In this document: positions 1 through 64,000 of the stretch, one piece after another | Layout of the letters: each line of letters begins with the position of its first letter | Position numbering within the stretch: the stretch's first letter is position 1 | Assembly (NCBI GenBank): GCA_964568885.1 | Contig: CAZMSF010000001.1 | Span: forward strand, 5,217-69,216 | Direction of reading: 5' to 3' | Source: an uncultured Gammaproteobacteria bacterium | GTDB lineage: Bacteria > Patescibacteriota > Microgenomatia > Levybacterales > GWA1-39-11 | Length of the DNA stretch: 64,000 bases | Program-made: the position numbers and the translations under genes | Notes under the pieces: model-generated | Databases searched by the model: none | Seen by the model: only the letters and a program-made list of their open reading frames with translations | Told to the model about the DNA's origin: nothing

Positions 1-3
1 CAA

Positions 4-696
4 ATGGCTGATGCATATGCTACCTTTGCAAATCTGGGGAAAAGGCCCGAACCTATTATGATTCTTGAGGTAAAAGATAAATTTGATAACGTAAAATTCA
101 CGTACGAACCGGTACTGCATGAGGTAATTTCACCCGAAGCGTCGTACTTGGTCACTTCAATACTTTCCGATGAAAATGCACGCAGAGAAGAATTCGGGAA
201 CTTGCTTTCTACCCCTTTTAAGGCTGCCGTTAAGACAGGGACCACCGAAAATTACAGAGACGCATGGACCATTGGATACACTCCGAAAATCGTAACGGCT
301 GTATGGGTAGGCAACAACGACGCGCGGCCAATTTATAACCTTCCAGGAGCACTGGCAGCAGCACCTATTTGGAGAGCGTTAATGGAAAAATTTGTTTCCA
401 GCTCGTTTAGAGGTTTTATAAAACCGGATGGCATTGTGCAGGCACCTTATTGCGATAGCACGAGCTCCGGCTCGGCGAAGATGGAGGTCTTTATGCAAGG
501 GACTGAGCCTCAAGGTGATTGCAGCAGGTTTACGCGAAGCAAAAATCGTCTCACCGGTTTATTTAAAGAAGACGTGAGACACGAAGGCATAGAGGAGACG
601 CCAACACCCACCCCACAGGAGTCGCCGACTCCCACACCGGGTCAAGAAGCACTTACCCCTACTCCCCCCAAGCCTCATGCTGATGATTCCGATTAG
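4..696 (+). CDS. Penicillin-binding protein 1A, C-terminal transpeptidase fragment (5' end outside window); ends in a P/T-rich linker
   Basis: KTGTT motif and conserved transpeptidase C-terminal region (AYATFANLG...WTIGYTP); ORF is open to the window edge. Confidence 0.8.
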   Translation: MADAYATFANLGKRPEPIMILEVKDKFDNVKFTYEPVLHEVISPEASYLVTSILSDENARREEFGNLLSTPFKAAVKTGTTENYRDAWTIGYTPKIVTAVWVGNNDARPIYNLPGALAAAPIWRALMEKFVSSSFRGFIKPDGIVQAPYCDSTSSGSAKMEVFMQGTEPQGDCSRFTRSKNRLTGLFKEDVRHEGIEETPTPTPQESPTPTPGQEALTPTPPKPHADDSD

Positions 697-710
697 AATC
701 TTTACAAAAA

Positions 711-1304
711 GTGTATACTTTAATTGTGAACACAAAAGAAAAAATCATAAGTTTTGAGAAGAAAGGAAAAGCAAGCTCAATAACGGTAACGCATATTACC
801 GTCAGACAAAGTATTTTTTTCCTCGTCTTAAAGCTCCTTTTTTTAGAAGCGGTAGCGGCGGGTTCAATTATTGCTTTCCACCTGGCTCTTTCAAACTATG
901 CAACGATGTATTCATTGAATATTTCCTTTTTTAATATTCCGATTTTTGTTGTGCTTGTATTATTGAAGACAGTCTTTATGATTTATGTTATTGTCAATTG
1001 GCTTGAGGAATATTACGAAATCACGCCGATGGAGGTTATCCACCGGAAAGGTTTTCTATTCAGGAAGGAAGAGCGTTATATTCTTGACCATGTGGGTTCG
1101 ATAACACTTGAGCAAGGTCTTTTAGGAAGAATTTTTAATTTCGGCTCGCTTAAACTTTTTGATTGGGCACTTGAAGAGAATATCCATATTTATCTTATTC
1201 ATAGCCCTCTCAAATATCATCACATTCTGGAAACGCTCGTCCCCGAAGCTGACCGCGAGAAAAATGTTTTCCGCGAAAGGGTAATAGACGAAGAAGAAAT
1301 TTGA
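711..1304 (+). CDS. Bacterial PH-domain (bPH_2, YdbS/YdbT-like) membrane protein
   Basis: N-terminal TM helices, then EITPMEVIHRKGFLF...LGRIFNFGSLKLF, typical of bPH_2. Confidence 0.6.
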   Translation: MYTLIVNTKEKIISFEKKGKASSITVTHITVRQSIFFLVLKLLFLEAVAAGSIIAFHLALSNYATMYSLNISFFNIPIFVVLVLLKTVFMIYVIVNWLEEYYEITPMEVIHRKGFLFRKEERYILDHVGSITLEQGLLGRIFNFGSLKLFDWALEENIHIYLIHSPLKYHHILETLVPEADREKNVFRERVIDEEEI

Positions 1305-1316
1305 AGCGGATGCTTC

Positions 1317-1922
1317 CTATCTCGCTACAACAGACTCGGTTTTGACGCTCCCAGCGCGTTTATATGCGGCAAAAATTATTCCATTAGGAGATATTTTAGA
1401 GTCAAAAAGAGTGAAAGCAAAAGGCATCGTACCCTCCTCAAACAGCCGCTTTCCAGTACCCAGAGTGATGGGGAATATTTTGAGCCAAAACTCGTCAACC
1501 AAATCGGCCTTCATCAGGCCCTGAACAAGCTTTGCGCTGCCATACACCTGCAAATCGGGCCCGTTTGAATTCTTTAATTCCCTTACTGCATCAATATCTT
1601 TTAGTACCACAGTATTTTCCCACCTGGGTTCTCTCAACGTTGTTGAGACAACGTATTTGGTAATTTCGTTCACTTGCGGCCAACTTTCGGTATGGGTCGG
1701 CCAATAATTCACCCAGATGTCATAGGTTGTGCGTCCAAGCAGCAATCCCTTTGTGTTCTTCATTTGTCTCTCCATCTCTTGGCCGGCTACCTCATCTTTC
1801 CCAAAGTATGGACCCATCCAGCCACCATATTCGAAACCCAAAGCTTCATCCTCCTTTGATTCCCCCGGCGCCTGAATAACTCCATCAAGAGTCATAAATT
1901 CAAGTACAAATATCTTTCTCAT
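1317..1922 (-). CDS. Dihydrofolate reductase family protein (RibD C-terminal-like, YwjB type)
   Basis: MRKIFVLEFMTLDGVIQAPGE...GGW...GRTTY signature of the RibD_C/DHFR-like family. Confidence 0.65.
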   Translation of the reverse strand: MRKIFVLEFMTLDGVIQAPGESKEDEALGFEYGGWMGPYFGKDEVAGQEMERQMKNTKGLLLGRTTYDIWVNYWPTHTESWPQVNEITKYVVSTTLREPRWENTVVLKDIDAVRELKNSNGPDLQVYGSAKLVQGLMKADLVDEFWLKIFPITLGTGKRLFEEGTMPFAFTLFDSKISPNGIIFAAYKRAGSVKTESVVAR

Positions 1923-1979
1923 ACAGTTAACTGCATACCAATCATAGCAGGGCTGCCATAAAAATGTAAATTATAGTTT

Positions 1980-2056
1980 CCGCTGGGACGCTTGGATTCG
2001 AACCAAAATAAACAGATCCAAAGTCTGTTGTCCTACCATTAGACGACATCCCAGCG
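1980..2056 (-). tRNA. tRNA-Gln?: tRNA-like gene with a Gln(TTG) anticodon arm; T-arm/acceptor junction is non-canonical (2-3 extra nt), so possible pseudogene or unusual tRNA
   Basis: Minus-strand GGTTCGAATCC T-loop, 7-bp acceptor CGCTGGG/CCCAGCG, D-loop AATGG, anticodon stem ACAGA/TCTGT with loop CTTTGGA. Confidence 0.4.
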
Positions 2057-2082
2057 CAAACTACAATCTTTTTTTGCCCTAG

Positions 2083-2177
2083 TCTGCGAAGCAGACCAAG
2101 CTTTGCTTACCGTTAGACGAACCGACAATATTTTCTCGATAGGTCTAACGGCGAACTCATTAGACGAACCGACAATA
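2083..2177. repeat. Hairpin-rich region upstream of the tRNA: GTCTGCGAAGCAGAC hairpin, palindromic element CAAGCTTTGCTTAC, and two copies of TTAGACGAACCGACAATA that resemble the tRNA D-arm region
   Basis: Direct repeats at 2113-2130 and 2160-2177; inverted repeat CCGTTAGAC/GTCTAACGG; element core shared with five other loci. Confidence 0.5.
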
Positions 2178-2379
2178 AAGTGTTCCAATTATACCTTAAA
2201 TTAACTCCCAGCTTCAACCGATAGCATTCCTTTTCGGAAAAAAATGTTCTATATTGTAATAAGGGCAGAAGACCTAATCCGTAAGTTTTTTTTGAAAATA
2301 AGCAGAATTTCTGCCTAAATGGTTAAAATCTTGACTTCTCTCTTTCATGATTTTTTTAATTATTTGCCTATAATAGAAT

Positions 2380-3348
2380 ATGAAAAAAGTATATTATTAC
2401 AAAGGGCCAACTCCAAGAAAAAGCAACCATAGACTGGCCGCAATCCCTCTTTTTTTTATAGTTCTTATCCTTCTTCTGACGAGCGCAGGAGTATTCTATT
2501 TTCATTCTTCAAAAAAGGAAGCCGTACTGGCCGTTGAAACACAGGCAAAACCCGAAGCGGTACCGGTACCGACCATTTACAACGATGTTCTCAAGCAGAG
2601 CGTAGATAATGCGCTACGTGGAACAACCGGCAGCTATGGAATTGTAGTTAAAAATCTTGATACCGCCGAGCACTATGAGTTCAATGAACATGTGGTGTAT
2701 GACACTGCAAGCCTCTATAAATTGTGGGTAATGGCGGTCGTCTTTGAACAAGTAAAAAGTGGAAAGCTCAAGGAAGACACGGTACTCAGCCAGGACGTAA
2801 GCGTTCTTAATAAGAAATTCAATATTGCGAGTGATTCTGCCGGTCTTACCGAGGGTTCCGTTACCCTTACGGTGAAAGACGCGCTTTACAAAATGATAAC
2901 GATATCCGACAACTATGCAGCAATGCTTTTGACCCAAAAGGTTGGACTTTCCACCATAACTTCTTACCTTTCAAGGAATGGATTCTATGAAACAAAAATG
3001 GGAGCAACGGTAAATCTTCCGACCACTACTCCTCACGATGTCGCTTTGTTTTTTGAAAAATTGTATGGAAATAAACTGGGAGATAAAACTTCAACAGACA
3101 AAATGTTGGAGCTTTTGAAAGACCAGAAGCTCAACAACAAGATTCCAAGATATCTGCCGGATGACATCGTCATTGCTCATAAAACCGGGGAATTGGACGA
3201 ATATACCCACGACGCTGGGCTTATACTTGATGCACGGGGAAATTATCTCATCGTCATTATGTCAAAGAGTGAAAAACCCGACTTGGCGGCTAACCGCATT
3301 GCAGACATTTCAAAAGCAATCTACTCGCACTACATAGACAAAAAGTAG
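2380..3348 (+). CDS. Serine hydrolase, class A beta-lactamase-like / PBP superfamily, membrane-anchored
   Basis: SxxK (SLYK), SDN and KTG motifs in canonical order; N-terminal TM. Confidence 0.7.
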   Translation: MKKVYYYKGPTPRKSNHRLAAIPLFFIVLILLLTSAGVFYFHSSKKEAVLAVETQAKPEAVPVPTIYNDVLKQSVDNALRGTTGSYGIVVKNLDTAEHYEFNEHVVYDTASLYKLWVMAVVFEQVKSGKLKEDTVLSQDVSVLNKKFNIASDSAGLTEGSVTLTVKDALYKMITISDNYAAMLLTQKVGLSTITSYLSRNGFYETKMGATVNLPTTTPHDVALFFEKLYGNKLGDKTSTDKMLELLKDQKLNNKIPRYLPDDIVIAHKTGELDEYTHDAGLILDARGNYLIVIMSKSEKPDLAANRIADISKAIYSHYIDKK

Positions 3349-3975
3349 TTACTGGAACAGTAATTCGTTAAACCGGAATGTTGTAACCGCATGCTGAAAT
3401 ATTTTGGAGTCATTCACGCTTAATGTCCCGTCTTTTGTGTCAAGGGACAGCTCATATACCCAGTCTTCATGATCGAATGCAACGGTATTTAAGGAAATTA
3501 CTCCTTTGTATTTTCCTAATTGTACGCCCTGCAACTCTTTCGATTTTCCTACGCTTGCAAGTCTTGAGGTAAAGTCTTTGTAATAGTCAGGGTCCGATTT
3601 TTGATTGAAGAGGCGAATTGAATAGAAGCCGTTTCGAAAATAGGTGCATGTTTTACAGGGTAGGTCGGCCGGAGAAAAGGCGATGATAAGCCCTCCATTG
3701 GGTGATGCTTGAGGATATTCCTGTTCGTGCCAGTCTGCGGGCACTTCAAGAGAAAAATTATATATGGCATTGCTATATGTGCGCCACGTATCTACCTGAG
3801 GCTCTTTGAAAGGCCCCGGCTGTTCACTGCCGCCCGGCTTGTTGAGACTGAAAGTCGATTCGGGCTTGATGTTTTCCTGCTGGTGAAGGATAAGAGCACC
3901 AATGAAGATAAGAACGACTCCGATTATGATTGCGGTAAATATCCATGCTCCCGAAATTTTTGGTTCACTATCCAT
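3349..3975 (-). CDS. Hypothetical membrane-anchored extracytoplasmic protein
   Basis: Long ORF with N-terminal TM (WIFTAIIIGVVLIFIGALIL); no recognisable catalytic motif; start chosen at an internal Met. Confidence 0.4.
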   Translation of the reverse strand: MDSEPKISGAWIFTAIIIGVVLIFIGALILHQQENIKPESTFSLNKPGGSEQPGPFKEPQVDTWRTYSNAIYNFSLEVPADWHEQEYPQASPNGGLIIAFSPADLPCKTCTYFRNGFYSIRLFNQKSDPDYYKDFTSRLASVGKSKELQGVQLGKYKGVISLNTVAFDHEDWVYELSLDTKDGTLSVNDSKIFQHAVTTFRFNELLFQ

Positions 3976-4114
3976 AGAGGCGCATTCATTGTACACCAGT
4001 AATGCAAAATTTCTTTACGAGGGGAAAAAATTCGTTCTTTTGCACATTTCTTACACGCAGTGAAGAAACATGTGCTTACACGTTTCTTATAAACATGTGC
4101 TATTATATTTTGGT

Positions 4115-4613
4115 GAAGAAAAATCGGCAGGTTTTTCTGTTTGTTGTTTTGTTTTTAATTCTTGCCCAAAACCAAGCCACAGCTGCAGAAACAACCTCGG
4201 TTAACATTTCAAATAATGGAAACGGCGCGAGCTCAAGCGTTGAAGTGCACAATAATATAAACTCCTATACTTCGACAAGCACAAATTCTACTTCCAAAAC
4301 TAACATCCGAATAGAGACAAATGGAAAAGTTAAGACATATGAATCGGAAAATGGCGGCAGTGTTCATCTGGAGTCTGACGATGGAACCGCAAAAGTCGAC
4401 ATCAACAATAATAATGTTAAAGGCACATCAACAACAAACGGTGTGACCCCGACAGTGACAACAGACTCAAATTCCGCTACTGTGGAGGCAGGGCGCAAAA
4501 TAGAGATTGCAAAGCAGAAAGCAAAAGAGATGAAAGAAAAGCAAAAAGGATTTTTCGCAAGACTGGAGCAGTATTTTAAGGAGTTGTTCTCAAAATTCCC
4601 TTTCAAATTTTAA
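4115..4613 (+). CDS. Secreted S/T/N-rich low-complexity hypothetical protein; probable GTG start with signal peptide
   Basis: VKKNRQVFLFVVLFLILAQNQATA signal-like N-terminus; ORF track extends upstream to 4002 without an RBS. Confidence 0.4.
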
Positions 4614-5788
4614 TCCTTTTTTTGAATGACGTAGACAAACCCTGCCTTATCGTCCGACACGTAAAGGTTACCCCTTTTATCAAAAGTCATATCCACAGGT
4701 CTACCCAAGCTGTCGTCTTTTTGAGTGCCCGGATTAAAGCCCGTCAAAAAATCATCACTTCCAACAATTGTGTTTCCTTTTACTTTTAGGTGGACAATTT
4801 TGTATCCTATTGCTTGTGACCTGTTCCACGACCCATGGTATGAAACGAGCAAATCACCCTGCCAATCAGCGGGAAATTGAGAAGAGTTGATAAATGTAAG
4901 TCCTAATGGAGCCGAATGCGCAGGTATTTCAAAAATGGGTGCTACGGTATCCTTGCAGTCCGCTTTTTTTGTAAACAACAAGTCGGGTGTTTTATTACCG
5001 TAACAATTCGGCCATCCATAGTCCTTGTTGCCTTCCAATATGTTAATTTCATCGGGAGGCGTATTGTCTCCCAGATAGTCTCTCCCCATCTCTGTAGACC
5101 ATATTTGTCCGGTTGAGGGATTGATCGCCAAAAAGGCAGCATTTCGAAGGCCACGGGTCCACAAGTGTGCAGTATCGCCTTTTATATCTGAAATAAAAAC
5201 GGACCCTCCCTTTTCAGCCGGTTCAGTACAGACGTTGCAGGTAGAACCGAGGCTGACATATATGGTGCCGTTCTCGTCAATCACAATGCTTCTATTATTG
5301 TGGTCGGAGTTATTTGGCAAACGGAACAATTGGTTTTTAAATATTGCCTCTTTTCTCTCTTCGTCCCAAAAATATGATGCCACACGGTTAACCTCCGCGA
5401 CAAAAAGACGGCCGTCAAAAAATGCCAAACCATGGACCTTATTTCCCCCAGAGATGATTATCTTATTCTCATCTGCAACTCCGTTACCGTCTTTATCGGG
5501 CAGCGCGGTAACCGTGTTTTCAACAGGATTGGAAACAAGAAGAGTTCCGCCGGGGCTAAATTGTAAATCCCGCGGGTTGCCGAGGCCTTTGGCAAATACA
5601 TGAATTGAATATTCTGAGGGAAGAGCAAAGGGAATTGACGGTATCTCCCCAGCCGATTCTTTTTCTTTTTGAGGAGAATTTGTTTTAGAGGTAAGTTCTT
5701 TTAACGGTTCTTTCTTAAGCAGCCTGCCAAACAGCAAAAGTATTGCTATCAATCCGACCAGCAAAACTGCAATCACAAACCTTTTCAT
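4610..5788 (-). CDS. PQQ-dependent soluble sugar (aldose/sorbosone) dehydrogenase-like beta-propeller protein, N-terminally anchored
   Basis: GSDH-family blocks (GLRNAAFLAINPSTGQIW..., NILEGNKDYGWP). Confidence 0.65.
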   Translation of the reverse strand: MKRFVIAVLLVGLIAILLLFGRLLKKEPLKELTSKTNSPQKEKESAGEIPSIPFALPSEYSIHVFAKGLGNPRDLQFSPGGTLLVSNPVENTVTALPDKDGNGVADENKIIISGGNKVHGLAFFDGRLFVAEVNRVASYFWDEERKEAIFKNQLFRLPNNSDHNNRSIVIDENGTIYVSLGSTCNVCTEPAEKGGSVFISDIKGDTAHLWTRGLRNAAFLAINPSTGQIWSTEMGRDYLGDNTPPDEINILEGNKDYGWPNCYGNKTPDLLFTKKADCKDTVAPIFEIPAHSAPLGLTFINSSQFPADWQGDLLVSYHGSWNRSQAIGYKIVHLKVKGNTIVGSDDFLTGFNPGTQKDDSLGRPVDMTFDKRGNLYVSDDKAGFVYVIQKKD

Positions 5789-5791
5789 TTC

Positions 5792-6175
5792 TTACTCGTG
5801 AAGTACATGCGGCAATTCCTTCTCTATTGGCACAAACCGGATAGATAATGAATTAACACAATGCCTGGTGTTCTTTTCGGTAAGCTGCTCTCCCTCAAAT
5901 ACATGCCCCAAATGAGCACTACAATTTGCGCACTGTATTTCGGTTCTTTCTCCGTCTTCGTCGGGAATTCTTTTTACCGCTCCCGGATAGTTTTCATCAA
6001 ATGAAGGCCACCCACAGCCGGCATCAAACTTGCTTTTTGATGTAAAAAGCGGAGCGTTGCACCTTCTGCATATAAATGTTCCGTCCTTGAAAAAATCATC
6101 ATACTCCCCACTAAAAGCAATTTCGGTTCCCTTATGTGCAATCACATCCTCTTCTTCGGGCGTCAGTGCATTCAT
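5792..6175 (-). CDS. msrB: Peptide-methionine (R)-S-oxide reductase MsrB
   Basis: Two CxxC pairs (CRRC...CANC) and the GHVFEG catalytic region, typical SelR/MsrB. Confidence 0.85.
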   Translation of the reverse strand: MNALTPEEEDVIAHKGTEIAFSGEYDDFFKDGTFICRRCNAPLFTSKSKFDAGCGWPSFDENYPGAVKRIPDEDGERTEIQCANCSAHLGHVFEGEQLTEKNTRHCVNSLSIRFVPIEKELPHVLHE

Positions 6176-6212
6176 TCTTTTATTGTACCCGTATCGTGTT
6201 CCAAAGAAAAGT

Positions 6213-6500
6213 CTAGAGCGATCTTAAGATCTTCTCATCGCTTTTGACGGCCGGTTCTTTTATGTCGTTTGAGATCTGTTGCGACTGTTTCTCCACTTCC
6301 TTTCGCGTCTCTTTCAGCTCCTCTCCCGCCTTTGATAACACATCTGCCGCCTGCTTTTTAAATGTTCTTATTGAGTGAACTACCTTTCGCCTATTATTTC
6401 TGTCGGTAAGCGCCAGGGCTGCTGCCGTCAATCCTGCTCCTAAGAGAGCTCCCGCCAAACCAACTGTTGCAACAACATTTACTCTTTTTTCTTCCTGCAT
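6213..6500 (-). CDS. YtxH-domain (DUF948) general-stress-type protein
   Basis: Gly/Ala-rich TM segment followed by an amphipathic K/E-rich helix, typical YtxH. Confidence 0.55.
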   Translation of the reverse strand: MQEEKRVNVVATVGLAGALLGAGLTAAALALTDRNNRRKVVHSIRTFKKQAADVLSKAGEELKETRKEVEKQSQQISNDIKEPAVKSDEKILRSL

Positions 6501-6591
6501 TTATCTTCACCTCCTTTCATCTAAACATTGTAATGCCAATAGCTATTCATACGCGTGTGAAAAAAGAAAGAATTGTAAAAGACATTGTATA

Positions 6592-7728
6592 ATGTGTACT
6601 GAGATGAAAAAAATTCTGCTTGTGATAGTGGCTCTTTCTATCCTTTTTTTCCATTGCACGGCGGACCTTTTTGCACAACAAAATACGCCGCCTGCAACGG
6701 GCCAAAATTCTGTTGAAGCAGTGGTCACGAACGTAATCGAAAACAGTGAAATTATTGAAAATACCGGCAACAAACACCCCTACCAAAAGCTTGAGCTATT
6801 GGGTTTGAGCGGTAAATATAAAGGAAAGAAGGTGGTAATTGAAAACGGTAAATACGACCAAAGTGGAGTCATTACATATAGTACCGGGGACACTATTGTT
6901 GTGGCTGTCGAGAAAAATGACAAGGGGCAGGACATGCTGACTATCACAGATTACGTAAGGCGCACTCCGCTGCTTCTGCTTTTCTCCATTTTTGCGATTT
7001 TGGCAATTGTAATAGGAGGAAGACGAGGGGCAAGCTCTTTAATTGGTATGGGAGTCACATTCGGTATATTATTTCTTTTCGTTCTTCCGCAGGTATCAAA
7101 AGGGGTAAGTCCCATTTTGGTTGTCGTTGCCGCATCATCCCTTATAATTCCTATAACTTTTTTCCTCTCACATGGCATAAACAAAAAAACGGCATGCGCA
7201 ATAATCGGTACTCTTATTGCGCTTTTTATCACCGGGCTGCTTTCGGCATATTTCGTGAACGCAGCTCACTTGAGCGGTTTTGCGTCAGAGGAAGCATCGT
7301 ACTTGAATATTATCAAAAAGGGCTCAATTGATATAAAAGGGTTACTCTTGGGCGGCATAATTATCGGTCTTCTCGGTGTTCTTCAAGATATTACCGTTTC
7401 TCAGGCTGCTATTGTTTATCAATTAAAAAGCGCGAACCGTTCGATAAAGCTATATGAATTATTCAAAAGAGCAATGGATGTAGGCCGCGACCATATCGCA
7501 TCTATGGTGAACACATTGATTTTAGTCTATGCCGGAGCTTCCCTTCCCCTACTTCTCCTATTCATAAATAATCCCCTCCCATTCTCGTCGGTCGTCAATT
7601 TTGAAATAATTGCCGAAGAGGTGGTCCGAACCCTTGTTTCAAGCATCGGGCTCATTCTTGCGGTGCCCATAACAACCGCTCTTACCGCTCTTTTTGTTGA
7701 GGTAACCTATAAATCTAAAGAAAAGTGA
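6592..7728 (+). CDS. YibE/F-family polytopic membrane protein
   Basis: Signal/TM, roughly 110-aa extracytoplasmic segment, then 7-8 TM helices with Gly-rich GRRGASSLIGMG. Confidence 0.5.
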   Translation: MCTEMKKILLVIVALSILFFHCTADLFAQQNTPPATGQNSVEAVVTNVIENSEIIENTGNKHPYQKLELLGLSGKYKGKKVVIENGKYDQSGVITYSTGDTIVVAVEKNDKGQDMLTITDYVRRTPLLLLFSIFAILAIVIGGRRGASSLIGMGVTFGILFLFVLPQVSKGVSPILVVVAASSLIIPITFFLSHGINKKTACAIIGTLIALFITGLLSAYFVNAAHLSGFASEEASYLNIIKKGSIDIKGLLLGGIIIGLLGVLQDITVSQAAIVYQLKSANRSIKLYELFKRAMDVGRDHIASMVNTLILVYAGASLPLLLLFINNPLPFSSVVNFEIIAEEVVRTLVSSIGLILAVPITTALTALFVEVTYKSKEK

Positions 7729-7993
7729 GAGTAATTTTTTCACCTATTTTGAGTTTGATTTTTTCAATTGTTCCCCCAGGCAACTCTATTACCCGGTAAT
7801 ATTTCGGATTCCATACAAAAACACGGTTAGGCAACAGTGCTCTTTTTAAAAGACAAACGGTATTATGCTCGTCAAGGATAACAATGTCTATCGGAAATCT
7901 GACGAAAAATGTGTGTATTCCCCACCTGGTTGTAAAGAAAACGGCTTGAGGACTCTTTCTTCCCATAAGACCAAGCGATGCCTCCCATGCCAT
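7715..7993 (-). CDS. DUF192 (COG1430) protein
   Basis: GLMGRK...IHTFFVRFPIDIVILD DUF192 signature. Start set at MAWE because it has an SD (GAAGGTGAGG); the longer 7715-8197 ORF overlaps obg and has a Pro-rich N-terminus that looks artefactual. Confidence 0.6.
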   Translation of the reverse strand: MAWEASLGLMGRKSPQAVFFTTRWGIHTFFVRFPIDIVILDEHNTVCLLKRALLPNRVFVWNPKYYRVIELPGGTIEKIKLKIGEKITLTFL

Positions 7994-8054
7994 CAACAAC
8001 CTCACCTTCAATTCCTTCATCCAAAAAGTGTAGCACATAGGGTACAATACGGAT

Positions 8055-9014
8055 ATGAGTCTTATAGATGATGTAAAAATTACCGTTAAAGCCGGTGACG
8101 GAGGGAATGGCGCATCTGCAAAAAAACAAGTTTTCGGAAGCAAAAAAACCGTTCCGGACGGCGGAAACGGCGGGAACGGAGGAAATATATATTTCAAAGG
8201 GTCAGCAAACGTCTCTGATTTATCCGAGTTTCAGTTCAAAAAAACCATAAAGGGAGAAAATGGTGTAAGCGGTCAGCACAAGGATTTGGACGGTGCAAAC
8301 GGGAATGATGTATATGTTTTGGTTCCTTTTGGTACTACAGTTAAAGACGAGGAAACGGGCGAATGGACCGAAATACTAACAGAGGAACCTTTCTGTGTTG
8401 CATATGGAGGTCACGGCGGAATGGGTAATCATGACTATCAGCCGGATTTAAAAAAAATGGTAGCAAGAAAAGCCGATGGAGAGCGGGGAGAGGAAAGAAA
8501 GCTTCACCTCGTTCTCAATCTTATTGCCGACGTCGGACTCGTAGGTCTTCCTAACGCCGGAAAAAGTTCGTTGCTGAAAAAGCTTACCAAAGCAACTCCT
8601 AAAGTTGGAAACTATCCGTTCACCACCTTGGAGCCAAATCTTGGCGCGCTTGACAATATAATTATTGCAGATATACCCGGGCTCATCGCAGGTGCTTCGG
8701 GGGGGAAAGGGCTGGGTCTGACTTTTCTCAAGCATATAAAAAAAACAAAAGTTCTGTTCCATTGTATCTCCTGTGAGGAGAAAGATGTGCTTAAAGCATA
8801 TGAGACAGTAAGAAAGGAATTTGAAGAGTTCGACAAAACACTTCTTACAAAAAAAGAAATAATTCTTCTTACTAAAAAAGACTTGGCTGACGAAAAAATT
8901 CGTCAAGAAAACAAAGAGCTATTTGAGAAAAAAGGATTGAGCGTTTTAGAGGTCTCGGTTTACGATGACAATAGCATAAAAGATCTTAAAGAAAAAATTA
9001 TTTCTTCCCTTTAA
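8055..9014 (+). CDS. obg: GTPase Obg (short form lacking C-terminal domain)
   Basis: Gly-rich Obg fold (GGNGGNGGN) followed by G1 GLPNAGKSSLL and YPFTTLEPNLG. Confidence 0.85.
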   Translation: MSLIDDVKITVKAGDGGNGASAKKQVFGSKKTVPDGGNGGNGGNIYFKGSANVSDLSEFQFKKTIKGENGVSGQHKDLDGANGNDVYVLVPFGTTVKDEETGEWTEILTEEPFCVAYGGHGGMGNHDYQPDLKKMVARKADGERGEERKLHLVLNLIADVGLVGLPNAGKSSLLKKLTKATPKVGNYPFTTLEPNLGALDNIIIADIPGLIAGASGGKGLGLTFLKHIKKTKVLFHCISCEEKDVLKAYETVRKEFEEFDKTLLTKKEIILLTKKDLADEKIRQENKELFEKKGLSVLEVSVYDDNSIKDLKEKIISSL

Positions 9015-9055
9015 CTTTCAGCGATAATTCAGTTTTCATTTGGTACAATACCGCT

Positions 9056-9730
9056 ATGCGCGTGCTACTGGTAGAAGACGAGCACAAAATTGCAAATTCG
9101 ATAAAAAAAGGGCTCGAACAAGAGTCTTTTGCAGTTGATGTTACATACGAGGGGACAAGCGGTTACGACTATGCGGTAAGTGAGGAATACGATGCGATAA
9201 TTCTTGACCGGCTTCTACCGGGCATAGACGGCATAGAAATCTGTAAAAAACTGCGGGAAAACAACATCCATACCCCCATACTAATGCTGACGGCTTTTGG
9301 GGAAGTTCATGACCGCGTTGAAGGGCTCAATAGCGGAGCCGACGACTATCTCCCAAAGCCATTTGCTTTCACAGAACTCCTCGCCCGTCTCCGGGCACTC
9401 ACGAGAAGACCCCATTCATCCTTGACTACTCAGTTAAAAGTTGACGGTCTCACATTGGACAGCGTTACATTTGATGTGAAACGGGATGGAATTACAATTT
9501 CTCTTTCAAACAAGGAATTTTCATTACTTGAGTACCTCATAAGACATAAGGGGACAATCATCAAGAAGGAACAAATCATCAATCATGTGTGGAATTATGA
9601 TTCGGATGTTCTCCCTAACTCTGTCGAGGTATATATTACCCATCTTCGGAACAAAATCGACAAACCTTTTAGAAACAAAAAGGCACTTATTACGACAGTG
9701 AGAGGTTTTGGGTATAAAATATCGGACTAA
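9056..9730 (+). CDS. OmpR-family response regulator
   Basis: REC domain (LLVEDE...D...LP) plus winged-helix C-terminus (RGFGYKI). Confidence 0.85.
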   Translation: MRVLLVEDEHKIANSIKKGLEQESFAVDVTYEGTSGYDYAVSEEYDAIILDRLLPGIDGIEICKKLRENNIHTPILMLTAFGEVHDRVEGLNSGADDYLPKPFAFTELLARLRALTRRPHSSLTTQLKVDGLTLDSVTFDVKRDGITISLSNKEFSLLEYLIRHKGTIIKKEQIINHVWNYDSDVLPNSVEVYITHLRNKIDKPFRNKKALITTVRGFGYKISD

Positions 9731-10733
9731 TATGTTTCACTCTACCCGCCTCAAATTAACAGCCTGGTACCTCCTTCTCATAATGCTCATCAGCTTTATT
9801 TTTAGCGTTGTAATTTTTGTAGACGTCAATCGCGAGCTTGTGAGATTTGAACATTACCAGGAATTGCGCCAGACACGCATAAGGGAACAATTTGGTGAAG
9901 AGCAAGTGCCCGCTGAAACGAACCCTTTTGACGAACAGCTAGTATATGAAGCAAGAAGCAGGCTCATTGCAAGCCTTATCGTTCTTAATATCTGTATTTT
10001 AGCCGGAGCTGGAGTTGCAGGATATTTTCTTGCCGGGCGCACACTGGACCCGATAAAAAGAGCCGTTGAGGATCAAGCACGCTTCATCGGAGATGCTTCG
10101 CACGAATTAAAAACTCCACTCACTACCCTCCGGTCGGAAATCGAAGTGTATCTAATGGGAAAAAAGCGGACGCTTGCCGAGTCGGATGCGATACTTAAAA
10201 GCAATCTCGAAGAAGTAATCCGTCTCCAAGGTTTGACAGACAACCTCATGCGACTTGCCACTCTTGAGAGCCCGGAAATAAGTTTTGAGAAAATTGAACT
10301 GGTGAATGTCCTTAGCAGCGCAATCAAAAGCGTTCAAGCCGTCGCCCGCGAAAAGAACATTACAATACAAAATAAATCGACAAGGTTAAACGTTGTCGGG
10401 AACTCGAAAAGCCTTACTCAACTTTTTACCATTCTTCTTGATAATGCGATTAAATACAGCACAAACAATACCAAAATTACCATCCGTTCGAGTGTTTATG
10501 GAGGGGTTGCGACAATTAAAGTCGTTGACCAGGGCATAGGAATAGCAGAAAGTGAGCTTGAAAAGATTTTTGACCGTTTTTACCGAGTAGACAAAAGCAG
10601 AAACTCTTCCGATGTACCGGGATACGGATTGGGGCTCTCTATCGCAAGGGAAATTGTCGTGATGCATAGCGGAGCAATTTCTTGTGTTTCCTCAAAAAAA
10701 GGTTCAACCTTTATTGTTGAGTTGCCTGTGTAG
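9708..10733 (+). CDS. Sensor histidine kinase (two TM, short extracytoplasmic loop)
   Basis: H-box HELKTPLTTL, N/G boxes (DQGIGI, GYGLGLSI); overlaps the response regulator gene. Confidence 0.8.
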   Translation: MGIKYRTNMFHSTRLKLTAWYLLLIMLISFIFSVVIFVDVNRELVRFEHYQELRQTRIREQFGEEQVPAETNPFDEQLVYEARSRLIASLIVLNICILAGAGVAGYFLAGRTLDPIKRAVEDQARFIGDASHELKTPLTTLRSEIEVYLMGKKRTLAESDAILKSNLEEVIRLQGLTDNLMRLATLESPEISFEKIELVNVLSSAIKSVQAVAREKNITIQNKSTRLNVVGNSKSLTQLFTILLDNAIKYSTNNTKITIRSSVYGGVATIKVVDQGIGIAESELEKIFDRFYRVDKSRNSSDVPGYGLGLSIAREIVVMHSGAISCVSSKKGSTFIVELPV

Positions 10734-10771
10734 TTGTAGTATTCAGTCTATTTTCAGCTGGTGCGAATAGA

Positions 10772-12097
10772 ATGCGTAAAAAAGATAGTATGGGTGTATA
10801 CATTCCAAAATTTATAAAAAAATTGCCATTCAAAGCGAAATTGATAGGTTCAATTGCGATAATTTTATTGGCTCTTTTTGCTGTATCAAATTTGAGCAAA
10901 AAGCAGTCATCCTTTTCGTACCAAACGGTGCAGGTTCTACGGGAAAGCATTATAGAAAGCGTTACCGAGAGCGGTAACGTAACGTCCAATAGTCAAACAA
11001 ATATCGGGTCTCCGACAAATGGTGTCATTTCAGAGGTTTTTGTAAGAAACGGGGACGAAGTTTCGGCAGGTCAACAACTTTTTAGTGTCCGTTCGACAGC
11101 AACTCCTCAAGAGCAGGCACAAGCGTATGCCAATTATTTATCCGCCCAGAATTCGTTGAATTCGGCGACCGCAAAACTCAACTCCCTCCAGTCTGCTCTT
11201 TTTAAAGCAAACCAGGCATTCATCAACGACCGCGGAGTTCAAAATCCTTCAGACCAGCAAAAAACTGACCCTAAGTACATTGAAGAGAATGCCGATTGGC
11301 TGCAAGCTGAGGCCGATTACAAAAATCAGCAAGGGGTTATTGCTGCCGCTCAGGCAAGCCATAACAGCGCTTCCCTTGCATATGCGGCAACACAAGATTC
11401 AACGGTGACTGCTCCGATATCAGGAACGGTCGCAAATTTCTCTCTTGAGGCAGGAAGCAATGTTACTGCAACGGGCACGACCTACAACAACAGCAACTCC
11501 TCGGCAAATTCCACCAGCCAGGGTACTCAGGTACTGGTTTTGGGTAATTTTTCTCAGCTTTCGATTAAAGCACCTATTAACGAAGTTGATATCTCAAAAA
11601 TTAAGACGGGGCAAAAGGCAACTGTGACGTTTGATGCATTTCCCGACCAAACGTTCGTCGGAAAGGTGACAAGCATTGACACTATTGGAGCAAACTCATC
11701 GGGTGTCGTCACATTCAATGCATATATTTCCCTCATTCTTCCCCCTGCCACAATCAGGCCGGGGATGAGTGCTACGGCCGTAATACAAATTGCCAGGCAT
11801 GACAATGTATTGTCCGTTCCAGCAGCTGCAATTCAGACCACAAACGGAACATCGACAGTGCAACGTATGAGGAATGGAAATATTGAGGTTGTTGAAGTTG
11901 AAACCGGTATCTCATCGGATACAAATACCGAAATTCTTTCAGGCATCTCGGAGGGAGATACCATCATAATAGGTTCGCAGTCTACGACGGCCCAAGGAGC
12001 AGCTTCCCCCTTCAGTGGACTCAATAGGGGTTTTGGAGGGTTTGGGGGTGGAGGAAATCTGAGAGTTGTCGGCGGCGGTACAAGGCAAGGACGGTAA
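10772..12097 (+). CDS. HlyD/MacA-type periplasmic adaptor (membrane fusion protein), Gly-rich C-terminus
   Basis: N-terminal TM, coiled-coil region, TAPISGTV lipoyl-like and beta-barrel segments. Confidence 0.7.
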   Translation: MRKKDSMGVYIPKFIKKLPFKAKLIGSIAIILLALFAVSNLSKKQSSFSYQTVQVLRESIIESVTESGNVTSNSQTNIGSPTNGVISEVFVRNGDEVSAGQQLFSVRSTATPQEQAQAYANYLSAQNSLNSATAKLNSLQSALFKANQAFINDRGVQNPSDQQKTDPKYIEENADWLQAEADYKNQQGVIAAAQASHNSASLAYAATQDSTVTAPISGTVANFSLEAGSNVTATGTTYNNSNSSANSTSQGTQVLVLGNFSQLSIKAPINEVDISKIKTGQKATVTFDAFPDQTFVGKVTSIDTIGANSSGVVTFNAYISLILPPATIRPGMSATAVIQIARHDNVLSVPAAAIQTTNGTSTVQRMRNGNIEVVEVETGISSDTNTEILSGISEGDTIIIGSQSTTAQGAASPFSGLNRGFGGFGGGGNLRVVGGGTRQGR

Positions 12098-12803
12098 TAT
12101 GGGCACCTCAACAATTATTAAGGTGAATCACCTCAATAAGCAGTACACTCTTGGAGATATTACAACCCGCGCATTAAGCGATGTCTCATTTGAAATAAAA
12201 AAGGGGGAATTCGTTGCAATTATGGGTCCATCGGGAAGCGGCAAATCTACTCTCATGCATATTCTGGGTGCGCTCGATATTCCCACATCCGGCAGCTATC
12301 TTTTGGACGGAAAGAATGTGGGACAACTCTCCGATGACGAGCTTTCCGAAATAAGGAACAAAAAAATTGGTTTTGTTTTTCAGGCCTTCAATCTTCTTCA
12401 AAGGACAACCGCTATAAAAAATGTCATGTTGCCCATGAGATACGCCGGTGTTCCATTGGAAGAACGGTACGAACGGGCAAAGAAATTCCTCTCAATGGTC
12501 GGACTTGCGGAACGGATGGAACACACCACCAACCAACTTTCGGGGGGGCAACAACAAAGGGTTGCAATTGCAAGAGGAATTTCCATGAACCCTGCTCTCC
12601 TTTTGGCGGACGAGCCGACAGGGAACATCGCATCAAGTCAAGCAGACGAGATAATGTCGATTTTTCGGAAACTCAATCAAAAAGAGGGACATACTATAGT
12701 AATGATTACCCATGAGGGTGATATTGCGGCACACGCGGGCCGAATAATCACGATAAAGGACGGAAAGATAATATCAGATGTAAAGAATAAAAAACCGCGA
12801 TGA
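12066..12803 (+). CDS. ABC transporter ATP-binding protein, MacB/LolD type
   Basis: Walker [23 protein letters not shown] signature, Walker B LLADEPTG. Confidence 0.85.
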
Positions 12804-14035
12804 AAATGACGAATGAAACGTTTGAGCTTTTGTCCGAAAGTTTTTCTACCCTGACAATCAATAAGATGCGCACGGGGCTTGCTATCCTTGGCATTGTAAT
12901 AGGCATAGGAAGTGTAATTGTACTTATCTCTCTGGGACAAGCAACGCAGCAGCAGGTTCAAAATCAAATACAGTCCCTTGGTGCAAATCTTTTGACGGTT
13001 AATCCCGGCTCTCAAAATTCGGGCGGAGTACGCGGGGCAGCGGGGGCAGCAACAACATTGACGAATGAGGACGCAAAAGCCATTCGGACCTCCCCCAATA
13101 TCACTGCAGTACAAACCGTTTCGCCCGAGATACAAAGAAGAGAACAGATTACCGCCGGACGGACCAATTCAAATATCCAAATCATCGGTGTTACCGATTC
13201 TTACACTGCAGTTCACAAATTAAGTATGGATACCGGTACATTTGTTACCGAAAATGACAACGTGTCGTTAGGAAAGGTAATTGTTCTTGGTCCGCAAGTT
13301 GCAACGGACTTATTCGGAGAGACGGCTGGCGCCGTCGGACAAACAGTAAGAATCAATGGGATTCCGTTCCGGGTCATTGGAGTGACAAAAAGCAAAGGCG
13401 GCTCCGGTTTTTTTAACCAGGACGATATCGGATTCATTCCCCTATCAACTGCCCAAAAAATTGTATTCGGGCAAGACAACCTTAGCTCAATTGCTCTCGA
13501 AGCAAAATCGTCTGAGGTTATGACTGATGCCCAAAACCAAGTCGGATATCTTCTTTTGTCCCGGCATAAGCTACAAAGTCCGCAAGATGCCGATTTTTCA
13601 ATTTTTTCCCAAGCAGATATTCTCAGCACTGCTTCTCAGGCAACCGGAACTTTCACAACTTTTCTGGCAGGAATTGCCGCAATTTCGCTTCTTGTCGGAG
13701 GAATTGGAATTATGAACATCATGCTTGTTACAGTTACCGAAAGGACGCGTGAGATTGGACTTCGAAAAGCATTAGGTGCCAAGAAAAAGACAATTGTAAC
13801 TCAGTTTCTCATTGAGTCGATTTTCCTGACATTCACCGGTGGCGTCATTGGAATCGCACTTGGAATTCTTATTTCTTATGGATATTCGGCAGCTACAGCT
13901 TCCTTGTTTGTGATATCACCCTACTCAATTCTTCTCGCATTTGTCGTTTCGGGCGGTATTGGAATCCTATTTGGTTGGTACCCGGCAAGAAAGGCTGCGA
14001 ATTTACAACCTATTGAAGCGCTGAGATATGAATAA
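12800..14035 (+). CDS. ABC transporter permease, MacB/FtsX type
   Basis: N-terminal TM, large periplasmic domain, C-terminal 3-TM FtsX domain; overlaps the ATPase gene. Confidence 0.8.
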   Translation: MKMTNETFELLSESFSTLTINKMRTGLAILGIVIGIGSVIVLISLGQATQQQVQNQIQSLGANLLTVNPGSQNSGGVRGAAGAATTLTNEDAKAIRTSPNITAVQTVSPEIQRREQITAGRTNSNIQIIGVTDSYTAVHKLSMDTGTFVTENDNVSLGKVIVLGPQVATDLFGETAGAVGQTVRINGIPFRVIGVTKSKGGSGFFNQDDIGFIPLSTAQKIVFGQDNLSSIALEAKSSEVMTDAQNQVGYLLLSRHKLQSPQDADFSIFSQADILSTASQATGTFTTFLAGIAAISLLVGGIGIMNIMLVTVTERTREIGLRKALGAKKKTIVTQFLIESIFLTFTGGVIGIALGILISYGYSAATASLFVISPYSILLAFVVSGGIGILFGWYPARKAANLQPIEALRYE

Positions 14036-14097
14036 GTATTGTAAGCTTAATTTAAGGTACCTAAATTATAGTTCCATTCATAAAGGAGGTGAAATTT

Positions 14098-14565
14098 ATG
14101 GCAAATGAAAAAAATAATTCAAACAAGAATTTACTGATTACTATAGTCATTGTAGTGATTGTTGCAGCCGGAGCATTCTACGGTGGTATGCTGTATCAAA
14201 AGACACAAGCAAGGACAACATTTGGACAATTCGCACGGGAGGGAAGGTTCGGACAGAACCAAACCGGCATGATGAGGAATGGTGCGAACCGGGGATTCGG
14301 GGGTGCTGTAGTTGGCGATATCGTTTCAATTGACAATGATAGTCTTACCGTCAAACTTCAGGATGGAAGTAGTAAGATCGTCAATTTATCTCAATCAACA
14401 ACGTATAGCAAGACCGAAACGGGTTCGAAAACCGACCTTAAAAGCGGAACAAAAGTTGCGGCAATTGGAACTTCAAATTCGGACGGTTCAGTAACGGCGC
14501 AGAACATACAAATTAATCCTGCGTTTAGGATGATGGGAAGACCAAGCGTTACTCCGGCCAAGTAG
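14098..14565 (+). CDS. Secreted hypothetical protein (DUF5666-like beta-rich domain)
   Basis: Strong SD AAAGGAGGTGA before ATG at 14098; TM/signal then S/T-rich beta-strand repeats. Confidence 0.4.
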   Translation: MANEKNNSNKNLLITIVIVVIVAAGAFYGGMLYQKTQARTTFGQFAREGRFGQNQTGMMRNGANRGFGGAVVGDIVSIDNDSLTVKLQDGSSKIVNLSQSTTYSKTETGSKTDLKSGTKVAAIGTSNSDGSVTAQNIQINPAFRMMGRPSVTPAK

Positions 14566-14607
14566 AATTTGTTGACGGACGGCCGAGCACTGTGAGAAGC
14601 TTACAGT

Positions 14608-14946
14608 ATGGAGCAATTATACTGCAAAGTATGCAAAGCCATTATTCTTCCTGCGTATAATTACTGTCCGAGCTGTGGAGTGAAACTAAAGGACACCGAA
14701 TTAACCATTACTCTTTCAAAACAGATTGGAGTGTATTTGTTAAGCTTTTTTCTCCCTCCTTTAGGGTTGTGGCCGGGATTCAAATATCTGAGAAAAGGGA
14801 ACGAGCATGCAAAACACGTCGGACTTATCGCAATTTTCTTAACAATTTTAGGAATAATTATCTCTTTATGGGCTTTCTTTGGTATTATTCACTCGGTCAA
14901 TAACACCCTCAATCAACAAATCAACTTAAAACAACTCGGTTATTAG
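14608..14946 (+). CDS. Zinc-ribbon membrane protein (hypothetical)
   Basis: CKVC...CPSC N-terminal ribbon followed by two TM helices. Confidence 0.4.
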   Translation: MEQLYCKVCKAIILPAYNYCPSCGVKLKDTELTITLSKQIGVYLLSFFLPPLGLWPGFKYLRKGNEHAKHVGLIAIFLTILGIIISLWAFFGIIHSVNNTLNQQINLKQLGY

Positions 14947-15202
14947 CAGCAATCAGTTCTTTCTTTTCTTCGCGTGTTAGTTGTTTTAACGAATATTCAC
15001 GTTTTAAGGCTCTAGATGCACCTTTCACTTTTTCAAAATACACAAGAAAAACCGGTCGTCTTGAACGGGTATATTTGGCTCCGCCGTTGATAAGTCCGTT
15101 ATGCGCACTTAACCGCATGGGTATGTTTTTTGTTTTACCGATGTAAAATGTATTGTCCGAGCATTCCAGAATATAGACGTAGAAATGCGAATCATTTACC
15201 AT
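14921..15202 (-). CDS. GIY-YIG nuclease family protein (UPF0213/YhbQ-like)
   Basis: FYVYILECSDNTFYIGKT...R...E...N motif set of the GIY-YIG domain. Confidence 0.75.
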   Translation of the reverse strand: MVNDSHFYVYILECSDNTFYIGKTKNIPMRLSAHNGLINGGAKYTRSRRPVFLVYFEKVKGASRALKREYSLKQLTREEKKELIAANNRVVLS

Positions 15203-15276
15203 TTGCTATTTTTTCCTTACAATACAACTATTATTAAGTCTCTTTTAAGCTATTTCATTTAAACTACATACAGTAT

Positions 15277-15786
15277 ATGAGAAAGTATCTTCAAATAACA
15301 ATTGTCTTGGGAGCCTTTTTTTTGCTTGTTTTTGCCAAAAATTTAAAGGGAAGCGACGATGAGGTAAAAATTGTCGGCAACAAGCAAGTTCTTCCTTCCC
15401 CAACTCAGGAGACATCTCCGCCTGCTACGCCAAATCCGCAAGAAACAGGTGCTCCGATAATAGCAACTGCTACTCCGCTACCCACCGTGAAAGTTGCGGG
15501 AAAATACAAAGACGGAACATACGACGGAACCATCGAGGACGCATTTTACGGAAATCTACAAGTACAGGCCGTCATTAAAGACGGGAAACTAGCCGACGTA
15601 TTGCCTCTTTTATATCCAAATGATAATAGAACCTCAATTTCTATAAATACCCAGGCAATCCCTATGCTACGAGATGAAGCTGTAAAAGCCCAAAGTGCGC
15701 AGGTTGATATTATAAGCGGAGCATCAGACTCAAGCCCCGCTTTTTCGCGTTCTCTAGCGTCTGCCTTAAAGAAGGCTCAAAACTAA
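15277..15786 (+). CDS. Secreted FMN-binding domain protein (flavinylation substrate), P/T-rich linker
   Basis: Signal peptide; C-terminal FMN_bind-like region with DIISGASDSS ([S/T]GA[S/T] flavinylation motif). Confidence 0.6.
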   Translation: MRKYLQITIVLGAFFLLVFAKNLKGSDDEVKIVGNKQVLPSPTQETSPPATPNPQETGAPIIATATPLPTVKVAGKYKDGTYDGTIEDAFYGNLQVQAVIKDGKLADVLPLLYPNDNRTSISINTQAIPMLRDEAVKAQSAQVDIISGASDSSPAFSRSLASALKKAQN

Positions 15787-15790
15787 CACT

Positions 15791-16528
15791 ATGAAGATTA
15801 CCGAAGGAATTATGGGCATGAGTGTCGCAATTGAAGTTCTTGATACAACTGTTAAGAGCACGGACATTGATGAAGTGCTTGACTATTTCCATTCTATCGA
15901 TGAAACCTTCAGTACATATAAAAAAACCAGCGAAATCTCACGCATAAACAAAAAACTTCTAAAGCTCGAAGACGCAAGCCCGGAGGTTAAGAAAGTGTTG
16001 AAATTGTGCGATGAAACAAAACTTATGACGAAGGGGTATTTCGATATTTCAGTTGAGGGGATTATCGACCCTTCCGGGCTTGTAAAGGGGTATGCTATAT
16101 CTGAGGGGTCAAAACTATTGATAAAAAAAGGGTATAAAAATTTTTATGTTGAGATAGGGGGCGATATTGATATCCGTGGCCTTAAAAATGGCATGAAATG
16201 GAAAGTAGGGATAAGAAATCCGCTCAAAACGTTCGAAAACGCGAGGGTTCTTTATCTCAGCGACAGAGGGATTGCAACCTCCGGAACCTACGAACGCGGT
16301 ATGCATATCTACAATCCGATAAAGAAAAAGCTTGCCAACGAGTTATCAAGCGTGACCGTGGTTGCAAATAACGTTTATGAAGCAGATAGGTTCGCAACTG
16401 CAGTGTATGCGATGGGCGAAAAGGGAATTGACTTTTTGGAAGAAAAAGAAGATCTGGAAGGATATGCCATTACAAAAGACGGTAAAGAGCTTGTTACGAG
16501 CGGTTTTACGGCGTATCTTTCTCCCTAA
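15791..16528 (+). CDS. apbE: FAD:protein FMN transferase ApbE
   Basis: ApbE family blocks (GYFDISVEG...GLVKGYA..., GGDIDIRG, SGTYERG). Confidence 0.75.
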   Translation: MKITEGIMGMSVAIEVLDTTVKSTDIDEVLDYFHSIDETFSTYKKTSEISRINKKLLKLEDASPEVKKVLKLCDETKLMTKGYFDISVEGIIDPSGLVKGYAISEGSKLLIKKGYKNFYVEIGGDIDIRGLKNGMKWKVGIRNPLKTFENARVLYLSDRGIATSGTYERGMHIYNPIKKKLANELSSVTVVANNVYEADRFATAVYAMGEKGIDFLEEKEDLEGYAITKDGKELVTSGFTAYLSP

Positions 16529-16531
16529 ATT

Positions 16532-18055
16532 ATGATTATAGACAAACTTCTTAATAAGATTACTATGTACAGGTTGACCCTGTACTACCTGATTGCGCTC
16601 GTAATTTACGCTATGATTACGGGTTTTTTCGGACTTACATTATATGGTTCCGTCGACATTTTACTTTCTTCAGTCATCGTTCTGTCTGTATGCTTCATCT
16701 CGAACTGGATTTTTGCAAAACTTTTTAAGGCGGTAACGAATGTCGAAAGTGTCTTTATTACCGCTCTTATTATCATTCTTATTTTTCCGATGAAGTTCCC
16801 TCACCAAGCCGTCGGTCTTATCGGCGTGTCACTTCTTGCGATGGGGTCAAAGTATCTTCTCACTGTTGAAAAAAGACACCTTTTCAATCCTGCTGCGGTT
16901 GGGGTTGCAATGATGTCGCTTCTCTCGGCCGAGCATTCGGCAACATGGTGGGTTGGAACGCCTCTTCTTATTGTTCCTACCCTCATCGGTGGGTTGCTTA
17001 TAGTACGAAAGGTACAACGGATGCGGATGGCAGTGGTGTTTTTGGTTACTTACTTTGTGTTTGCAGCGGGAGCTGCCCTTCTTCATTCAAACCCCATATT
17101 ATCCCTGTGGCAAAGAGGCGCGTTTTCATCAGCGCTTTTCTTCTTTACTTTCGTGATGCTTACAGAACCGCTTACCTCCCCTTCTACAAAAAAAATGCGA
17201 ACTTGGTATGCAATTATCGTCGCTGCATTATATTCAACCCCAATAGTACGACTCGGTGGTCTCGTTTTTACACCCGAAATGGCGCTTGTGGTCGGGAACA
17301 TATTCTCATACGTAGTCAATCCGAAGTATAGACTCGAACTTCCATTGATAAAGAAAACTCAATTGTCGCCGGATACGTTTCTTTTCGACTTTGGTCTGGT
17401 GAAAGGGTTCAAATTCTTGCCCGGTCAATACATGGAATGGACCTTGCCTCACTCAAATGCCGACAGCAGAGGAAACCGTAGATACTTCAGCCTGGCGAAC
17501 TCTCCCCATGAAGGCATCTCAATCGCGGTCAAATTCTATTCACCTTCAAGCACTTATAAAAGAGCTTTACTTTCTCTTCAGCCGGGACAAAAAATTGTTT
17601 CATCAAGCCTTTCCGGTGATTTTGTAATGCCCACCACAAGAAATACCCCATTGGTCTTTATAGCAGGAGGTGTCGGAATCGCACCATTTCGAAGTATCAT
17701 TGAGGACATCGTTGAAAAGAAAGAACAAGTCAATATCACCGTACTTTTTGCAAACAAAAGGAAAGAAGACATCCTGTTTCTTGACACCTTGGAAAAAGCC
17801 CGAGCATTTGGAGTAAACACTTTCTATATACTTACCGACAAAACTGCAATTCCTGCGGGTTGGCAAGGCATCTCAGGACATGTTACGCCGGAAATAGTAA
17901 AAACTTCTATTCCCGACTACATCAAGCGGAAGTTTTATGTTTCGGGACCTCAATTGATGGTACAAAACTTTGAGAAAATTCTCTTATCAACCGGTGTTTT
18001 AAAGAAAAACATCAAAGTTGATTTCTTTCCCGGTTATCAGGAAACCTCTGCCTAG
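16532..18055 (+). CDS. Membrane oxidoreductase: RnfD/NqrB-like polytopic N-domain fused to an FNR-like FAD/NAD(P)-binding domain
   Basis: HLFNPAAVG (NqrB/RnfD-like) in 8-TM region; C-terminal RYFSLANSP (RxYS FAD site) and GGVGIAPF NAD(P) site. Confidence 0.55.
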   Translation: MIIDKLLNKITMYRLTLYYLIALVIYAMITGFFGLTLYGSVDILLSSVIVLSVCFISNWIFAKLFKAVTNVESVFITALIIILIFPMKFPHQAVGLIGVSLLAMGSKYLLTVEKRHLFNPAAVGVAMMSLLSAEHSATWWVGTPLLIVPTLIGGLLIVRKVQRMRMAVVFLVTYFVFAAGAALLHSNPILSLWQRGAFSSALFFFTFVMLTEPLTSPSTKKMRTWYAIIVAALYSTPIVRLGGLVFTPEMALVVGNIFSYVVNPKYRLELPLIKKTQLSPDTFLFDFGLVKGFKFLPGQYMEWTLPHSNADSRGNRRYFSLANSPHEGISIAVKFYSPSSTYKRALLSLQPGQKIVSSSLSGDFVMPTTRNTPLVFIAGGVGIAPFRSIIEDIVEKKEQVNITVLFANKRKEDILFLDTLEKARAFGVNTFYILTDKTAIPAGWQGISGHVTPEIVKTSIPDYIKRKFYVSGPQLMVQNFEKILLSTGVLKKNIKVDFFPGYQETSA

Positions 18056-18111
18056 GTTGATTTTGTCCTCAAAATGTGCTATAGTATATTCAATATTCCT
18101 ACATTTTCTCC

Positions 18112-18396
18112 ATGGCTACACAGCAAGAACCTAAACATTCAAACCCTTGTACCCGGTGCGGAAAAGAGCGCATTGAGGGCAAAAAATGGAAAGAGGAAAT
18201 AGCTACTTTTTTCGGGACCTCAACTATCATCCATACCGAGACAGTTTGCCCGGACAAGGAATGTCAAAAAATTGTCGAGCAAAAGCTTGAGGCTCTCAAG
18301 CAAAAATCCGATGAATTGAAAGAGGAAAAACAGAAAAAACTTGACGTTCTTGCTAATGCGCGGAAGCTGAAAGCCGCTCAAAACCTCAAAAATTAA
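18112..18396 (+). CDS. Small Cys-containing hypothetical protein (possible zinc ribbon)
   Basis: CTRCGK...CPDKEC spacing; K/E-rich C-terminal helix. Confidence 0.35.
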   Translation: MATQQEPKHSNPCTRCGKERIEGKKWKEEIATFFGTSTIIHTETVCPDKECQKIVEQKLEALKQKSDELKEEKQKKLDVLANARKLKAAQNLKN

Positions 18397-19508
18397 ACTA
18401 CTTTTCTTTTTGTAGAGGCATGTAAATGCACTAAAAGCTCATAAGGTATTACCCCTGCAATTTTTGACGCATTTTCAATAGTGTTACGGTCATTCGTATC
18501 AGATGAATACACGGTGACCACATCGTCTTCACGAAGATTGGAAACGGCAGTGACATCTATTGTGGTTATATTCATGCTCACTCTCCCTACAATCGGGCAT
18601 AATATTCCCTTCACCTTAACAAACCCCTTATTGGAAAGCTTTCTTTCTACACCGTCATTATATCCTGCCGGCAGAATTGCAAGACTAATCTTTTTTTGTG
18701 CTTTGTATGTAAAATTGTAACCAACGCACTCCCCTTTTTTTATGGTTTTAATTTGTGCAATTCGTGTTTTAAATTCAAGCACCGGTTTTAGAAAGGTGTT
18801 TTTGAACGAAGGGTCTATTCCATAAAGAGATATTCCTGCCCTGGCCACATTTCCCAGATTTGAAAGTCCGCCACTTTTCAAAATTCCAGAGGAATTTGCT
18901 ATATGTACATACTCCGGAGAAAAACTTTTTTTTATCACGGCTACCGCTTGCCCAAACCGTTCATTTTGATCTTGCGTCAGTTTTTTTGTAGGATTTTCAG
19001 ATTCGGCAAAGTGAGACATTATACCCTCAAGATATATACCCGATTTTTTTATATCCGAAAGAATATCTCCTAATTCCTCAAACAAAAAACCTTCCCTGTG
19101 CATTCCCGTATCGATAAACAAATGAATTTTGCTTTTCGGCTGATACTCTTTTAGAGCGCGCAGTTGTTTCTTGGTATAGAGCGCGAAAGAAAATGGCAAG
19201 TGCTTTGTATGAAGACTTTCCGGGCTTACGTATCCCATGACAAGAATCGGGGTCGAAATATTTGCCTTGTAAAGCTCGTAGGCCTCATATAGGCTGTCTA
19301 CGCAAAAAAATGGGGGATCAAGTGCGTCCAGAACGGACGCAATTTGAGTAAGCCCGTGTCCGTACCCATTGCTTTTTAAAACCGGGGCAATCTTGAGCCC
19401 AAAGGAATTGAGATAATTGTAGTTTGAAATCAGCCTTTTTTTTGAGATTTCCAGAATGTTTAACGGTTTGTAATTTCTGGTTAAAAGATTTTCGATTTGC
19501 TCTAACAT
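18393..19508 (-). CDS. alr: Alanine racemase
   Basis: PLP-lysine motif APVLKSNGYGHG and conserved C-terminal beta domain. Confidence 0.85.
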   Translation of the reverse strand: MLEQIENLLTRNYKPLNILEISKKRLISNYNYLNSFGLKIAPVLKSNGYGHGLTQIASVLDALDPPFFCVDSLYEAYELYKANISTPILVMGYVSPESLHTKHLPFSFALYTKKQLRALKEYQPKSKIHLFIDTGMHREGFLFEELGDILSDIKKSGIYLEGIMSHFAESENPTKKLTQDQNERFGQAVAVIKKSFSPEYVHIANSSGILKSGGLSNLGNVARAGISLYGIDPSFKNTFLKPVLEFKTRIAQIKTIKKGECVGYNFTYKAQKKISLAILPAGYNDGVERKLSNKGFVKVKGILCPIVGRVSMNITTIDVTAVSNLREDDVVTVYSSDTNDRNTIENASKIAGVIPYELLVHLHASTKRKVV

Positions 19509-19542
19509 AAAGCGTCTTATTATATTCCATTTTACAAATTGT

Positions 19543-20415
19543 TTAAAATCCTAATAATTCACTCACTTTTACAAATTCGAATCCCTCTTTTTTGAGTGTC
19601 TCAACAATACGCGGTACTGCAAGGTAGTCAACCGGCTCATTGGGAAAACCATTCATATGCATAACTATTATTGAACCGTTTTTTACCCTATTAACAACCC
19701 TCCCAACAATACTGTTTTCATTACTGTTAAAACCGTCATCGGCAACAACATCCCATGCTATCGCATTTGCACCTGCCAGTTTGAGAAGCGCCAGGTCCCC
19801 CGGACCAAAGCAACCGCCGGGAAACCGGAATAACCGAGTTTTTTTGTTTGTATACTTTTCAATAATGAGTTGTGACGCGCCTATGTCTTCTATTTTTCTG
19901 TCTTCCGGCAACGCCTCAAGCGCATAGCAGGGGAAAGAATAGGCCCTATGGGAATACGAATGGCTCCCTATTTCAAGAAATGACTTCGAGGAGAGTTCTT
20001 TGGTAATTTCAGGATATTGCTCTACCCAAAGACCGCTTAAAAAAAGAGTCGCAGGAGTCCTGGACCTTACCAGAAAGGAAATGAGCTTGTCATCGTAAAA
20101 GCTTTTTACACTTCCATTTGCAAGCATTTGCCGCATCCCTGTTGTCATATCTGCATCGAAAGTAAGAGCCACTTTTTTTTTGTTCCTTTCTCCATGAAAG
20201 TACACTCCAAAGAACTCCCCTTTTCCGGACACATAATCAATCTGTCGTAATATCACCTGATACATGGCTCCCGGAAGGAGCGGCGAATTCCTGTTAATGG
20301 TTTGCGGGCGAAGGAAGAATGGACTTGAGGGAAGGGGTGAAGAAAAAAAGCCGACTCCAAATCCAAAGAAAAGGATTACCACTATGGACAGCGTGAAGAA
20401 AAAAGAAGAACGCAT
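19543..20415 (-). CDS. Polysaccharide deacetylase (NodB homology domain), membrane-anchored
   Basis: LTFDAD, SHSYSHR and GFPNEP NodB motifs. Confidence 0.75.
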   Translation of the reverse strand: MRSSFFFTLSIVVILFFGFGVGFFSSPLPSSPFFLRPQTINRNSPLLPGAMYQVILRQIDYVSGKGEFFGVYFHGERNKKKVALTFDADMTTGMRQMLANGSVKSFYDDKLISFLVRSRTPATLFLSGLWVEQYPEITKELSSKSFLEIGSHSYSHRAYSFPCYALEALPEDRKIEDIGASQLIIEKYTNKKTRLFRFPGGCFGPGDLALLKLAGANAIAWDVVADDGFNSNENSIVGRVVNRVKNGSIIVMHMNGFPNEPVDYLAVPRIVETLKKEGFEFVKVSELLGF

Positions 20416-20535
20416 TCAGGTCTTTTGTATACATTATTCAGCGTGTGGGGTCAAGGGGGTCATGGAAATTCCCAAAAAAAACAGTTAGAATTAATCGAAT
20501 CAAACTGTCAACTTCAAAAAGACTGTCACTTCCGT

Positions 20536-22323
20536 ATGCAACACAGAATTATTTATTACATCCGTAGTTTTATTACCCCGGTTATTGTACTCGCAGGATT
20601 GCTTCTTTATTTGGCTTTCTCCTATCTGAATATTCACCTGCTTTTGTTCCCCTTGGCCATAGCAACAATTATTATCGGAAGTTATAAATTGGTCGTTGAG
20701 ACGTATGAAGACATACGAAGTGGAAAATTTGGGCTCGATTATATCGCAATTCTTGCTGTTATTGTTTCAGTTGCGACCGGAGAATACATTGTTGGAATAA
20801 TTCTTGCTCTTATGATCGCTTCCGGACGGAATCTTGAAGAATACGGTGCAAAGATGGCAAAAAGGTCCTTGACCGAACTTTCCGAGCGCATTCCTCATGA
20901 CGTCATGGTTGAAAAAGGAGCCACAAGCGAAAAAAAGGCGGTCAAAAATGTCACTGTAGGAGAAGTAATTATCATCAGAAAGGGAGAAGTTGTACCGCTT
21001 GACGGAGAGATAATATCCGAAGAAAGTCTTTTCGATGAACAATCTCTGACCGGAGAGGCTTTCCCTGTTGAAAAACTTCATGGTGATTTTATCCGCTCGG
21101 GTGTAATTAACGTAGGAACAATTGCACGCATTAAGGTTTTGAAAGAACAGAAGGACTCGAGCTATTCAAAGATTATAGAAATCGTTGAGAGAGCTCAAAG
21201 CGCAAAAGCTCCGCTTGTAAGGCTTGCCGATAAGTACAGTGTCTATTTTACAATTGTAACTTTTGTCATCGCATCGTTCTCCTTTATGCTCCATGGGACA
21301 TTAGAATCTATTCTTGCGGTTTTGGTCGTTGCTACCCCCTGCCCGTTAATTTTGGCTACTCCAATAGCTCTTCTTGGCGGAATGAACGCTCAGGCAAGAA
21401 GAAGGATAATTATAAAGCACTTATCAAGCCTTGAGTCTCTTTCCAGAGTCGATACGGTAGTATTTGATAAAACCGGGACCATTACGCTTGGTAAACCCAA
21501 GGTAAGCGAATTCAGACTGCATAATGGGGAACTGGAAAAAGAACGGGCTCTTGCGATTGCCGTTGCAATTGAGAGAAATTCTCTGCATCCTTTGGCAAGC
21601 GCGGTGGTTGAGTATGGAAAATCGGTCGCAAGAATTCCAGTCTTGAAAGTTAAGGAAACGATAGGAAAAGGCATTCAGGGAAGCATTGATGGTAAAGACT
21701 ATGTCCTCAAAAAAACAGAGATGGACACAGAGACTATGGAAATAGGATTGTATCAAAATGAAGTTCTTTTGGCGTCCTTCATATTTGAAGATGAAGTCAA
21801 AACCGAGTCACGAAGTATTATCGAAAAACTGAAGAATATGAAAATGAACCTTTTCATTTTTACGGGAGACAAGCTGCAGACAACCCAAAAATTAGTGGAA
21901 CGGCTTCAAATCGACATGAAAATACGGGCAGAGTTAAAACCGGAAGAAAAGCAAAAAGGAATTGAAGAACTGAAAAAAAGGGGAGCAATAGTTGCGATGG
22001 TCGGCGACGGCATCAACGACGCGCCTGCCTTAGCTTTATCAGACGTTGGGATGGTTTTTGCAAATGAGGAAAAAACTGCAGCCTCGGAAGCCTCGGACAT
22101 CGTACTTTTGGGAGGCAACTTCTCCTCCGTTCTCTATTCCCTTTTGAGCGCACGGCGGACAATATCAATTGCAAAACAAAGTATCGTGGCCGGAATCGGA
22201 ATGAGCGTGGTTTGTATGATACTTGCCTCATTCGGACTTATTTCTCCCATTGTCGGTGCTGTCATTCAGGAAGGAATTGATGTAGCGGTCATTCTCAACG
22301 CCCTTCGTGCAAGTAAGAGCTAG
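20536..22323 (+). CDS. Heavy-metal translocating P1B-type ATPase lacking an N-terminal metal-binding domain
   Basis: TM6 CPx (ATPCPL), DKTGTIT phosphorylation site, GDGINDAPAL hinge. Internal ATG at 20536 preferred over the 20425 start, which almost abuts the upstream opposite-strand gene. Confidence 0.8.
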   Translation: MQHRIIYYIRSFITPVIVLAGLLLYLAFSYLNIHLLLFPLAIATIIIGSYKLVVETYEDIRSGKFGLDYIAILAVIVSVATGEYIVGIILALMIASGRNLEEYGAKMAKRSLTELSERIPHDVMVEKGATSEKKAVKNVTVGEVIIIRKGEVVPLDGEIISEESLFDEQSLTGEAFPVEKLHGDFIRSGVINVGTIARIKVLKEQKDSSYSKIIEIVERAQSAKAPLVRLADKYSVYFTIVTFVIASFSFMLHGTLESILAVLVVATPCPLILATPIALLGGMNAQARRRIIIKHLSSLESLSRVDTVVFDKTGTITLGKPKVSEFRLHNGELEKERALAIAVAIERNSLHPLASAVVEYGKSVARIPVLKVKETIGKGIQGSIDGKDYVLKKTEMDTETMEIGLYQNEVLLASFIFEDEVKTESRSIIEKLKNMKMNLFIFTGDKLQTTQKLVERLQIDMKIRAELKPEEKQKGIEELKKRGAIVAMVGDGINDAPALALSDVGMVFANEEKTAASEASDIVLLGGNFSSVLYSLLSARRTISIAKQSIVAGIGMSVVCMILASFGLISPIVGAVIQEGIDVAVILNALRASKS

Positions 22324-22342
22324 CAGGGTGTAATATAGAAAT

Positions 22343-23803
22343 GTGATTTCTCCCCTTTTCTTTATCCGAAAAAAGCACATTCCTATTCTTTTGGCGGTTT
22401 TCATTTGCCTTGTCTTCTTTGCAGCGTATAGCACTCTCTCCATAGTGCGGCATCTCCATTACGAATCGTATGGGTTTGATTTGGGAATAAATGACCAGAC
22501 GGTATGGCGCTACAGCAGATTTGAGGCCCCCCTTACTACAATTGACCCGTTTCCTGACAGAACAAAGCTTGATACGCATGTTGAGCTAGTGTACGCCATT
22601 ATTTCCCCATCGTATTGGCTGTGGTCAACAAGGAAAATGCTTCTGTTGGTTTCCGCTTTTATTGTTTGTTCGGGCGGAATATCGGCATTTCTCCTTTCAA
22701 GAAGTAGGCTTAAAAACCTCCCCCTTAGTTTTTCAATAATGTTTTCATATCTTATGTTTTATGGGCTGCAAAACGCCGTGTGGTTTGACGTGCACAGTTC
22801 CAATTTCGCGGCCGCTTTTCTTATGTGGTTCATCTATTTTCTCGATGGAAAAAGATCAAAAGCTGCAATTCTCTTCTTTTTTCTTGCAATAACTGCCAAA
22901 GAAAATATAGCATTGTACACTCTGACAATTGCTCTTCTTTACTTAATAAGAAGGAGGTCAAAAATTGTTATTGGTTTTGCAACTGCATCCATTCTTTATC
23001 TTCTTTTCATTTATTTGATTTATTTTCCGCATATAGTTAATCTTCCCTATCTTTACTCAAATAAGTCAGGTTTGCTTTCAAACCTTAATCCCTACTATCT
23101 TATTAATACCAAAGAAAAAATTACAACGATTTTCTATTCATTTGCGTCTTTTGGATTTCTTCCCCTACTAAATCCGCTCACGCTTCCTCTTATTTTTGCT
23201 CACTTCACAACCTTCTTTGTCATAGCTTCCGACTTGCCCGGAGCTCAAGGTCTTTATGGGCACTACCGCGTTACTCTGGCACCTCTTTTTGTATGGTCGA
23301 CGGTGGTAACAGTTGGAACGTTCCGTTTTTTGAATAACAAATATATCGCTTTCTATCTTGTCCTTTGTACTCTTTTTTTACAATACAGCCTTCATCTGCC
23401 GCTTTCCTACCTAACAAAGGAATGGTTTTGGAAAAAACCGGCTTCTGAAACATACATCAACACCCTTATTGAAAGATACTTACCACCGGATGCCTCCGTT
23501 GTCTCCCAAAACAATATAACTCCGCATATTTCCCATAGAGACAAGATATATACGCTCTATTATGACAGCAAGAACTTTCCTAAAAATTCACCCTGCGGGA
23601 GTACAACTTGTGACTGGTTCCGCTGGTTTTCAAACCCTGAGTATCTTATTGTTGACACTTCAGCAAATTGGGACGCTAGGCATTTGCTTATCGATAGACC
23701 TGTTTTTCTAAAAGCGCTTCGCAACATGGAAAAAGCGAAAGTGATACGCCTTTACAAAGAGGTCGGAAGCGCAAAGCTTTACAGAGTAACCGGTTCTCCA
23801 TGA
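22343..23803 (+). CDS. DUF2079-family polytopic membrane protein (putative GT-C-like glycosyltransferase)
   Basis: YGFDLGINDQ motif and about 12 TM helices typical of DUF2079. Confidence 0.6.
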   Translation: MISPLFFIRKKHIPILLAVFICLVFFAAYSTLSIVRHLHYESYGFDLGINDQTVWRYSRFEAPLTTIDPFPDRTKLDTHVELVYAIISPSYWLWSTRKMLLLVSAFIVCSGGISAFLLSRSRLKNLPLSFSIMFSYLMFYGLQNAVWFDVHSSNFAAAFLMWFIYFLDGKRSKAAILFFFLAITAKENIALYTLTIALLYLIRRRSKIVIGFATASILYLLFIYLIYFPHIVNLPYLYSNKSGLLSNLNPYYLINTKEKITTIFYSFASFGFLPLLNPLTLPLIFAHFTTFFVIASDLPGAQGLYGHYRVTLAPLFVWSTVVTVGTFRFLNNKYIAFYLVLCTLFLQYSLHLPLSYLTKEWFWKKPASETYINTLIERYLPPDASVVSQNNITPHISHRDKIYTLYYDSKNFPKNSPCGSTTCDWFRWFSNPEYLIVDTSANWDARHLLIDRPVFLKALRNMEKAKVIRLYKEVGSAKLYRVTGSP

Positions 23804-23826
23804 AAGCCTAATGGTATACTATTTAA

Positions 23827-24099
23827 ATGAAGGCATATTGGTTCCGGGCAAAAAGATACGGCTGGGGATGGTATCCGTCTACCTGGCAGGGATGGACGGT
23901 CATACTGCTCTATGCAATAATTCTTTTTTTTATATTTCTTACTCTTGACTCGGAGCTCCATTCTCCAATTGAGACGATGAAACAGTTTTTTCCAATAGAG
24001 CTTGTTTTAACGGCTATACTTATTGTAGTTTGCTACATTAAAGGAGAAAGGCCTTCCTGGAGGTGGGGAGACAAAAAGAAGAAATCATCAAGAAGATAA
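23827..24099 (+). CDS. Small two-TM membrane protein (hypothetical)
   Basis: ORF with two hydrophobic helices and a basic tail. Confidence 0.3.
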   Translation: MKAYWFRAKRYGWGWYPSTWQGWTVILLYAIILFFIFLTLDSELHSPIETMKQFFPIELVLTAILIVVCYIKGERPSWRWGDKKKKSSRR

Positions 24100-24352
24100 C
24101 CGGAATTTCTTTCCGAATAAATCAAAATTGAACAGTGTCAACTTTCCTCCGATGCTGTCAATTTCAAAAACAGGCACTTTTTTAGGAATTTTCGAAAGCG
24201 AGCTTTTTAACGGTATTTCTACCGTCGGCACTTTGAAATATTTGCTTTTCACCCATGTATCTTATGTTCTATCTGTCAATTGCAGTTATAAAATATGTAA
24301 GAATAATACAATAATATCTTCCCTACTGAAGATTTTCTACAAGAGCGAACAA

Positions 24353-25483
24353 TCAAGCCGCCGCAGGTCTTAAAAGAGGGGTAAAATCGTATATCGTTTT
24401 GTTCGGAGCGAAAGGATTTCCTGCAACAATTGCGCTTTTGCTGTCAATTCCCAGCATATCACGGAACCTCCATTCCATATAGATTGCTTGATTTGTCATA
24501 TCTTGTTGAGCGTCAAACGCCTTCTTCTGAAAAAATAATTCCGATTGCTGACTGCTATTTATCCCAAATCTCGAGAATAAAGTACGAAAATCTGAAGGCG
24601 TCGTGGGCACCAGACGAAGTCCTGAGGCACGGTCTGCTATTATATCCATTGGTGAACTATTGTCCTCAAGACTTAGTCGCTGCACCTGAAGATTGAGGTG
24701 CCAATCTGCGATTTCTCTGGCTACTTCTTGGCGGATTGTAGCTATGTGGTCTTTATTGGCCATCAGTTTGAATATGTCCTTTACATATTTAGCGTTTTGT
24801 AAACTTCTTTCAACCCCTTCGATGTCCATGCCATACTCATCAAGCAGGTTGAATATTTTTTTGGGGCGTGCTTCCGAAACAAGAGCTCTTAAATATTCAC
24901 CGTATGCCTGAACGAGTGGAGAATGGTATAGTGCAACAATTAAAGACGATGTGTCTGTGCCGTTTGCGATATTCCGCTCTACTGTCTCAAGCGCACTTCT
25001 TCCCCTATCAACAGTGTCCTTTCCTCCAACCGCCGGAACCTCAAATATGTCTGAAGACATAATCCCTTCATAAATTCTTTCATTGAACTCATCATCCTCA
25101 AGCTTTCCCGTCTGACCCAGGCGCTGACGCTTTCTTCTTTCCATTTCAAGCAAAAAATCATATTGGCCGGTTTTCTTATCAAACGGTATCCCCAAGCGTG
25201 CGGCGTTTTCCGAAGCGGCCGAAAGCAATTGAAAAAACAAAGCGCTTTTTCCTGTTGCCGGCTCTCCCATGATGATTATCCGTCGCCCATTTAAAAATTG
25301 TTGCACGAGATAACGTCCGACTTCTCGCCCTTCGTCTCGAATTTCCATAATTCCATTAAGAACATTGTGCCTTTCGGGGCTCAGTTCAATCTCGGCAAGA
25401 GGAACAACAACAGAAGTCCCATCTCGTACCAGTTGCGCATCAAAATCCCTGTTCATTTCAAAATGTGTTTCATTTTCATTCAT
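24353..25483 (-). CDS. Uncharacterised P-loop NTPase, translationally coupled to the upstream histidine kinase
   Basis: Walker A IIIMGEPATGKS near residue 70 (RecA/KaiC-like G-x-P-x-x-GKS pattern); start is 2 nt after the HK stop. Confidence 0.5.
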   Translation of the reverse strand: MNENETHFEMNRDFDAQLVRDGTSVVVPLAEIELSPERHNVLNGIMEIRDEGREVGRYLVQQFLNGRRIIIMGEPATGKSALFFQLLSAASENAARLGIPFDKKTGQYDFLLEMERRKRQRLGQTGKLEDDEFNERIYEGIMSSDIFEVPAVGGKDTVDRGRSALETVERNIANGTDTSSLIVALYHSPLVQAYGEYLRALVSEARPKKIFNLLDEYGMDIEGVERSLQNAKYVKDIFKLMANKDHIATIRQEVAREIADWHLNLQVQRLSLEDNSSPMDIIADRASGLRLVPTTPSDFRTLFSRFGINSSQQSELFFQKKAFDAQQDMTNQAIYMEWRFRDMLGIDSKSAIVAGNPFAPNKTIYDFTPLLRPAAA

Positions 25484-25485
25484 TG

Positions 25486-26643
25486 TTACTTGGGAAGACT
25501 TACAGTAATAGTCGTTCCCACATGGAGCTTGGAGGTAAGAGATACTTTACCCTTATGTTTGTCGATGATATTTTTTACCAGAAAGAGACCAAGACCCATG
25601 CCTTCCTTATAATTTCCTTTTGCCTTAAAAAATTCGACGAATACCTTGTCCTGCTCTCTTTTCCGTATTCCTTTCCCATAATCGGTAATCGATATCGAAA
25701 CATACTTTTCATCCTCCCCGACCGTTAAGACTATTGGAGTCACCGAGGAGGAGAATTTTGCCGAATTATTCAGCAGGTTCGTAAATACCTGCTGCAACTT
25801 TTCCTCATCACCGCGGGCAAGGACAATTTTATGATGAACGGGATTTTCAAGCAGTACTTTATAGCCGGGATAATTAAATTTGAAATTTATGACCGCCTTT
25901 TTCAAAACGTTAAGAATGGCGACCTCTTTCCATGCATACCTCAGCTGCCCCGTTTTTACTTGCTCTATCGCCAAGAGCTCATTTACGATATTTTTAAGTC
26001 TTTTTATCTCGGAACGCAGTATTTCAACCGATTTTGGTGGCGGGAATTGCTTGTTGTTCAGTTTTTTTTCGATAAGCCCTGCATAGGCAGATATGGTCGT
26101 CAACGGAGTCCTTAATTCGTGTGAAGCAAGAGATATGAACAAATCCCTCGCCTCAATAGCCCCGATGGACTCTTCATAAAGCTGAGAGTTCCTAATACCA
26201 AGGCTTAAGAGGGCACCAAACAGACGGAGAGCACCTAACATGTCGTTACCAAACTGTTTTGCTTCATGTGCTTGAAGGGACAATACTCCAATGGTTTGTT
26301 TGTTAAAACTTAAGGGAATAAGAATAAGACATTTTATGCCTTTGTTATATAACTTGAGGTGTGCTTTTTTAAGCTCCTCCCCTTGCACTATTTTCAGCTT
26401 CTCTTCCTCGACGGCGCGTCTTGTATTCCCGCTTTTTCTAGGTTGGACTTGAGAACCGGGAGGCACATCCGAATACGCTCTTACAAATTCACCCTGGGGG
26501 TCAAGAAGGAAAATAGAGCCGTTATTTGCTCCGGCGACACGTATCGCCTCCTGGACCGCTATTTTATACCGCTCCTCAAGCGTTAACGGCTGCAGATAAG
26601 AGAGTGAGGAAAGATATACATTTTCAAGTAATTCATTTGTCAT
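25486..26643 (-). CDS. Cytoplasmic sensor histidine kinase with N-terminal GAF-like domain
   Basis: No TM; H-box SHELRTPLTTI, N box NLLNNSAKFS, G boxes DYGKGI/GMGLGL. Confidence 0.75.
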   Translation of the reverse strand: MTNELLENVYLSSLSYLQPLTLEERYKIAVQEAIRVAGANNGSIFLLDPQGEFVRAYSDVPPGSQVQPRKSGNTRRAVEEEKLKIVQGEELKKAHLKLYNKGIKCLILIPLSFNKQTIGVLSLQAHEAKQFGNDMLGALRLFGALLSLGIRNSQLYEESIGAIEARDLFISLASHELRTPLTTISAYAGLIEKKLNNKQFPPPKSVEILRSEIKRLKNIVNELLAIEQVKTGQLRYAWKEVAILNVLKKAVINFKFNYPGYKVLLENPVHHKIVLARGDEEKLQQVFTNLLNNSAKFSSSVTPIVLTVGEDEKYVSISITDYGKGIRKREQDKVFVEFFKAKGNYKEGMGLGLFLVKNIIDKHKGKVSLTSKLHVGTTITVSLPK

Positions 26644-26646
26644 AAT

Positions 26647-27312
26647 TTACTCTCGTATTGTATACCCAAATCCCCGTACACTTTTTATCAGCGGCTGATG
26701 TGAGCCGTTATCAATTTTTTTTCTCAAGTAGCCGATATAAACGTCAACGACGCGGCTCTCGATGTCAGGAGAATACAACCATATGTGATCAAGAATTGTT
26801 TCCCGGGAAAGAACTACCCCCTGGTTTATCATTAAATATTCGAGTAGTTTGAATTCTGTTGAGGTAAGCGGGATAAGCCTGTTATTTCTTTTTACTTCGT
26901 ACGTTGAGGAGTTCAATTCAAGGTCGGCTATTGTTATCACCGGAGACCCTTTTTGCTTCAAGCGTGAGCGTATTCTTGCGAGAAGTTCTTCGGTTTCAAA
27001 TGGCTTCGAGATGTAATCATCGGCTCCCAAGTCGAGACCGTGGACTATATCTCCGGTAGTATTTTTTGCTGTCAGAATTATTATCGGAAGTGTCGGGTGT
27101 TCCTTTTTGACTTCGGCGCACACGGTTTCACCCGCAATACTGTCAATTCCCAAATCAAGAACGATAAGGTCAGGTTTTGCATCACGCACCATTTTCAGCG
27201 CAACTGCTCCGTCGCCGGTTCCCTTCACGGAATATCCTGCTTCTTTTAATGATTCCTCGAGGTACTCTCGTATGTTTTTGTCGTCTTCAACAACTAAAAT
27301 TTTGTATACCAT
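26647..27312 (-). CDS. OmpR-family response regulator
   Basis: REC domain (ILVVEDD...D...LT...K) plus winged helix (RGFGYTI). Confidence 0.85.
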   Translation of the reverse strand: MVYKILVVEDDKNIREYLEESLKEAGYSVKGTGDGAVALKMVRDAKPDLIVLDLGIDSIAGETVCAEVKKEHPTLPIIILTAKNTTGDIVHGLDLGADDYISKPFETEELLARIRSRLKQKGSPVITIADLELNSSTYEVKRNNRLIPLTSTEFKLLEYLMINQGVVLSRETILDHIWLYSPDIESRVVDVYIGYLRKKIDNGSHQPLIKSVRGFGYTIRE

Positions 27313-27693
27313 GAGTAATAAGTAGATAAATACTAAGCAATTGAGGCAGACGATTATATGAAAAAATCGTAAAGATATGGTAAGAACGTTTTTTCACCAT
27401 AACTTATGTGTATATCTTACCACCGGAATGCAAATAGATGTTGTATTGTGAGGTTATGAATTACGTTCTACGGGAGAGGAAAGGACCATCCAGAAGCTTT
27501 TTACCAATTTCTTCAGAGGCCTTTCGATTAGTTCAACTACATGATAAATAGTAGAGTTGCTTTTAGGAAGTGCGTAATAATTTTTTTGTGTTACCGTTAC
27601 TATCATACTTTCATTATGCCTCTCATTATTAAGATATTTTTTAACTTACAGTGAGAAAGTTGTAAGATTTTTAGTCACCGGTGACTTTATCAT

Positions 27694-28296
27694 TTAACTA
27701 GCGTGATGCACGTGACGTGTTTCATGGCCGTGTGCGCGCTTCATCTCGTCTACATTCGCGTCGTCGTCCATCGTATTTGCTACAAAAGTTTTGACGTCCG
27801 TAGCTCTATAGCTGTCAAGTATCTCCTCGACCTCACTGCTTTGACCTATCCGGGCAGGAACGATAAGAAGAATTGCGCCTGCTTTGACTCTTTCTTCATA
27901 CGTCTTTGCTTCATCTGAGGACAGTCCGAATCCGGCTAACGCTCCAATCAGTCCCCCTGCCACCGCGCCGGTTGCTGCTCCTGCTGCTCCACCTGCTGCA
28001 GCTCCCGATAATCCAAGTGCTGTGGCTATAGGTCCACCGATAAGAAAAGGTCCGAAACCCGGGAAAAGAAGTGCGCTTGCAAGACCTGCAACTCCACCAA
28101 TCACTATGCCTGCGACCGCCCCCGATGCCGTATTTCCGGCAATAGTACCCCCCGTCTCATCTGCCATTTGCTTTGCTTTCTTATGGTCCTGCATGACAAT
28201 TGATATATCTTTTGGTTGGTACCCATGAGATTCAAGGTCGGACATAGCCTCTTCGGCATTTTCTTGTGAAGTAAATACTCCCAATACTGTTTTCAT
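27694..28296 (-). CDS. General stress protein 17M/YflT-like domain protein with glycine-zipper membrane segment
   Basis: N-terminal VLGVFTSQENAEEAMSDLESHGY (YflT-like) and long GxxxG Gly/Ala-rich stretch. Confidence 0.5.
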   Translation of the reverse strand: MKTVLGVFTSQENAEEAMSDLESHGYQPKDISIVMQDHKKAKQMADETGGTIAGNTASGAVAGIVIGGVAGLASALLFPGFGPFLIGGPIATALGLSGAAAGGAAGAATGAVAGGLIGALAGFGLSSDEAKTYEERVKAGAILLIVPARIGQSSEVEEILDSYRATDVKTFVANTMDDDANVDEMKRAHGHETRHVHHAS

Positions 28297-28450
28297 TCTC
28301 TTTCACCTCCTTTTGGCATATTCAAATGGTAACTGCCCAACAATACATTCTTGAAGAGAAAAAGGTAAGGTTTTCTAAAGAGAATTTTACATTTCTCTAG
28401 ACAGACTCAGACTTTATCTTCTTATACTATTGCTAAAGGAGGTGAACGGT

Positions 28451-28624
28451 ATGCGAAGAAACGCATTGGGGCAAAAAATTAAAGGAAAGCTGCAAAAAGT
28501 TAAAGGAGAATTTGAAATGAGGACAGGAAATTCTGCACGCGGTATCCTTGACAAAACAAAAGGAACAGTTAATGAAGGGCTGGCCGATTTCAAGACGGCA
28601 ATCATAAATACGTCAAATGAGTAA
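28451..28624 (+). CDS. csbD: CsbD-family stress response protein
   Basis: KGKLQKVKGEFEM...GILDKTKGTVNEGLADFK CsbD repeats; SD AAAGGAGGTGA before ATG at 28451. Confidence 0.7.
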   Translation: MRRNALGQKIKGKLQKVKGEFEMRTGNSARGILDKTKGTVNEGLADFKTAIINTSNE

Positions 28625-28660
28625 GTTTGTTGACAGGAAAGAACTTGAGAATTATTATGA

Positions 28661-29116
28661 ATGAAAGTGGTACTCTTAAATTTGCTAAAGAACATTGGCG
28701 GCAGCAAAAAGACTCCACCAATTGTTGTGCCGAACCCTCAAACAATACCCGCAAAAAAAATCCTGGTTGTTGAAGACGAAGAGGCTTTAAGACAATTGTA
28801 TATTGAAGTACTGTCACAAGAAGGTTTTGAGGTAAAAGGAGCCGAAAACGGCCAGGTTGCATTGTCATTAATACCCCAATTTCAGCCAAATCTTATTTTA
28901 CTTGATCTTATGATGCCTGTAATGGACGGCAAACAATTGCTTCGAAATATGAATGACCAGGAACAGATGAAACTTATACCCGTAATCGTTCTTACCAATG
29001 CCGGAGACGTCGACTCTATGCGCGAGGTAAAGTTTTATGGTAATGCAAAAACATTCTTAATAAAAGCCAACGTTACCCCTCTGGATATCGTGAACAGCGT
29101 CAAAACTCTTGCATAG
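28661..29116 (+). CDS. Stand-alone response-regulator receiver (REC) domain protein
   Basis: KKILVVEDEE...LLDLMMP...K receiver motifs, no output domain. Confidence 0.7.
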   Translation: MKVVLLNLLKNIGGSKKTPPIVVPNPQTIPAKKILVVEDEEALRQLYIEVLSQEGFEVKGAENGQVALSLIPQFQPNLILLDLMMPVMDGKQLLRNMNDQEQMKLIPVIVLTNAGDVDSMREVKFYGNAKTFLIKANVTPLDIVNSVKTLA

Positions 29117-29344
29117 TGATTAATTGACTTGACAATTGTAAAAAAAAGCTCTACGGTAGTATTAGTCCTAATTAGTTACTGATATCGGAGCGAAATTAGG
29201 ATTATATGCCAAGAATAGGGTCTTCATGAGGGCGACTATTTAAGGAATATTTGAAAGTACGGATATTTTGTTGGAAAGAAGCTGAATTTGTAGCCGGGCA
29301 ACTGGCCACAGAGAACGTTTGTATACAAAACAAAATATTCAAAA

Positions 29345-29384
29345 AACAAAAAGGTCTGTTGTAAAAAGCAGACCTTTTTGTTTG
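29345..29384. terminator. Bidirectional intrinsic terminator between convergent REC and yeaQ-like genes
   Basis: AAGGTCTG/CAGACCTT stem with 10-nt loop, A-run upstream and T-run downstream. Confidence 0.6.
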
Positions 29385-29394
29385 TAGTGAGTTT

Positions 29395-29649
29395 CTATAC
29401 CCTACCGGTATTAAAGATCATTCTTCCGAGCCAAATCACGATAACCGCACCCACAATTGAGACAAGAATACTGTAGACATTAAAACCGGTTACGCCACTT
29501 TGACCGAAAAGGTTCATCACAAACCCACCAATAACCGCACCTACTATGCCAAGAAGAATATCTCCTATTATCCCTTGGTTCGACTTCATTATCATCGAAG
29601 CGACCCATCCTGAAAGTGCTCCTAAGACTATCCATAAAAGTATACCCAT
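29395..29649 (-). CDS. GlsB/YeaQ/YmgE-family transglycosylase-associated membrane protein
   Basis: MGILLWIVLGALSGWVAS...GIVGAVIGG signature. Confidence 0.7.
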   Translation of the reverse strand: MGILLWIVLGALSGWVASMIMKSNQGIIGDILLGIVGAVIGGFVMNLFGQSGVTGFNVYSILVSIVGAVIVIWLGRMIFNTGRV

Positions 29650-29752
29650 ACATTTCACCTCCTTTCTTTTGCTACAGTACCAACTTTAGTAGCAATACAA
29701 GAGGCGCCAATGAAAGTTATGCAAGGGTTTGTAAAGAAAGTGAAGATGTGTG

Positions 29753-30313
29753 TTAGCTTACGGGCTTTGCAACGACCACAAACCGCTTAGAGTCAAGAAA
29801 CCCGGTACATGTATAAATGGTAAGTCTTGTGTCATTCGTAGAGTCAATAATATACCGCTGTTGAGGGTCGACCGTTGCCGTATACATTATTTCGAATTCT
29901 TTTTTTATTCCGTTATTCCACGAAACGGTAATATGCTGTCCCGGCTTTGTTTTGGGAAGAGCACCCAGAAGGCTTGACCAATTGTGCCCATACATGACGC
30001 TATTTCCCTTATCGCCAGGAAGTGGAGAACTCGCAAGATAACTTACTCCTTTGCCGGTTGTTTCCCATTGGTTGTTTCTTATGAGTGCCGGATAAATAGC
30101 GACATCAACATGAATTGAGGGGATGATAAGTCTTACAGGTGCTTCACCGCTTACAGGTACTACGACCTCCGTTTTGCCTTCAAATGTGAGCGGATGTGGA
30201 GAGTATCGAAGATACAGAAGATACGCAAAAAATGCAAGAAAGGTTATGCCCAGGAGTATAAGTAATTTTGAGAAAAGCTGTGCCATGGAAATATGGGGAG
30301 ATTTCCACTCCAC
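29753..30313 (-). CDS. Sortase (class E-like) transpeptidase
   Basis: N-terminal TM, catalytic His (VMYGHN), TLxTC (TIYTCTG), conserved Arg. Confidence 0.75.
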   Translation of the reverse strand: MEWKSPHISMAQLFSKLLILLGITFLAFFAYLLYLRYSPHPLTFEGKTEVVVPVSGEAPVRLIIPSIHVDVAIYPALIRNNQWETTGKGVSYLASSPLPGDKGNSVMYGHNWSSLLGALPKTKPGQHITVSWNNGIKKEFEIMYTATVDPQQRYIIDSTNDTRLTIYTCTGFLDSKRFVVVAKPVS

Positions 30314-30321
30314 AGAAAGTG

Positions 30322-30942
30322 TTAGTTAGTGTTTCTTCGAAGCCAGATGCCAAGAATTGTCATGAATATTCCTGCCCCAAAGACAGAAAGAACGAATGTG
30401 ATGTTGCCCGTTGAGGCAAGAGAACCGGCATTTCCTGTAGCGGCCTGAACGGTTGAAGCACCATCAGAACGCCCGTCAGAGCGTCCGTCCGACTTTCCGT
30501 CCGATTTACCGTCCCCGCCTGAATTCTGTGTGGTAGAACTCCCTCCGCCGCACGAATACGAAATGTTTTTTGCAAGATAGCTACCTTCCGAAAGTCCCCA
30601 AGCAGAGCCTGAGGGAACAAATATCCATCCCTGATTTTCATATATCTTAATTTGATCCTGTGACATTTCGCCAACGCTCATCCAGTTGGTTTGCATGCCC
30701 GTACCGTCCGTTGCGCACAAACATTGCATTACATTCCCATTTCCTAAAGAATATACGGTGTCGTGACCGTCTTTTGAGGTACCGCCGACAATTCCATGAG
30801 TTCCATCAGGATAATCAACTACTACATTTCCGCTGGGTGCAAGACATGAAGTGAATGAAGAATCAACGGCAACAGCAGCTACCGGTTTTGCAGTCACCAA
30901 AAGAGCCGTCAAAAGAATAAGAATAACGAATAAATGCTTCAT
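30322..30942 (-). CDS. Sortase-substrate surface protein with LASTG sorting signal and SDG(K/R) repeats
   Basis: Signal peptide; C-terminal LASTG + hydrophobic segment + RRNTN tail; (SDGK/SDGR)x4 repeat. Confidence 0.6.
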   Translation of the reverse strand: MKHLFVILILLTALLVTAKPVAAVAVDSSFTSCLAPSGNVVVDYPDGTHGIVGGTSKDGHDTVYSLGNGNVMQCLCATDGTGMQTNWMSVGEMSQDQIKIYENQGWIFVPSGSAWGLSEGSYLAKNISYSCGGGSSTTQNSGGDGKSDGKSDGRSDGRSDGASTVQAATGNAGSLASTGNITFVLSVFGAGIFMTILGIWLRRNTN

Positions 30943-31004
30943 AAAAAATTTGATACAGTATTATAGTATATAGCTATGAGCTTGTCAAGTATAAATGAGG
31001 CAAA

Positions 31005-32288
31005 TCATTTGCTCACTTCTCTTGCCATGAAAAACTTCAAGAGCTTAAAGAGAGGACTTTCGCTAACGCTTTCCAGGGTTAATGAGCTATTATTAACATC
31101 ACTTATTGATAGGGTTTTGGGTTTATAGTTTGTAGCATTCACCGTTATCTTCTCTGTCTTATCAAAGTATGGCAGTGCTCCCACCCCGTTTTTTGAGGTT
31201 ATAACGAACCGTTCCTCCCCTTTAATAGTCGCATTATGAATTGGTCTTCCCAATTCATTTTTTACGCTCAATTTAAGCTGCTGAGGAGCATAGTAAGAGG
31301 TAATTGCATCAACCGCGAGCCTTTTGGTCCCGTCTTCATTCCATAACTGTGTAGAGCCGCCGGTGTTCACCCAATAATTTACCCCGATAAGCGTATTGGC
31401 CTTTACCAAAAGACTTCCCGTATTTTTTATCCACTCTGCCTGCTCTTTCTCATTCATCGGCCCATTAATATCAGGTATCGGCGCCCCGTATTCACCCAAA
31501 ATTATTTTGCCGCCCGTTGTCTCGGAAAGGGATTTTATGTCTTCAGCAAGTTTTTCACCGCTTGCAACGTAATGGTCTATAGTCACTATTCCGTCAAGAG
31601 CACGGGTGGTGTCCTTGTCCATCACAAGCTCTGCCACGTCTTTATTCATGGAGTCATAATTTGAAGCTACTTTCTTGTTTCTGCCTGAAAAAAAGCTCTT
31701 TGTAAGAGCATATTCCTCTATCAAAAACTGCCGGTGTCCGGCAACGTCACCAGTCAGCCTCGGGTCCCCTGCCCCACCGTTTTCACATTCGGGGCATGCG
31801 GTAAACACATCACCATTGGCAAAAAGATCGGGATGAGCATTCAGAAATTCCTCCGTTTTTTTCATATGCTCTTCTCTTGTTATCTTATTGTAGGAAAACC
31901 ACCCTTCCCAGCCTGAAAAATTCCCGCGGAACCAAACGTTGAGATGCTCACGCCGCGCAGCTCTCACCCAGCGTTGAAGCATAGGATAAAACTCTTCGTC
32001 GTAGGGAGTTGCAATTGCTACATGCGTTGCTCCTGTTGAAGCTATATCTTTCACCTGCTTTGCGATAACCGCGTCAAATGAAGGGTCATTGAGCTTTTCG
32101 CGGGCCAAATCTCTTGAGTATTTCATCGTGTCAATAGACTGGAACGACCAAAAAAGGGCTCTTTCCCCTTGCGCCTCAAGAGGCACAAAAAAGAAGAAGT
32201 AAAAAATCGAAAAAAGGGAAAGCAGCAGCAGAAAAAGACCGCTAAAAAGTGTCGTTTTGTGCCCCAACTGTATTTTTACGGTTTTCAT
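31005..32288 (-). CDS. Putative membrane-anchored glycoside hydrolase (TIM-barrel, GH clan A-like)
   Basis: N-terminal TM; WFRGNFSGWEGWF and ILGEYGAPIP (EYG nucleophile-like) blocks; family not assignable by eye. Confidence 0.35.
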   Translation of the reverse strand: MKTVKIQLGHKTTLFSGLFLLLLSLFSIFYFFFFVPLEAQGERALFWSFQSIDTMKYSRDLAREKLNDPSFDAVIAKQVKDIASTGATHVAIATPYDEEFYPMLQRWVRAARREHLNVWFRGNFSGWEGWFSYNKITREEHMKKTEEFLNAHPDLFANGDVFTACPECENGGAGDPRLTGDVAGHRQFLIEEYALTKSFFSGRNKKVASNYDSMNKDVAELVMDKDTTRALDGIVTIDHYVASGEKLAEDIKSLSETTGGKIILGEYGAPIPDINGPMNEKEQAEWIKNTGSLLVKANTLIGVNYWVNTGGSTQLWNEDGTKRLAVDAITSYYAPQQLKLSVKNELGRPIHNATIKGEERFVITSKNGVGALPYFDKTEKITVNATNYKPKTLSISDVNNSSLTLESVSESPLFKLLKFFMAREVSK

Positions 32289-32290
32289 AG

Positions 32291-33925
32291 TTATTTCTGC
32301 TTTCCTAATGTGGGTTTTGTATTAAGGGTCTTAAGATATTCAGGCTTTAATTCATAAATATCCGCAAAGGGATAATGCCCTACCAGATTGTACTTTTTGT
32401 ATCCCGCAGTTGTATGCACCTCTTTGAAAGTCTGGTCGTTAAGGTCGTTGGTACGCATGATAATCCACCGTGCCCATCTGTCGGGAGCTGATGTGGCCGA
32501 AAGCCAATACGTACCTGTTCCTTCATGGATGAATTTGCTCATCGGTAACCCCGACGAAAAAATGATAGCGTCATGCGAGGCTGCCGAAATCAAGATAAAT
32601 CCGTCTTTTCCTTTTGTGTTCTTACTAAGCCACCCTGAAACCTCGGAAACATTCTTCTGGGAAGAACCAACCCTCGCGTCATCAATTGTGACAGCGTCAT
32701 TATTTGCAAAGGCAAAGAATGTGACAAAAAGCAAAAGTCCGATGAATAACCATCGCAAATTTCTGAACCTATTTACCAAAAAGCCAATAAATATTGCAAT
32801 GGACGGCGCCATCATGACGCCATACCTGACGTTAAACCACGTGTTGCCCGATATTCCTTGCACAAAAAGCACGGAAAAACCCAGGAAAAGCGCTAGAATA
32901 TTAAACACTAAGGGAGCTATAAGTGACGATGTGGCGATTTTTATGTTTCCCTTGACCCGCGTATCGAACCAAAACGCGAAGGCCCCGAATGTCCCGAGAA
33001 TAAGTGGAACCGTATAACTGTTGTAAGCAAGAGCGTACAAATATACTTTTATCGACAACAATAAATTTCGGTTGGTAGCCAAAACTCCTGCTTCTTTCAG
33101 CTGCTGCTGCTGAGCGTGTGCCGAATAGGGACCGAATGCAAAATACAACGGGTCTTTAAAAATAAGAAGGTTCCACAAAAACCAGAGAGCGATGCCAAAT
33201 CCCCCTAACGTAATAAAGAACAAGAATGTGCCTTCTGCTGCCTTGAAGCCTTTTTTCCGAAAAGCAAGAACAATAATTGTTACTGCCGCCCACAAGAAAA
33301 GGAACCACCCGTCATAACGGTTGAGCGTTGCAAGCATTATCCAAAAAGCGGAATAGATAAGATGCAGAAGCTTTCCTTCTTTCTGCCACATGAATAGCTC
33401 GTAGACGCCTGCCGTCATTGTAGCCAAGAGCAGCAGCTCGGTCATCGCGGTCGACTGAAGGTACAAAACATTAATGTTAGCAACAAATGCAAAAACGCCA
33501 ATGAGTCTCCCAAGCATTCCTACACCTAAATTTTTCAGGAAGAGGTAGACAAGAACCCCTGTTGCGACAAATGAAACCATCGATTCTATCGCCCCCGCAA
33601 GACCCGTATGCCACATAAAGTCATTCCAAATGGTTGCAACCATCAGTAAATGAGGCAAAGGAAGCCACACCGACCCCAACTGGGCAAGCCCGGGCTTGAG
33701 ACCCTCAACAACGCGTCTTCCGATGTCCAAATGCGACCGCGCGTCGTTATACGAAAGCCCCAAATGGTTATTGAGGTAATACACAAAATTGGCAACCGAT
33801 ATCGCAGAAAGGACAATGATAAGAATAAGAACCGCGTTTTTTGCGAAAAGTCCTTTTACCTTTTCCAGAAAGGAAGACTGTGTTTTTACAGAAATTGTAA
33901 GCTCTTTTGGCGATATATTAATCAT
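32291..33925 (-). CDS. Polytopic GT-C-like membrane glycosyltransferase (ArnT/PMT-like) candidate
   Basis: 12-13 TM helices, first extracytoplasmic loop with NDARSH..D.GRR, C-terminal soluble domain. Confidence 0.4.
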   Translation of the reverse strand: MINISPKELTISVKTQSSFLEKVKGLFAKNAVLILIIVLSAISVANFVYYLNNHLGLSYNDARSHLDIGRRVVEGLKPGLAQLGSVWLPLPHLLMVATIWNDFMWHTGLAGAIESMVSFVATGVLVYLFLKNLGVGMLGRLIGVFAFVANINVLYLQSTAMTELLLLATMTAGVYELFMWQKEGKLLHLIYSAFWIMLATLNRYDGWFLFLWAAVTIIVLAFRKKGFKAAEGTFLFFITLGGFGIALWFLWNLLIFKDPLYFAFGPYSAHAQQQQLKEAGVLATNRNLLLSIKVYLYALAYNSYTVPLILGTFGAFAFWFDTRVKGNIKIATSSLIAPLVFNILALFLGFSVLFVQGISGNTWFNVRYGVMMAPSIAIFIGFLVNRFRNLRWLFIGLLLFVTFFAFANNDAVTIDDARVGSSQKNVSEVSGWLSKNTKGKDGFILISAASHDAIIFSSGLPMSKFIHEGTGTYWLSATSAPDRWARWIIMRTNDLNDQTFKEVHTTAGYKKYNLVGHYPFADIYELKPEYLKTLNTKPTLGKQK

Positions 33926-35465
33926 GTTTCTTTAAAAGATGTGAAACCATAAGAATATTCAAGGTCGCGGTAAGTGTAATAACTAATAGTACGTAGTATT
34001 GAACCGGAGTAAGTATATTTTTGAATACATTATTGTATGTGAATGATTTAGAACCGGTATTGAGAAGGTAGAAATAATTTCTGTCAAACATATACCTCTC
34101 TTGAACGCCGGAGAGTTTTTCAAGGGCCAAAACTTCTACTTGCGGAGGATTAGCATTGGTAGTAATAGCACCCAAAGTATTTACAGCTATTGAATATACT
34201 CCAACGAGGAAAAATGCGATGTAAAACCAAGCGTTTTTATTGAATTTTTTGAATGCGAATGCAACCAGAATGGACAGAATTGCGTATGATGGAATAAGGT
34301 ACCTTGACCCAAAAGCCCAACCTCCCCATGGATCGCCCCACATTGAGTAAAGGACAACATTGGCGCAAATTATACTTATCAGAAGAACTAATTCTTTCTG
34401 CTTCTTCGACCATAAATAAATTGCTCCAAATATTCCAAAAAGGACAATCGGCGCATAAAATATTACCCCCCTGTCAGGGCTAATTGAATGGATATATAAC
34501 CCGTTAATGATATTTCGTGTTTTGAAAAAGGTCACCGCTTCTTTCTTAGTTATATTGTTCCCTTTTGAATCCAAGAGAAGGGATTTATCCTGCGTGGAAC
34601 TTGTATCCTTTACAACCTGTACGGCTTTCGTCGGAAGAGTTCCTGATAATTGAAACGGATTTCCGTAAGAAGAATTGTTGAACCATAAGAAGAACAACAC
34701 AGGTAAAGCAAATGAAACAATCGAGAGTAAAGAAAGAAACCTGAACTTCACCCGAACAACTGACTTTATTCTTTCAAGCCCAAACATTCTTATCACCGAA
34801 TAAATAAAAACCGGGAAAAAGAAGAATAAATTTGGGTAATCTAATGGTATGGATGCTGCGAAGAGAAATGAAACAACGATTCCTGCAATCCAGCTACGAA
34901 ATCTAAACAAGGCATAGAGCGCTAGAAGTATAAATAAAGTGGACAAATGGTGCTGATACAGACTGACTCCATATGAAAATGCCGGAGTTCCAAATACGAA
35001 TGCAAGTGCTGCAATGCAAGAAGCAATCTTTCCCGCACCAAGTCTTACTGCAATTTTTCCGATGAAAAACGCATTCAAAATTGCAAATACTGAAATAGTA
35101 AAGAACGTCCCCACCTGAGAAAGACCAATCACTTTCCCTAAAACATATCCGGGTATCAAAGTGAATGATAATAATGGAGCAAATAACGAAACGTATTTAC
35201 CCTTCAATACTCCTACATCGGGAGCTGCAAAATTACCAATGCTTTCGGTAAACTTAAAGGATTTATGCTCAACAATTGAGTACAGAAGTGCGTATCTTCC
35301 TCTCTCGGGAGACAATTCAAGCGGACCAGCTTCTTTCCAATTGTTTTTTTGCAAATCAATTTCAGTAGGATTTCCTAATACGCCACGGAATGTCATCACA
35401 TAAATTAGTGAGATAAGTGTAAAAAATAAATAAGGCAAGATTTTTTTAAACATACTAACTACCAA
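33918..35465 (-). CDS. Polytopic GT-C-like membrane glycosyltransferase (PMT_2/ArnT-like) candidate
   Basis: About 12 TM helices; conserved loop SPERGRYALLYSI typical of ArnT/PMT-family proteins. Confidence 0.45.
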   Translation of the reverse strand: MVVSMFKKILPYLFFTLISLIYVMTFRGVLGNPTEIDLQKNNWKEAGPLELSPERGRYALLYSIVEHKSFKFTESIGNFAAPDVGVLKGKYVSLFAPLLSFTLIPGYVLGKVIGLSQVGTFFTISVFAILNAFFIGKIAVRLGAGKIASCIAALAFVFGTPAFSYGVSLYQHHLSTLFILLALYALFRFRSWIAGIVVSFLFAASIPLDYPNLFFFFPVFIYSVIRMFGLERIKSVVRVKFRFLSLLSIVSFALPVLFFLWFNNSSYGNPFQLSGTLPTKAVQVVKDTSSTQDKSLLLDSKGNNITKKEAVTFFKTRNIINGLYIHSISPDRGVIFYAPIVLFGIFGAIYLWSKKQKELVLLISIICANVVLYSMWGDPWGGWAFGSRYLIPSYAILSILVAFAFKKFNKNAWFYIAFFLVGVYSIAVNTLGAITTNANPPQVEVLALEKLSGVQERYMFDRNYFYLLNTGSKSFTYNNVFKNILTPVQYYVLLVITLTATLNILMVSHLLKKHD

Positions 35466-36642
35466 TCAATGTTGAATAAAAGTCATTTATCTTCTCAGAA
35501 ACGCTTTGCCAAGAATTCTTAAGCCCAAACTCTCTGTTTGTTTCCTCCATTTTCTTAATTTTGGGTGTGTTCTTGTTTTTAAGAATATAATTAAGTTTAT
35601 CAGCAACGGACTTATAATTACGAGTCTCAACGCAATAACCGTTTATGTCGTTCTTTATGAGAAGCGGAAGGGCAGTATTGTTAGCAACCACACAAGGCAA
35701 ACCTTGACTTAATCCTTCATGGATGACGTTGCAATAACTTTCCCATAGGGCCATATGAACCATAAGCTGTGCGTGCTTAACTACATAGTACTTATCAATC
35801 CCCTTCAAAACCCCAATAAAGAGTACTCGTTCTTGCAATTTTAATGAGGAAATTAATTCTCGCAAATTCTTTATATAATTACCCTCTTCTTGGATGGGTC
35901 CAGCGATAATATATTTGACATCGGAAGGAAGGAGTGCTAAAGCCTTTATTGTTGTTTCATAGTTTTTGATTTTATAAACACGACCCATCTGAAAGATGTA
36001 TTTTCCGAAACTTTCAACTTTCTTCTTGATTTGACGGCTTGCAAGCCTATCAATATCCACATAAGCTTCGTCCTCAATACCATTGTCGATTACGCGTATT
36101 AAAGACGTTCTTACTCCCTTTTTAATCATTTCGTCCTTTTCCCATTCGGAAACCGCACGCACTCCATCAACAACCAAGTTAATAAGAATAGTCCCTAATG
36201 TGTAGTGATACGTTGACTTCACAATCTTTTCTATGAATGAGAAAATCCTCCATTCCGGATTAAATCCACCATGAGGCGTAATAGCCAATTTATAATTCTT
36301 TTTTCCAAACATCTTCGCAACTAGTGTTCTTCCCAAAATATGAAGATGCGGAAAAATATCGAAATTATGAAGAGTTACTATATCTGTAGTAGAATAATCA
36401 ATTTCAGGAAAAAATCCATACCATTTAAATGGATAACGCTTTACTCTAATTCCATTCATCAGTTCTTCTCTTGGAAGCCAGTTCTTTTTTAAATAGGTAT
36501 TGGTTGATGTATGCAGCGTGACGTCCCAACCCATTTCGACAAGTCGACGATAGGTCTCCATCACATTCACCTCTATTCCTGCCGTTACAGGAAAGAAATA
36601 TTTAACGATAATATCTACTTTTTTTTGTTTTCTTAGTTTCAT
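35455..36642 (-). CDS. Glycosyltransferase family 4 (GT-B, retaining)
   Basis: C-terminal E..G....EG.s.G.P.V motif (EGLSQGLPCVVANN). Confidence 0.75.
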   Translation of the reverse strand: MKLRKQKKVDIIVKYFFPVTAGIEVNVMETYRRLVEMGWDVTLHTSTNTYLKKNWLPREELMNGIRVKRYPFKWYGFFPEIDYSTTDIVTLHNFDIFPHLHILGRTLVAKMFGKKNYKLAITPHGGFNPEWRIFSFIEKIVKSTYHYTLGTILINLVVDGVRAVSEWEKDEMIKKGVRTSLIRVIDNGIEDEAYVDIDRLASRQIKKKVESFGKYIFQMGRVYKIKNYETTIKALALLPSDVKYIIAGPIQEEGNYIKNLRELISSLKLQERVLFIGVLKGIDKYYVVKHAQLMVHMALWESYCNVIHEGLSQGLPCVVANNTALPLLIKNDINGYCVETRNYKSVADKLNYILKNKNTPKIKKMEETNREFGLKNSWQSVSEKINDFYSTLIGS

Positions 36643-37430
36643 ATGGCAAGCGAAGGCAAGTACTTTTTAATAGTCCTTCTAAATATAATCGCATAAAAAC
36701 TTGTTAAGTTCTTGAATTCTGAGAATGCGTGTGTGCCATCAATTCCAATTCTCGGTATTGTAAGTTCTTTGGTTTTTTGAGAAATTAGGTTGTCATCCAT
36801 ACTGAAGGCCATTTTATAACCGGATTTTTTTACAACAGTAAGTATCTCCTTTGTATATCTTCCTTTCGGGTAAGCAAAATAATCAACTGAACATCCCAGC
36901 ACTTTCTCCAAATCTTGTTTTGACCCCGTTACTTCATAAGCAATATCTTCTCTACTGAGCTTATAAAAATCCGAGTGAGTTGCGCCGTGAGAACCAAAAA
37001 ACCACCCATCTCTTTGTAAAATTCGAATATCTTTAATTGACAAAAGTTCTTTGTGGTTATCAAGCTCTTTTCTATTGACGTCTCTGGCGTTTGAAAGCAA
37101 GAAAACCGTAGGCTTAATGTTCTGCCTATTTAGAAACTCTCTCACACTCATAATATCCTTATACCCATCATCGATCGTGAGAAGAACTAATGGTTTTTCT
37201 GCAAAAAAATTGGTTGATAGATACGACTCAAACTCGGGAGCAGATACAAATGTGTGAGTCTTTTTAAGTGCTAGAATTTGTTTTTTGAAACTGGAAGTTG
37301 TAGTGCTAAACTTCCAATTATCATTAGAAAAGCCGTGGTAACACAAAACAAACGCATTAACTTTTCTCAAGGTTAATTTCGATAACAAACCAAGTATTAT
37401 GTAAATTGTTTTTCGAAGTCTATTTTTCAT
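36639..37430 (-). CDS. Polysaccharide deacetylase (NodB domain)
   Basis: LLTIDDGYKD, GSHGATHSDF NodB motifs. Confidence 0.75.
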   Translation of the reverse strand: MKNRLRKTIYIILGLLSKLTLRKVNAFVLCYHGFSNDNWKFSTTTSSFKKQILALKKTHTFVSAPEFESYLSTNFFAEKPLVLLTIDDGYKDIMSVREFLNRQNIKPTVFLLSNARDVNRKELDNHKELLSIKDIRILQRDGWFFGSHGATHSDFYKLSREDIAYEVTGSKQDLEKVLGCSVDYFAYPKGRYTKEILTVVKKSGYKMAFSMDDNLISQKTKELTIPRIGIDGTHAFSEFKNLTSFYAIIFRRTIKKYLPSLAI

Positions 37431-37432
37431 AG

Positions 37433-38146
37433 TTATTTAATAGCTTTTACTGCAATTATGCACGGATAATTCGGGTCATTGAAGTCCAATTCCTTTTTCG
37501 AAAGTTCCTCAACTGCCATTCCAACCCAAAAACACTGTCCCGACAAAACATTTCCATATGACTTTACATCCAGAGTTCCCGATTTAAAGTATTTCGAAAA
37601 GATATATTTACATGATGTAACCGTGAATCTCCACATACTGTAATTAAGATCGAGAACTGGGCTTATTGACGAAACCGTAACCAGCAAAACTCCACCCGGT
37701 TTTAAAATACGATAGCACTCCCTAATTGCACTTTCATAATCATCTATCATTCCGAGTGTTTGAGTAACTATAAGGCAGTCATACGAATTGCTATCAATCG
37801 ACTTCAAGTTTCTCAAGTCATCATGAATATCGGCAAGTTTGTTTTTGGGATTATTGTCAAGAATGTCGCTTTTAGTCACTTTTAACTTTCCAAATTTCAA
37901 CGTGTAACTATTATCAACAATCTCAAGGCATTTCCCTTTAATATATTTCGAGTTTTCGCTTAAAAATTTCTCTATATAATACCTATCAATCGGAGTTCCC
38001 CTATCATACCCAAACTTTCGGCTCAGAGGCTTTGTCGTTCTTGTCCCCAAAAAATACCGAGAATTAGGAAAAATAAATTTCATAATTCTTGCTCTTATTG
38101 GACGAATGATATGTATTACTTGTTGATTCATACTAAATTCTGGCAA
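37433..38146 (-). CDS. Class I SAM-dependent methyltransferase
   Basis: Motif I CLEIVDNSY..G and post-I ILKPGGVLLV. Confidence 0.7.
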   Translation of the reverse strand: MPEFSMNQQVIHIIRPIRARIMKFIFPNSRYFLGTRTTKPLSRKFGYDRGTPIDRYYIEKFLSENSKYIKGKCLEIVDNSYTLKFGKLKVTKSDILDNNPKNKLADIHDDLRNLKSIDSNSYDCLIVTQTLGMIDDYESAIRECYRILKPGGVLLVTVSSISPVLDLNYSMWRFTVTSCKYIFSKYFKSGTLDVKSYGNVLSGQCFWVGMAVEELSKKELDFNDPNYPCIIAVKAIK

Positions 38147-39032
38147 TTGTTTTGGAGCTTGATACTCTCTCCCAATTTTCTTTTTCCCTTACAAAGAATG
38201 ATTGCGCCTTTATAATTAACAAGACAGAAAAGTACATAATTGTAGATATTGGGTCCGAAATTAAATTTTTTAAAATTGATTTAATAAGCACCCCTTTTCC
38301 CAACTTGTAACCCTCCGAGACCAGGTGCTTCCCAAATTCTTTCTTTAATAGTTCTTTTGAATTGTAAAAGCGTATACTTTGCTTCTTGTGATCCATGAAG
38401 TTGGTAGGAAGTCGAAATATCACACTCGTACTTTTTTGGAAATGATATTTAAACCCGTTCACCTTACAGTTGTAATAAGAAAAGGCATCTTCACCAATAC
38501 TTGTTGAAAATCGAAACGAGGAATAAAAACGTTTTGAAAACGCCCTGGCTACACCTCTGCATGTGTAGACATTGTCGCCATCGCGATAATTCTCGTACGC
38601 AACGTTCTTTATTTTTGTGCTAACGAATAATACTTTTTCAAAGAATGTTGACGGCTCTGCCTCGGATACCGAAGGAGAAACCAAATCAACCGAATTTTTT
38701 TGAATTGGCTGTATCATTTTGAAAAGAAAATTTTTATCCAGAATTCTCACGTCGGCGTTGATAAGGATTAATACATCGGAAGTTGCGTGTTCAAGAATAA
38801 GGTTTTGAGTAAACGCAAGTCCGCATCTTTTTTCATTTTTCCTTAAATTAACTCCTTTTTTGAATTCTTTAACTATTTTTTCCGTACTGTCTGTACTTCC
38901 GTCTGAAACAACTAATATCTCCCTAAGCAAGAACTTATCCTTTTTTTGCTTGAGCAAATCATTAAGAAGAAATCGTATATTGTCTTCTTCGTTAAATGCC
39001 GGTATTCCAATTATCAATGTAAGTTTTTTCAT
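38133..39032 (-). CDS. Glycosyltransferase family 2
   Basis: LIIGIPAFNEEDNI...VVSDGSTDST...INADV (DxD) GT-A motifs. Confidence 0.8.
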   Translation of the reverse strand: MKKLTLIIGIPAFNEEDNIRFLLNDLLKQKKDKFLLREILVVSDGSTDSTEKIVKEFKKGVNLRKNEKRCGLAFTQNLILEHATSDVLILINADVRILDKNFLFKMIQPIQKNSVDLVSPSVSEAEPSTFFEKVLFVSTKIKNVAYENYRDGDNVYTCRGVARAFSKRFYSSFRFSTSIGEDAFSYYNCKVNGFKYHFQKSTSVIFRLPTNFMDHKKQSIRFYNSKELLKKEFGKHLVSEGYKLGKGVLIKSILKNLISDPISTIMYFSVLLIIKAQSFFVREKENWERVSSSKTIARI

Positions 39033-39036
39033 AAAT

Positions 39037-41523
39037 TTAAAAAAGTGAGGTAACGCGGCTCATCAGATATCCAACGCGTTCAATTGAGAACATCCTTTGT
39101 CTGTTGGCAGTTTCATAATTTAAAACGTTAAGAAATGCTCCGGATGTCTCGTCCCAGCTGAAATTTTTTGCCCAGACGTAGGCACTTTTCGAATATGAAG
39201 CCCTCAATTTCTCGTTTCTCATAAGCTTTGTGATAGCATTTGCAAAGCCTTTAGTGTCTTTGACAGGCACAAGAAGACCTGTTTTTCCATGAATTATTGA
39301 GTCTTTCAGTCCATTCGTTTTTGATGCTACAACAGGTGTTTTACAGGCATTTGCCTCAAGGACTGTTATTCCCCACCCTTCAACGTCTGAAGGCTGCACG
39401 GCAACCCAGCTTTCCGAGAGGTGTTTTATTTTTTCTTTTTCGCTTACTTTTCCTAAAAAGCTAACATTATTAGTTAGCTCTGATTTGATAACGATGTCCT
39501 GCAAATCTCTTATAATTTCGCCTTCTCCAACAATAAGAAATCTTGCTTTTTTCACTTTTTCCAAAACGAGAGAGAACGCACGTATCGCAACATCAACATT
39601 TTTGTATGCCTTTAACCGTCCTAAATAAATTAGTTGTGGAACTGAAGACTTTTTAACTCTTCCGGTAACAATCTCAATGCCCGGATTAACAATTTGAATA
39701 TTTTCTTCCTTTGCAATTCCTGCTTTAATAATTTCCTTTTTTGAAGACTCAGAAACCGTTATGACGGTTTTATTGCGGTATACAAGTGGCATCAATTTTC
39801 CTTCGATGAATTTTCCTACATAAGATAATGGAAATCTCATATTTGTGACAAAAACCTCCTGGTGAACGTGATGAATAAGAAGAACAACAGGTTTTGTTGA
39901 GAAAAGCGGGCTAAAAAAGGGAATACCATTCTCAGAATCAACAATTACATCAAAGTTCCGTCTGAACCGAAGGATATAATACAGCGCAGCCCAAGGATAT
40001 ACTGTGTAAAATCCTCCGCGCCTTACTATGTTAACCCCGTCAATTATCTCGTTTCTGTTGTTTTGTCGGTCGTTTCCACAAAATATAGTCACAGAATTTC
40101 CTTCAGTTACCCATCTTTTAGCCAGTTCCTGGACATAGACTTCTGCTCCCCCCGCCCATATATGTTTTGTGTCACGCCAATTAAGAATAAGTATGTTGAG
40201 TCCTGCGGTAGCTTTTTTTCGCTCAAACGGCATAAAAGCCTCAAAAAGATCGCGCATATTCAGAGAAATTGTTGTATAGAACGACTCAAGAAAATGAAGG
40301 AGTCCGATAACCCCAAAACTTATAAGTCCCATAACAACCATTACATTTGAGATATGGCTCAAGGAGTCATGAAATACTAAAATCCCGCCAATTTCACAAA
40401 GCGCAAGTATAAAACTCGCAACAGGCAGAACGTGTTTACCCTTTATTTGGTCAAATGACACAATATTCGTCGCAACTGTAAATGCAACCATAGCGAAAGA
40501 ATAAAAAGGTAAGAGCTCAACGATAGCAGACGCTTTTTTGCCAAAAAGAAATGGCATCGTAAAGTGTCCAAAAGCACCTACCGCTAAAAAGGTAAGAAAA
40601 CTCGATACAAAAGAGGCTAATAGCAATTGGTAGAAAACCTTATGAGAATTTTTTCCGGAACCTTCTTTGTGGCTTACAATCGGCAGGATAAATTGTGCAA
40701 ATAGTGACCCCGCAAAAAACACCATTTTGCCTGAAAGTGACAAAAGTGCATACTGCCCCGCAGCATCCGGAGAGAGAAAATGCTTTGCAAGAATCACGTC
40801 CAATGACAAGTACATAACGGTTGAAATACGGGTCATTGCACTGGAAAGGTAGAATTTGAAAGGAAAGGCAAGAGCCTTCTTCCGGATCCGCATTTTAGGC
40901 CGTTTTACCCGGAGCGCAGCAATAACTATTAAAATGAAAGATAAAGCCGAGGAAAAAACTATTGAAAGATATGCATAGTCATCGTATCCACCCTTTACCA
41001 TCAAGAACGCAATGGCAAATTTAGCAATAGACTCAAAAAGGGTAACAAGAGCCAAATATCCGAATTTGAGATTGCCGGTTAAATAACCACCGTCAACAGA
41101 CGAAAGCAATGTTGTAGCCCAAATCGGTGTAATAAGAAGCACCGGCCAGACGCTACTAATATGGAAAAAGTGGGATATACCGACACTGGCAAGAATCCAG
41201 AGAAATGAAACAATAATTGATACTACAATTGCTTTTTTTCGAAGGTACTGCCAAAAAGCAGTTGCAGGCTTATTGTATTTGCCAAAGTGATACGCGCTCT
41301 TATAGACTACTGCTTTCCCCAACGCTCCAACGGGAATATCGGTAATCGAGAGAATTCCACCGATAAGGCTTATGAGTGCAAAATCCTCAAGACTTACTGA
41401 TCTTCCTAAAAATGCGTTGTAGAGGAGATTAAAGACGTTGGATAATGCAGTTGCAAGCAGAATAAGACCTGCCCTTTTCTTCAAAGCATTATCCGTTCCA
41501 TTAATTTTTCTAAATAAATTCAT
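39037..41523 (-). CDS. Fusion protein: Wzx-like polysaccharide flippase (N-terminal roughly 400 aa, about 12 TM) plus GT4 glycosyltransferase (C-terminal)
   Basis: MATE/Wzx-like TM region; C-terminal EGWGITVLEANACKTPVVAS GT4 motif. Confidence 0.65.
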   Translation of the reverse strand: MNLFRKINGTDNALKKRAGLILLATALSNVFNLLYNAFLGRSVSLEDFALISLIGGILSITDIPVGALGKAVVYKSAYHFGKYNKPATAFWQYLRKKAIVVSIIVSFLWILASVGISHFFHISSVWPVLLITPIWATTLLSSVDGGYLTGNLKFGYLALVTLFESIAKFAIAFLMVKGGYDDYAYLSIVFSSALSFILIVIAALRVKRPKMRIRKKALAFPFKFYLSSAMTRISTVMYLSLDVILAKHFLSPDAAGQYALLSLSGKMVFFAGSLFAQFILPIVSHKEGSGKNSHKVFYQLLLASFVSSFLTFLAVGAFGHFTMPFLFGKKASAIVELLPFYSFAMVAFTVATNIVSFDQIKGKHVLPVASFILALCEIGGILVFHDSLSHISNVMVVMGLISFGVIGLLHFLESFYTTISLNMRDLFEAFMPFERKKATAGLNILILNWRDTKHIWAGGAEVYVQELAKRWVTEGNSVTIFCGNDRQNNRNEIIDGVNIVRRGGFYTVYPWAALYYILRFRRNFDVIVDSENGIPFFSPLFSTKPVVLLIHHVHQEVFVTNMRFPLSYVGKFIEGKLMPLVYRNKTVITVSESSKKEIIKAGIAKEENIQIVNPGIEIVTGRVKKSSVPQLIYLGRLKAYKNVDVAIRAFSLVLEKVKKARFLIVGEGEIIRDLQDIVIKSELTNNVSFLGKVSEKEKIKHLSESWVAVQPSDVEGWGITVLEANACKTPVVASKTNGLKDSIIHGKTGLLVPVKDTKGFANAITKLMRNEKLRASYSKSAYVWAKNFSWDETSGAFLNVLNYETANRQRMFSIERVGYLMSRVTSLF

Positions 41524-41537
41524 ATTTTGTGCCTAGA

Positions 41538-43781
41538 TTAGGCGAATAATGACATCCCTAGTCTTACGGGAATAGATATAATTCTTGGCAAACCGAACAC
41601 TGCCCGTTGCTCTTTTTGTTTTTTTATATGGAGTCCATGTGTTGTTTTTTCCCAATAATGAGGCTTGAGAATGAGCTGGTACAAAGCATAGAATCCTGCA
41701 AATGAAATCATGAGCCAATAGAACGGTACAAAGAATATGTATTTAATAAGCGAATATTGTTCGCGTTTCATAAGCCCAATCATGTAGTAATAAAGGTAAA
41801 GAAAATTCCCAAACACCAATGAGAATCCGGCCATATAGAAAACGACAGCAGGATACAGCCTCTCAATTGCTGGCCCGACGTACGCGTAAAGCGCAAAATA
41901 TGAAAAAGTCGCAAGCCACAAGAAAGGATTTATGAGGATAAATGCGATTTTCCCTCCCAAAATCAGGTTGAACAGGAATGCGTGGTGCCTGTTGGTCTTG
42001 ACGAATTGATATGGATTTCTCGTGTGAACCAAATACGTTTGCATGTACCCCTTTATCCACCGGGAGCGTTGTCTAACCCAATTTCCCCACTTTGAATTTG
42101 CCTCCTCAAGCGTGGTCGAGTCGATAATTGCAGTCCTGAATCCTTCTTTAAATAGCCTTACGCCAAGATCTGCATCCTCTGTTACATTAAAAGGATCCCA
42201 TCCGCGAAGAGAAATCAAATCGGCAGTTCTGAAATGGTTTGAGGTTCCACCGAGGGGAATTGACGTATTAATGGATTGGTAGCCTGTAAGCGTTACGTCA
42301 AACCACAAAGAGTATTCCGCCGTAAAAAAGCGGGTCAAAAGATTTTGGTGAGGATTATGGTAATTAAGCTTTGCTTGCAAGCACTTGACCTTGCTACCTG
42401 CCTTTTTGAAGGCAAGATATGCTTTTTTAAGCTGCAGTGGGTCCGGTATGTCCTCAGCGTCATAAATAACCAAATATTCACCTTCCGCATACGACAGACC
42501 GTAATTACACGCTTTCGGCTTGGTTTTGGGCTGTGAATTCGGCACTACAATTGTGCGCACGAATGACGGTAAATCGAGTGCGGACGCGACTTCTTGCGAA
42601 TCTTTATCGTCCTCCTCAAGCAAAAGTAAAACATCAAGCTTGCTCTTTGGCCATGAGATATCCTCTATTGCTTTTACGAATTGAGGAATTATGTGCCCCT
42701 CTTTGTACAACGGGCACAAAATCGTATACATCGGAAGATTGTCTTCATCCAGCTTTTCTATCGCTTCATCGCTGACAGCTATCTCCTGAGGATTATTAAG
42801 ACTTTTTAGAATCAAAAACGCATTGAAGATAACATCTAAAAAGTAGACAGTCGATAGAAAGGCAATAAGAAGCCCTAACGTTGCCATGAAATTTACAATA
42901 AGCCCAACAGCAACAGTAGCAATGAGAAACCCAATGAATAACTTTTGCCTCAAAAGGAATGTCCTTATTGCGCTTTTTCCATGAGGGAGCGTTGTGTGAG
43001 TGTAAAATTGTCGTCTTTTAAATCCGATTCCTGCACCAACCATCCCTCTTTTTGCATTAGCGGGAAGTGCGACCGGATGGATTTTCTTAAATTTGAACTT
43101 CAATGCATTAAGACCGATTTCGAATGATGTTTTTATTGATTCTACCTTTGAACTTCCTTTCTTTCTTTTTGCAAAAGCAATATCATAGGAGCTTGTTTGA
43201 AATCCTGCTTCACGGGTGCGGTGAAGAAACTCCAAGTCAAAAGTCCACTGAGAAGAAGGGGAGAACCGTACGACGTCAATTACCCTTTTTCTGAAAACTT
43301 TCAATCCGGACTGCACATCCTCCGAAATACCAAAAAGCATTTTTCCGAACACTTTTCTAAAAGTCGTGCTCATAAAACGCCTGGAAAACGTGTCTTTGTA
43401 TTTTTTTCTGTTGGCAACAACTATATCGGCATTTCCAAGTTTTTCTGCCATCGGAAGGAGCGCTTCGGGTGGATACTGCAAATCTGCGTCAATGATGGCA
43501 ATGTTGTCGAATTCAGCTTTCAAAAATCCTTCAAGAAGAGAATACGCCTTGCCCTTTTTTCCTATCTTCGTAAAAAACTTTACAGGGTATGCTTCGCAAA
43601 GCGCTTTGATACGAAGCGGCGTGCGGTCGGTGGATTTATCGTCAATGAAAATTATTTCGTATTTATAGCCGGCCGGGAAAAGCGTACTATTGATACGAAC
43701 AACAAGCTCTTCAACATTATCAACCTCATTATATGTTGGAACTATAACTGACAATTCCTTTTTGAATACCTTTTTGTCCAT
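41538..43781 (-). CDS. Dual GT2 fusion: Dpm1-like polyprenyl-phosphate glycosyltransferase domain plus TM region plus processive synthase-like GT2
   Basis: N-domain SVIVPTYNE...FIDDKSTDRT...IDADLQ; C-domain DAEDIPD and QRSRWIKG (QxxRW). Confidence 0.7.
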   Translation of the reverse strand: MDKKVFKKELSVIVPTYNEVDNVEELVVRINSTLFPAGYKYEIIFIDDKSTDRTPLRIKALCEAYPVKFFTKIGKKGKAYSLLEGFLKAEFDNIAIIDADLQYPPEALLPMAEKLGNADIVVANRKKYKDTFSRRFMSTTFRKVFGKMLFGISEDVQSGLKVFRKRVIDVVRFSPSSQWTFDLEFLHRTREAGFQTSSYDIAFAKRKKGSSKVESIKTSFEIGLNALKFKFKKIHPVALPANAKRGMVGAGIGFKRRQFYTHTTLPHGKSAIRTFLLRQKLFIGFLIATVAVGLIVNFMATLGLLIAFLSTVYFLDVIFNAFLILKSLNNPQEIAVSDEAIEKLDEDNLPMYTILCPLYKEGHIIPQFVKAIEDISWPKSKLDVLLLLEEDDKDSQEVASALDLPSFVRTIVVPNSQPKTKPKACNYGLSYAEGEYLVIYDAEDIPDPLQLKKAYLAFKKAGSKVKCLQAKLNYHNPHQNLLTRFFTAEYSLWFDVTLTGYQSINTSIPLGGTSNHFRTADLISLRGWDPFNVTEDADLGVRLFKEGFRTAIIDSTTLEEANSKWGNWVRQRSRWIKGYMQTYLVHTRNPYQFVKTNRHHAFLFNLILGGKIAFILINPFLWLATFSYFALYAYVGPAIERLYPAVVFYMAGFSLVFGNFLYLYYYMIGLMKREQYSLIKYIFFVPFYWLMISFAGFYALYQLILKPHYWEKTTHGLHIKKQKEQRAVFGLPRIISIPVRLGMSLFA

Positions 43782-43990
43782 TATGCGTGCCCTCCTACTT
43801 TGTGAAACTGAATGAAATCGTCAAGAGAAGTATTCGAAACCCGATAATGTCCCCCAAATTCCACAGCCTCAAGCTGTCCCTCTTTTATGTATTTGTAAAT
43901 GGTGAGCACAGACAAACGAAGAAGCTCCGCCACCTCATGGACGGTTAAAAAATCACTTTTCCCTGTTGTTTTTGAAGTTGGATTGCTCAA
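43781..43990 (-). CDS. Helix-turn-helix DNA-binding protein (excisionase/MerR-like HTH_17 family)
   Basis: FLTVHEVAELLRLSVLTIYKYIKEGQLEAVEFGGHYRV pattern. Confidence 0.6.
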   Translation of the reverse strand: MSNPTSKTTGKSDFLTVHEVAELLRLSVLTIYKYIKEGQLEAVEFGGHYRVSNTSLDDFIQFHKVGGHA

Positions 43991-44176
43991 AATTGAATAT
44001 AAACCTATAAGGTTTTAATATAAGCTGTTGATTATAAGCTAGTTTGATATAGTTGTCAACTATAGGATGAGGTTTTCTAATGAATATTTTTATCAACTAT
44101 GGTTGAGTTATTTTTAGTATTGTTAGATTTTTCCCTTTTTGGCAGCCTGATTTTGCACAATGTATAATGCTTCATA

Positions 44177-44380
44177 GTGATAGAAAATAAGTTAGTTAAA
44201 TTCAGAGCCAAAAAAAATATGACCCAAGAGGAACTTGCGGGAGTTTTGGGTATAACACGTCAAACGGTAATTGCAATAGAAAAGGGTAATTACTCTCCCT
44301 CAGTACTACTTGCATTGCGGATTGCAAAATTCTTTAATGTAAAGGTAGAGGATATTTTTAAACTAAAAAATGAAGGATAA
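44177..44380 (+). CDS. XRE-family HTH transcriptional regulator (leaderless, GTG start)
   Basis: MTQEELAGVLGITRQTVIAIEKG HTH_3; TGTATAAT extended -10 ten nt upstream. Confidence 0.8.
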   Translation: MIENKLVKFRAKKNMTQEELAGVLGITRQTVIAIEKGNYSPSVLLALRIAKFFNVKVEDIFKLKNEG

Positions 44381-44738
44381 ATCAGTGCTACTTGAAATTA
44401 TTATAGCCTTATTTCTGATTGGGTTTCTTATCCTTTTTCTTTCTCCTATTGATCTTCTGATGCCTATGACAACCGGCACCATGTCAATACTGTTGGTTGC
44501 TGTTTTATTTATGGTATTTTCCTCGCTGGTATTTCGTGAAAAGTCCCGGGATGAGCGGGAAAATGTTCTTAAAATGAATGCCGGTAGGATTTCATTTCTC
44601 GCAGGAAGCATAATCGCCGTAATTGGCATTCTCTATCAAAGTACAACCCACAACATTGACCCTTGGTTAGTATATACATTGATAGGAATGATTTTAGCCA
44701 AAACCACTACCAGACTGTACTCTTCATACCGTAGTTAA
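44370..44738 (+). CDS. DUF2178-like small membrane protein paired with the XRE regulator
   Basis: Overlaps XRE gene end; four predicted TM helices. Confidence 0.45.
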   Translation: MKDKSVLLEIIIALFLIGFLILFLSPIDLLMPMTTGTMSILLVAVLFMVFSSLVFREKSRDERENVLKMNAGRISFLAGSIIAVIGILYQSTTHNIDPWLVYTLIGMILAKTTTRLYSSYRS

Positions 44739-44792
44739 CCGGATATGTAAAGTTGACTTGACATTTTGCAACTGTAACTGTACTCTTTTACT

Positions 44793-46514
44793 ATGCTTCT
44801 TTTAATTATATTTGCTTTCATAGCGGGTTTTGTAACCGTACTCTCCCCCTGCATCCTGCCTGTTCTACCTATTGTTCTTTCGGGTTCTCTTCAAGGGGGT
44901 CACAGACGGCCAATAGGCATAGTAACGGGTTTTATAGTGAGCTTTTCTCTTTTTACTTTGTTTCTTACAGCTTTAGTTAAGGCGACGGGTATTCCGGCAG
45001 ATTTTTTAAGAACTCTTTCTGTAGTAATTATTGTTTTATTTGGATTCAGCTTGTTACTACCAAATTTTCAGGTTCTTATGGAAAAAATATTTACAAAGCT
45101 ATCAGGTCTTGTTTCAAGGAATTCAACACAAGCAACAGGATTTTGGAGCGGCCTTGTACTCGGAGTTAGCCTGGGGTTAGTGTGGACTCCCTGCGTTGGA
45201 CCAATTATTGCTTCGGTAATAACTTTGGCTGCAACAAGCTCAGTGAACGGAAGCTCAATTTTAATTACTTTTGCTTACAGTCTTGGTACCGCAATACCAA
45301 TGTTTGCCATCACTTACGGAGGGCGTACTCTTTTGCAAAAAGTGCCTTTCTTGCTTAAAAATACCACAAATATCCAAAAGGCATTTGGGATCCTCATGAT
45401 TTTAGTTGCTGTAGGTATTTTCTTTAATTTAGATAGAAAATTTCAAACCCTGGTGCTTGATAAATTTCCACTCTATGGAACCGGTCTAACTAAAATAGAA
45501 GACAATGACCTCGTCAAAAACTCTTTAAAAGCTTTAAATGCACCACAAGTCGACAAAAATATGATAGGCAAACCAATGCCTGATAATAACCAGTATCCGT
45601 CTGCTCCTGAAATAATAACAGGAGGCAAATGGTTTAATTCGCAACCCTTAACGGTCTCAAGCCTCAAGGGAAAGGTGGTTCTTGTCGATTTCTGGACGTA
45701 TACCTGCATAAATTGCATAAGAACTCTACCCTACATAAAAGCGTGGAATGAAAAATATAAAGACAAAGGGCTTGTCATAATTGGGGTTCACACACCCGAA
45801 TTTGAATTCGAAAAGAATGCAAACAACGTAGAGAAAGCTTTGAAAGACTTTAAGATAACTTACCCCGTTGTTCAGGATAATGATTATGCCACATGGAACT
45901 CATACGAAAATCAGTATTGGCCTGCAAAATATCTTATCGATAAGAACGGGAAGATACGGATGACCCATTTTGGCGAAGGAGAATACGATGCGACAGAGAA
46001 AAAAATTCAGGAATTACTGAAAGAAACAGGAGCAACGGTAAATGAAAAAGTCCAAAACAAAGAATACACCGTCGACACACTCTCTCCCGAAACCTATTTG
46101 GGGTATGACAGACTCGGTAATTTCGCCTCAAAAGAGCAGGCACAACTCGACACCGTCTTCACGTATTCTCTTCCCGACAAGCTTTCATTTAATGCTTTTG
46201 CTTACGAGGGGAAATGGAACATCGGACGTACGACTGCTATGCCTTTCTCAAATTCATTACTCGCGTATCATTTTAATGCTAAAGACGTCTACCTTGTCAT
46301 AAACAGCAAAAACGGTAATTCCAAGATAAAAGTGTTGTTAGATGGCATTATGCTACCGGAAAATCAGGCTGGAGATGACGTAAGCGGCGGAGAGGTGACC
46401 GTGAATGAAAACAGACTTTATCACTTACTCCATTTTCAGAAAGCGGAAGAGCACGTTTTGCAGCTTATTTTTCTCGACGACAATTCCATGGTGTTTGCTT
46501 TCACCTTTGGGTAA
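44793..46514 (+). CDS. DipZ-like fusion: CcdA/DsbD-type thiol-disulfide transporter domain plus thioredoxin-like (redoxin) domain plus C-terminal domain
   Basis: LSPCILPVLP CcdA motif, second Cys region (TPCVGP), redoxin WTYTCINC CxxC. Confidence 0.75.
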   Translation: MLLLIIFAFIAGFVTVLSPCILPVLPIVLSGSLQGGHRRPIGIVTGFIVSFSLFTLFLTALVKATGIPADFLRTLSVVIIVLFGFSLLLPNFQVLMEKIFTKLSGLVSRNSTQATGFWSGLVLGVSLGLVWTPCVGPIIASVITLAATSSVNGSSILITFAYSLGTAIPMFAITYGGRTLLQKVPFLLKNTTNIQKAFGILMILVAVGIFFNLDRKFQTLVLDKFPLYGTGLTKIEDNDLVKNSLKALNAPQVDKNMIGKPMPDNNQYPSAPEIITGGKWFNSQPLTVSSLKGKVVLVDFWTYTCINCIRTLPYIKAWNEKYKDKGLVIIGVHTPEFEFEKNANNVEKALKDFKITYPVVQDNDYATWNSYENQYWPAKYLIDKNGKIRMTHFGEGEYDATEKKIQELLKETGATVNEKVQNKEYTVDTLSPETYLGYDRLGNFASKEQAQLDTVFTYSLPDKLSFNAFAYEGKWNIGRTTAMPFSNSLLAYHFNAKDVYLVINSKNGNSKIKVLLDGIMLPENQAGDDVSGGEVTVNENRLYHLLHFQKAEEHVLQLIFLDDNSMVFAFTFG

Positions 46515-46563
46515 CAAAGGCAAGCTCTGCTTACCTTTGGGTAACAAAGGCAAGCTCAGCTTA
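46504..46563. repeat. 30-nt tandem direct repeat (2 units, 29/30 identical) spanning the stop codons of convergent dipZ-like and murF genes; contains the GCAAGCTCTGCTTAC element and CCTTTG/CAAAGG hairpin
   Basis: CCTTTGGGTAACAAAGGCAAGCTCTGCTTA at 46504-46533 and again at 46534-46563. Confidence 0.7.
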
Positions 46564-47932
46564 CAGAGAAGAAATCTTGCTTTGTCTTCATCCAATAATC
46601 TTCTTGCCGGGTCAGCTGCTTCGCATCCAGAGGATTTTCAAGCAAAAATTTGATTGCCTCCTCAAGATACAATGTATTTTGGGAGCCCTTCACAAGCACT
46701 ATCGCATTCTCGGGAAGCTCTTCCTTTATATGAAGCGCTGCTTGCACGGCATTCTTGTAGGCCTCAACCTTCCTTGTTTTCCCTTTCTTACCGACAAATT
46801 CCTTCACACGAGGGACAACGAATTCAGTCGTTAAAGGGCCTACACAGTACAGCTCGTCAACCACCCCAATCAATGCCCCTGCAACCTCCTCATGCTCGGC
46901 TTTAGACTCGTTCCCAAGCTCTCTCATGTCCCCCATTAGAAATACAGCAGGTCTTCCTGTTTTTTCCTTAAGATTTTTTAAAAGCTCAAGAAAGGAAAGC
47001 ACGGTGCTTTTTGAGGAGTTGTACGATGAATCGATGATAAGAGAATTCTTAATCCCGGCAAATAGTGACGAACGTCCTTTGGGAATAGTAAAATTTTTCT
47101 CCAGCGCTTCTTTTATTTGAGAGTAGGACAATCCAAGAGCGTGAGCAGCCAAGAGAACAGATGCAAAACTTTCCCGGGACGCAGGGGGCAGTAACACTCC
47201 GGGAAATGAAAGTTCAAGTGTCCTATTCATTTTTTGGCCCGGAATTATGTAAGTAAATTTTGTTTTCTTGGTTGTGACAGCATAATCTCCATAGTAAATT
47301 GAATTCCTCTTGTCCGTTCCGAACGTTTGAAGAATCAAAGACTCACTTCTGGCCTTTTTTTCAATTTTTTCGACCAACCGCAAATCATCTTTGTTATAAA
47401 TTCCCACTTTTGTGTATCCGTTGGTGATGATTTTGCTATCCTCCTCGGCAATTTTTCCTAATATGAACTCGAGAGAGTCTTTTGTGTGTTTTTTGAGAAG
47501 TTTTTCGAATTGAGCAGTATGTGTTGCTGTTGCATTTAAATCAATACTCATATCGGGCTTTACTATCGTCAGAAGATAGGACATGTTTTTGGGGGGATAC
47601 GGATCATCAATGCCCATTTCTACGATAAGATGAGTTATCCCCTTGAGGTGATGGAGTCTGAATGGCGCCCTTAATAGAGTTTTTAGCCAATTCCTTTTGT
47701 CAAACCCTGCAATATCAATGCCAAGAATGCCAAGAGGAACTCCAGTTTCAGAATTTCCACTTACCACTTCCGTCTTGAAAAAATCCTTCAACGCAGCCTG
47801 GAGTGCATTTCTGGTTGATGATTTGCCTACAGAACCTGCCACACCGATAACATATGGCCTATGAAGCATCAGAGCAAGCCTTGCCCAAAGCCGAAGATAT
47901 GATAATACCACTTTCACGAGAAAATCCCGCAT
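46556..47932 (-). CDS. murF: UDP-N-acetylmuramoyl-tripeptide--D-alanyl-D-alanine ligase
   Basis: Mur ligase P-loop IGVAGSVGKSST and C-terminal FLMGDMRELGNESKAEHEEV block. Confidence 0.7.
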   Translation of the reverse strand: MRDFLVKVVLSYLRLWARLALMLHRPYVIGVAGSVGKSSTRNALQAALKDFFKTEVVSGNSETGVPLGILGIDIAGFDKRNWLKTLLRAPFRLHHLKGITHLIVEMGIDDPYPPKNMSYLLTIVKPDMSIDLNATATHTAQFEKLLKKHTKDSLEFILGKIAEEDSKIITNGYTKVGIYNKDDLRLVEKIEKKARSESLILQTFGTDKRNSIYYGDYAVTTKKTKFTYIIPGQKMNRTLELSFPGVLLPPASRESFASVLLAAHALGLSYSQIKEALEKNFTIPKGRSSLFAGIKNSLIIDSSYNSSKSTVLSFLELLKNLKEKTGRPAVFLMGDMRELGNESKAEHEEVAGALIGVVDELYCVGPLTTEFVVPRVKEFVGKKGKTRKVEAYKNAVQAALHIKEELPENAIVLVKGSQNTLYLEEAIKFLLENPLDAKQLTRQEDYWMKTKQDFFSVS

Positions 47933-48032
47933 GAAGTTATTTTAACACAGGCTTTGCTATCAAGCGTTGATTGGGCAATTTATGTAATCAGGACTTGACG
48001 AGTATTGGTTCTCTCATATATATTAGGTATCT

Positions 48033-48515
48033 ATGGATGACAACTCATTACAGGACGCACCTGTTGTTGATGGAGAGCTTGCGGTAACAACGCAGGAAGA
48101 AGGAGTAGCCTCTACCCAACCACAAAATCAGGCAGAACTTGTCGTTTCCTTGACAAATCTCATCAATTCAAATTTGACAGAAATCGGCAATCTCGAGAAA
48201 GAAATGGCAAAGCATAAAGAGATGATTGATAGTGTTCTTGAAAATGATGCCACATACAAACAGCACGCCGAAGCTTCAAAAGAAGCGGCCCGAGTAAAGG
48301 GCGCGACAAAGAAGGAGATTTTCAAGAGGCCCGACGTAAAACACGTCGTTGAAAAACTCAATGAATTGAAGGAAAATTTGGCAGATACGAGAGACGAATT
48401 GTCAAATTACATCCAAGAATACGCACAAACCTCAGGACAGAATTATTTTGAGGCTGAAGACGGAACCATACAGGAAATAATCTACGTTGCAAAGCTCCGC
48501 AAAAAGGCCGTTTAG
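48033..48515 (+). CDS. Hypothetical acidic coiled-coil protein
   Basis: ORF with heptad-like K/E-rich helices; no motif recognised. Confidence 0.3.
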   Translation: MDDNSLQDAPVVDGELAVTTQEEGVASTQPQNQAELVVSLTNLINSNLTEIGNLEKEMAKHKEMIDSVLENDATYKQHAEASKEAARVKGATKKEIFKRPDVKHVVEKLNELKENLADTRDELSNYIQEYAQTSGQNYFEAEDGTIQEIIYVAKLRKKAV

Positions 48516-48646
48516 CTTCTTTTTTTCCAAAAAAAATACCGCAGATAAAATATCATTCTGAGAATTTCCAGTGCAAGGCACCTCTCTTTCAGAAGCTCTA
48601 TCCTGAATTTCTTCAGGACAACATTTTAATGCTGCGGCATTTTATA

Positions 48647-49012
48647 TTAGTTTCTGTTCCAGTCTCCTCCTCCGCGTCTGTCGTCTCTTCCTCCTCTTCC
48701 TCCGCCTCCGCGTCTGTCAAATCCTCCTCTGTTTCCACCTCCAAAGCCTCCGCCTTGTGGTCTTTCTTCTCGTGGTCGTGCGACTGAAACAAAAATTGTT
48801 CTGTCTCCCAAAGCCGACTTGTCAAGAGCAGTAATTGCTTCCTGAGCTTTTGCGTCGTCTTCAAGTTCTACGAACCCAAATCCTTTGCTTCTGCCGGTAT
48901 CCCGGTCAGTGATAAGGGTAGCTGAAAGAACAGCTCCGTAATCTGCAAATAATGTTTTAAGTTCGTCTTCTGTTGTTTGATAAGGTAAATTTCCAATATA
49001 AAGTTTTGTCAT
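48647..49012 (-). CDS. RRM-type RNA-binding protein with RGG/Gly-Arg-rich tail
   Basis: RNP-2 LYIGNL and RNP-1 KGFGFVEL; SD AAAGGTGGTGA. Confidence 0.85.
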   Translation of the reverse strand: MTKLYIGNLPYQTTEDELKTLFADYGAVLSATLITDRDTGRSKGFGFVELEDDAKAQEAITALDKSALGDRTIFVSVARPREERPQGGGFGGGNRGGFDRRGGGGRGGRDDRRGGGDWNRN

Positions 49013-49256
49013 TAATATTTCACCACCTTTCTATTTGGGATTAAATGTAGATTTGTATCAATAGTTATCTGGGGCTAAATGCGGCTTTCTTCCTCTTAGC
49101 TATTTGTATTATAGCATAAAATCGGTTTTGCAACAGAAAAAGTCTTGTAGGATTTTGCCTGTACATTTTGTACTCAATTTTTTACCTCAAAAAAGTACGT
49201 GAAGCGTCAAAGTTTTCATGATGTAGAAAGACATAGTGTATATAGTTTTTATATAG

Positions 49257-49285
49257 TTGACAGTAAGAAGGGGGGACATTATGAT
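49257..49285 (+). promoter_or_regulatory. Candidate sigma70 promoter TTGACA-17-TATGAT (alternative reading: SD plus ATG of a 20-aa ORF)
   Basis: Exact -35 hexamer and 17-nt spacer to TATGAT; plus-strand terminator lies about 35 nt downstream. Confidence 0.35.
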
Positions 49286-49311
49286 GGGATTAGTTTTGGG
49301 CTGCCTTACTA

Positions 49312-49341
49312 AACAACCCCGTTTATCGGGGTTGTTTTTTT
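49312..49341 (+). terminator. Plus-strand intrinsic terminator overlapping the 3' end of the minus-strand methyltransferase gene
   Basis: AACAACCCCG/CGGGGTTGTT 10-bp stem, 5-nt loop, TTTTT tract on the plus strand only. Confidence 0.6.
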
Positions 49342-49922
49342 GACAACACCAATGACCAGGCAAATGGATGTTTGCTTTTTACGACAGTTAGTCCATTTTT
49401 CTTAAGAAACGCTTCAAATCCCCAAAAGGTCCAGTGATTGATGTGTTCCGGGTGATTACCAAAACTTTTCAGATATTTTCCTCTCAAAAAATTGGCCATG
49501 ATAAAAAAGGGTTCATTCGGGACTGAAAAAATGATATATTTTGAAGTTACTCGCCTCATTTCCGCAACCGCCTTTGCCGGATTTTCCAAGTGTTCCAAAA
49601 CCTCGGTACAAATTACCAGGTCAAAAGAATTATCGGGATACTTAAGATCGTACACGTCACCTTTTGAAAGATTCAATTCGGGATAAATTTTTCTTCCTAT
49701 TTTTATCGCATCCGAAGAGTAGTCTATTCCTTCGTTTTTCTTTCCGATTTTTTTCTCCTCCAGCTTTTTAAGAGTAAATCCTTCTCCGCATCCTACGTCC
49801 AATATAGATACCGCCCGTAATGGCTTCACTATTTTGAAAAATTCCTTATAAAAATTCCCGATTAACGCTTTTTGAATAGGATTGGTATTCGCGTGTTTTT
49901 TATAATTGGTAGTAGTTGCCAC
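49323..49922 (-). CDS. Class I SAM-dependent methyltransferase
   Basis: ILDVGCGEG motif I, post-I acidic residue, FDLVICTEVLEH. Confidence 0.7.
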   Translation of the reverse strand: MATTTNYKKHANTNPIQKALIGNFYKEFFKIVKPLRAVSILDVGCGEGFTLKKLEEKKIGKKNEGIDYSSDAIKIGRKIYPELNLSKGDVYDLKYPDNSFDLVICTEVLEHLENPAKAVAEMRRVTSKYIIFSVPNEPFFIMANFLRGKYLKSFGNHPEHINHWTFWGFEAFLKKNGLTVVKSKHPFAWSLVLSKKQPR

Positions 49923-49987
49923 AGGTCTCTATTATCGTAGACGGCTCATTCCTTTTCAAGACCAATATTGTGTATACTGAAAAATGC

Positions 49988-50962
49988 ATGAAAATCGTCG
50001 GTAAATTCGTCCTGTGGTTTGTAATATTACTTGTTGGAAGCAATTTTGTACTGGCCGCAATTACTTATAGCCATAACGCGCACTTCTCCTCCTTGAGTTC
50101 AATAATCTCTCCACTCCCCCAAATTTTGACAAACGCTTTTGCCCACAAAGCCAATGCGAGCGATTTTTGGCAACCCAGTTTGCACGCTTTTCAAACGAGC
50201 CAAAAAAAGCCGGAATTGACTTCACGAGCAGCCATTTCTTACGATACTTCGACAGACACACTCCTCTATTCGAAGAATATTGACGAAAAACTACCTATTG
50301 CGTCTCTCACTAAAATCATGACTGCAGTGATAGCTCTTGAAAATATGAGTCTCACGGATAAAATAACGGTTTCAAAATCGGCCGCGACAGTAGGAGAGGA
50401 TTCTATGGGGCTCTCGGAAGGCGAAACGCTCACGCTTGAGGACTTGCTGCACGGCCTCATCCTTAATTCGGGAAATGATGCAGCAGAAAGTATAGCTCAA
50501 GGAAGCAAATTCAAGCGGGATGATTTTTTGCATCTTATGAATAAAAAAGCCGAAGACCTGGGACTAACAAACACCCGCTTCTCCAATCCATCAGGCCTTC
50601 AGGGGGACGGGGTGCAGTACAGTACCGTAAAAGAACTTCTTGTTTTGACCCGGTATGCTCTCCAAAAAGAAGAATTTAGAAAAATTGCGGCAACCTATGA
50701 ATACGATATTCCCCAAACTCCCGAGCACAAAGCATTTACTCTTTACAATGAAACAAATCTTCTGACAACCTATCCCGGAGTCAAAGGGGTAAAGACGGGC
50801 TTTACGGATGAGGCCGGAATGTGTCTCGTGACATACCTTGACTATCAAGGGCACAAAATAATTGCGGTGTTGTTAAATAGCGGCAACAGACGGCAGGAGA
50901 TGATGGAACTGTTAGACTATAGCCTCAAAAGTCTCGGTGTGAACCCGCCTTCCCACGGATAG
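49988..50962 (+). CDS. dacA?: D-alanyl-D-alanine carboxypeptidase (peptidase S11, DacA/PBP5-like)
   Basis: Signal peptide from ATG 49988; SxxK (ASLTK), SGN (LNSGND), KTG (KTGFTD). Confidence 0.8.
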   Translation: MKIVGKFVLWFVILLVGSNFVLAAITYSHNAHFSSLSSIISPLPQILTNAFAHKANASDFWQPSLHAFQTSQKKPELTSRAAISYDTSTDTLLYSKNIDEKLPIASLTKIMTAVIALENMSLTDKITVSKSAATVGEDSMGLSEGETLTLEDLLHGLILNSGNDAAESIAQGSKFKRDDFLHLMNKKAEDLGLTNTRFSNPSGLQGDGVQYSTVKELLVLTRYALQKEEFRKIAATYEYDIPQTPEHKAFTLYNETNLLTTYPGVKGVKTGFTDEAGMCLVTYLDYQGHKIIAVLLNSGNRRQEMMELLDYSLKSLGVNPPSHG

Positions 50963-51058
50963 TTTGTGTTTGAGGCGTGTTTGCTTCGCACCATTTTTTC
51001 GCTTCGCTTCAAAATCGAGCGGTCTGCCGTGAAACTGGCAGCGAGGACCGCTTGTTTG

Positions 51059-51139
51059 TGCCTGAGGCGGGACTCGAACCCGCATGACTTGCGCCACACG
51101 CTCTTAAGGCGTGCGTGTATACCATTCCACCACTCAGGC
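51059..51139 (-). tRNA. tRNA-Leu: tRNA-Leu (anticodon TAA)
   Basis: Acceptor GCCTGAG/CTCAGGC, anticodon loop CTTAAGA, long variable arm, T-arm GCGGGTTCGAGTCCCGC. Confidence 0.8.
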
Positions 51140-51182
51140 GTTTTTTTATTTTAATGCACCTCAAGTTCAAACACAAGGTGAC

Positions 51183-51758
51183 TCAGCGGATATTGTGCTT
51201 CAAAAAGTCGATTATTTGTGCATGGTGAGAATAGAAAATCCACATATTAAGAAGAACCAGTCCCGGAAAGACAATACCTTTCTCAATTATTCCCCCGGTA
51301 TGAAACCGCAATACCTTGAGAGGTGGAATTCCGATGTGAAGTGGTATCGGAAATAGCCAGGGAACCCCGTCGTGGGTGAAGGTGTCCGTCACCAAATGAG
51401 AAACAACCCCTATCATAAAGGCCCACCAGACGATATTCATATCAACTATAAGAACACCTGAGATAAGCATCAAAAACAGCTTTGATAAAACCCCAAAAAG
51501 AATTATGCCCAATATTGAGTGGGAAATGAATCTGTGTCCTCCAAAAAGCGGTGAAATAAATTTACCAAATAGAGTCCCGAGCGTCATTCTATGCCACAAC
51601 GCGCCGGTTGGCTGATCGATATCGGGGGTAAGACCGCCTATCATATTCGCAGAAAATGCAACAAAAGCCGTTGCCAAAGACATATGAGAGATAGGCTGGG
51701 TTGCAACTATAAATGACACGGCGGTGAATGCGGCTAAATCATGTGTTCTTCCTGTCAT
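51183..51758 (-). CDS. Membrane-bound metal-dependent hydrolase (DUF457/YdjM-like)
   Basis: MTGRTHDLAAFTAV...H..D pattern and five TM helices. Confidence 0.55.
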   Translation of the reverse strand: MTGRTHDLAAFTAVSFIVATQPISHMSLATAFVAFSANMIGGLTPDIDQPTGALWHRMTLGTLFGKFISPLFGGHRFISHSILGIILFGVLSKLFLMLISGVLIVDMNIVWWAFMIGVVSHLVTDTFTHDGVPWLFPIPLHIGIPPLKVLRFHTGGIIEKGIVFPGLVLLNMWIFYSHHAQIIDFLKHNIR

Positions 51759-52645
51759 TTGAGGTTTTTACTGAAAAAATCACCTACCGTTTGCTTGTAT
51801 AACTCGGGATTCGTCTTGAATGTTTCCACATGTTTTGCGCCGGGAAAAAGAACTCTCTGTCCTTTATCAACAAGGGTAAGCAAATCGGCACTGTTTTGGG
51901 GAGGAATAAGTGTGTCATTCTCTCCGTGCAAAAAAAGCAACGGCGTCTCTTTCAATGGGGATATGTAATCCACCGGCCGCACAACATCTACATCGATTCT
52001 GTATAACGTTTTTGCTGCAAAATAAATACCCGGGTGAAGAAAAAGAGGTACATTATGCTCTTTTAACATAATATCCGACACAATCGGCCGGACAACGGTA
52101 GCAGGACTATCAAGCACAATCCCACCTGCTGCCTTCACGTCGTTTGAGGCCATTATTGTTGCGATTGCACCTAATGAATCACTGATAATTCCGATGCTTT
52201 GCGGCTTATATTCTTGTCCTACAAGATATTCAAAAGCTCCCGCAACGTCATTTCTTTCATATTGTCCAAAACTTATCCGCGAATATTGGGACTCCCCTGT
52301 CCCTCGAAGGTCAAAAAGTAAAATTGTATATCCCAAATCAAGAAAATATTTCGCTATCTCAGGTGTTCCATATACTTCATTTGCACGATTCATGTTCCCC
52401 GCACCGTGTACAAACATGATAGCCTTGCCATTGGTCCCCGGGAAGAACCAGCCTGCAAGCTGCAGGTTGTCTTTTGAGCGGAAAACTACATCGGCTCCCC
52501 GTCCGATATTTGCCTTGTCATAGGTGACGGGACTTTTGCCGGGGACGGTCAAAACAGAGGCTATATAGATACTTACACCAATGTATGCAATAACTGCAAG
52601 AAGTATAAGTCCTGCAATAATTTGAAATAGCCGGATGCCAAACAT
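51755..52645 (-). CDS. Alpha/beta-hydrolase fold protein (membrane-anchored)
   Basis: N-terminal TM, HGAG oxyanion region, nucleophile elbow ISDSLGA. Confidence 0.7.
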   Translation of the reverse strand: MFGIRLFQIIAGLILLAVIAYIGVSIYIASVLTVPGKSPVTYDKANIGRGADVVFRSKDNLQLAGWFFPGTNGKAIMFVHGAGNMNRANEVYGTPEIAKYFLDLGYTILLFDLRGTGESQYSRISFGQYERNDVAGAFEYLVGQEYKPQSIGIISDSLGAIATIMASNDVKAAGGIVLDSPATVVRPIVSDIMLKEHNVPLFLHPGIYFAAKTLYRIDVDVVRPVDYISPLKETPLLFLHGENDTLIPPQNSADLLTLVDKGQRVLFPGAKHVETFKTNPELYKQTVGDFFSKNLK

Positions 52646-52676
52646 TTTTTAAGTGTAGCAGAAAACTGAAAACTAT

Positions 52677-52765
52677 TACCAGTCCTTGCGAGAAGCAGAG
52701 CTTGCAGGCTCGATTGCTACCAATCATTTTTGTAAGCAAAGCTTGCAAAAAACCCTTACCAGTCT
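52677..52765. repeat. Intergenic repeat block: two copies of the palindromic element (GAAGCAGAGCTTGC and GTAAGCAAAGCTTGC) flanked by TTACCAGTC direct repeats
   Basis: TTACCAGTC at 52677-52685 and 52757-52765; element copies at 52692-52705 and 52732-52746. Confidence 0.45.
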
Positions 52766-53955
52766 TTTTTGTAGTACTTTTTTCCTTGAAGTTCTTTGGG
52801 AAGGTATTCCTGGTCTACTTTTTTCCCTTCCTTTTCTTCTTTCCATGCGTACCGCACATGTCCTTCACCGTACCCTAAATTTTTCATTACTTTGTTTGAA
52901 GCATTTCTCAAGTGCATGGGAATCGTAGGCAAATTCTCCATTTCAACGTCAGCCAGAGCCTGGAAAATTCCTGTTGTTGAAGCTATGCTCTTTTTTGCGG
53001 TCGCAAGTAAGGTCGCTGTCTGGGCCAAAATGAGCTGAGCCTCGGGAAGTCCTATCATATGAACCGCTTGCATCGCGCTTGTGGCAACCACCAGCGCCGT
53101 CGGCTGGGCGTTCCCGATATCCTCCGAGGCAAATACCACCATGCGCCGGGCTATAAACATCGGGTCTTCCCCCGCTTTTAACATCCGTGCCAAATAATGA
53201 AGCGTCGCATCCGGGTCATTCCCACGCATGCTTTTGATAAAGGCAGAAATTGTATCGTAATGGTAATCTCCTTTTTTGTCATAATAAACTGCTCTTCGTT
53301 GCATTGCATCCTCGGCTGTTTTTAGATCTAGCTTTTTAGATAAGGAAACCGCAACTTCAATTGCATTTATCGCAAATCTGGCATCCCCATTTGAATATTT
53401 AACTATGTGAGAAATTGCCTCGTCCGTTGCTCTTGCCTTTGGAAAAAGAGACAGTGCCCGCCTTACTACCTTTTCAATGTCAATATCTTCAAGCGGCTTT
53501 AAGACAAAAAGCTGCGAACGGGATAAGAGCGGCGCATTTACCCGAAAACCCGGATTTTCCGTCGTCGCCCCAATAAGAAGTATCGTTCCGTTTTCAACGT
53601 GAGGCAAGAATGCATCCTGTTGAGCCTTATTGAAACGGTGAATTTCGTCCACAAAAAGAACAGTCATTTTCCCTTTTTCTTCCTTTATGGCTTGAGCATG
53701 TTTTATGACGTTTCGAACGTCGGCAACGCCCGATGTTACGGCAGAGAAAAAAATGAACTCTGCATCAATTGAATTTGCAATGACGGTTGCCAGAGTTGTC
53801 TTTCCGCATCCCGGTGGTCCCCAAAATATCATGGAAAAAACTTGCCCACGCTCTATCATCGTGCGGATTGGTTTTCCTTTTCCTACCAAATGCTCTTGTC
53901 CTATGAACTCATCCAACGTTTTGGGGCGCATTCTCTCTGCCAGAGGTATTTGCAT
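52756..53955 (-). CDS. rarA: Replication-associated recombination protein A (AAA+ ATPase)
   Basis: Walker A GPPGCGKTT, Walker B FVDEIHRFN, MgsA/RarA C-terminal tetramerisation region. Confidence 0.85.
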   Translation of the reverse strand: MQIPLAERMRPKTLDEFIGQEHLVGKGKPIRTMIERGQVFSMIFWGPPGCGKTTLATVIANSIDAEFIFFSAVTSGVADVRNVIKHAQAIKEEKGKMTVLFVDEIHRFNKAQQDAFLPHVENGTILLIGATTENPGFRVNAPLLSRSQLFVLKPLEDIDIEKVVRRALSLFPKARATDEAISHIVKYSNGDARFAINAIEVAVSLSKKLDLKTAEDAMQRRAVYYDKKGDYHYDTISAFIKSMRGNDPDATLHYLARMLKAGEDPMFIARRMVVFASEDIGNAQPTALVVATSAMQAVHMIGLPEAQLILAQTATLLATAKKSIASTTGIFQALADVEMENLPTIPMHLRNASNKVMKNLGYGEGHVRYAWKEEKEGKKVDQEYLPKELQGKKYYKKDW

Positions 53956-54014
53956 GAGTCTATTCTAACACTTCAAAACAACCCATTTGTTTTGTAAAAT
54001 AGACAAACATAAAG

Positions 54015-54069
54015 AAGTTAGGGCCCGTAGTTCACCGGTAAGCAAAGCTTGCCGCTGCACTCGGGTCAG
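54015..54069 (+). pseudogene. tRNA-Ala 5'-fragment copy (26 nt identical to the real gene start plus 6-nt flank) fused to palindromic element and a degenerate acceptor 3' strand
   Basis: AAGTTAGGGCCCGTAGTTCACCGGTA at 54015-54040 is identical to 54070-54095; followed by AGCAAAGCTTGCCG hairpin and CTCGGGTCAG. Confidence 0.6.
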
Positions 54070-54075
54070 AAGTTA

Positions 54076-54146
54076 GGGCCCGTAGTTCACCGGTAGAATG
54101 CATCCATGGCATGGATGAGAAAGGAGTTCGATTCTCCTCGGGTCCA
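54076..54146 (+). tRNA. tRNA-Ala: tRNA-Ala (anticodon GGC)
   Basis: Acceptor GGGCCCG/CGGGTCC with G3:U70, anticodon stem CATCC/GGATG with loop ATGGCAT, T-arm AGGAGTTCGATTCTCCT. Confidence 0.8.
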
Positions 54147-54148
54147 CA

Positions 54149-54275
54149 ACAAAGTGAAAAGGTGAGCTTGTTGCGAGCAACCGGCTGCGCCGGAACGAAT
54201 CCCCTAAGGTCCACACCAGGAAAGGCTGTTGTTTGCAGCAACTGACTGCGTCAGAACGATTCTCCTCGGGTCCAC
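54149..54275 (+). repeat. Two tandem degenerate units of about 60 nt, each ending in a copy of the tRNA-Ala 3' end (GGTCCACA)
   Basis: CGGAACGAATCCCCTAAGGTCCACA (54191-54215) and CAGAACGATTCTCCTCGGGTCCACA (54251-54275) versus tRNA end GGAGTTCGATTCTCCTCGGGTCCACA. Confidence 0.6.
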
Positions 54276-54295
54276 AGTACCCTTTTTGATACGTA

Positions 54296-54829
54296 TTGAC
54301 AACGCGGCCTTCCGGTGGCATAGTAAGGAAAATGGAAAACAACGAAACAACTCCCTCAAAGAAAGGCATGTCTCCCATGATGATTGGCGGAATCGTTATT
54401 CTTATTATTGTTGTTATCGGTGCAATTGTCTTTATGACAAAGGGAGGCTCTAAATCGACCTCTGAAACGACCAATACCCCCAGTTCTGCACCGACGCAAG
54501 CGACTCAACAGGCACCTGCCGAGGGAAGCGCAATGGAAGAAAAGAAAGAAGGAGCCGTAAAAACTTTCACCATTGAGGCATCTAGCTTTAAATTCTCACC
54601 AAATACAATGACAGTTAATGAGGGAGATATGGTAAAAATTACTTTCAAAAACACCCAAGGGTTTCATGACTTTGCTCTCGATGAATTCAACGTCAAATCA
54701 AAGACTATTTCTGCCGGTCAGACCGAGGAAATACAATTTGTTGCAAGCAAAAAGGGATCCTTTGAATTCTATTGCTCTGTTGGTAATCACAGAGCCATGG
54801 GGATGACCGGGACACTCACCGTTAACTAA
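54296..54829 (+). CDS. Membrane-anchored cupredoxin (type-1 blue copper protein, plastocyanin/azurin-like); true start probably an internal Met
   Basis: TM anchor, S/T-rich linker, cupredoxin fold with His (GFHDF), Cys-x4-His (YCSVGNH) and Met (AMGM) ligands. Confidence 0.7.
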   Translation: MTTRPSGGIVRKMENNETTPSKKGMSPMMIGGIVILIIVVIGAIVFMTKGGSKSTSETTNTPSSAPTQATQQAPAEGSAMEEKKEGAVKTFTIEASSFKFSPNTMTVNEGDMVKITFKNTQGFHDFALDEFNVKSKTISAGQTEEIQFVASKKGSFEFYCSVGNHRAMGMTGTLTVN

Positions 54830-54894
54830 TGATGACGGCAAGCTTTGCTTACCGCTAGTTGACCATGTGGCAAGCTTTGCTCACCGTTAACTAA
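54815..54894. repeat. 15-nt exact direct repeat CTCACCGTTAACTAA (first copy is the cupredoxin gene end) flanking two copies of GGCAAGCTTTGCT
   Basis: DR at 54815-54829 and 54880-54894; near-perfect hairpin CGGCAAGCTTTGCTTACCG at 54836-54854. Confidence 0.6.
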
Positions 54895-54898
54895 CCTT

Positions 54899-55822
54899 CT
54901 ATTTTGTTTTCATTCTTTCGCTGACTACTTGAGTTAACATTTGCACTTTGTTGTAAACCACTTCAAAAACTGTCCGTTTCTTACAAATTTCGTTAAGAGC
55001 AGCCGTATCTTCGCTGCTTGGTTGTAAAACTGTCGTTGTTTGAGGGTACATTATCGAATTTTCATTATCAATGTGATCAAGACCCAGAGCATGGCCGAAT
55101 TCGTGGGTCAAAGTATGCAAAAATTCATCCTTCGAAATGTCTATATAAATACTGATTTTTCGCTTTGCTCCTTCCTGTTCATAAAGTCCCTCCTCAGGCC
55201 GGAATTGCAGAACCTGCTTGTAATTGTCTATTGTTTGATTCAGTTTCTGAGCGTTTAGGTTGTATTCTTGAGTAGATTGCCCCAAACTTTGTGCCTCCTC
55301 GTTGAGGCTTTTGGCCTCGACCTGCAGCTCTCTTTGAGAGGAGACCAGCTTGTCATATTCCTCTTTTGGAGCCCCTCCGCGGCTATTCCAATACTGAATC
55401 TGCTGATTTAACTGATTTACTTTTACTTCAAAATCTTCTTGCTTTTTCTTGAAAGCGGCAATCTTCGGATCGATATCCCCTTGTTTTTGCTTCAAATCGC
55501 TATTGAGTTGAGTAATTTCGCTTGTGAGAGCTTGCCTTGAGTCATACACCATATTGATAGTAAAGGTGGAATTCGAGTCATAAACGAACAGTTGTTTGTT
55601 TTGGGTCGTATTCCAAATATTGGCCGCAGCTTTTGCATCCGTCAAAAGCTCATCCGAGGTAACATTGAACCGTGAGTCAATTGAACCGATAGAATAGGCT
55701 ATTGATGTATCGCACGGAGAATAATAGACAACTTTTTCCATAAGGGCTTTCCCCTGTGGGGTAAACACTACAAAAAAAGCAATCAAAAACACTAAAGCGG
55801 CAATTATCCAAATTCGCTTCAT
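54899..55822 (-). CDS. Zinc metalloprotease, matrixin-like (peptidase M10), secreted/anchored
   Basis: HEFGHALGLDH zincin HExxHxxGxxH motif plus Met-turn (SIMYP); signal/TM from internal Met. Confidence 0.7.
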   Translation of the reverse strand: MKRIWIIAALVFLIAFFVVFTPQGKALMEKVVYYSPCDTSIAYSIGSIDSRFNVTSDELLTDAKAAANIWNTTQNKQLFVYDSNSTFTINMVYDSRQALTSEITQLNSDLKQKQGDIDPKIAAFKKKQEDFEVKVNQLNQQIQYWNSRGGAPKEEYDKLVSSQRELQVEAKSLNEEAQSLGQSTQEYNLNAQKLNQTIDNYKQVLQFRPEEGLYEQEGAKRKISIYIDISKDEFLHTLTHEFGHALGLDHIDNENSIMYPQTTTVLQPSSEDTAALNEICKKRTVFEVVYNKVQMLTQVVSERMKTK

Positions 55823-55859
55823 AATAGAATTGTAGTAGAGTCTAGACGTGGTTTCAAAT

Positions 55860-56651
55860 TTAAGGATGAATATTGAATATCTTTTCGATAACAAAAAGCG
55901 CAATAAAAATTGTTAAGACGCCCATAAGCAAAGAGAGAGTTTCTCTTATTGCCAATCCTTTTTTGTTCTCGTGGTGAATTTCGGGGATAAGATCTGAAAG
56001 GGATATGTATAAAAAGAAACCCGATGTCAGAGAAAGAAAAATCACAGAAAGGCTTTCAATCCTGCTTCCATAATAGTAGGCAAGTACTGCGCCCAAAAAA
56101 GAAGCCAATGCGCTGACGATATTGACCGTCAACACCTTTTTTCTACTCATTTTATTTTTCAACATTACCCCAAAATCACCAATTTCTTGTGGTATTTCGT
56201 GGGCTCCAACTGCAAATGTCGTAATAATTCCAAGAGGAACATTTGCGATAAAAGTTGCGGCTATGGCGACTCCGTCAATAAAATTGTGTATGGTGTCTCC
56301 AATAATCATAAGAGGAACAATTGGTTTTCCCTTAATCTCGTGCTCCTCAAAACTATGATGATGAAACCAATGAAGAAATCTCTCTAAAATGAAAAAAAAC
56401 AAAGCTCCGGATAAAGTCCAAGAAAACACAAAAGAGTTATCAATATGAAGTTGTCTTGCTAAATCCAAAGATTCGGGAAGCAAATCAAAGAATACTGTCC
56501 CAAGAAGTGTCCCTGCTGCAAACGAAGAAAGTATGTGGGATATTCTATAAGCATAGTCCTGTTTAAAAAGTAAAAACACCCCACCCATCAATGAAATGAC
56601 GCTTCCCAAAAAATTGAATAGTAGAATTAAAAAAAATGTATTCATTGACAA
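55860..56651 (-). CDS. zupT: ZIP-family zinc transporter (ZupT-like)
   Basis: 8 TM helices, His-rich loop (HWFHHHSFEEHE), HEIPQEIGDFG signature. Confidence 0.8.
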   Translation of the reverse strand: MSMNTFFLILLFNFLGSVISLMGGVFLLFKQDYAYRISHILSSFAAGTLLGTVFFDLLPESLDLARQLHIDNSFVFSWTLSGALFFFILERFLHWFHHHSFEEHEIKGKPIVPLMIIGDTIHNFIDGVAIAATFIANVPLGIITTFAVGAHEIPQEIGDFGVMLKNKMSRKKVLTVNIVSALASFLGAVLAYYYGSRIESLSVIFLSLTSGFFLYISLSDLIPEIHHENKKGLAIRETLSLLMGVLTIFIALFVIEKIFNIHP

Positions 56652-57049
56652 TCACGGCACATCCCGTAAAATTCAAGAGAATGGTTTTCTACCCGAAAAC
56701 CTGTACTTTCATTAATTTCTTTTTCAAGCCTTTTTATATTGCACCTTGAAACGTCTTCAATCCTCCCGCAGTTTTTACAAATTGCGTGATGATGTTCCTC
56801 CCGCTTTGCTTCATAAAAGAATTTCTTTTCCTGGAATTGTAACCGTGAAATCAAATCCTTTTGAATAAAGTTCTCAATTATGCGGTAAATTGTTGCCTGA
56901 TCCGCATCGACTCTTCTTTTTGAGATAAGGTCCCAAATGGAAGCGATATCTAAGGGTTTTTGTGCTTCAGTAAGAACATTTAAAACCGCTAACCTGGCCG
57001 GGGTGACCCGAAGCCCTTTATTTCTTATTAAATCTTTCTGAATACTCAT
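56642..57049 (-). CDS. zur: Fur-family metalloregulator (Zur-like), probably leaderless from ATG at 57049
   Basis: N-terminal winged helix, HHHAICKNCG and CRDC metal sites; overlaps zupT by 10 nt. Confidence 0.8.
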   Translation of the reverse strand: MSIQKDLIRNKGLRVTPARLAVLNVLTEAQKPLDIASIWDLISKRRVDADQATIYRIIENFIQKDLISRLQFQEKKFFYEAKREEHHHAICKNCGRIEDVSRCNIKRLEKEINESTGFRVENHSLEFYGMCRDCQ

Positions 57050-57055
57050 GCAACA

Positions 57056-57084
57056 AGTATATGCAAATAGTTCGCATTTGTCAA
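57056..57084 (-). promoter_or_regulatory. Candidate zur promoter TTGACA-17-TATACT abutting the ATG; partially palindromic spacer TGCGAACTATTTGCA as possible Zur box
   Basis: -10 ends 6 nt before the ATG at 57049 and there is no SD, so the mRNA looks leaderless. Confidence 0.4.
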
Positions 57085-57103
57085 ATGTGAGGGTTTTCAC
57101 ACA

Positions 57104-57129
57104 TTAACAGACCATTTCTGGTCTGTTAA
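57104..57129. promoter_or_regulatory. Perfect 11-bp inverted repeat TTAACAGACCA-TTTC-TGGTCTGTTAA upstream of the zur promoter
   Basis: Exact dyad, no flanking U-tract on either strand; operator-like or attenuator hairpin. Confidence 0.45.
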
Positions 57130-57203
57130 TGATATTTGTAGCGTATATATTCATATACGCTGGTTGTTTAAAAACGCTATTAGCGTAGTTCAGGCTCTGC
57201 CTA

Positions 57204-57377
57204 TGCAGAGACTGAATCGTATGCGTCTTTAGAAACAAATCGGGTCAGATTTCTTCCGTCAGAGGTTTTTCCCTTTACAGCGTATTTTGTCTGTCCTTTA
57301 ACTTGGTATGTGGTTTTTTCGGTAACTTCTGCCTCGATTTTGCTTCTTGTTTTTACATCGTAGAATTGCATCTTCAT
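57204..57377 (-). CDS. Unannotated 58-aa basic small protein (MKMQFYDVKTRSKIEAEVTEKTTYQVKGQTKYAVKGKTSDGRNLTRFVSKDAYDSVSA) heading the zur operon
   Basis: Strong SD AAGGAGGTGA 8 nt before ATG; below the 60-aa cutoff of the ORF track; followed by two hairpins. Confidence 0.5.
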
Positions 57378-57732
57378 ATTTTAAGTCACCTCCTTTACGA
57401 GTAAGATAGTTCAATTTAAGAATTTTAAACTGAAATACGTTCAAATAGCAAAAATTTGAACTTAATTAGGTTCAAATTTAATGCTCTTGAGCGTACCTTA
57501 CTAATATGCACGTTCAAAGTCCGTTTGTCAAGTACTATTTGAACCTAATTTGGAATATTGATATATTGTGTACTATTCTGAGATACTGCCGGTTGTGCTT
57601 GTGTTTGAGTTTGGCGGAAGGTAAAATAGATGGACGAAAGTGAACTGCGTTCTCTCTTCGGGGTGTAAGCCTCGCTTTAATAATAATATAAATAAAGCTC
57701 GGCTTGGCTCCCCGAAAAATGTAGTACATTTT

Positions 57733-57807
57733 TCGGGGTGTAGCTCAGTTGGATTAGAGCGCGCGCTTTGGGAGCGTGAGGTCGGAGGTTCAAGTCCTCT
57801 CACCCCG
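57733..57807 (+). tRNA. tRNA-Pro: tRNA-Pro (anticodon TGG)
   Basis: Acceptor CGGGGTG/CACCCCG, D-arm GCTCAGTTGGATTAGAGC, anticodon loop TTTGGGA, T-arm GGAGGTTCAAGTCCTCT. Confidence 0.85.
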
Positions 57808-57884
57808 ACAAAATTCAGAATCTCCGACAGGTCGGATTGTGCAAGCACAGTTTCACTGCCAAGTCCTCTCACCCCGACAAAATT
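57791..57884 (+). repeat. 24-nt exact direct repeat of the tRNA-Pro 3' end (AAGTCCTCTCACCCCGACAAAATT) separated by a 46-nt two-hairpin spacer
   Basis: Copies at 57791-57814 and 57861-57884; spacer has CCGACAGGTCGG and TGTGCAAGCACA hairpins. Confidence 0.7.
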
Positions 57885-57920
57885 TTTCTACCGAGAATTT
57901 TGCCTTTCAAAACTAACCTA

Positions 57921-58418
57921 CTAGAATATTAATAAAAACTTTTTCTCTCCAACAGATAGGGGGTACCCCTCAAATTTAGGGTAGTCTGATCCATCAACAA
58001 CCCCCTGAACTTCAAGACCTAATGCAGCTGCCGAACGCACATACGAACTTACGCTCAAACCGAGGCTATTAGAAGCAGCTTCAACAGCATTATATTCTAC
58101 GAAAGGCAATAGTAAATTGAAGCGAGATCTAGGCTCAGGTTTTCCGAATTTTCCTAATAGACCGGTGGTATCTATAACTACATCGCCGGCTCTTAAAGTG
58201 GTGTCCTTACCGTCTCTGGCCTCCTCTGCCGTCTGTTTATCAACCATTTCTTTCATTTTTAAATATGAACGTAAAAGTGAAATTGTAGTTGAAGAATTTT
58301 GCTGCGCTTTTCCATTCAAGGCATCCAACATTTGAGGACTAAAAACAATATTTACTCTTTTAACATATTGTTCTGCAGCTTGAATATGCCCTTCAGAGTC
58401 ATGTCTCATAGTATGCAT
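57921..58418 (-). CDS. Hypothetical protein with two ribbon-helix-helix-like segments
   Basis: VNIVFSPQMLDALNGKA and GLSVSSYVRSAAALG resemble RHH/CopG-type motifs; weak. Confidence 0.3.
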   Translation of the reverse strand: MHTMRHDSEGHIQAAEQYVKRVNIVFSPQMLDALNGKAQQNSSTTISLLRSYLKMKEMVDKQTAEEARDGKDTTLRAGDVVIDTTGLLGKFGKPEPRSRFNLLLPFVEYNAVEAASNSLGLSVSSYVRSAAALGLEVQGVVDGSDYPKFEGYPLSVGEKKFLLIF

Positions 58419-58529
58419 TATATAAAGAAAAAAATTAATGTCAATTCAGAGCAATTTTGCTACTACTTGACACAGTTTAAAAAAAGTGACTAAACTGATA
58501 GTTGATAGCAACGAAAGGAGGTGATAGAT

Positions 58530-58748
58530 ATGAAGAAACTTCCTATGATTGCATGGTGGCTCGCCATAATCGGCGCCCTGAACTGGCTTTTAGTTGGACT
58601 TGGTTCAGCTATGGGCAATACGAATTGGAACGTAGTAAAACTTATCCTTGGTAGTTGGCCCGGACTTGAGAATTTAGTATATATTCTCGTCGGACTTTCA
58701 GGTCTTTGGCTACTTTGGAATGAGCTTATGGGCTCAAAAAAGAAATAA
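58530..58748 (+). CDS. DUF378-family small membrane protein
   Basis: AIIGALNWLLVGL motif; SD AAAGGAGGTGA before ATG at 58530. Confidence 0.65.
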   Translation: MKKLPMIAWWLAIIGALNWLLVGLGSAMGNTNWNVVKLILGSWPGLENLVYILVGLSGLWLLWNELMGSKKK

Positions 58749-58904
58749 CTACTGCCCGCAGATATTATTGACGCCCTATCCTAGGCCTAAAGTTCATTAT
58801 TTCATTTGTTTCTTTTGGAGGATAAGGCAAGCAATAAATATAGAGGTATTATTCGCCTGAACAGGTTGTTTAGGGTTTTTTGCTTTGATATAATACCTCT
58901 ATTC

Positions 58905-58975
58905 GCGGGATTAGTTTACCGGTAAAACATCAGATTTCCAATCTGAGGTAACGAGTTCGATTCTCGTATCCCGCT
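58905..58975 (+). tRNA. tRNA-Gly: tRNA-Gly (anticodon TCC)
   Basis: Acceptor GCGGGAT/ATCCCGC, anticodon stem TCAGA/TCTGA with loop TTTCCAA, T-arm ACGAGTTCGATTCTCGT; TATAAT 10 nt upstream. Confidence 0.85.
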
Positions 58976-58979
58976 CATA

Positions 58980-59609
58980 ATGAGCAAAGCTAAAGCTCCT
59001 CAGTCCTCCAAAGAAATTGCCAATTTTCTTTTTGAGGTCGGAATATTATCAAAAACCCCGAGAAGTGGATTTTATTTTCTTGGAAGCGGCGAACAGAGCG
59101 TAGCAGAACATATTCACAGGACAGTCTATATAGGATTTGTCTTGGCCTCGATGTCAAAGGGTGTTGACGTACTGAAGGTTCTTAAAATGTGTCTTTTTCA
59201 CGACTTGGCTGAAGCACGGACAAGTGACCTTAATTACGTTCACCAGAAATATGCAGCTTCAGATGAGGAAAGCGCAATTCACGATCTTACTTCAACCCTT
59301 CCCTTCGGAGACGACATGTTAGAAACACTTGAAGAATTTCAAAAAAGGGAAAGTGCGGAGGCTATTCTTGCGAAAGATTCGGACAACATCGAGTGGATAC
59401 TTTCACTTCGGGAAGAGGAAGATACCGGAAATTCACGGGCTGCCTCATGGATACCCTCGGCAGTAAAAAGGCTGAAAACTGACGCCGCGAAAGAATTGGC
59501 TACGCAAATACTGAGCACGAAATCTGACGAATGGTGGTTTTCCGACAAAGACAATGACTGGTGGGTAAACCGTGCCCAAACGAAAAAAATTACAAGCAAA
59601 AGGTACTAA
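58980..59609 (+). CDS. HD-domain phosphohydrolase (YfbR-like 5'-deoxynucleotidase family)
   Basis: H...HD...D metal-binding pattern (AEHIHRT...LFHDLAEARTSD). Confidence 0.7.
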   Translation: MSKAKAPQSSKEIANFLFEVGILSKTPRSGFYFLGSGEQSVAEHIHRTVYIGFVLASMSKGVDVLKVLKMCLFHDLAEARTSDLNYVHQKYAASDEESAIHDLTSTLPFGDDMLETLEEFQKRESAEAILAKDSDNIEWILSLREEEDTGNSRAASWIPSAVKRLKTDAAKELATQILSTKSDEWWFSDKDNDWWVNRAQTKKITSKRY

Positions 59610-59636
59610 CGAAGTCTCTTGTAATGCCATTTTAGT

Positions 59637-61106
59637 TTGCATACAATAGGACACATGGAAGGGTCTTCCCAAACACGCAATATCCCGACAGTATTCATCG
59701 TTTTCGGAGCAACGGGAGACTTGATGGCAAAGAAAATCGCCCCTGCCCTCTTCAGCCTTTATCTTGGCGGCAAATTTCCGAAACTTTTTAAAATAATCGG
59801 AGTCTCCAGACGCCAAATCGATGCGAGGGCGTTTCAAGAACATGTAAAAAACATTCTTTCCAATTCCCTTTCCAAAAAAGCTAAAAGTGAAGACATTGAA
59901 TCGTTCCTTAATTTTTTTATGTACCAACAGGGCGACTTTGAGCAAGTTGATTTATACAATACGCTCGCTTCCGACTTGGGACGCATCGATGGAGAATGGA
60001 AAGCGTGCTCGAATAAACTCTTTTACCTGGCAGTACCACCGAAAAATTACCGCTCAATTTTTGAACATCTCAAAACTTCCGGTCTTACTATTCCTTGCGG
60101 TCCGGACGAAGGCTGGACTCGGGTTATTGTTGAAAAGCCTTTCGGCAAGAACGCACAAAGCGCACAAGATTTGGATATTACTCTTGGAAATTTGTTCCGT
60201 GAAGAACAGATATTCCGGATTGACCACTACCTTGGAAAGGACATACTGCAAAACATTCTTTCTTTCAGATTCAATAACGACCTGTTTGAGGACTCCTGGA
60301 ACCGTGACCAAATAGAGAGGATAGATATTAAGTTCTTGGAAAGCGAAGGAATTGAGGGGAGGTCAACTTTTTACGACGGCGTCGGGGCTTTAAGAGACGT
60401 AGGTCAAAATCATATGCTTCAGATGCTGGCATTTGTGACCATGGAAAAACCCTGGAGCTATACGGCGGAGGATGTAAGAAACCAAAGAGTTGAAATATTA
60501 CAGAAATTAAAACCTTTATCCGAAGAGCAAATAGAAAAAATGACCTTTAGAGGTCAATACGCCGGATATAAAAAGACCGAGGGTGTCGATAATATATCTA
60601 CTACCGAAACCTACTTCAAAGTCGTTGCATATCTTAATGGTGAACGATGGGAAGGGGTACCTATTGTTCTTGAGGCAGGAAAGGCCGTCTCTCAAAAAAA
60701 GGAAATAATCGTCACTTTCAAACACAAAGAGCCATGTTTATGTCCTCCAGGCACTCACTACAAAAATAGAATTCTTTTTACCTTAGAACCCAAAGAAGGT
60801 ATAACAATAGAATTCTGGTCCAAAAAACCCGGTCTAGAGTTCTCAATGGAACGGCAAAAACTTGCATTTCTTTTCCGGGACCAGAGAAAACGGGTTCAGT
60901 ACGTTGAAGAGTACGAAAAGCTGTTGCTTGATTGTATCTCGGGAAACCAGCTTCTTTTTGTCTCAACGGAAGAGGTACAGGCGATGTGGAATTTCATAGA
61001 CCCTATCGTAAGCTCGTGGGAGCATAACCGCGTTCCTCTTATTGAATATCCCAAGAGAAACGCTAAAATATTACAGGAGTCGATGGTTGTAGAAAAATCT
61101 TTATGA
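59637..61106 (+). CDS. zwf: Glucose-6-phosphate 1-dehydrogenase
   Basis: NADP site FGATGDLAKKK-like, active-site RIDHYLGKD, conserved C-terminal domain. Confidence 0.85.
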   Translation: MHTIGHMEGSSQTRNIPTVFIVFGATGDLMAKKIAPALFSLYLGGKFPKLFKIIGVSRRQIDARAFQEHVKNILSNSLSKKAKSEDIESFLNFFMYQQGDFEQVDLYNTLASDLGRIDGEWKACSNKLFYLAVPPKNYRSIFEHLKTSGLTIPCGPDEGWTRVIVEKPFGKNAQSAQDLDITLGNLFREEQIFRIDHYLGKDILQNILSFRFNNDLFEDSWNRDQIERIDIKFLESEGIEGRSTFYDGVGALRDVGQNHMLQMLAFVTMEKPWSYTAEDVRNQRVEILQKLKPLSEEQIEKMTFRGQYAGYKKTEGVDNISTTETYFKVVAYLNGERWEGVPIVLEAGKAVSQKKEIIVTFKHKEPCLCPPGTHYKNRILFTLEPKEGITIEFWSKKPGLEFSMERQKLAFLFRDQRKRVQYVEEYEKLLLDCISGNQLLFVSTEEVQAMWNFIDPIVSSWEHNRVPLIEYPKRNAKILQESMVVEKSL

Positions 61107-62032
61107 GTATGAAAAAAGTCGTAGGAATTATAGGTCTTGGCCGCATGGGCGGCGGGCTCGCACAAAATCTTTTGGACAGCAAATGGAAAGTCGTAGGCTA
61201 CAACCGCACAGAAGCGGTAACCCGCGAACTTGAAAAGGTAGGGCTTATCGGAACATATTCCTATAATGACCTCGTTGCACTCCTCCCACAACCCCGCGTT
61301 GTTGTTCTTATGCTGACGGCAGACGGTGCCAATGACGAGGTCCTTTTCGGAAGAAATGGTCTTTCTGACCTTCTTGAAAAGGGAGACATCGTAATAGATG
61401 GAGGCAATTCATACTACAAACTCGCGGTTGAACGGGGTAAGAAACTAGCCAAAAAGGGCATCAAATTCGTTGACGCAGGAATTTCGGGTGGACCGGGTGG
61501 AGCCCGCAATGGGGCATGCTGCATGGTCGGTGGCGATTCTGAAACTTTTGGGTATATTGAGAATTTATTTAAAGATGTTTCTATTCCTGACGGGTATATG
61601 CATTTTGAGGGTATTGGGGCCGGGCACTTCGTCAAAATGGTACATAATGGCATCGAATACGGCATGATGCAGTCAATTGCAGAAGGATTTGAAATTATGA
61701 AAAAATCCCCGTTCAACCTAAATCTTATTGATGTTGCTGAAATTTACCAGCATGGAAGTGTTGTGACGTCACGTCTTGTGGGATGGCTCCAAGATGCGTT
61801 AAAGGCCTACGGGCAGGATTTGGAAGAGGTTTCAGGCTCTGTGGGGTACACCGGTGAGGGAGAATGGACGGCAAAGACTGCACATGAATTCAAAGTTCCT
61901 GCCGAAATCATAGAAAAAAGCTTTGAATTCAGGGTTAAATCACAAAAAAAACCAAGCTATACGGGCAGACTTTTGACAGGTATGAGAAATATGTTCGGTC
62001 ACCACTCTATCGAAAAGGGTAAAATGACTTAG
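61103..62032 (+). CDS. gnd: 6-phosphogluconate dehydrogenase, short (about 300 aa, YqeC-type) decarboxylating form
   Basis: Rossmann IGLGRMGGGLAQNL, 6PGDH catalytic region (GHFVKMVHNGIEYG); overlaps zwf stop. Confidence 0.8.
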   Translation: MSMKKVVGIIGLGRMGGGLAQNLLDSKWKVVGYNRTEAVTRELEKVGLIGTYSYNDLVALLPQPRVVVLMLTADGANDEVLFGRNGLSDLLEKGDIVIDGGNSYYKLAVERGKKLAKKGIKFVDAGISGGPGGARNGACCMVGGDSETFGYIENLFKDVSIPDGYMHFEGIGAGHFVKMVHNGIEYGMMQSIAEGFEIMKKSPFNLNLIDVAEIYQHGSVVTSRLVGWLQDALKAYGQDLEEVSGSVGYTGEGEWTAKTAHEFKVPAEIIEKSFEFRVKSQKKPSYTGRLLTGMRNMFGHHSIEKGKMT

Positions 62033-62037
62033 AACGA

Positions 62038-62691
62038 TTGCATCACATGACCGCTGTAATTTTTGACATGAACGGCGTCATAATAGACGACGAGCGCATC
62101 CATCAACAATCCTGGAAAGTTTACTGCAAGAATCACGGTTTCCATATAACAGAAGAAGAATTCAAGAAGAAAGTGTTCGGAAGAACAGAGAAGGATACCT
62201 TTGAATATCTCTACAATCGAAAGATTTCAAAAAAAGAGCTGGAAGAATTTTCAAATGAGCGGGTTGATACTGCTATTGAAATATTTAAACCTGTAATGAA
62301 GATGACTCCGGGTTTAAAAAAGCTACTCAAACTGCTTTCGGACAACAATATTCCTATGGCTGTTGCTACTAGCTCACGGCCACGGTATGTCCATTTTATT
62401 ATGGAATCTTTTAATATACGCCCTTTTTTCAAGGTAATTTTAACAGCCGAGGATATAGTTAAAGGAAAGCCTGACCCCGAAATATATCAAAAGTCGGCGG
62501 AAAAGTTGGGAGTTTCTCCTCATGAATGTGTTGTTATCGAAGATACTTTGTCGGGAATTACCTCGGCAAAAGCTGCAGAGATGAAGGTCATCGGCATAGC
62601 CACTACTCACTCCAAAGAAGAGTTAAAGAGTGCTAACAAGGTTGTGGATTCATTTAATGAAATTACGCTGAGCTTTTTGAATTTTCTATAG
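62038..62691 (+). CDS. HAD-superfamily hydrolase (beta-phosphoglucomutase-like)
   Basis: Motif I FDMNGVIID, motif II ATSS, motif III K, motif IV EDTLSG. Confidence 0.75.
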   Translation: MHHMTAVIFDMNGVIIDDERIHQQSWKVYCKNHGFHITEEEFKKKVFGRTEKDTFEYLYNRKISKKELEEFSNERVDTAIEIFKPVMKMTPGLKKLLKLLSDNNIPMAVATSSRPRYVHFIMESFNIRPFFKVILTAEDIVKGKPDPEIYQKSAEKLGVSPHECVVIEDTLSGITSAKAAEMKVIGIATTHSKEELKSANKVVDSFNEITLSFLNFL

Positions 62692-62699
62692 AGAATTCT

Positions 62700-63245
62700 T
62701 TACTGAGTTGGCGAAAGCAGTGCCCAATTATGTGAAACTTCGGGCACACTGCACATATTGCGGTTAAAACAACACGGTCTTCTCATTCCGCGGTTAAGCT
62801 TATCAAGCATAACGTCCAAATGTTTTTTGCGGGTTTCTTCGCTCTTTACTGCTCTCACCCACCGTATCCAGTCCCATCGTGCACTAGGCGTTATATCATC
62901 CCAAATTTCTTTCGCCTTTGAAGATGACTTTAAAGCTTTTTCAACATCCCCGGGAACGTCCGGCTCTACCCATTCTTTGGTCGGTTCGAGCTCTATATTT
63001 ACAATGTCTCCCACTTTAATATTCGCTTGTTCCAGTAATTTATCCGAGGGTCTGAACCAGTGGCTCGGTTTTTTTCCGCTTCCATATACCCCGTCCGGCT
63101 CAAGGAGAGCTTTGAATGGGATATTATTAATCGTTCCTGCGACCATCAACATGCTGCGAGTGGGAAGCTTTGCACTTTCACCGGGAGGAAGATGGAGAAT
63201 TGTCCAATCATTAATTTCAAATAATTTTGTTTTGAAATGTATCAT
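62700..63245 (-). CDS. DUF1905 plus YdeI/OmpD-associated domain protein
   Basis: N-terminal DUF1905-like beta region and C-terminal W-rich (WDWIRWV) YdeI-like segment. Confidence 0.45.
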   Translation of the reverse strand: MIHFKTKLFEINDWTILHLPPGESAKLPTRSMLMVAGTINNIPFKALLEPDGVYGSGKKPSHWFRPSDKLLEQANIKVGDIVNIELEPTKEWVEPDVPGDVEKALKSSSKAKEIWDDITPSARWDWIRWVRAVKSEETRKKHLDVMLDKLNRGMRRPCCFNRNMCSVPEVSHNWALLSPTQ

Positions 63246-63314
63246 GTGTGTCGTACGGACCTATTATAGCAATTTACCCCGAAAAGATAGTGCGCCATCT
63301 TCCACTTTGAAAAA

Positions 63315-63698
63315 CTATTTATTAGAAGAAAATTCAATTATCCATTCTATGCCGTATTTATCTCTAAACATACCCATATATGACCCCATGCCATCGTTCA
63401 TAGGCACTTCTACGCTGCCTCCGGACGATAGGCCGTTAAATATTTTTTCTGCTTCTTCTTTACTCTCCGTACTAACTGCAATTTTACTTCTGTTCTCATT
63501 CTCATTTACTTGTCCCATTCCTTCCGGAACATTATTTGCGATCAGCATATTCTCCTTGCCAATAGGTAACTTAATGAACATCATCTCGCCGTTATCATTT
63601 AGTACTTTTCTGATATCTCCACCGAAAACCGATTGATAAAAATCAAATGCTTCTTCTGCATTCCCGTTAAAGTTAATCCAAGGATTTATTGTAACCAT
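63315..63698 (-). CDS. VOC-family protein (glyoxalase/bleomycin-resistance fold, PhnB-like)
   Basis: MVTINPWINFNGNAEEAFDFYQSVFGG typical PhnB/VOC N-terminus. Confidence 0.65.
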   Translation of the reverse strand: MVTINPWINFNGNAEEAFDFYQSVFGGDIRKVLNDNGEMMFIKLPIGKENMLIANNVPEGMGQVNENENRSKIAVSTESKEEAEKIFNGLSSGGSVEVPMNDGMGSYMGMFRDKYGIEWIIEFSSNK

Positions 63699-63721
63699 AG
63701 TTTAATAATGACAAATTTTAT

Positions 63722-63796
63722 GGGTGGAAGACGGGTGCCGCCCCCGCGACCTCAGGTTCCACAAACCTGCGCTCTACTGTTGAGCTACATCCACCG
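63722..63796 (-). tRNA. tRNA-His?: tRNA-His-like (anticodon GTG, G-1:C73) with atypical D-loop (no GG) and T-loop (GGCGGCA)
   Basis: Extra 5' G pairing with C73, acceptor GTGGATG/CTTCCAC (one mismatch), anticodon stem CAGGT/ACCTG with loop TTGTGGA, encoded CCA-like end. Confidence 0.45.
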
Positions 63797-63867
63797 AAAA
63801 ATGAAATTTTTTGGTGGCATGCAAGACAAATTTTAATTTGGCTTACATCCACCTAATCAATTTCTTG

Positions 63868-63940
63868 CGCCCTCGAAGGGACTCGAACCCCCAACCTAAT
63901 CGTTAGAACCGATGTGCTCTATCCATTGAGCTACGAGGGC
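63868..63940 (-). tRNA. tRNA-Arg: tRNA-Arg (anticodon TCT)
   Basis: Acceptor GCCCTCG/CGAGGGC, D-arm GCTCAATGGATAGAGC, anticodon loop GTTCTAA, T-arm GGGGGTTCGAGTCCCTT. Confidence 0.8.
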
Positions 63941-63953
63941 AACTCTTTTGAAT

Positions 63954-63983
63954 GCCCTTGCAAGCTTTTGCTTACGAGGGCAT
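63954..63983. repeat. Palindromic element copy (GCCCTTGCAAGCTTTTGCTTACGAGGGC) upstream of tRNA-Arg whose 3' arm duplicates the tRNA 5' end (TACGAGGGCA)
   Basis: TACGAGGGCA at 63974-63983 equals 63932-63941 (tRNA 5' end, plus-strand reading). Confidence 0.45.
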
Positions 63984-64000
63984 ACTCGTCCCATCAGTTT

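Follow-up and report, generated by a model that had tools for sequence, protein, structure and literature searches.

REP sequences and BIMEs, the palindromes associated with RAYT enzymes of the Y1 HUH type, are short, imperfect, extragenic and noncoding, occur in many copies and in clusters at gene ends and between convergent genes, and carry a conserved 4-nt motif at the hairpin foot. IS200/IS605 elements and the miniature PATEs insert strictly 3′ of a short, specific target that pairs with nucleotides beside the hairpin, and their ends are hairpins, not terminal inverted repeats. The MITEs of bacteria (Correia, RUP, Nezha and the like) are non-autonomous and intergenic, differ in presence and absence between relatives, and can bring promoters or terminators. 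In these respects they resemble a dispersed hairpin repeat in a 64-kb window (the whole stretch of DNA analysed) of a Levybacteria-like CPR genome. The repeat is probably a family of extremely small, non-autonomous insertion elements mobilised in trans, for which a nick, hairpin snap-back and return of synthesis form a possible mechanism. No published description of the element was found in a literature search.

The original prediction placed hairpins at six loci and, next to each, a direct repeat of the adjoining gene or tRNA end. This was borne out by a pattern search and repeat comparison, which located the duplications exactly at all six loci and found the predicted coordinates correct to within 1–3 nt. 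Searching the 64-kb window with GCAAGCTTTGCTTAC, allowing up to 3 mismatches, gave 9 matches versus 2.31 expected, a count reached in 0 of 100 shuffles. The ninth match (42364-78, 3 mismatches) lies inside a glycosyltransferase ORF without a flanking repeat and is probably due to chance; the copy at 63960-75, which has a 4-nt loop, was picked up by a gapped scan. Fold computation agrees with the predicted hairpin with one G-U/G-T pair, the repeat is, as had been stated, not a CRISPR, and the same structures recur in 10 independent metagenome assemblies of the window's organism. The matches and features of the window are as follows.

2096-2110, 46520-34, 46550-64, 52691-705, 52732-46, 54038-52, 54838-52 and 54870-84: matches to GCAAGCTTTGCTTAC with at most 3 mismatches
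2096..2177, minus strand: element upstream of tRNA-Gln (tRNA-Gln itself at 1982-2053, minus strand)
46503..46564, minus strand: two 30-nt tandem units (46503-32 and 46533-62) at the convergent ends of the DsbD-like and Mur-ligase genes
52676..52773, plus strand: composite insertion past the end of the MgsA-like gene (52756-53955, minus strand)
54013..54095, plus strand: insertion in the D-loop of tRNA-Ala(GGC), with a 28/28 identical repeat
54129..54276, plus strand: 128-nt insertion 3′ of tRNA-Ala, terminated by a 20-nt tRNA-end repeat
54815..54894, minus strand: insertion between the convergent cupredoxin and M10-peptidase genes (gene ends at 54829 and 54899)
57659..57884, plus strand: surroundings of tRNA-Pro (57734-57809)
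63932..63982, minus strand: element upstream of tRNA-Arg (63867-63940, minus strand)

The order of parts is polar and the same in all copies: host sequence X, core, inverted arm A′, spacer, and a second X joined to the intact gene. X ends in GGTA, GTA or GTG, and the core, whose constant part is only ~11–13 nt (AGC-ARA-GCTTG(CC)), invariably lies 3′ of a host site ending in (G)GTA or, less often, GTG or ATA. The 3′ half of the core pairs with its own AGC and with the TA/GG of the host, forming a hairpin of 7 bp in which one T·G wobble is fixed; stem–triloop variants with GCGAAGC occur. A′ repeats the end of X (the 4–20 nt of host sequence immediately upstream) in inverted, imperfect form. It aligns to the reverse complement of X with 5–9 matching nucleotides where X is short and is ~80% identical over up to 20 nt where X is long, and it is confined to X in 17 of 20 anchored cases. 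The direct duplication comprises 3–40 nt of the same upstream sequence and rebuilds the interrupted gene; the two direct repeats are 100% identical where long inverted arms are only ~80% complementary. Other hairpins in the locality have the same architecture. The inverted host-sequence copy after each hairpin had been missed by the original prediction, and the fixed polarity, the GGTA target, the host derivation of the arm, the variable duplication length and the CPR-wide distribution likewise go beyond it.

In the D-loop of tRNA-Ala, X1 (54013-40; 8 nt of leader plus tRNA nt 1–20, with GGTA at the end) is followed by the core and inverted arm (54041-67; AGCAAAGCTTGCC GCTGCACTCGGGTC) and by X2 (54068-95), which runs into the intact tRNA at 54076-54147 (fold z −2.75). 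At tRNA-Arg, the minus strand reads TGCCCTCGTA, AGCAAAAGCTTGC, the inverted arm AAGGGCA, a spacer and again TGCCCTCGTA, leading into the tRNA; the repeat TACGAGGGCA occupies 63932-41 and 63973-82 (fold z −4.9). The DsbD-like gene occupies 44793-46514 on the plus strand and the Mur-ligase gene 46556-47932 on the minus strand; between them, each 30-nt unit consists of TTACCCAAAG, GTAAGC-NGA-GCTTGC and CTTTG, and the loop of the first hairpin is the TGA stop codon of the Mur-ligase gene (fold z −5.2). Past the MgsA-like gene, TTACCAGTC occurs twice (52676-84; native copy 52756-64), together with a degenerate hairpin (52692-705), a gene-end copy that has diverged (CTACCAATCATTTTTGTA, 52717-34) and the hairpin GTAAGCAAAGCTTGC (52732-46), followed by the inverted arm AAAAAA. 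Between the cupredoxin and M10-peptidase genes, the native repeat CTCACCGTTAACTAA (54815-29) and its distal copy (54880-94; 15 nt) enclose 50 nt bearing hairpins at 54838-52 and 54870-84, and the 5′ arm (GGTGAGC) of one hairpin comes from the distal repeat copy.

The tRNA-Gln element is an old, decayed copy: its hairpin GGTAAGCAAAGCTTGG (2096-2111) is fused with a diverged duplicate of the tRNA's D-arm region (TCGTCTAACGGTA versus native TCGTCTAATGGTA), with an 18-nt repeat (2113-30 and 2160-77) and a weak fold (z −0.24). On the 3′ side of tRNA-Ala, the native repeat (54129-48) recurs at 54257-76 and as a diverged middle copy at 54196-215, accompanied by two hairpins (54177-95 and 54238-56) that belong to a second, local family. 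Around tRNA-Pro, a degenerate element upstream (57659-77; CGGGGTGTA then AGCCTCGCTT) and a perfect 14-nt palindrome (57710-38), which takes in tRNA-Pro nt 1–5, are accompanied by a repeat of the 25-nt tRNA 3′ end (57791-815 and 57860-84) with GCAAGCacaGTTTCAC in the spacer between. This degenerate copy and the 3′-end duplications of tRNA-Pro and tRNA-Ala were absent from the original prediction.

In syntenic relatives (85–91% MgsA identity) the corresponding positions are empty, with 1–17 nt between genes and a clean tRNA-Ala. The gap between the M10-peptidase and cupredoxin genes is 6, 1 and 5 nt in relatives L011, L014 and L132, compared with 69 nt in the window, and that between the Mur-ligase and DsbD-like genes is 9 nt in both L013 and L014, compared with 41 nt. 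The MgsA end is empty in L013 (17-nt spacer, flanking genes unchanged) and lacks the duplication in L132, although the downstream gene differs there; L133 has only the distal unit in common with the window, and L011 carries two copies in the opposite orientation, which are independent hits. The same tRNA-Ala in L132 has no insertion on either side, with gtatcc directly after the tRNA, and L011 shares only the first unit of the 3′ insertion. A tRNA-Gly that is clean in the window bears two elements in L011, and the tRNA-Arg element has an orthologous copy in L011, the stems differing as GC/GC versus AT/AT through two compensatory pairs. Since the relatives' sites are empty, the elements are insertions with a target duplication of 3–40 nt, and since the empty sites hold neither hairpin nor repeat, both arrive together. 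The elements behave as the proposed REP/MITE-like dispersed micro-element, and orthologous sites in relatives are empty or differently filled.

Among the 51 events that show an exact repeat of 7 nt or more, X ends in GGTA in 45, the loci having been picked with a pattern that itself contains GGTA. The usual landing sites are tRNA D-loops, extended −10 boxes (TGGTAnAAT) and gene ends (TGG-TAA), because GGTA occurs there; native targets frequently read GTAG, and the first copy is preceded by native TGGTATAAT promoters. In sense-tRNA events the repeat reaches tRNA +1 in 22/22, its start coinciding with +1 in 10 and lying no more than 4 nt away in 21, and non-tRNA repeats, including those at sites inside gene ends, are mostly 7–16 nt. 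These length distributions suggest that only insertions with a duplication back to tRNA +1 or the stop codon keep the gene intact and persist. At tRNA genes the duplication typically begins at +1, and no shorter one would leave the tRNA gene intact.

Many CPR classes contain the same 17-mer, in most cases placed behind the GGTA of a tRNA D-loop, and exact copies are present in MAGs named Levy-, Davies-, Woese- and Kaiserbacteria, Paceibacterota, Saccharibacteria, Peribacteria and Gracilibacteria. None of its matches in cultured non-CPR genomes has any repeat, no phage copy was found, and the family is essentially confined to CPR/Patescibacteria in the collections searched. Tandem arrays of 2–4 units are present at L024, L072 and L118, composite units, for example GCTTGCC-atctggtgat-GGTAAGC, turn up repeatedly at separate loci (L072, L081, L109, L118), and in L011 a whole tRNA-Ala follows a hairpin as cargo inside a disrupted tRNA-Ala. 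Old copies keep their stem through compensatory changes, as in the tRNA-Arg element and in the variant GGTAAGAATC-AAA-GATTCTTGCC of L088.

Insertion may begin with a nick in one strand 3′ of GGTA, from which the freed 3′ end would peel back as a flap of variable length. A putative trans-acting enzyme or template would add the core, and the new hairpin would snap back and prime copying of the flap, producing the inverted arm; synthesis would then return to the original template and re-copy the flap region up to the nick, yielding the direct repeat. Once inserted, units amplify in tandem, can carry cargo and are also lost, and selection retains old copies as hairpins. We infer the nick, flap and snap-back from the sequence of the insertion product alone. 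Counting against this mechanism, copying should yield a perfect arm at the outset, but long arms are only ~80% complementary; beside the 100% identical repeats, this calls for error-prone synthesis, loss of perfect palindromes or a constraint on the first copy. The diverged middle copies at 52.7 kb and 3′ of tRNA-Ala likewise call for two events or a transferred composite unit. Also at odds with the preferred reading are the identity of the 17-mer across CPR classes, unusual for a selfish repeat, and 3 of the 20 arms, which seem to run beyond X. No perfect-palindrome donor was found in 134 loci, no RNA template or master copy in the sequences searched, and no recurrent protein family or linked ORF near the copies.

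Vertically inherited terminators or processing signals, with repeats arising by slipped-strand duplication seeded by a resident hairpin, are very unlikely. Many copies do lie right after stop codons or upstream of tRNAs, old copies maintain their stems and one copy scores terminator-like, but orthologous sites that lack both hairpin and repeat already contradict this origin, which the original prediction had offered as an alternative. Nor are the copies strictly conserved among relatives, one site carrying opposite orientations in sister lineages. Orientation to flanking genes is mixed, both 52.7 kb copies are antisense to both neighbours, and 8 of 9 copies lack a T-tract. It is extremely improbable that the repeats are att-site scars of tRNA-targeting integrative elements that lost their interior: the 20–25-nt tRNA 3′-end repeats, which start from the T-loop, resemble integrase att cores, but the inserts measure 27–128 nt without an integrase, most repeats derive from 5′ portions of tRNAs, from promoters or from the ends of protein genes, the same hairpin adjoins every repeat, and no full-length islands lie between tRNA-end repeats in L011–L014 or L132–L133.

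Doubtful, and a rival in mechanism rather than mobility, is an HUH/Y1 single-strand DNA enzyme (REP–RAYT or IS200/IS605-like), encoded elsewhere in the genome, that would cut on the 3′ side of GGTA and transfer the hairpin, leaving the duplications as a by-product of repair at the replication fork. The fixed 4-nt target pairing with the hairpin foot, insertion strictly 3′ of it, the frequent GTAG and the stem–triloop with its GCGAAGC variants, typical of stable single-strand DNA hairpins, favour it; yet such families make no target duplication, none adds an inverted target copy, and REP sequences are species-specific, whereas the 17-mer spans CPR classes. The IS200/IS605-type transposase originally proposed as mobiliser was not found in the sequences searched, and no Y1 homologue was detected among 4182 ORFs in ~1 Mb of element-bearing loci (~8 kb per genome); both negatives are weak evidence. 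Spread without dedicated machinery is unlikely: a stable hairpin whose 5′ arm mimics the tRNA D-arm GGTA(G)AGC would move by microhomology-mediated template switching in replication and be kept as useful between packed genes. Junction microhomology extending past GGTA (GGTAAG, GTAGC), inverted and direct copies resembling template-switch products, the recurrent composite units, the similarly built local hairpins and the lack of an enzyme in the loci searched all fit, but an identical 17-mer in distant CPR classes, its near-absence elsewhere and the invariant T·G wobble are left unexplained. Quite unlikely is SINE-like retro-insertion, in which a reverse transcriptase (RT) copies a small hairpin RNA primed at nicked GGTA, a variable second-strand nick sets the duplication length and cDNA snap-back makes the inverted arm. 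Duplications varying from 3 to 40 nt and microhomology between target end and element suit it, and self-primed hairpin synthesis is a classical property of RTs, which CPR bacteria commonly have (DGR and group II types). Against this, no RT was seen near the copies, the scanned window ORFs contained no transposase, RT or integrase domain, Rfam gave no match or candidate RNA gene, the element has no 3′ tail, and its 11–13-nt unit is far below the size of any known retroelement.

Taken as a trans-mobilised insertion element, the repeat shares variable target duplications and microhomology between nicked target and incoming sequence with LINE/SINE target-primed reverse transcription; those elements are eukaryotic, hundreds to thousands of nucleotides long, A-tailed and dependent on an RT-endonuclease, none of which is shown for the CPR element. 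Fungal mitochondria have mobile palindromes (yeast GC clusters, the PstI palindromes that flank Neurospora tRNA genes, and Allomyces double-hairpin elements) that are likewise very short, lie near tRNA genes or gene ends, make short target duplications and form tandem arrays, and for which, as for the CPR element, we know of no established mechanism. They differ in being organellar, in sequence and in duplications of 2–5 nt, and to our knowledge no host-derived inverted arm has been reported in them. REPs lack a target duplication and a host-derived inverted arm, are species-specific, are not aimed at tRNA D-loops, and have a cognate RAYT gene flanked by REPs; a gene of this kind was not seen here. 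MITEs are 50–500 bp long, with terminal inverted repeats of their own sequence and a duplication length fixed by the transposase. IS200/IS605 elements and PATEs are at least ~100 nt long, with two different ends and no duplication, whereas the constant part of the CPR element is 11–13 nt and its duplication 3–40 nt.

A scan of the window with GCAAGCTTTGCTTAC, allowing up to 3 mismatches, gave nine matches against 2.31 expected, a number reached by none of 100 shuffles, and a gapped scan of the window added a copy with a 4-nt loop at 63960-75. The match at 42364-78, which lies in a glycosyltransferase ORF with 3 mismatches and without a flanking repeat, is probably due to chance. All other copies adjoin a direct repeat of a neighbouring gene or tRNA end, as the original prediction had it, and the coordinates it gave for them are correct to within 1–3 nt. 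When oriented as GTAAGC-loop-GCTTGC, the copies have a common polar layout, comprising host sequence (X), the core, an inverted arm (A′), a spacer, and X again running into the intact gene. The invariant core, AGC-ARA-GCTTG(CC), is only about 11–13 nt long; nothing else is constant, and there is no conserved right end among the window copies. X ends in GGTA, CGTA, TGTA or GGTG in these copies and, because X supplies that stretch, the GGTA in the 5′ arm of the hairpin is host-derived. The hairpin foot reads GGTA-AGC, and native targets are frequently GGTAG or CGTAG. A T·G wobble is present in every stem, on the GTAAGC-loop-GCTTGC strand, and no perfect-palindrome master (GGCAAGCNNNGCTTGCC) was found in 134 loci.

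X, core and A′ together form an extended hairpin, with z-scores of −2.0 to −5.2 for five of six window copies folded as single-stranded DNA, and of −0.24 for the decayed tRNA-Gln copy. At protein genes the first nucleotides of X are precisely the complement of the stop codon (TTAGTTAACGGTGAG, TTACCCAAAGGT, TTACCAGTC), and at tRNA-Ala it is composed of an 8-nt leader and tRNA nucleotides 1–20. At 46556-58 the hairpin loop doubles as the stop codon (TGA) of the Mur-ligase gene, so that the element supplies this gene's final two codons and its stop.

The MgsA-like protein (52756-53955) has an 82% identical homologue named Candidatus Levybacteria by NCBI, and the loci used for comparison, L011–L014 and L132–L133, are syntenic with the window and have MgsA identities of 85–91%. 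Copies are variably present and absent at orthologous sites, as in MITEs, and the empty sites hold a single copy of the repeat.

Orthologous sites in the window and in syntenic relatives.
M10 peptidase and cupredoxin gene ends: spacer of 69 nt in the window; 6 nt in L011, 1 nt in L014, 5 nt in L132
Mur ligase and DsbD gene ends: spacer of 41 nt in the window; 9 nt in L013 and L014
MgsA gene end: spacer of about 110 nt in the window; 17 nt in L013
tRNA-Ala: insertions of 55 nt (5′ side) and 128 nt (3′ side) in the window; same tRNA with both sides clean in L132
tRNA-Gly: clean in the window; two elements upstream in L011

The hairpin, inverted arm and duplication come together at GGTA sites on an otherwise unaltered backbone, and the mobile micro-element proposed in the original prediction is supported and extended. 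At the MgsA end (GACTGGTAAG), L011 has two copies in the orientation opposite to that of the window copies, and GACTGGTAAGTA as a 12-nt repeat; the distal unit alone is common to L133 and the window, and L014 has a different 28-nt insert with the same flanking repeat. Judging from these sequences, the MgsA end is a hot spot of recurrent, independent insertion. The tRNA-Arg element is common to the window and L011, where two compensatory pairs change the stem from GTAAGC/GCTTGC to GTAAAT/ATTTGC. In L011 the window-type tRNA-Ala is dead, its nucleotides 1–20 being followed by the hairpin, an arm complementary to a different tRNA-Ala, the whole of that other tRNA-Ala and, last, what is left of the old gene. 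It follows that the element can bring cargo with it and substitute one gene for another.

Ten metagenome contigs from differing samples and assemblers are 98–100% identical to the window at 42.7–57.8 kb and carry exactly the same elements. An assembly artefact is therefore ruled out, the same structures being present in these 10 independent assemblies and in closed genomes; no strain-level polymorphism of the elements was seen among contigs of this identity. Two contigs of the window organism break inside hairpin elements (the end of L005 at window position 52704 and the start of L007 at 54039), so the repeat fragments assemblies. The L011 contig (CAYPEN010000003.1) and many of the other loci belong to TPA_asm MAGs titled 'uncultured Gammaproteobacteria bacterium', yet have CPR-type sequence; these titles look like mislabels, L011 being syntenic with the Levybacteria-like window.

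With one genome taken per species, GGTAAGCARAGCTTGCC occurs in at least 117 stretches. Among the matches listed, structured copies, defined by a flanking repeat or by membership of an array, are found in MAGs named Levyi-, Davies-, Woese- and Kaiserbacteria, Paceibacterota, Saccharibacteria, Peribacteria, Gracilibacteria and 'Patescibacteria group', and others in TPA assemblies with doubtful labels, such as the L011 contig. The matches listed from cultured non-CPR genomes lie inside genes and lack the repeat, which fits chance, because by our own arithmetic roughly 140 matches are expected in 596 Gb for a 17-mer with one two-fold position. A phage origin was rejected, the 2 IMG/VR matches being at the level of chance. 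Flanking repeats likewise accompany structured copies in MAGs with the labels Elulimicrobium, Acholeplasmataceae, Nitrospiraceae, Tissierella and Woesearchaeota (L020, L065, L104, L129 and L130); either CPR contigs were mis-binned there or the host range is wider.

Target choice was analysed in 51 events across the CPR, each flanked by an exact repeat 7 nt or more in length. GGTA precedes 45 of these, from loci that had been picked with a GGTA-containing pattern; 22 lie in the sense strand of a tRNA, 4 in the antisense strand and 6 in arrays. The repeat extends to tRNA +1 in all 22 sense-tRNA events; its start coincides with +1 in 10 of them and is no more than 4 nt away in 21. The native TGGTATAAT promoter sits 5′ of the first copy, and insertion therefore takes place within the tRNA, after the D-loop GGTA or a GGTA at positions 6–9. 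At non-tRNA sites, gene-end interiors included, repeats are mostly 7–16 nt, and direct-repeat length varies overall from 3 to 40 nt (7–40 nt among exact repeats, 3 nt in L011). We read the pile-up at tRNA +1 and at stop codons as selection, in which only events that rebuild the gene survive, and the intrinsic duplication as short and variable; dead remnants with 3–4-nt repeats in L011 and in L087, another outside locus, agree with selection. Further targets are the extended −10 box TGGTAAAAT and the complement of tRNA 3′ ends.

Inserts in Parcubacteria and Saccharibacteria are longer, about 65–80 nt, with a TCGGA(G)A that is semi-conserved, a TCCTCAC-like end, and a stem-loop that is specific to the lineage and often resembles a bidirectional terminator. 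Alignment folding of 16 long Parcubacteria-type inserts with RNAalifold gave the 7-bp hairpin alone in common, the downstream stem-loops being lineage-specific. In the outside locus L088, a variant hairpin (GGTAAGAATC-AAA-GATTCTTGCC) about 80–105 nt past the first hairpin stands in tandem with a canonical copy; its outer stem and loop are kept and its inner stem is 3 bp longer.

Several tRNA loci showed further features. A seventh tRNA in the window, at 63723-63794 on the minus strand, scores 48.8 bits with the Rfam tRNA model and is absent from the ARAGORN output. A second, purely local hairpin family (GCAACCGGCTGCGCCGGAA and GCAACTGACTGCGTCAGAA, at 54177-54195 and 54238-54256) has members that differ in two compensatory stem pairs; a copy of the tRNA-Ala 3′ end comes after each of them, and the L011 orthologue has yet another stem, CCACGC-tta-GCGTGG; the combination of a hairpin with a duplicated gene end is therefore not confined to one hairpin sequence. 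At tRNA-Pro (57710-57738 in the window; also in L011 and L014), the leader and the first 5–8 nt of the tRNA form a perfect 13–15-nt palindrome. The sequence of its leader half differs in all three lineages with complementarity perfect throughout, which suggests strong structural selection or repeated regeneration. About 100–250 nt downstream of tRNA-Pro, L014 has a second, D-loop-interrupted copy (reverse complement of 5700-5830), in which three ~28-nt units of unrelated sequence, repeated in tandem, separate GTAGCTCAGTTGGA from GTAGAGCGCGCGC.

The inverted arm aligns to the reverse complement of X, with 5–9 nt matched when X is short and a match of as much as 20 nt, about 80% identical, when X is long, and ends inside X in 17 of 20 anchored cases. 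The direct copies of X in the same events are 100% identical, in part a selection effect of having required exact repeats. Such a structure could arise by a snap-back pathway, in which one strand would be nicked 3′ of GGTA, its freed 3′ end raised as a flap of variable length, and the core joined on. The 3′ half of the core would then pair with AGC and host TA/GG, and the paired 3′ end would copy the flap to give A′, which would account for an arm that is host-specific and usually not longer than X. Synthesis would go back to the intact strand and re-copy the flap region up to the nick, producing the second X, and the insertion would be fixed in one daughter at the next replication. The core might be added by a HUH/Y1-type enzyme that transfers hairpins, by a reverse transcriptase using a small RNA as template, or by copying of another genomic copy from a microhomology primer. 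The differences between repeat copies, read from the sequences, are not A-specific, and adenine mutagenesis of the DGR type was therefore rejected. The pathway in this specific form is tentative, and leaves unexplained the ~80% fidelity of long arms, composite insertions with a diverged middle copy, the invariant T·G wobble and the 17-mer identity between distant CPR classes. It is conceivable, at rather less than even chances, that the CPR have a novel DNA-insertion activity that recognises GGTA through base-pairing, writes the hairpin onto a nicked strand and leaves the hairpin to prime itself, possibly an enzyme that carries or uses a fixed 11–13-nt hairpin template.

Transposase, reverse transcriptase, integrase or cas domains were not found in the window ORFs scanned, and clustering of the ORFs within 2.5 kb of copies gave no recurrent protein family. 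No RAYT gene was detected in the window ORFs scanned or in the ORFs of ~1 Mb of loci, and a phmmer search with an approximate query, a weak test, detected no IS608 TnpA-like ORF in ~1 Mb of element-bearing loci. At gathering thresholds, Rfam matches in the window and 11 element-rich loci were limited to tRNAs and a single, unrelated group I intron. A group I intron (RF00028, 80 bits) at 6967-7192 on the minus strand of L017 shares its Paceibacterota contig with a hairpin element and does not adjoin it. Searches of open-access papers and bioRxiv by sequence variants and keywords found no description of the element, the sequence variants giving a single, irrelevant match; a paper that deals with group I introns of tRNA genes in Patescibacteria makes no mention of hairpins or duplications (PMC13011429).

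The alternative offered in the original prediction, a terminator hairpin that seeds slippage, is not supported. Orthologues lack the copies, their sites being empty, against a terminator conserved with its gene; and an intrinsic (Rho-independent) terminator family is at odds with a T-tract scan passed by one of nine copies, with mixed orientation and with the 52.7-kb copies, which are antisense to both neighbours. CRISPR arrays have identical 23–50-nt repeats, unique spacers of similar length and usually cas genes, whereas the 27–34-nt units here have identical 'spacers' that copy adjoining host sequence; we agree with the earlier exclusion of a CRISPR. As RNA, GGU/AAGC-ARA-GCUU-G-CC has the U·G-wobble form of a group I intron P1, extended by upstream pairing, a resemblance only: the inserts are 18–128 nt, against about 200 nt or more for the catalytic core P3–P9, and there is no Rfam intron at the sites. 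Attachment-site scars of a tRNA-targeting integrative element do not fit inserts of 27–128 nt without an ORF, the repeats of which mostly come from the 5′ portion of a tRNA or from outside tRNAs. The reading we consider probable is that of a hairpin element that targets GGTA, occurs CPR-wide and is genuinely mobile.

If this reading is true, the element is, to our knowledge, the smallest insertion unit, and we know of no transposition chemistry that fits its signature of fixed hairpin, host-derived inverted arm and variable duplication. Identifying the activity responsible could uncover a new way to write short sequences at base-paired targets. Under the less likely reading of a novel hairpin-writing activity, the elements would form a new class of 'written' micro-insertion, reshaping gene ends, promoters and tRNA genes throughout a bacterial radiation. 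The element helps to account for oddities of CPR genomes, including pseudo-halves of tRNAs beside genuine tRNA genes, the replacement of tRNA genes, and changes to C-termini and stop codons; we speculate that it may also supply hairpins where neighbouring genes are 1–9 nt apart. In practice, it breaks metagenome assemblies, can mislead tRNA and gene callers, and gives strain-level markers.

The element is filed with the small palindromic mobile repeats, in no named family, because the testable defining features of those families (absent or fixed-length duplication, inverted repeats of their own, species-specific REPs) differ from those found here. Like REP/BIME sequences, it is a short, imperfect, multicopy extragenic palindrome with stable hairpins. 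However, REP/BIMEs are species-specific and have no target-site duplication, whereas direct repeats of 3–40 nt flank these inserts. A conserved GTAG at the 5′ foot and a cognate RAYT gene, usually REP-flanked, are further characters of REP/BIMEs. MITEs have their own terminal inverted repeats, a length of 50–500 bp and a fixed-length duplication, whereas here 11–13 nt are constant, one hairpin arm comes from the host and duplication length varies. IS200/IS605-derived PATEs likewise insert 3′ of a specific tetranucleotide, as the window copies do after GGTA, CGTA, TGTA or GGTG, but have distinct left and right hairpin ends and no duplication, in contrast to the duplication and lack of a conserved right end seen here. 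The mobile palindromes of fungal mitochondria are also among the closest known kinds, and the common ground with all of these is a short palindrome located at gene ends, to which the IS200/IS605 derivatives add insertion 3′ of a tetranucleotide.

What the first reader, a model, noticed from the sequence alone, without database searches (positions are those of the whole stretch)
15277..18055. Three-gene extracytoplasmic flavinylation/electron-transfer module: secreted FMN-bind protein (SGAS motif), ApbE, and RnfD/NqrB-like membrane domain fused to an FNR-like reductase
Established: ApbE covalently attaches FMN to Ser/Thr in [S/T]GA[S/T] motifs of FMN_bind domains on the outer face of the membrane. 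Seen: gene 1 has a signal peptide, a P/T linker and DIISGASDSS. Gene 2 is ApbE. Gene 3 fuses an NqrB/RnfD-like polytopic domain (HLFNPAAVG) to a cytoplasmic FAD/NAD(P) FNR-like domain (RYFS, GGVGIAPF). Inference: a minimal NAD(P)H-to-membrane-to-extracellular-flavoprotein electron conduit, an extracellular reductase system. The RnfD-like/FNR fusion is not a standard Rnf/Nqr architecture and would be unusual in a reduced-genome organism.
Basis: partly seen in the sequence, partly recalled or inferred. Interest (0 to 1): 0.5.

Follow-up and report, generated by a model that had tools for sequence, protein, structure and literature searches.

The report
Known NQR/RNF-like flavin electron-transfer operon
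This is a real three-gene operon that probably carries electrons from NAD(P)H across the membrane to a flavin-carrying protein outside the cell, but the system was already described by bioinformatics in 2021 and 2024, so it is a correct but ordinary finding.

Summary

The architecture is not new. Meheust et al. 2021 (eLife) defined it as the "NQR/RNF-like system", found mainly in Actinobacteria and the candidate phyla radiation. Huang et al. 2024 modelled the complex and reported that the NqrB/RnfD flavinylation Thr is lost. The window comes from a Levybacteria-type Patescibacterium, a typical host.

I add two details. The NqrB riboflavin-pocket residues (N200/N203/T345/D346) correspond to invariant or near-invariant H116/N119/T211/E212. 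The operon's ApbE is a compact enzyme with no export signal in all 59 orthologues examined, although its only canonical substrate is predicted to face outward. That topological puzzle is unresolved and is not discussed in the papers I could read. No experimental work on this system was found.

The parts
15195..15223 (+). Promoter-like site (TTTACC-17-TACAAT) about 50 nt upstream of g1. Candidate operon promoter.
   Evidence: Consensus match only, 9 of 12 positions. Not evidence of function.
15277..15786 (+). g1: NqrC/RnfG-like FMN_bind subunit (169 aa). N-terminal signal-anchor (residues 1-23), P/T-rich linker, C-terminal FMN-binding domain (about residues 77-167).
15706..15726 (+). Flavinylation motif D144-I-I-S-G-A-S150. 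It matches D-x-x-[S/T]-G-A-[S/T], with Ser150 the predicted FMN attachment site.
   Evidence: Motif definition from PMC12052999. [ST]GA[ST] is conserved in 65 of 66 g1 sequences.
15791..16528 (+). g2: compact, leaderless ApbE flavin transferase (245 aa). The fold starts at residue 2. It has an internal deletion of about 45 aa relative to V. cholerae ApbE. Triad equivalents S164, H172 and D199 are invariant.
16532..17317 (+). g3 N-terminal membrane domain (residues 1-262): NqrB/RnfD fold, 10 membrane crossings, N-in and C-in.
16877..16894 (+). H116-L-F-N119-P-A motif. It aligns with NqrB N200-F-L-N203-P-A (riboflavin-binding residues). H116, N119 and P120 are invariant in 78 of 78 sequences.
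   Evidence: PMC9293633.
16937..16951 (+). S136-A-T-W-W140 outer-face loop, the remnant of the region that carries the covalent-FMN Thr in NqrB. It is not a canonical ApbE motif. W139 and W140 are invariant, and position 138 is S/T in 72% of sequences.
17162..17170 (+). T211-E212-P213. It aligns with NqrB T345-D346-P347 (riboflavin pocket). Position 212 is acidic in 78 of 78 sequences.
   Evidence: PMC9293633.
17333..18055 (+). g3 C-terminal cytoplasmic FNR-like domain (residues 268-507). FAD-binding beta-barrel (R317-Y-F-S320) plus NAD(P)H-binding Rossmann fold (G379-G-V-G-I-A-P385) and a C-terminal aromatic residue (Y502).

Best explanation
The locus is a member of the published 'NQR/RNF-like' flavinylation-associated electron-transfer system, here in a Levybacteria-type Patescibacterium.

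Proposed mechanism:
1. NAD(P)H reduces FAD in the cytoplasmic FNR-like domain of g3. The domain and its motifs are shown. The cofactor and activity are inferred from the family.
2. Electrons pass to a non-covalently bound flavin in the NqrB/RnfD-fold membrane domain. This is inferred from conservation of the residues that bind riboflavin in NqrB.
3. Electrons then reach the FMN covalently attached by ApbE (g2) to Ser150 of the membrane-anchored, outward-facing FMN_bind subunit g1. The motif and predicted topology are shown. The modification itself is inferred.
4. That FMN reduces an unidentified extracytosolic acceptor.

The flow is one-way and runs opposite to the FMN(B) -> riboflavin -> quinone leg of Na+-NQR. 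The covalent FMN site of NqrB/RnfD has been lost, and the FMN of g1 probably takes its place, as proposed by Huang et al. 2024.
For: Domain calls: Pfam; NCBIfam; g1 is FMN_bind.

Topology: 10 crossings, with 8 K+R on inside loops and 2 outside, which places the FNR domain in the cytoplasm. g1 has a conserved 'MKK' plus hydrophobic anchor, N-in and C-out.

Flavinylation motif: perfect in g1 and present in 65 of 66 g1 sequences.

Riboflavin-pocket equivalents H116, N119, T211 and E212 are invariant or near-invariant.

Operon and synteny: 4-nt and 3-nt gene gaps. g1-g2-g3 order in 55 of 71 loci and g2-g1-g3 in 3.

Literature: the definition and the same mechanistic proposal are in PMC8238504 and PMC10979944.
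Against: No experiment on any member of this system was found. Cofactor content, electron direction and acceptor are all inferred.

The operon's ApbE has no export signal in 59 of 59 orthologues. How an outward-facing g1 becomes flavinylated is therefore unexplained.

No conserved fourth gene points to an acceptor.

Confidence: 0.75

Rival explanations
1. Flavinylation and the FMN_bind domain are cytoplasmic. The module would then be a membrane-associated NAD(P)H-dependent flavoprotein whose flavins all face inward, served by a cytosolic ApbE as in the Klebsiella soluble fumarate reductase system. It would not be an extracytosolic conduit.
For: ApbE is leaderless in 59 of 59 orthologues, and 33 of them have fewer than 18 in-frame codons before the fold start. 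The AF2 model starts its first strand at residue 2. Cytosolic ApbEs are documented (PMC12052999).
Against: g1 carries a conserved N-terminal 'MKK' plus hydrophobic helix (TM-like at the strict threshold in 56 of 66). It is followed by long P/T/S-rich linkers typical of external tethers. The NqrB flavin site that g1 is modelled to approach lies on the outer face (PMC10979944). The loop replacing the NqrB FMN loop is predicted to be outside.
Confidence: 0.12
2. The module is an ion-translocating (Na+/H+) redox pump, a minimal relative of NQR/RNF. It would couple NAD(P)H oxidation to ion export through the NqrB/RnfD-like domain, rather than acting as a simple electron conduit.
For: The membrane domain has the NqrB/RnfD fold. 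NQR and RNF are ion pumps (established knowledge, summarised in PMC12174285 as listed).
Against: The NqrD/E (RnfA/E) pair, which carries the membrane Fe-S centre, is missing. NqrA/RnfC and RnfB are also absent from the locus and from 80 related loci. The pocket once proposed as the NqrB Na+ channel has been reassigned to riboflavin binding (PMC9293633).
Confidence: 0.08
3. Electrons flow inward. The module would take up electrons from an external donor through the g1 FMN and reduce NAD(P)+.
For: FNR-type domains are reversible in principle. RNF runs in both directions (established knowledge).
Against: The flow would run uphill from a flavin (about -200 mV) to NAD(P)+ (-320 mV), and no energy-coupling subunit is evident. 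No ion-coupling partners are present.
Confidence: 0.03

Closest known systems
NQR/RNF-like flavinylation-associated system (Meheust et al. 2021, eLife, PMC8238504; Huang et al. 2024, PMC10979944)
   Same: Identical architecture: a PF03116 + PF00175 fusion protein next to an FMN_bind (NqrC/RnfG-like) gene and apbE. It has the same reported hosts (CPR, Actinobacteria, Chloroflexi such as Ktedonobacter) and the same loss of the NqrB/RnfD flavinylation Thr. The proposed NAD(P)H -> extracytosolic FMN path is also the same.
   Different: Nothing architectural. Two details are added here. The NqrB riboflavin-pocket residues are mapped onto invariant or near-invariant residues of the fusion. The associated ApbE is uniformly a compact, leaderless form.
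Na+-NQR subunits NqrB, NqrC and NqrF (Vibrio cholerae; PDB 7xk3, 8a1t)
   Different: There is no NqrA, NqrD or NqrE. The NqrF-type 2Fe-2S domain is absent, and so is the covalent FMN site in the NqrB-like domain, where the loop is deleted. The B-like and F-like parts are fused into one chain. The electron path is one-way outward rather than semicircular to quinone, and there is no evidence of ion pumping.
RNF complex subunits RnfD and RnfG (PDB 8ahx, 7zc6)
   Different: RnfA, B, C and E are absent, and ferredoxin is not involved. An FNR-like domain replaces RnfC as the NAD(P)H site. The RnfD SGAT threonine is absent.
Listeria flavin-based extracellular electron transfer (Ndh2, EetA/B, PplA, FmnB, FmnA/RibU)
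   Same: It works similarly: cytosolic NADH electrons reach an ApbE-flavinylated, membrane-tethered FMN_bind protein outside a monoderm cell.
   Different: Listeria routes electrons through a quinone (DMK) and EetA/B, not an NqrB-like domain. Its ApbE (FmnB) is extracytosolic and depends on an FAD exporter (PMC9973259). Here ApbE has no export signal.
NOX / ferric reductase (FRE) family (for example SpNOX 8qq7, NOX5 5o0x)
   Different: The membrane domain is unrelated. NOX has six helices with two hemes, whereas this protein has an NqrB/RnfD fold that presumably holds flavin.

Membership tests
NQR/RNF-like system (operational definition of Meheust et al. 2021) | One protein with an N-terminal PF03116 (NqrB/RnfD) membrane domain and a C-terminal PF00175 (NAD_binding_1) domain | tested here: met
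   PF03116 at 43.8 bits (cutoff 27.7) and PF00175 at 57.7 bits (cutoff 22). Definition quoted.
NQR/RNF-like system (operational definition of Meheust et al. 2021) | Encoded within five genes of an ApbE or FMN_bind gene, at least one of which has a predicted export signal | tested here: met
   g1 and g2 lie immediately upstream. g1 has an N-terminal hydrophobic signal or anchor. SignalP itself was not run.
NqrB/RnfD family | Polytopic membrane fold of NqrB/RnfD | tested here: met
NqrB/RnfD family | Covalent FMN on a Thr in an S-G-A-T motif (NqrB T236, RnfD T187) | tested here: not met
   No [ST]GA[ST] motif in g3. NqrB residues 208-272 collapse to about 17 profile positions. The remnant S-A-E-H-S-A-T fails D-x-x-[ST]-G-A-[ST] at three positions. 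Agrees with PMC10979944.
NqrB/RnfD family | Riboflavin-pocket residues (NqrB N200, N203, T345, D346) | tested here: inconclusive
   The aligned positions are H116 (78/78), N119 (78/78), T211 (65/78) and E212 (75 E + 3 D). N203 is identical, D346 becomes E, and N200 becomes H. Flavin binding itself was not tested.
Canonical Rnf or Nqr complex | Presence of the other subunits (RnfA/B/C/E or NqrA/D/E/F) in the operon | tested here: not met
   The neighbours are a HlyD/MacB-type ABC system, a GIY-YIG protein, alanine racemase, a deacetylase and a P-type ATPase. No recurrent extra gene in 80 loci. Genes elsewhere in the genome could not be examined.
FMN_bind (PF04205; NqrC/RnfG/PplA type) | Match to the family model | tested here: met
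   The single sequence scores 19 bits, below the cutoff of 22. However, 20 of 20 orthologues match (best 7e-11), and the profile hits the solved FMN-binding domain 8p2a at 4.6e-20.
FMN_bind (PF04205; NqrC/RnfG/PplA type) | ApbE recognition motif D-x-x-[S/T]-G-A-[S/T] | tested here: met
   D144-I-I-S-G-A-S150. [ST]GA[ST] present in 65 of 66. Motif definition.
FMN_bind (PF04205; NqrC/RnfG/PplA type) | FMN is actually attached covalently | not testable with these tools
   Needs in-gel flavin fluorescence or mass spectrometry.
ApbE flavin transferase (PF02424) | Family model match, fold and catalytic residues (Ser-His-Asp; Mg/FAD site) | tested here: met
   147 bits. Foldseek TM 0.85-0.88 to FmnB, ApbE and Ftp. 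S164, H172, D199 and T203 are invariant in 47 sequences.
ApbE flavin transferase (PF02424) | N-terminal lipoprotein or secretion signal. This is typical of characterised ApbEs but is not strictly defining. | tested here: not met
   No hydrophobic segment in g2. 59 of 59 syntenic orthologues are leaderless even when read back to the previous in-frame stop. Of the top 120 homologues, 118 are 234-261 aa.
FNR-like reductase (FAD_binding_6 + NAD_binding_1) | Two-domain fold with R-x-[YF]-[ST] and G-G-x-G-x-x-P motifs | tested here: met

The most novel reading that the evidence does not exclude
In this system the FMN_bind subunit is flavinylated in the cytoplasm, by a dedicated compact ApbE with no export signal, before or during its Sec-dependent export. 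ApbE needs only a 7-residue linear motif, and here the motif sits 20 residues from the C-terminus. This route would remove any need for an FAD exporter in minimal-genome bacteria. It would also mean that surveys which require a signal peptide on ApbE undercount flavinylation in the candidate phyla radiation.
Probability: 0.3. Interest if true: 0.55.

Novelty: already known. Interest (0 to 1): 0.25.

Why it matters
Patescibacteria lack conventional respiratory chains. A self-contained NAD(P)H-to-outside electron conduit could therefore be one of their few ways to re-oxidise NAD(P)H, reduce iron, or exchange electrons with hosts. That idea is already in the literature, so this locus adds only one more example. 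The residual value lies in two testable details. First, the NqrB riboflavin pocket is conserved, which suggests what carries electrons across the membrane. Second, the ApbE is uniformly leaderless, which raises the question of where flavinylation happens and suggests that earlier surveys may have undercounted this system in the CPR. The family is abundant: at least 587 species genomes here, against 127 clusters reported in 2021.

Tried and rejected
- A single-sequence PDB search with g3 found only FNR-type chains, with no hit to the membrane domain. A family profile was needed.
A1 worked.
- The NQR/RNF-like sheet of Meheust's supplementary table is truncated in the held copy, so their signal-peptide calls for ApbE could not be read.
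- Covalent flavinylation of g3 at T138 ('SATWW') is rejected. The motif fails at three positions, and residue 138 is S/T in only 72% of sequences.
- Tat export of a pre-folded, pre-flavinylated g1 is rejected. There is no twin-arginine motif in any of 66 sequences.
- Export of ApbE by frameshift or readthrough fusion to g1 is rejected. The g1-to-g2 frame offsets are mixed (9, 15 and 31 of 55).
- A miscalled ApbE start is rejected. In-frame upstream sequence is too short or overlaps g1, and has no hydrophobic core.
- No conserved fourth gene or terminal reductase was found. The best recurrent family is a generic ABC ATPase in 14 of 80 loci.
- There is no second copy of the module in the window.
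- There is no riboswitch or other Rfam element near the operon.
Full report
OBSERVATION. They are separated by 4 and 3 nt, and a promoter-like site lies about 50 nt upstream of g1. Pfam gives ApbE for g2 (147 bits). For g3 it gives NQR2_RnfD_RnfE (43.8 bits, cutoff 27.7), FAD_binding_6 (22.0 bits, cutoff 21.1) and NAD_binding_1 (57.7 bits). For g1 it gives FMN_bind just below threshold (19 bits, cutoff 22).

g1 IS AN FMN_bind PROTEIN. I extracted 65 syntenic orthologues from related loci. All 20 that I scanned hit PF04205 (best 7e-11). The family profile hits the solved flavinylated FMN-binding domain 8p2a at E 4.6e-20, with the SGAT site aligned. The ApbE recognition motif is D-x-x-[S/T]-G-A-[S/T] (PMC12052999), and g1 has D144-I-I-S-G-A-S150. 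[ST]GA[ST] is present in 65 of 66 sequences: SGAT 37, SGAS 24, TGAS 2, TGAT 2, and one SQAT. The N-terminus is a conserved 'MKK' plus hydrophobic helix followed by a long P/T/S-rich linker. By the positive-inside rule this is N-in and C-out, as in NqrC/RnfG.

g2 IS A COMPLETE BUT COMPACT ApbE. It aligns with V. cholerae ApbE from the first strand of the mature fold and has an internal deletion of about 45 aa. It keeps ATSGTY (S164), H172 and EADRFAT (D199, T203), and these residues are invariant in 47 homologues. The AF2 model (pLDDT 94.5) superposes on FmnB, ApbE and Ftp at TM 0.85-0.88, and its first beta-strand begins at residue 2.

DISTRIBUTION AND SYNTENY. The membrane domain has 1,555 relatives among representatives clustered at 50% identity (241 at E <= 1e-30). 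Of the 149 representatives stored from that search, 103 are 450 aa or longer, which is the length of the fusion. Among the best 80 loci, about 34 carry Patescibacteria lineage names (Levy-, Microgenomates, Saccharibacteria, Paceibacteria, Peregrinibacteria, WWE3 and others), 13 are Chloroflexota, and there are also Thermoleophilia and Thermoanaerobaculia. The nearest is a Levyibacteriota MAG at 93% identity. The window's exact g3 sequence occurs in metagenome assemblies SRR6837583, SRR6837555 and ERZ27282949. Of 71 loci with enough upstream sequence, 55 are g1-g2-g3, 3 are g2-g1-g3, 7 have g1-g3 with no nearby ApbE, and 6 have neither gene. No other gene family recurs next to the module. It is therefore a self-contained unit, and the genomic context gives no clue to its acceptor.

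COMPARISON WITH WHAT IS KNOWN. This is the 'NQR/RNF-like system' of Meheust et al. 2021. [quoted passage not shown] Huang et al. 2024 modelled the Ktedonobacter complex with AlphaFold-Multimer. [quoted passage not shown] They proposed that the FMN of the NqrC-like subunit samples the non-covalent flavin site of the NqrB-like subunit (PMC10979944). My tests agree. g3 has no [ST]GA[ST] motif. NqrB residues 208-272, which hold T236, collapse to about 17 profile positions. The remnant S-A-E-H-S-A-T138-W-W fails the motif at three positions. I found no experimental study of the system.

ADDED DETAIL 1: THE INTRAMEMBRANE RELAY. NqrB N200, N203, T345 and D346 bind riboflavin, and double mutants lose the cofactor (PMC9293633). 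In the HMM alignment, NqrB N200-F-L-N203-P-A aligns with g3 H116-L-F-N119-P-A, and NqrB M-A-T345-D346-P aligns with g3 M209-L-T211-E212-P. Across 78 diverse family members, H116, N119, P120, M209 and P213 are invariant, position 212 is always acidic, and T211 is present in 65 of 78. I infer that a non-covalent flavin occupies this pocket and bridges the cytoplasmic FAD and the outer FMN. The path is the NqrB leg (FMN -> riboflavin -> acceptor) run in reverse.

ADDED DETAIL 2: AN UNEXPLAINED TOPOLOGY. Characterised ApbEs that serve extracytosolic targets are lipoproteins, and a periplasmic location was essential in Salmonella. Cytosolic ApbEs are known, but for soluble cytosolic targets (PMC12052999). 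Here g2 has no hydrophobic segment. Of its top 120 homologues, 118 are 234-261 aa. In 59 of 59 syntenic orthologues there is no 15-residue hydrophobic core anywhere between the previous in-frame stop and the fold start, and 33 of them have fewer than 18 codons available. Its only canonical substrate, g1, is nevertheless predicted to face outward. I excluded three explanations: Tat export (no RR motif), recoding fusion of g2 to g1 (frame offsets 9, 15 and 31 of 55) and start-codon miscalls. Two options remain. One is cytoplasmic flavinylation of the still-unfolded C-terminal motif before Sec export. This is plausible because a 7-residue tag is enough for ApbE, but it is unproven, and the Salmonella result argues against it as a general route. 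The other is an inward-facing flavin domain (rival 1). I could not model the complex or run a signal-peptide predictor, so this stays open.

VERDICT. This is a real, correctly read operon and a member of a system already described in print, in one of its typical hosts. Mechanistic confidence is moderate (0.75) because nothing has been tested experimentally. Interest is low (0.25). The leaderless-ApbE puzzle is the only part that might reward follow-up.

Noticed in passing
window 15791-16528; L001-L080 ApbE orthologues: The ApbE of this system is a compact form of about 245 aa with no export signal in 59 of 59 syntenic orthologues across Patescibacteria, Chloroflexota and Thermoleophilia. Its only canonical substrate is nevertheless predicted to be extracytosolic. 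The papers I read do not discuss this.
   Followed up: partly
L008 and L054 (contigs DAHWUP010000002/6); L034 and L053 (contigs DAIDHK010000005/3): Two Levyibacteriota MAGs each carry two loci with the fusion gene. In both MAGs, one locus (L054, L034) has g1-g3 without an adjacent ApbE. The two modules may share one ApbE.
   Followed up: partly
window 20425-22323 (+): A P-type ATPase (E1-E2_ATPase + Hydrolase) whose transmembrane metal motif reads A-T-P-C-P-L. No N-terminal heavy-metal-binding domain was detected by Pfam. It lies 2.3 kb downstream of the module, with two minus-strand genes in between. A link to metal reduction is speculative.
   Followed up: no
window 10772-14035 (+): A HlyD-like adaptor, an ABC ATPase and a MacB_PCD/FtsX permease (a MacAB-type tripartite efflux set) lie upstream of the module. 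This is notable in a presumably single-membrane Patescibacterium. ABC ATPases recur near the module in only 14 of 80 loci.
   Followed up: no
window 63723-63794 (-): Rfam finds a seventh tRNA (48.8 bits) that ARAGORN did not report.
   Followed up: no
window 34001-40000: G+C drops to 0.35-0.37, against 0.40-0.45 in the rest of the window. This could be an acquired or otherwise atypical segment.
   Followed up: no
record titles (for example L002, L011, L014, L015): About 18 of the 80 loci come from MAGs titled 'uncultured Gammaproteobacteria bacterium', yet they carry loci 45-61% identical to the Levybacteria protein and in the same synteny. The taxonomic label is probably a placeholder or a mis-assignment.
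   Followed up: no
window 18112-18396 (+): A 94-aa Cys-rich ORF (CxxC ... CPDKEC, then a Lys/Glu-rich tail) lies directly downstream of g3. It is present in the closest contigs (L081-L083) but is not conserved across the wider family, and it has no Pfam hit.
   Followed up: partly

Follow-up and report, generated by a model that had tools for sequence, protein, structure and literature searches.

A rare P-loop protein family with a predicted kinase fold, linked to a soluble GAF histidine kinase in Microgenomates-group CPR bacteria

The three-gene locus

Three consecutive genes lie on the minus strand of the window, by which we mean the whole 64,000-nt stretch of DNA that was analysed. The first two encode a response regulator (RR) and a histidine kinase (HK), both assigned from open reading frames and Pfam; the third, taken from the list of open reading frames, encodes a P-loop protein that we call X. 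A consensus scan adds a possible terminator downstream.

26647-27312, minus strand: RR, OmpR/PhoB-family response regulator, 221 aa
25486-26643, minus strand: HK, soluble GAF sensor histidine kinase, 385 aa
24353-25483, minus strand: X, P-loop protein, 376 aa
24100..24116, minus strand: terminator-like hairpin followed by a T-rich tail, ~240 nt past the X stop codon

The genes are tightly packed, with spacings that agree with the original prediction: 3 nt at the RR-HK junction (TAA-ATT-ATG) and 2 nt at the HK-X junction (TAA-CA-ATG). The predicted local GC content of 45-50%, at the high end for the window, did not hold up. The three genes measure 43.0% and the whole window 41.4%, with values up to 45.6% in other 2-kb bins, so the region is not compositionally unusual. 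The hairpin probably marks the end of the transcription unit, judging from its sequence and position, although the scan returned 6 such sites where 3.9 were expected and is hence weak evidence alone.

By domains and motifs, the first two genes are an OmpR/PhoB-type regulator and a HisKA-type kinase. The regulator joins a receiver domain (Pfam Response_reg, 5.6e-30), with D53, T81 and K103 present in the translation, to a winged-helix Trans_reg_C output domain (8.6e-26). The kinase has a GAF domain at about residues 20-150 (2.9e-9), then HisKA/DHp (6.6e-13), with the H-box HELRTP from residue 175, and then HATPase_c (1.5e-22), with NLLNN at 289, DYGKG at 321 and GMGLG at 348. It contains no transmembrane-like segment (maximum Kyte-Doolittle value over 19-residue windows, 1.41), which together with the GAF match bears out the claim of a soluble kinase with a GAF sensor. 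NCBIfam equivalog scores place neither protein in a named orthologous system (PhoBR, WalRK, MtrAB and others): the regulator falls below the cut-off of every named NCBIfam regulator (best PhoB, 201 bits against 296), as does the kinase for PnpS (147 against 400) and WalK (138 against 725). The GAF domain has no informative relative among solved structures and hence gives no hint of its ligand.

Two further features lie upstream of the RR gene, both read from the sequence.

27369..27384, minus strand: CTTAC-CATATC-TTTAC, a direct repeat (period 11 bp) that overlaps the -35 position of the operon promoter
27353..27358, minus strand: TATAAT, a -10-like hexamer exactly 10 nt 3' of the repeat

Sites of the OmpR/PhoB family are tandem repeats, and it is by this geometry that the repeat is predicted to be a binding box for an OmpR-type regulator. 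The same arrangement, [C/A/T]TTAC-N6-[C/A/T]TTAC, recurs in related loci: it precedes the RR start by 60-105 nt in L001, L003, L006 (which has three repeats), L008, L133 and L136, and it lies in the intergenic region upstream of HK in L138; the chance expectation is 0.2-0.7 per whole locus. Furthermore, L001, L003 and L008 have a -10-like hexamer at the same 10-nt distance from the repeat, preceded by TTTCA. A promoter scan of the window did not call the hexamer at 27353..27358 because there is no -35 hexamer there, and a missing -35 would be expected of an activator-dependent promoter. The position of the CTTAC-N6-CTTAC repeat upstream of the RR gene suggests autoregulation. A wider regulon cannot be claimed, since a search of the 64-kb window with this box gave 3 further matches where chance predicts 2.3, and no neighbouring stress gene has one upstream of it.

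A new family of P-loop proteins

X matches no Pfam or NCBIfam family, giving only sub-threshold P-loop matches; Pfam gives the same result for all 51 members of its family, and phmmer and profile searches of the PDB find P-loop stretches only. The family is rare. An exhaustive HMM search found 51 clusters in 1.84 billion representatives, and a word-indexed search with the 51-sequence profile added no members. Metagenomes were also searched with the degenerate DNA pattern for E-x-P-[AG]-V-G-x5-D-R-G-x-x-A, which recovers 9 of the 12 X loci fetched by then; at least 120 loci matched, and among the matches listed none encodes X according to hmmsearch. The two consistent source labels among the relatives are Microgenomates-group CPR bacteria. 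X founds this rare family, being the first of its members to be described, and the family has the P-loop kinase fold. As a known anti-phage defence NTPase or mobile-element gene it was considered and rejected: PADLOC gives a P-loop-level match only (mad8, E 0.0057, 14 bits), tblastn finds X in none of 50,697 phage records and none of 72,556 plasmid records, and no relatives were found in IMG/VR.

The fold was examined in an AF2 model built on the 51-sequence alignment (pLDDT 91.5, pTM 0.89), which was used in place of a model with only 7 close homologues (pLDDT 51). In this model the N-terminal domain (~residues 55-240) is a P-loop kinase fold, not a RecA/AAA+ (ASCE) fold; the C-terminal domain is mostly helical, without a structural match. 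The original prediction of a KaiC-like or kinase-like ATPase thus survives in its kinase-like half and fails in its KaiC/RecA-type half. Of the comparisons that it proposed, Foldseek of the model against PDB and BFVD gave nothing at E<=1e-3. Alignment of the family profile to single E. coli sequences with hhalign gave 83% for AroK over 48 columns, 22% for GntK and 43% for RecA; P-loop-proximal columns alone align, and these values do not discriminate between fold classes. The conserved positions are as follows.

25244..25267, minus strand: Walker A, G73-E-P-A-T-G-K79-S80 (residues 73-80, GEPATGKS)
25157..25162, minus strand: Y108-D109, directly after strand beta-2 (alignment and model)
24992..25042, minus strand: Walker-B-like strand end E148-x-P-x-V-G153, then [K/R]158-D159-R160-G161-x-[S/T]-A164 (alignment)
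24887..24889, minus strand: R199, in the helix after strand beta-4

First, the P-loop. G73 and K79 are present in 51/51 members, P75 in 49 and G78 in 47. The family consensus is GEPGxGKT, and the GEPATGKS of the window protein also fits Walker A, GxxxxGK[ST]. The suggestion that G-x-P-x-x-GKS points to RecA, KaiC or RadA is undercut by the published pattern of PSTK, GxP(G/A)xGK(S/T), which has the same form (PMC2275090). Second, strand 105-107 of the model precedes position 108, which is Y in 48/51 members, and position 109, which is D or E in all 51. The AroK alignment (probability 83%, 48 columns) puts Y108-D109 on the Y-D of FYDSD. D109 is a candidate Mg2+-binding or acceptor-activating acid and, by analogy, may be equivalent to D41 of PSTK and D35 of T4 Pnk, where the equivalent Asp is essential (PMC2275090). 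Third, E148 is invariant, and P150 (42/51), V152 (44/51) and G153 (49/51) follow it closely, as do a basic residue at 158 (43/51), D159 (42/51), R160 (45/51) and G161 (44/51). Fourth, R199 is R in 51/51. Its helix, residues 189-204, comes after strand 180-185 in the model, a topology that would put it at the LID position of P-loop kinases. Judged on the secondary-structure string, [DE]109, E148 and R199 sit at the places expected of a kinase. N134, Q192, D159, R160 and E253 are each kept in at least 82% of the family. X therefore has more than the Walker A motif that was first credited to it: the search for a Walker B and an arginine in the alignments yielded E148 at the Walker-B-like strand end and R199, both in 51/51, along with the invariant acidic 109 and the strongly conserved K/R158-D-R-G.

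Two other P-loop classes were rejected. A RecA/KaiC/RadA ATPase fails on the RecA-type ASCE core, with its Walker B hhhhD and catalytic Glu, and on significant sequence or structure similarity beyond the P-loop. A small Ras-like/TRAFAC GTPase (CvnD, MglA) fails on G4 [NT]KxD and G3 DxxG: [NT]KxD occurs anywhere in only 4/51 members and never occupies a conserved column, E-x-P-x-V-G closes the Walker B strand, and the small_GTP model of NCBIfam reaches 14 bits where 42.5 is the cut-off.

Linkage to the histidine kinase and possible roles of X

X lies directly 3' of the same GAF kinase in 11 of 12 readable contexts, which represent 9 of 10 lineages (the window, L001/2, L003, L006, L007, L008/9, L010, L012, L133/4, L136/7 and L138). 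The spacing is -14 to +2 nt in 11/11 loci with both genes, so the tight packing is no local accident. This holds while the flanking genes vary and the identity of X falls to ~23% (23-33% in the distant loci), and it answers the question of neighbourhood conservation raised by the original prediction in the affirmative. The exception is P0050 (L135), a family member without an adjacent kinase. No fusion of HK and X occurs among the 51 representatives. Two loci are informative about which partner matters. In L136 the RR gene is displaced by 1.26 kb, and in L138 there is none within 4.8 kb; HK and X remain adjacent in both, which ties X to the kinase, not the regulator. The partners diverge at different rates. 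Across loci, HK is 38-96% identical to the kinases 5' of X and RR 60-99% identical to its orthologues. For L008, identity to the window is 28% for X against 62% for HK and 76% for RR; X evolves much faster, which is unusual for the fixed partner of a conserved sensor.

The conservation of the cassette across distantly related CPR/Microgenomates bacteria means that X is very probably a working part of a signalling system, as far as gene order can tell. Hence the core of the original prediction, a soluble-GAF two-component operon coupled to a P-loop protein and wired to signalling, stands. The outcome that the original prediction had named as speaking against it is a common housekeeping kinase, in this case one so diverged in CPR genomes that it is no longer recognised, which lies near a two-component system by accident. 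CPR proteins are often highly divergent, and the fold class is common to shikimate, gluconate, adenylate and cytidylate kinases. Those kinases have 150-220 aa, however, against 376 aa with an extra 140-aa domain in X; 51 clusters in so large a database are far too few; there is no NCBIfam equivalog match; and X stays linked to the GAF kinase in lineages with differing flanks. Contradicted by both rarity and linkage, this explanation was rejected, and we give it almost no weight.

What, then, does X do? One possibility puts X at the output end: it would phosphorylate small molecules in salvage, in detoxification or to modify antibiotics, would be co-expressed in an autoregulated operon and would need no direct contact with HK. 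Chloramphenicol phosphotransferase, TmrB and nucleoside or sugar kinases would be its analogues: the GAF domain would sense a compound or stress, RR would raise transcription and X would process the compound. Co-transcription is equally compatible with a regulated output enzyme. However, the adjacency and start/stop overlap of HK and X are kept where RR has moved (L136) or is not nearby (L138), suggesting that stoichiometric co-production with the kinase matters. In addition, no transporter or pathway gene is consistently linked across the neighbourhoods, and a single context in nearly every lineage would be unusual for a free-standing metabolic enzyme. We regard X as an output enzyme as a real, if somewhat unlikely, possibility.

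Alternatively, X may act on a protein. It could tune the balance between the kinase and phosphatase activities of HK, either as an NTP-dependent switch or as an ATPase that binds its partner, as in KaiC-SasA-RpaA, PII-NtrB-NtrC or the Ras-like GTPase of conservons, or a P-loop protein kinase on HK or RR, as in HprK/P. The coupling of X to HK is tight, conserved and independent of RR; the invariance of the Walker A lysine and E148 argues that nucleotide turnover matters; and the large C-terminal helical domain could serve to bind proteins. Modulation of histidine kinases by accessory proteins, a G-protein system among them, is documented (PMC13343842). Action on a protein nevertheless seems improbable to us.

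Relatives of X give clues to its chemistry. P0023 is X with a C-terminal HAD domain (Pfam HAD_2, 1.5e-21) whose core and cap align with phosphoglycolate phosphatases, and HADs with a cap usually have small-molecule substrates (PMC11164532). At its N-terminus P0050 carries a His_Phos_1-like domain that contains an RHG motif, and in L012 a His_Phos_1 gene is next after X; these two signals are weak, one at 19.4 bits, where the gathering score is 21.7, and the other at 21.8 bits, from an ORF that is truncated. The fusions point to reversible phosphorylation chemistry, and the substrate of X is probably a small molecule. A stronger version would have X and the fused or neighbouring phosphatases make and remove a phosphorylated second messenger that is read by the GAF domain of the coupled kinase; this goes well beyond what we think likely.

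The best reading of X is a new P-loop kinase family that forms the third component of a cytosolic two-component system. Specifically, we tentatively favour a three-gene signalling cassette that regulates its own expression in Microgenomates-group CPR bacteria and in which X is a kinase acting on the input side of HK, a proposal that we consider plausible though short of probable. One promoter would transcribe RR-HK-X, its -35 region replaced by the CTTAC-N6-CTTAC box for RR. Translation of X would be coupled to the HK gene, with both proteins made together, and physical or functional coupling of the two proteins may follow the genetic one. X would be an active NTP-dependent phosphotransferase, most probably on a small molecule, that makes, removes or reports an intracellular ligand or nucleotide state read by the GAF domain. 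HK would then phosphorylate RR on D53, and RR would feed back on the operon. We infer the catalytic activity of X, the direction of information flow and the autoregulation.

Comparison with known systems

The closest enzymatic comparison is with the DxTN kinases (T4/Clostridium polynucleotide kinase, PSTK, Kti12). They share with X the P-loop pattern GxP(G/A)xGK(S/T), an acidic residue after strand beta-2, an N-terminal kinase with a C-terminal specificity domain, and phosphatase fusions, which in relatives of X are HAD and His_Phos_1-like. T4 Pnk is a HAD fusion and PFK-2/FBPase-2 a His_Phos_1 fusion; Leipe et al. (2003) reportedly placed the PFK-2 kinase domain in the DxTN group. We know of no DxTN kinase that is genetically coupled to a histidine kinase. 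Where DxTN kinases have D-x-T-N at the end of strand beta-3, X has E148-x-P150-x-V152-G153; in place of their ATP-binding motif RxxxR (PMC2275090), X has the single invariant R199, positions 195 and 203 being not basic and 194 basic in 24/51; and the C-terminal domains are unrelated. X lacks both of the group's defining motifs and resembles it in the P-loop. The same absences count against a polynucleotide or tRNA kinase of PNK/PSTK/Kti12 type that repairs or modifies RNA when the cell is under stress, while the two-component system does no more than control its expression. In addition, the C-terminal domain matches no tRNA-binding domain, the fused HAD is of the capped small-molecule type, not the capless macromolecule type, and no neighbourhood contains a ligase, Hen1 or other RNA-repair partner. 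We find such a role very unlikely.

Several signalling systems resemble the cassette in part. KaiC-SasA-RpaA, the output of the cyanobacterial clock, also wires a P-loop NTPase to a histidine kinase and an OmpR-type regulator; it is the analogy behind the original prediction. Actinobacterial conservons combine the histidine-kinase-like CvnA, roadblock and DUF742 proteins, and the Ras-like GTPase CvnD. CvnD is small, whereas X is a 376-aa kinase-fold protein without NKxD; moreover, the cassette lacks roadblock and DUF742 genes, its kinase is a soluble GAF protein with a canonical OmpR-type partner, and the host phylum differs. In PII (GlnB)-NtrB-NtrC and PhoU/PstB-PhoR-PhoB, a nucleotide-binding accessory protein, not an extracellular ligand, sets the kinase/phosphatase balance of a histidine kinase that senses in the cytoplasm. 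The likeness to PhoR-PhoB extends to scores, since RR and HK score best against the PhoB and PnpS/PhoR models, below cut-off. However, PII and PhoU do not belong to the P-loop proteins, and PstB is an ABC ATPase; a kinase fold is absent from all of them, and X shows no similarity to any. Finally, the bifunctional PFK-2/FBPase-2 both synthesises and degrades a metabolite whose role is purely regulatory. In P0050 the domain order is reversed relative to this enzyme and the His_Phos_1 signals are weak, and the X of the window has no phosphatase domain. By this analogy, second-messenger turnover by X would amount to a self-contained, CPR-specific messenger-plus-two-component pathway, similar to PFK-2/FBPase-2 but wired to transcription, an outcome we rate as unlikely.

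CPR/Patescibacteria have tiny genomes and few regulators, and to our knowledge almost nothing has been established about the ways in which they sense hosts or conditions inside the cell. Searches of Pfam, NCBIfam, PADLOC, PDB and the literature gave no precedent for a kinase-fold P-loop enzyme as the conserved partner of a histidine kinase. The cassette is a concrete, testable signalling unit: a soluble GAF kinase and its regulator, a DNA box that is predicted, and a third component which genomic criteria mark as obligate. X founds a new P-loop kinase-fold family with defined invariant residues to mutate. If X is only a regulated output, it still represents an enzyme family that lacks annotation and whose gene context hints at the inducer. 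If it makes or consumes the GAF ligand, it would provide both a new enzyme activity and the kind of signal that has long been sought for cytoplasmic GAF histidine kinases.

The conserved kinase-X gene pair

Three minus-strand ORFs lie head to tail in the window:

26647-27312, minus strand: RR, OmpR/PhoB-type response regulator, 221 aa
25486-26643, minus strand: HK, GAF-HisKA-HATPase_c histidine kinase, 385 aa
24353-25483, minus strand: X, P-loop protein with GEPATGKS, 376 aa

The junctions, read directly in the window, are TAA-ATT-ATG between RR and HK (3 nt) and TAA-CA-ATG between HK and X (2 nt), exactly the gaps of the original prediction. Its description of an OmpR-type regulator and a soluble GAF kinase also holds: Pfam assigns Response_reg (5.6e-30) and Trans_reg_C (8.6e-26) to RR, and GAF (2.9e-9), HisKA (6.6e-13) and HATPase_c (1.5e-22) to HK, in which no stretch reaches transmembrane-level hydrophobicity (maximum 19-residue Kyte-Doolittle mean 1.41). 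D53, T81 and K103 are all found in the RR translation, and HK carries the H-box HELRTP from residue 175, NLLNN at 289, DYGKG at 321 and GMGLG at 348. Neither protein reaches a named equivalog cut-off in NCBIfam, the best scores below cut-off being 201 of 296 bits (PhoB) and 147 of 400 bits (PnpS). For X, only P-loop matches are found beyond GEPATGKS in Pfam and NCBIfam, all sub-threshold. The one claim that proved wrong was a local GC of about 45-50%, high for the window; the three genes have 43.0% against 41.4% for the window, where other bins reach 45.6%. The observation as a whole is otherwise confirmed.

How rare is X? A word-indexed search of 5.8 billion proteins returned six relatives at 60-99% identity, and an exhaustive HMMER search of 1.84 billion cluster representatives with their alignment as query yielded a family of 51 proteins at E<=1e-3, 14 of them at E<=1e-30. 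Pfam gives the members nothing beyond P-loop-level AAA_16, nSTAND3 or AAA_22 matches, one NCBI record names its copy merely "ATP-binding protein", and no X-like sequence was found in phage, plasmid and IMG/VR collections. Source labels are present on three members: Candidatus Levyibacteriota (X 77% identical to window X), Candidatus Collierbacteria and "Uncultured Gammaproteobacteria". The last is probably a binning error, because its contig, syntenic with the window, encodes RR and HK 91% and 90% identical to those of the window. This 195-kb contig (CAYPEN010000003.1, loci L001/L005) is probably mislabelled and likely of Levyibacteriota type; over at least 20 kb it shares with the window sortase, Transgly_assoc, REC, YflT, RR-HK-X, DUF2079, P-type ATPase, deacetylase and alanine racemase genes. 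The closest database copy of X, P0001 from an ENA contig (99% identical), has K79N in Walker A (GEPATGNS) together with L87R and E92D. All three changes fall inside 14 residues (79-92), representing either a naturally inactivated allele or a short-range assembly error.

Is X consistently linked to the kinase? Contigs of family members were sampled across the full E-value range, and the gene-neighbourhood conservation that the original prediction looked to is found: of 12 contexts with readable upstream DNA, 11 place X immediately after a GAF-HisKA-HATPase kinase, and so do 9 of 10 lineages when the three close window relatives are merged. One of these kinases (locus L012) has two GAF domains and another (L010) is cut by the contig end. 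Distances from HK stop to X start at 11 loci are +2, +2, +1, -8, -8, -8, -11, -14, -1, -11 and +1 nt. The X start lacks a preceding Shine-Dalgarno-like sequence in the window and in all ten relatives' junctions, so translational coupling of HK and X fits. Flanking genes vary by lineage (DUF2079 and P-type ATPase; YggT and ADP-ribosylglycohydrolase; AdoHcy hydrolase; metallo-beta-lactamase; SecA), and the pairing thus goes beyond synteny by descent alone. In most lineages an OmpR-type RR gene is immediately upstream of HK. At locus L136 it is 1.26 kb away, with three opposite-strand genes between, and at L138 there is no RR within 4.8 kb of HK-X; it is therefore the HK-X pair that forms the constant unit. 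The sole exception is P0050 (locus L135), a family member with a 250-residue N-terminal extension, no kinase upstream and greA adjacent. These comparisons demonstrate that the cassette is conserved and that X is linked more tightly to HK than RR is; the HK-X linkage is solid.

Fold and class of X

Classification of X cannot be made at the sequence level alone. PDB profile matches, like hhalign comparisons with the actual AroK, GntK and RecA sequences of E. coli, are confined to the P-loop region; the alignment with AroK reaches furthest, up to Y-D after beta2. An AlphaFold model was poor with only seven close homologues (pLDDT 51); the 51-sequence alignment gave pLDDT 91.5 and pTM 0.89.

Secondary structure of the X model (residues of window X)
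68-73: beta1, then P-loop and helix 79-97
105-107: beta2
108-143: two helices
146-149: beta3
162-173: helix
180-185: beta4
189-216: helices
219-222: beta5
C-terminal half: mostly helical, two short strands at the end

Structural neighbours are Kti12, PSTK, Clostridium PNK, PFK-2, and gluconate and shikimate kinases, together with chloramphenicol phosphotransferase, APS, uridylate, adenylate and cytidylate kinases, and PPK2. The best 60 structural matches include no RecA, KaiC or AAA+ protein. Of the "KaiC-like or kinase-like ATPase" originally proposed, the kinase-like form is supported and the KaiC-like form is not. The suggested Foldseek check of the model against PDB and BFVD gave no match at E<=1e-3; X, above all its C-terminal domain, is therefore without a solved counterpart. 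The fold class is solid.

Among the 51 members (numbering of window X), G73, K79, E148, R199 and an acidic residue at 109 are present in all. Nearly as constant are P75 and G153 (49 each), Y108 (48), G78 and E253 (47), N134 (46), R160 and Q192 (45), and V152 and G161 (44), followed by a basic residue at 158 (43), P150 and D159 (42), and W261 and N356 (41). At loci with all three genes, X diverges far faster than RR and HK, with the catalytic-looking residues still invariant (RR/HK/X identity to the window copies 91/90/60% at L001, 75/59/33% at L006, 76/62/28% at L008). In the model topology, the acid at 109 comes after beta2 and is the predicted equivalent of D41 of PSTK and D35 of T4 Pnk, both essential (PMC2275090). 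For the Walker B and the arginine to be sought in the alignment, the same topology offers E148, at the end of the candidate Walker-B strand, and R199, in the helix after beta4, the predicted LID position.

Because the GxP(G/A)xGK(S/T) form of the P-loop has been published for PSTK (PMC2275090), it does not single out RecA or KaiC, with which the original prediction had grouped it. X as a RecA-like ATPase is rejected on the structural matches, as a member of the DxTN group because it has neither D-x-T-N nor RxxxR, motifs that its nearest structural neighbours carry, and as a GTPase because it lacks NKxD. Since all three motifs are missing, X is placed as a new family inside the P-loop kinase class, outside the DxTN group. 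That it is a diverged housekeeping kinase is barely credible.

Promoter and neighbouring genes

Upstream of RR lie two elements:

27369-27384, minus strand: direct repeat CTTACCATATCTTTAC, [C/A/T]TTAC-N6-[C/A/T]TTAC, 11-bp period
27353-27358, minus strand: -10-like hexamer TATAAT, 10 nt past the repeat end

The repeat occurs 60-105 nt upstream of the RR gene in the window, L001, L003, L006, L008, L133 and L136; shuffles predict 0.2-0.7 per whole locus. L006 holds three CTTAC-type repeats there, L138 has two more copies on the opposite strand of the HK-upstream intergenic region, and L007 has none. For the window, L001, L003 and L008, exactly 10 nt separate the repeat end from a -10-like hexamer, which puts the repeat at the -35 position. 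A repeat at -35 is the layout of PhoB-type activator-dependent promoters. We infer that the operon is autoregulated by RR through this predicted box. Elsewhere in the window there are 3 other matches against 2.3 expected, with no convincing target. At L136, a second CTTAC-N6-type box (4228-4243, minus strand) is just upstream of an opposite-strand 57-aa gene and a YggT gene, and at L006 a YggT gene (7144-7473) follows X; the system may thus have YggT as a recurrent neighbour or target.

Other window features
27694-28296, minus strand: stress-type gene
28430-28624, plus strand: stress-type gene
28661-29116, plus strand: stress-type gene
29395-29658, minus strand: stress-type gene
29753-30313, minus strand: sortase gene (Pfam 1e-20)
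30322-30942, minus strand: 206-aa secreted protein
1982-2053: tRNA
51058-51139: tRNA
54076-54147: tRNA
57734-57809: tRNA
58905-58976: tRNA
63723-63794, minus strand: tRNA (Rfam call only, 48.8 bits)
63867-63940: tRNA

The stretch just upstream of the cassette repeatedly holds small stress-type genes (window, L001-L003, L006, L008/9, L133/4). Near it are found a YflT-domain protein, upstream (Pfam 7.6e-12; window, L001-3, L133/4), a Transgly_assoc/GlsB-type membrane protein (8.3e-13; window, L001/2, L006, L008/9), a stand-alone receiver protein (window, L001-3, L008/9) and a 64-aa ORF that is CsbD-like by eye, with no Pfam match. The stress-type genes, none with a CTTAC box upstream, may form the regulon or serve as a phosphate sink. 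A perfect 14-nt palindrome, AGTCACCGGTGACT (27673-27686), stands 8 nt past the yflT stop codon; it is kept in L001, and a symmetric double change in L003 (AGCCACCGGTGGCT) leaves it intact. On the yflT strand it is not followed by a T-run; it might act as an RNA hairpin or as a dimeric operator. The sortase gene is directly downstream of the secreted-protein gene, a pair kept in L001; the secreted protein is a likely sortase substrate because of its C-terminal LASTG-hydrophobic-RRN tail and Ser/Asp/Gly-rich repeat (GKSDGKSDGRSDGRSDG). The tRNA genes (seven by Rfam, six by ARAGORN) have no link to the cassette finding.

Proposed role and known systems

What might X do? The 628-aa member P0023 joins X to a C-terminal HAD domain (HAD_2, 1.5e-21), with RR and HK still upstream; its core and cap align with phosphoglycolate phosphatases (2nyv, 5e-9). 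The N-terminal domain of P0050 combines an RHG motif with a weak His_Phos_1 match (E 9e-4; 19.4 bits, gathering score 21.7), and the gene after X in L012 likewise has an RHG motif, with a His_Phos_1 match at threshold level; this His_Phos_1 evidence is weak, a lead. That two unrelated phosphatase families are linked to a kinase-fold protein speaks for a real, reversible phosphorylation by X. Capped HAD phosphatases generally act on small molecules and capless ones on macromolecules (PMC11164532), so the capped type of the fused HAD favours a small substrate. A protein-directed X, as a switch or protein kinase, is improbable, and a polynucleotide or tRNA kinase more improbable still.

The most economical mechanism, put forward tentatively, is that X would be an NTP-dependent phosphotransferase with a small-molecule substrate. 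On the input side of HK, the soluble GAF kinase, X would make, consume or report the intracellular signal, and RR would close a feedback loop on the cassette operon. The main rival, that X is merely a regulated output enzyme, draws on the much faster evolution of X than of its partners (at L008, RR 76%, HK 62%, X 28%) and on the phosphatase-fused P0050, which exists without a kinase; it appears rather unlikely.

The cassette would work in the manner of other three-component arrangements that couple an accessory nucleotide-binding protein to a histidine kinase: KaiC-SasA-RpaA, PII-NtrB-NtrC, PhoU/PstB-PhoR-PhoB and the actinobacterial conservons (PMC13343842). Literature searches for an RR-HK-X type combination found nothing. 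The cassette differs from all four systems in fold, motifs and partner domains, and belongs to none of them. It is a two-component system to which X adds a third, accessory component, and X founds a new protein family.
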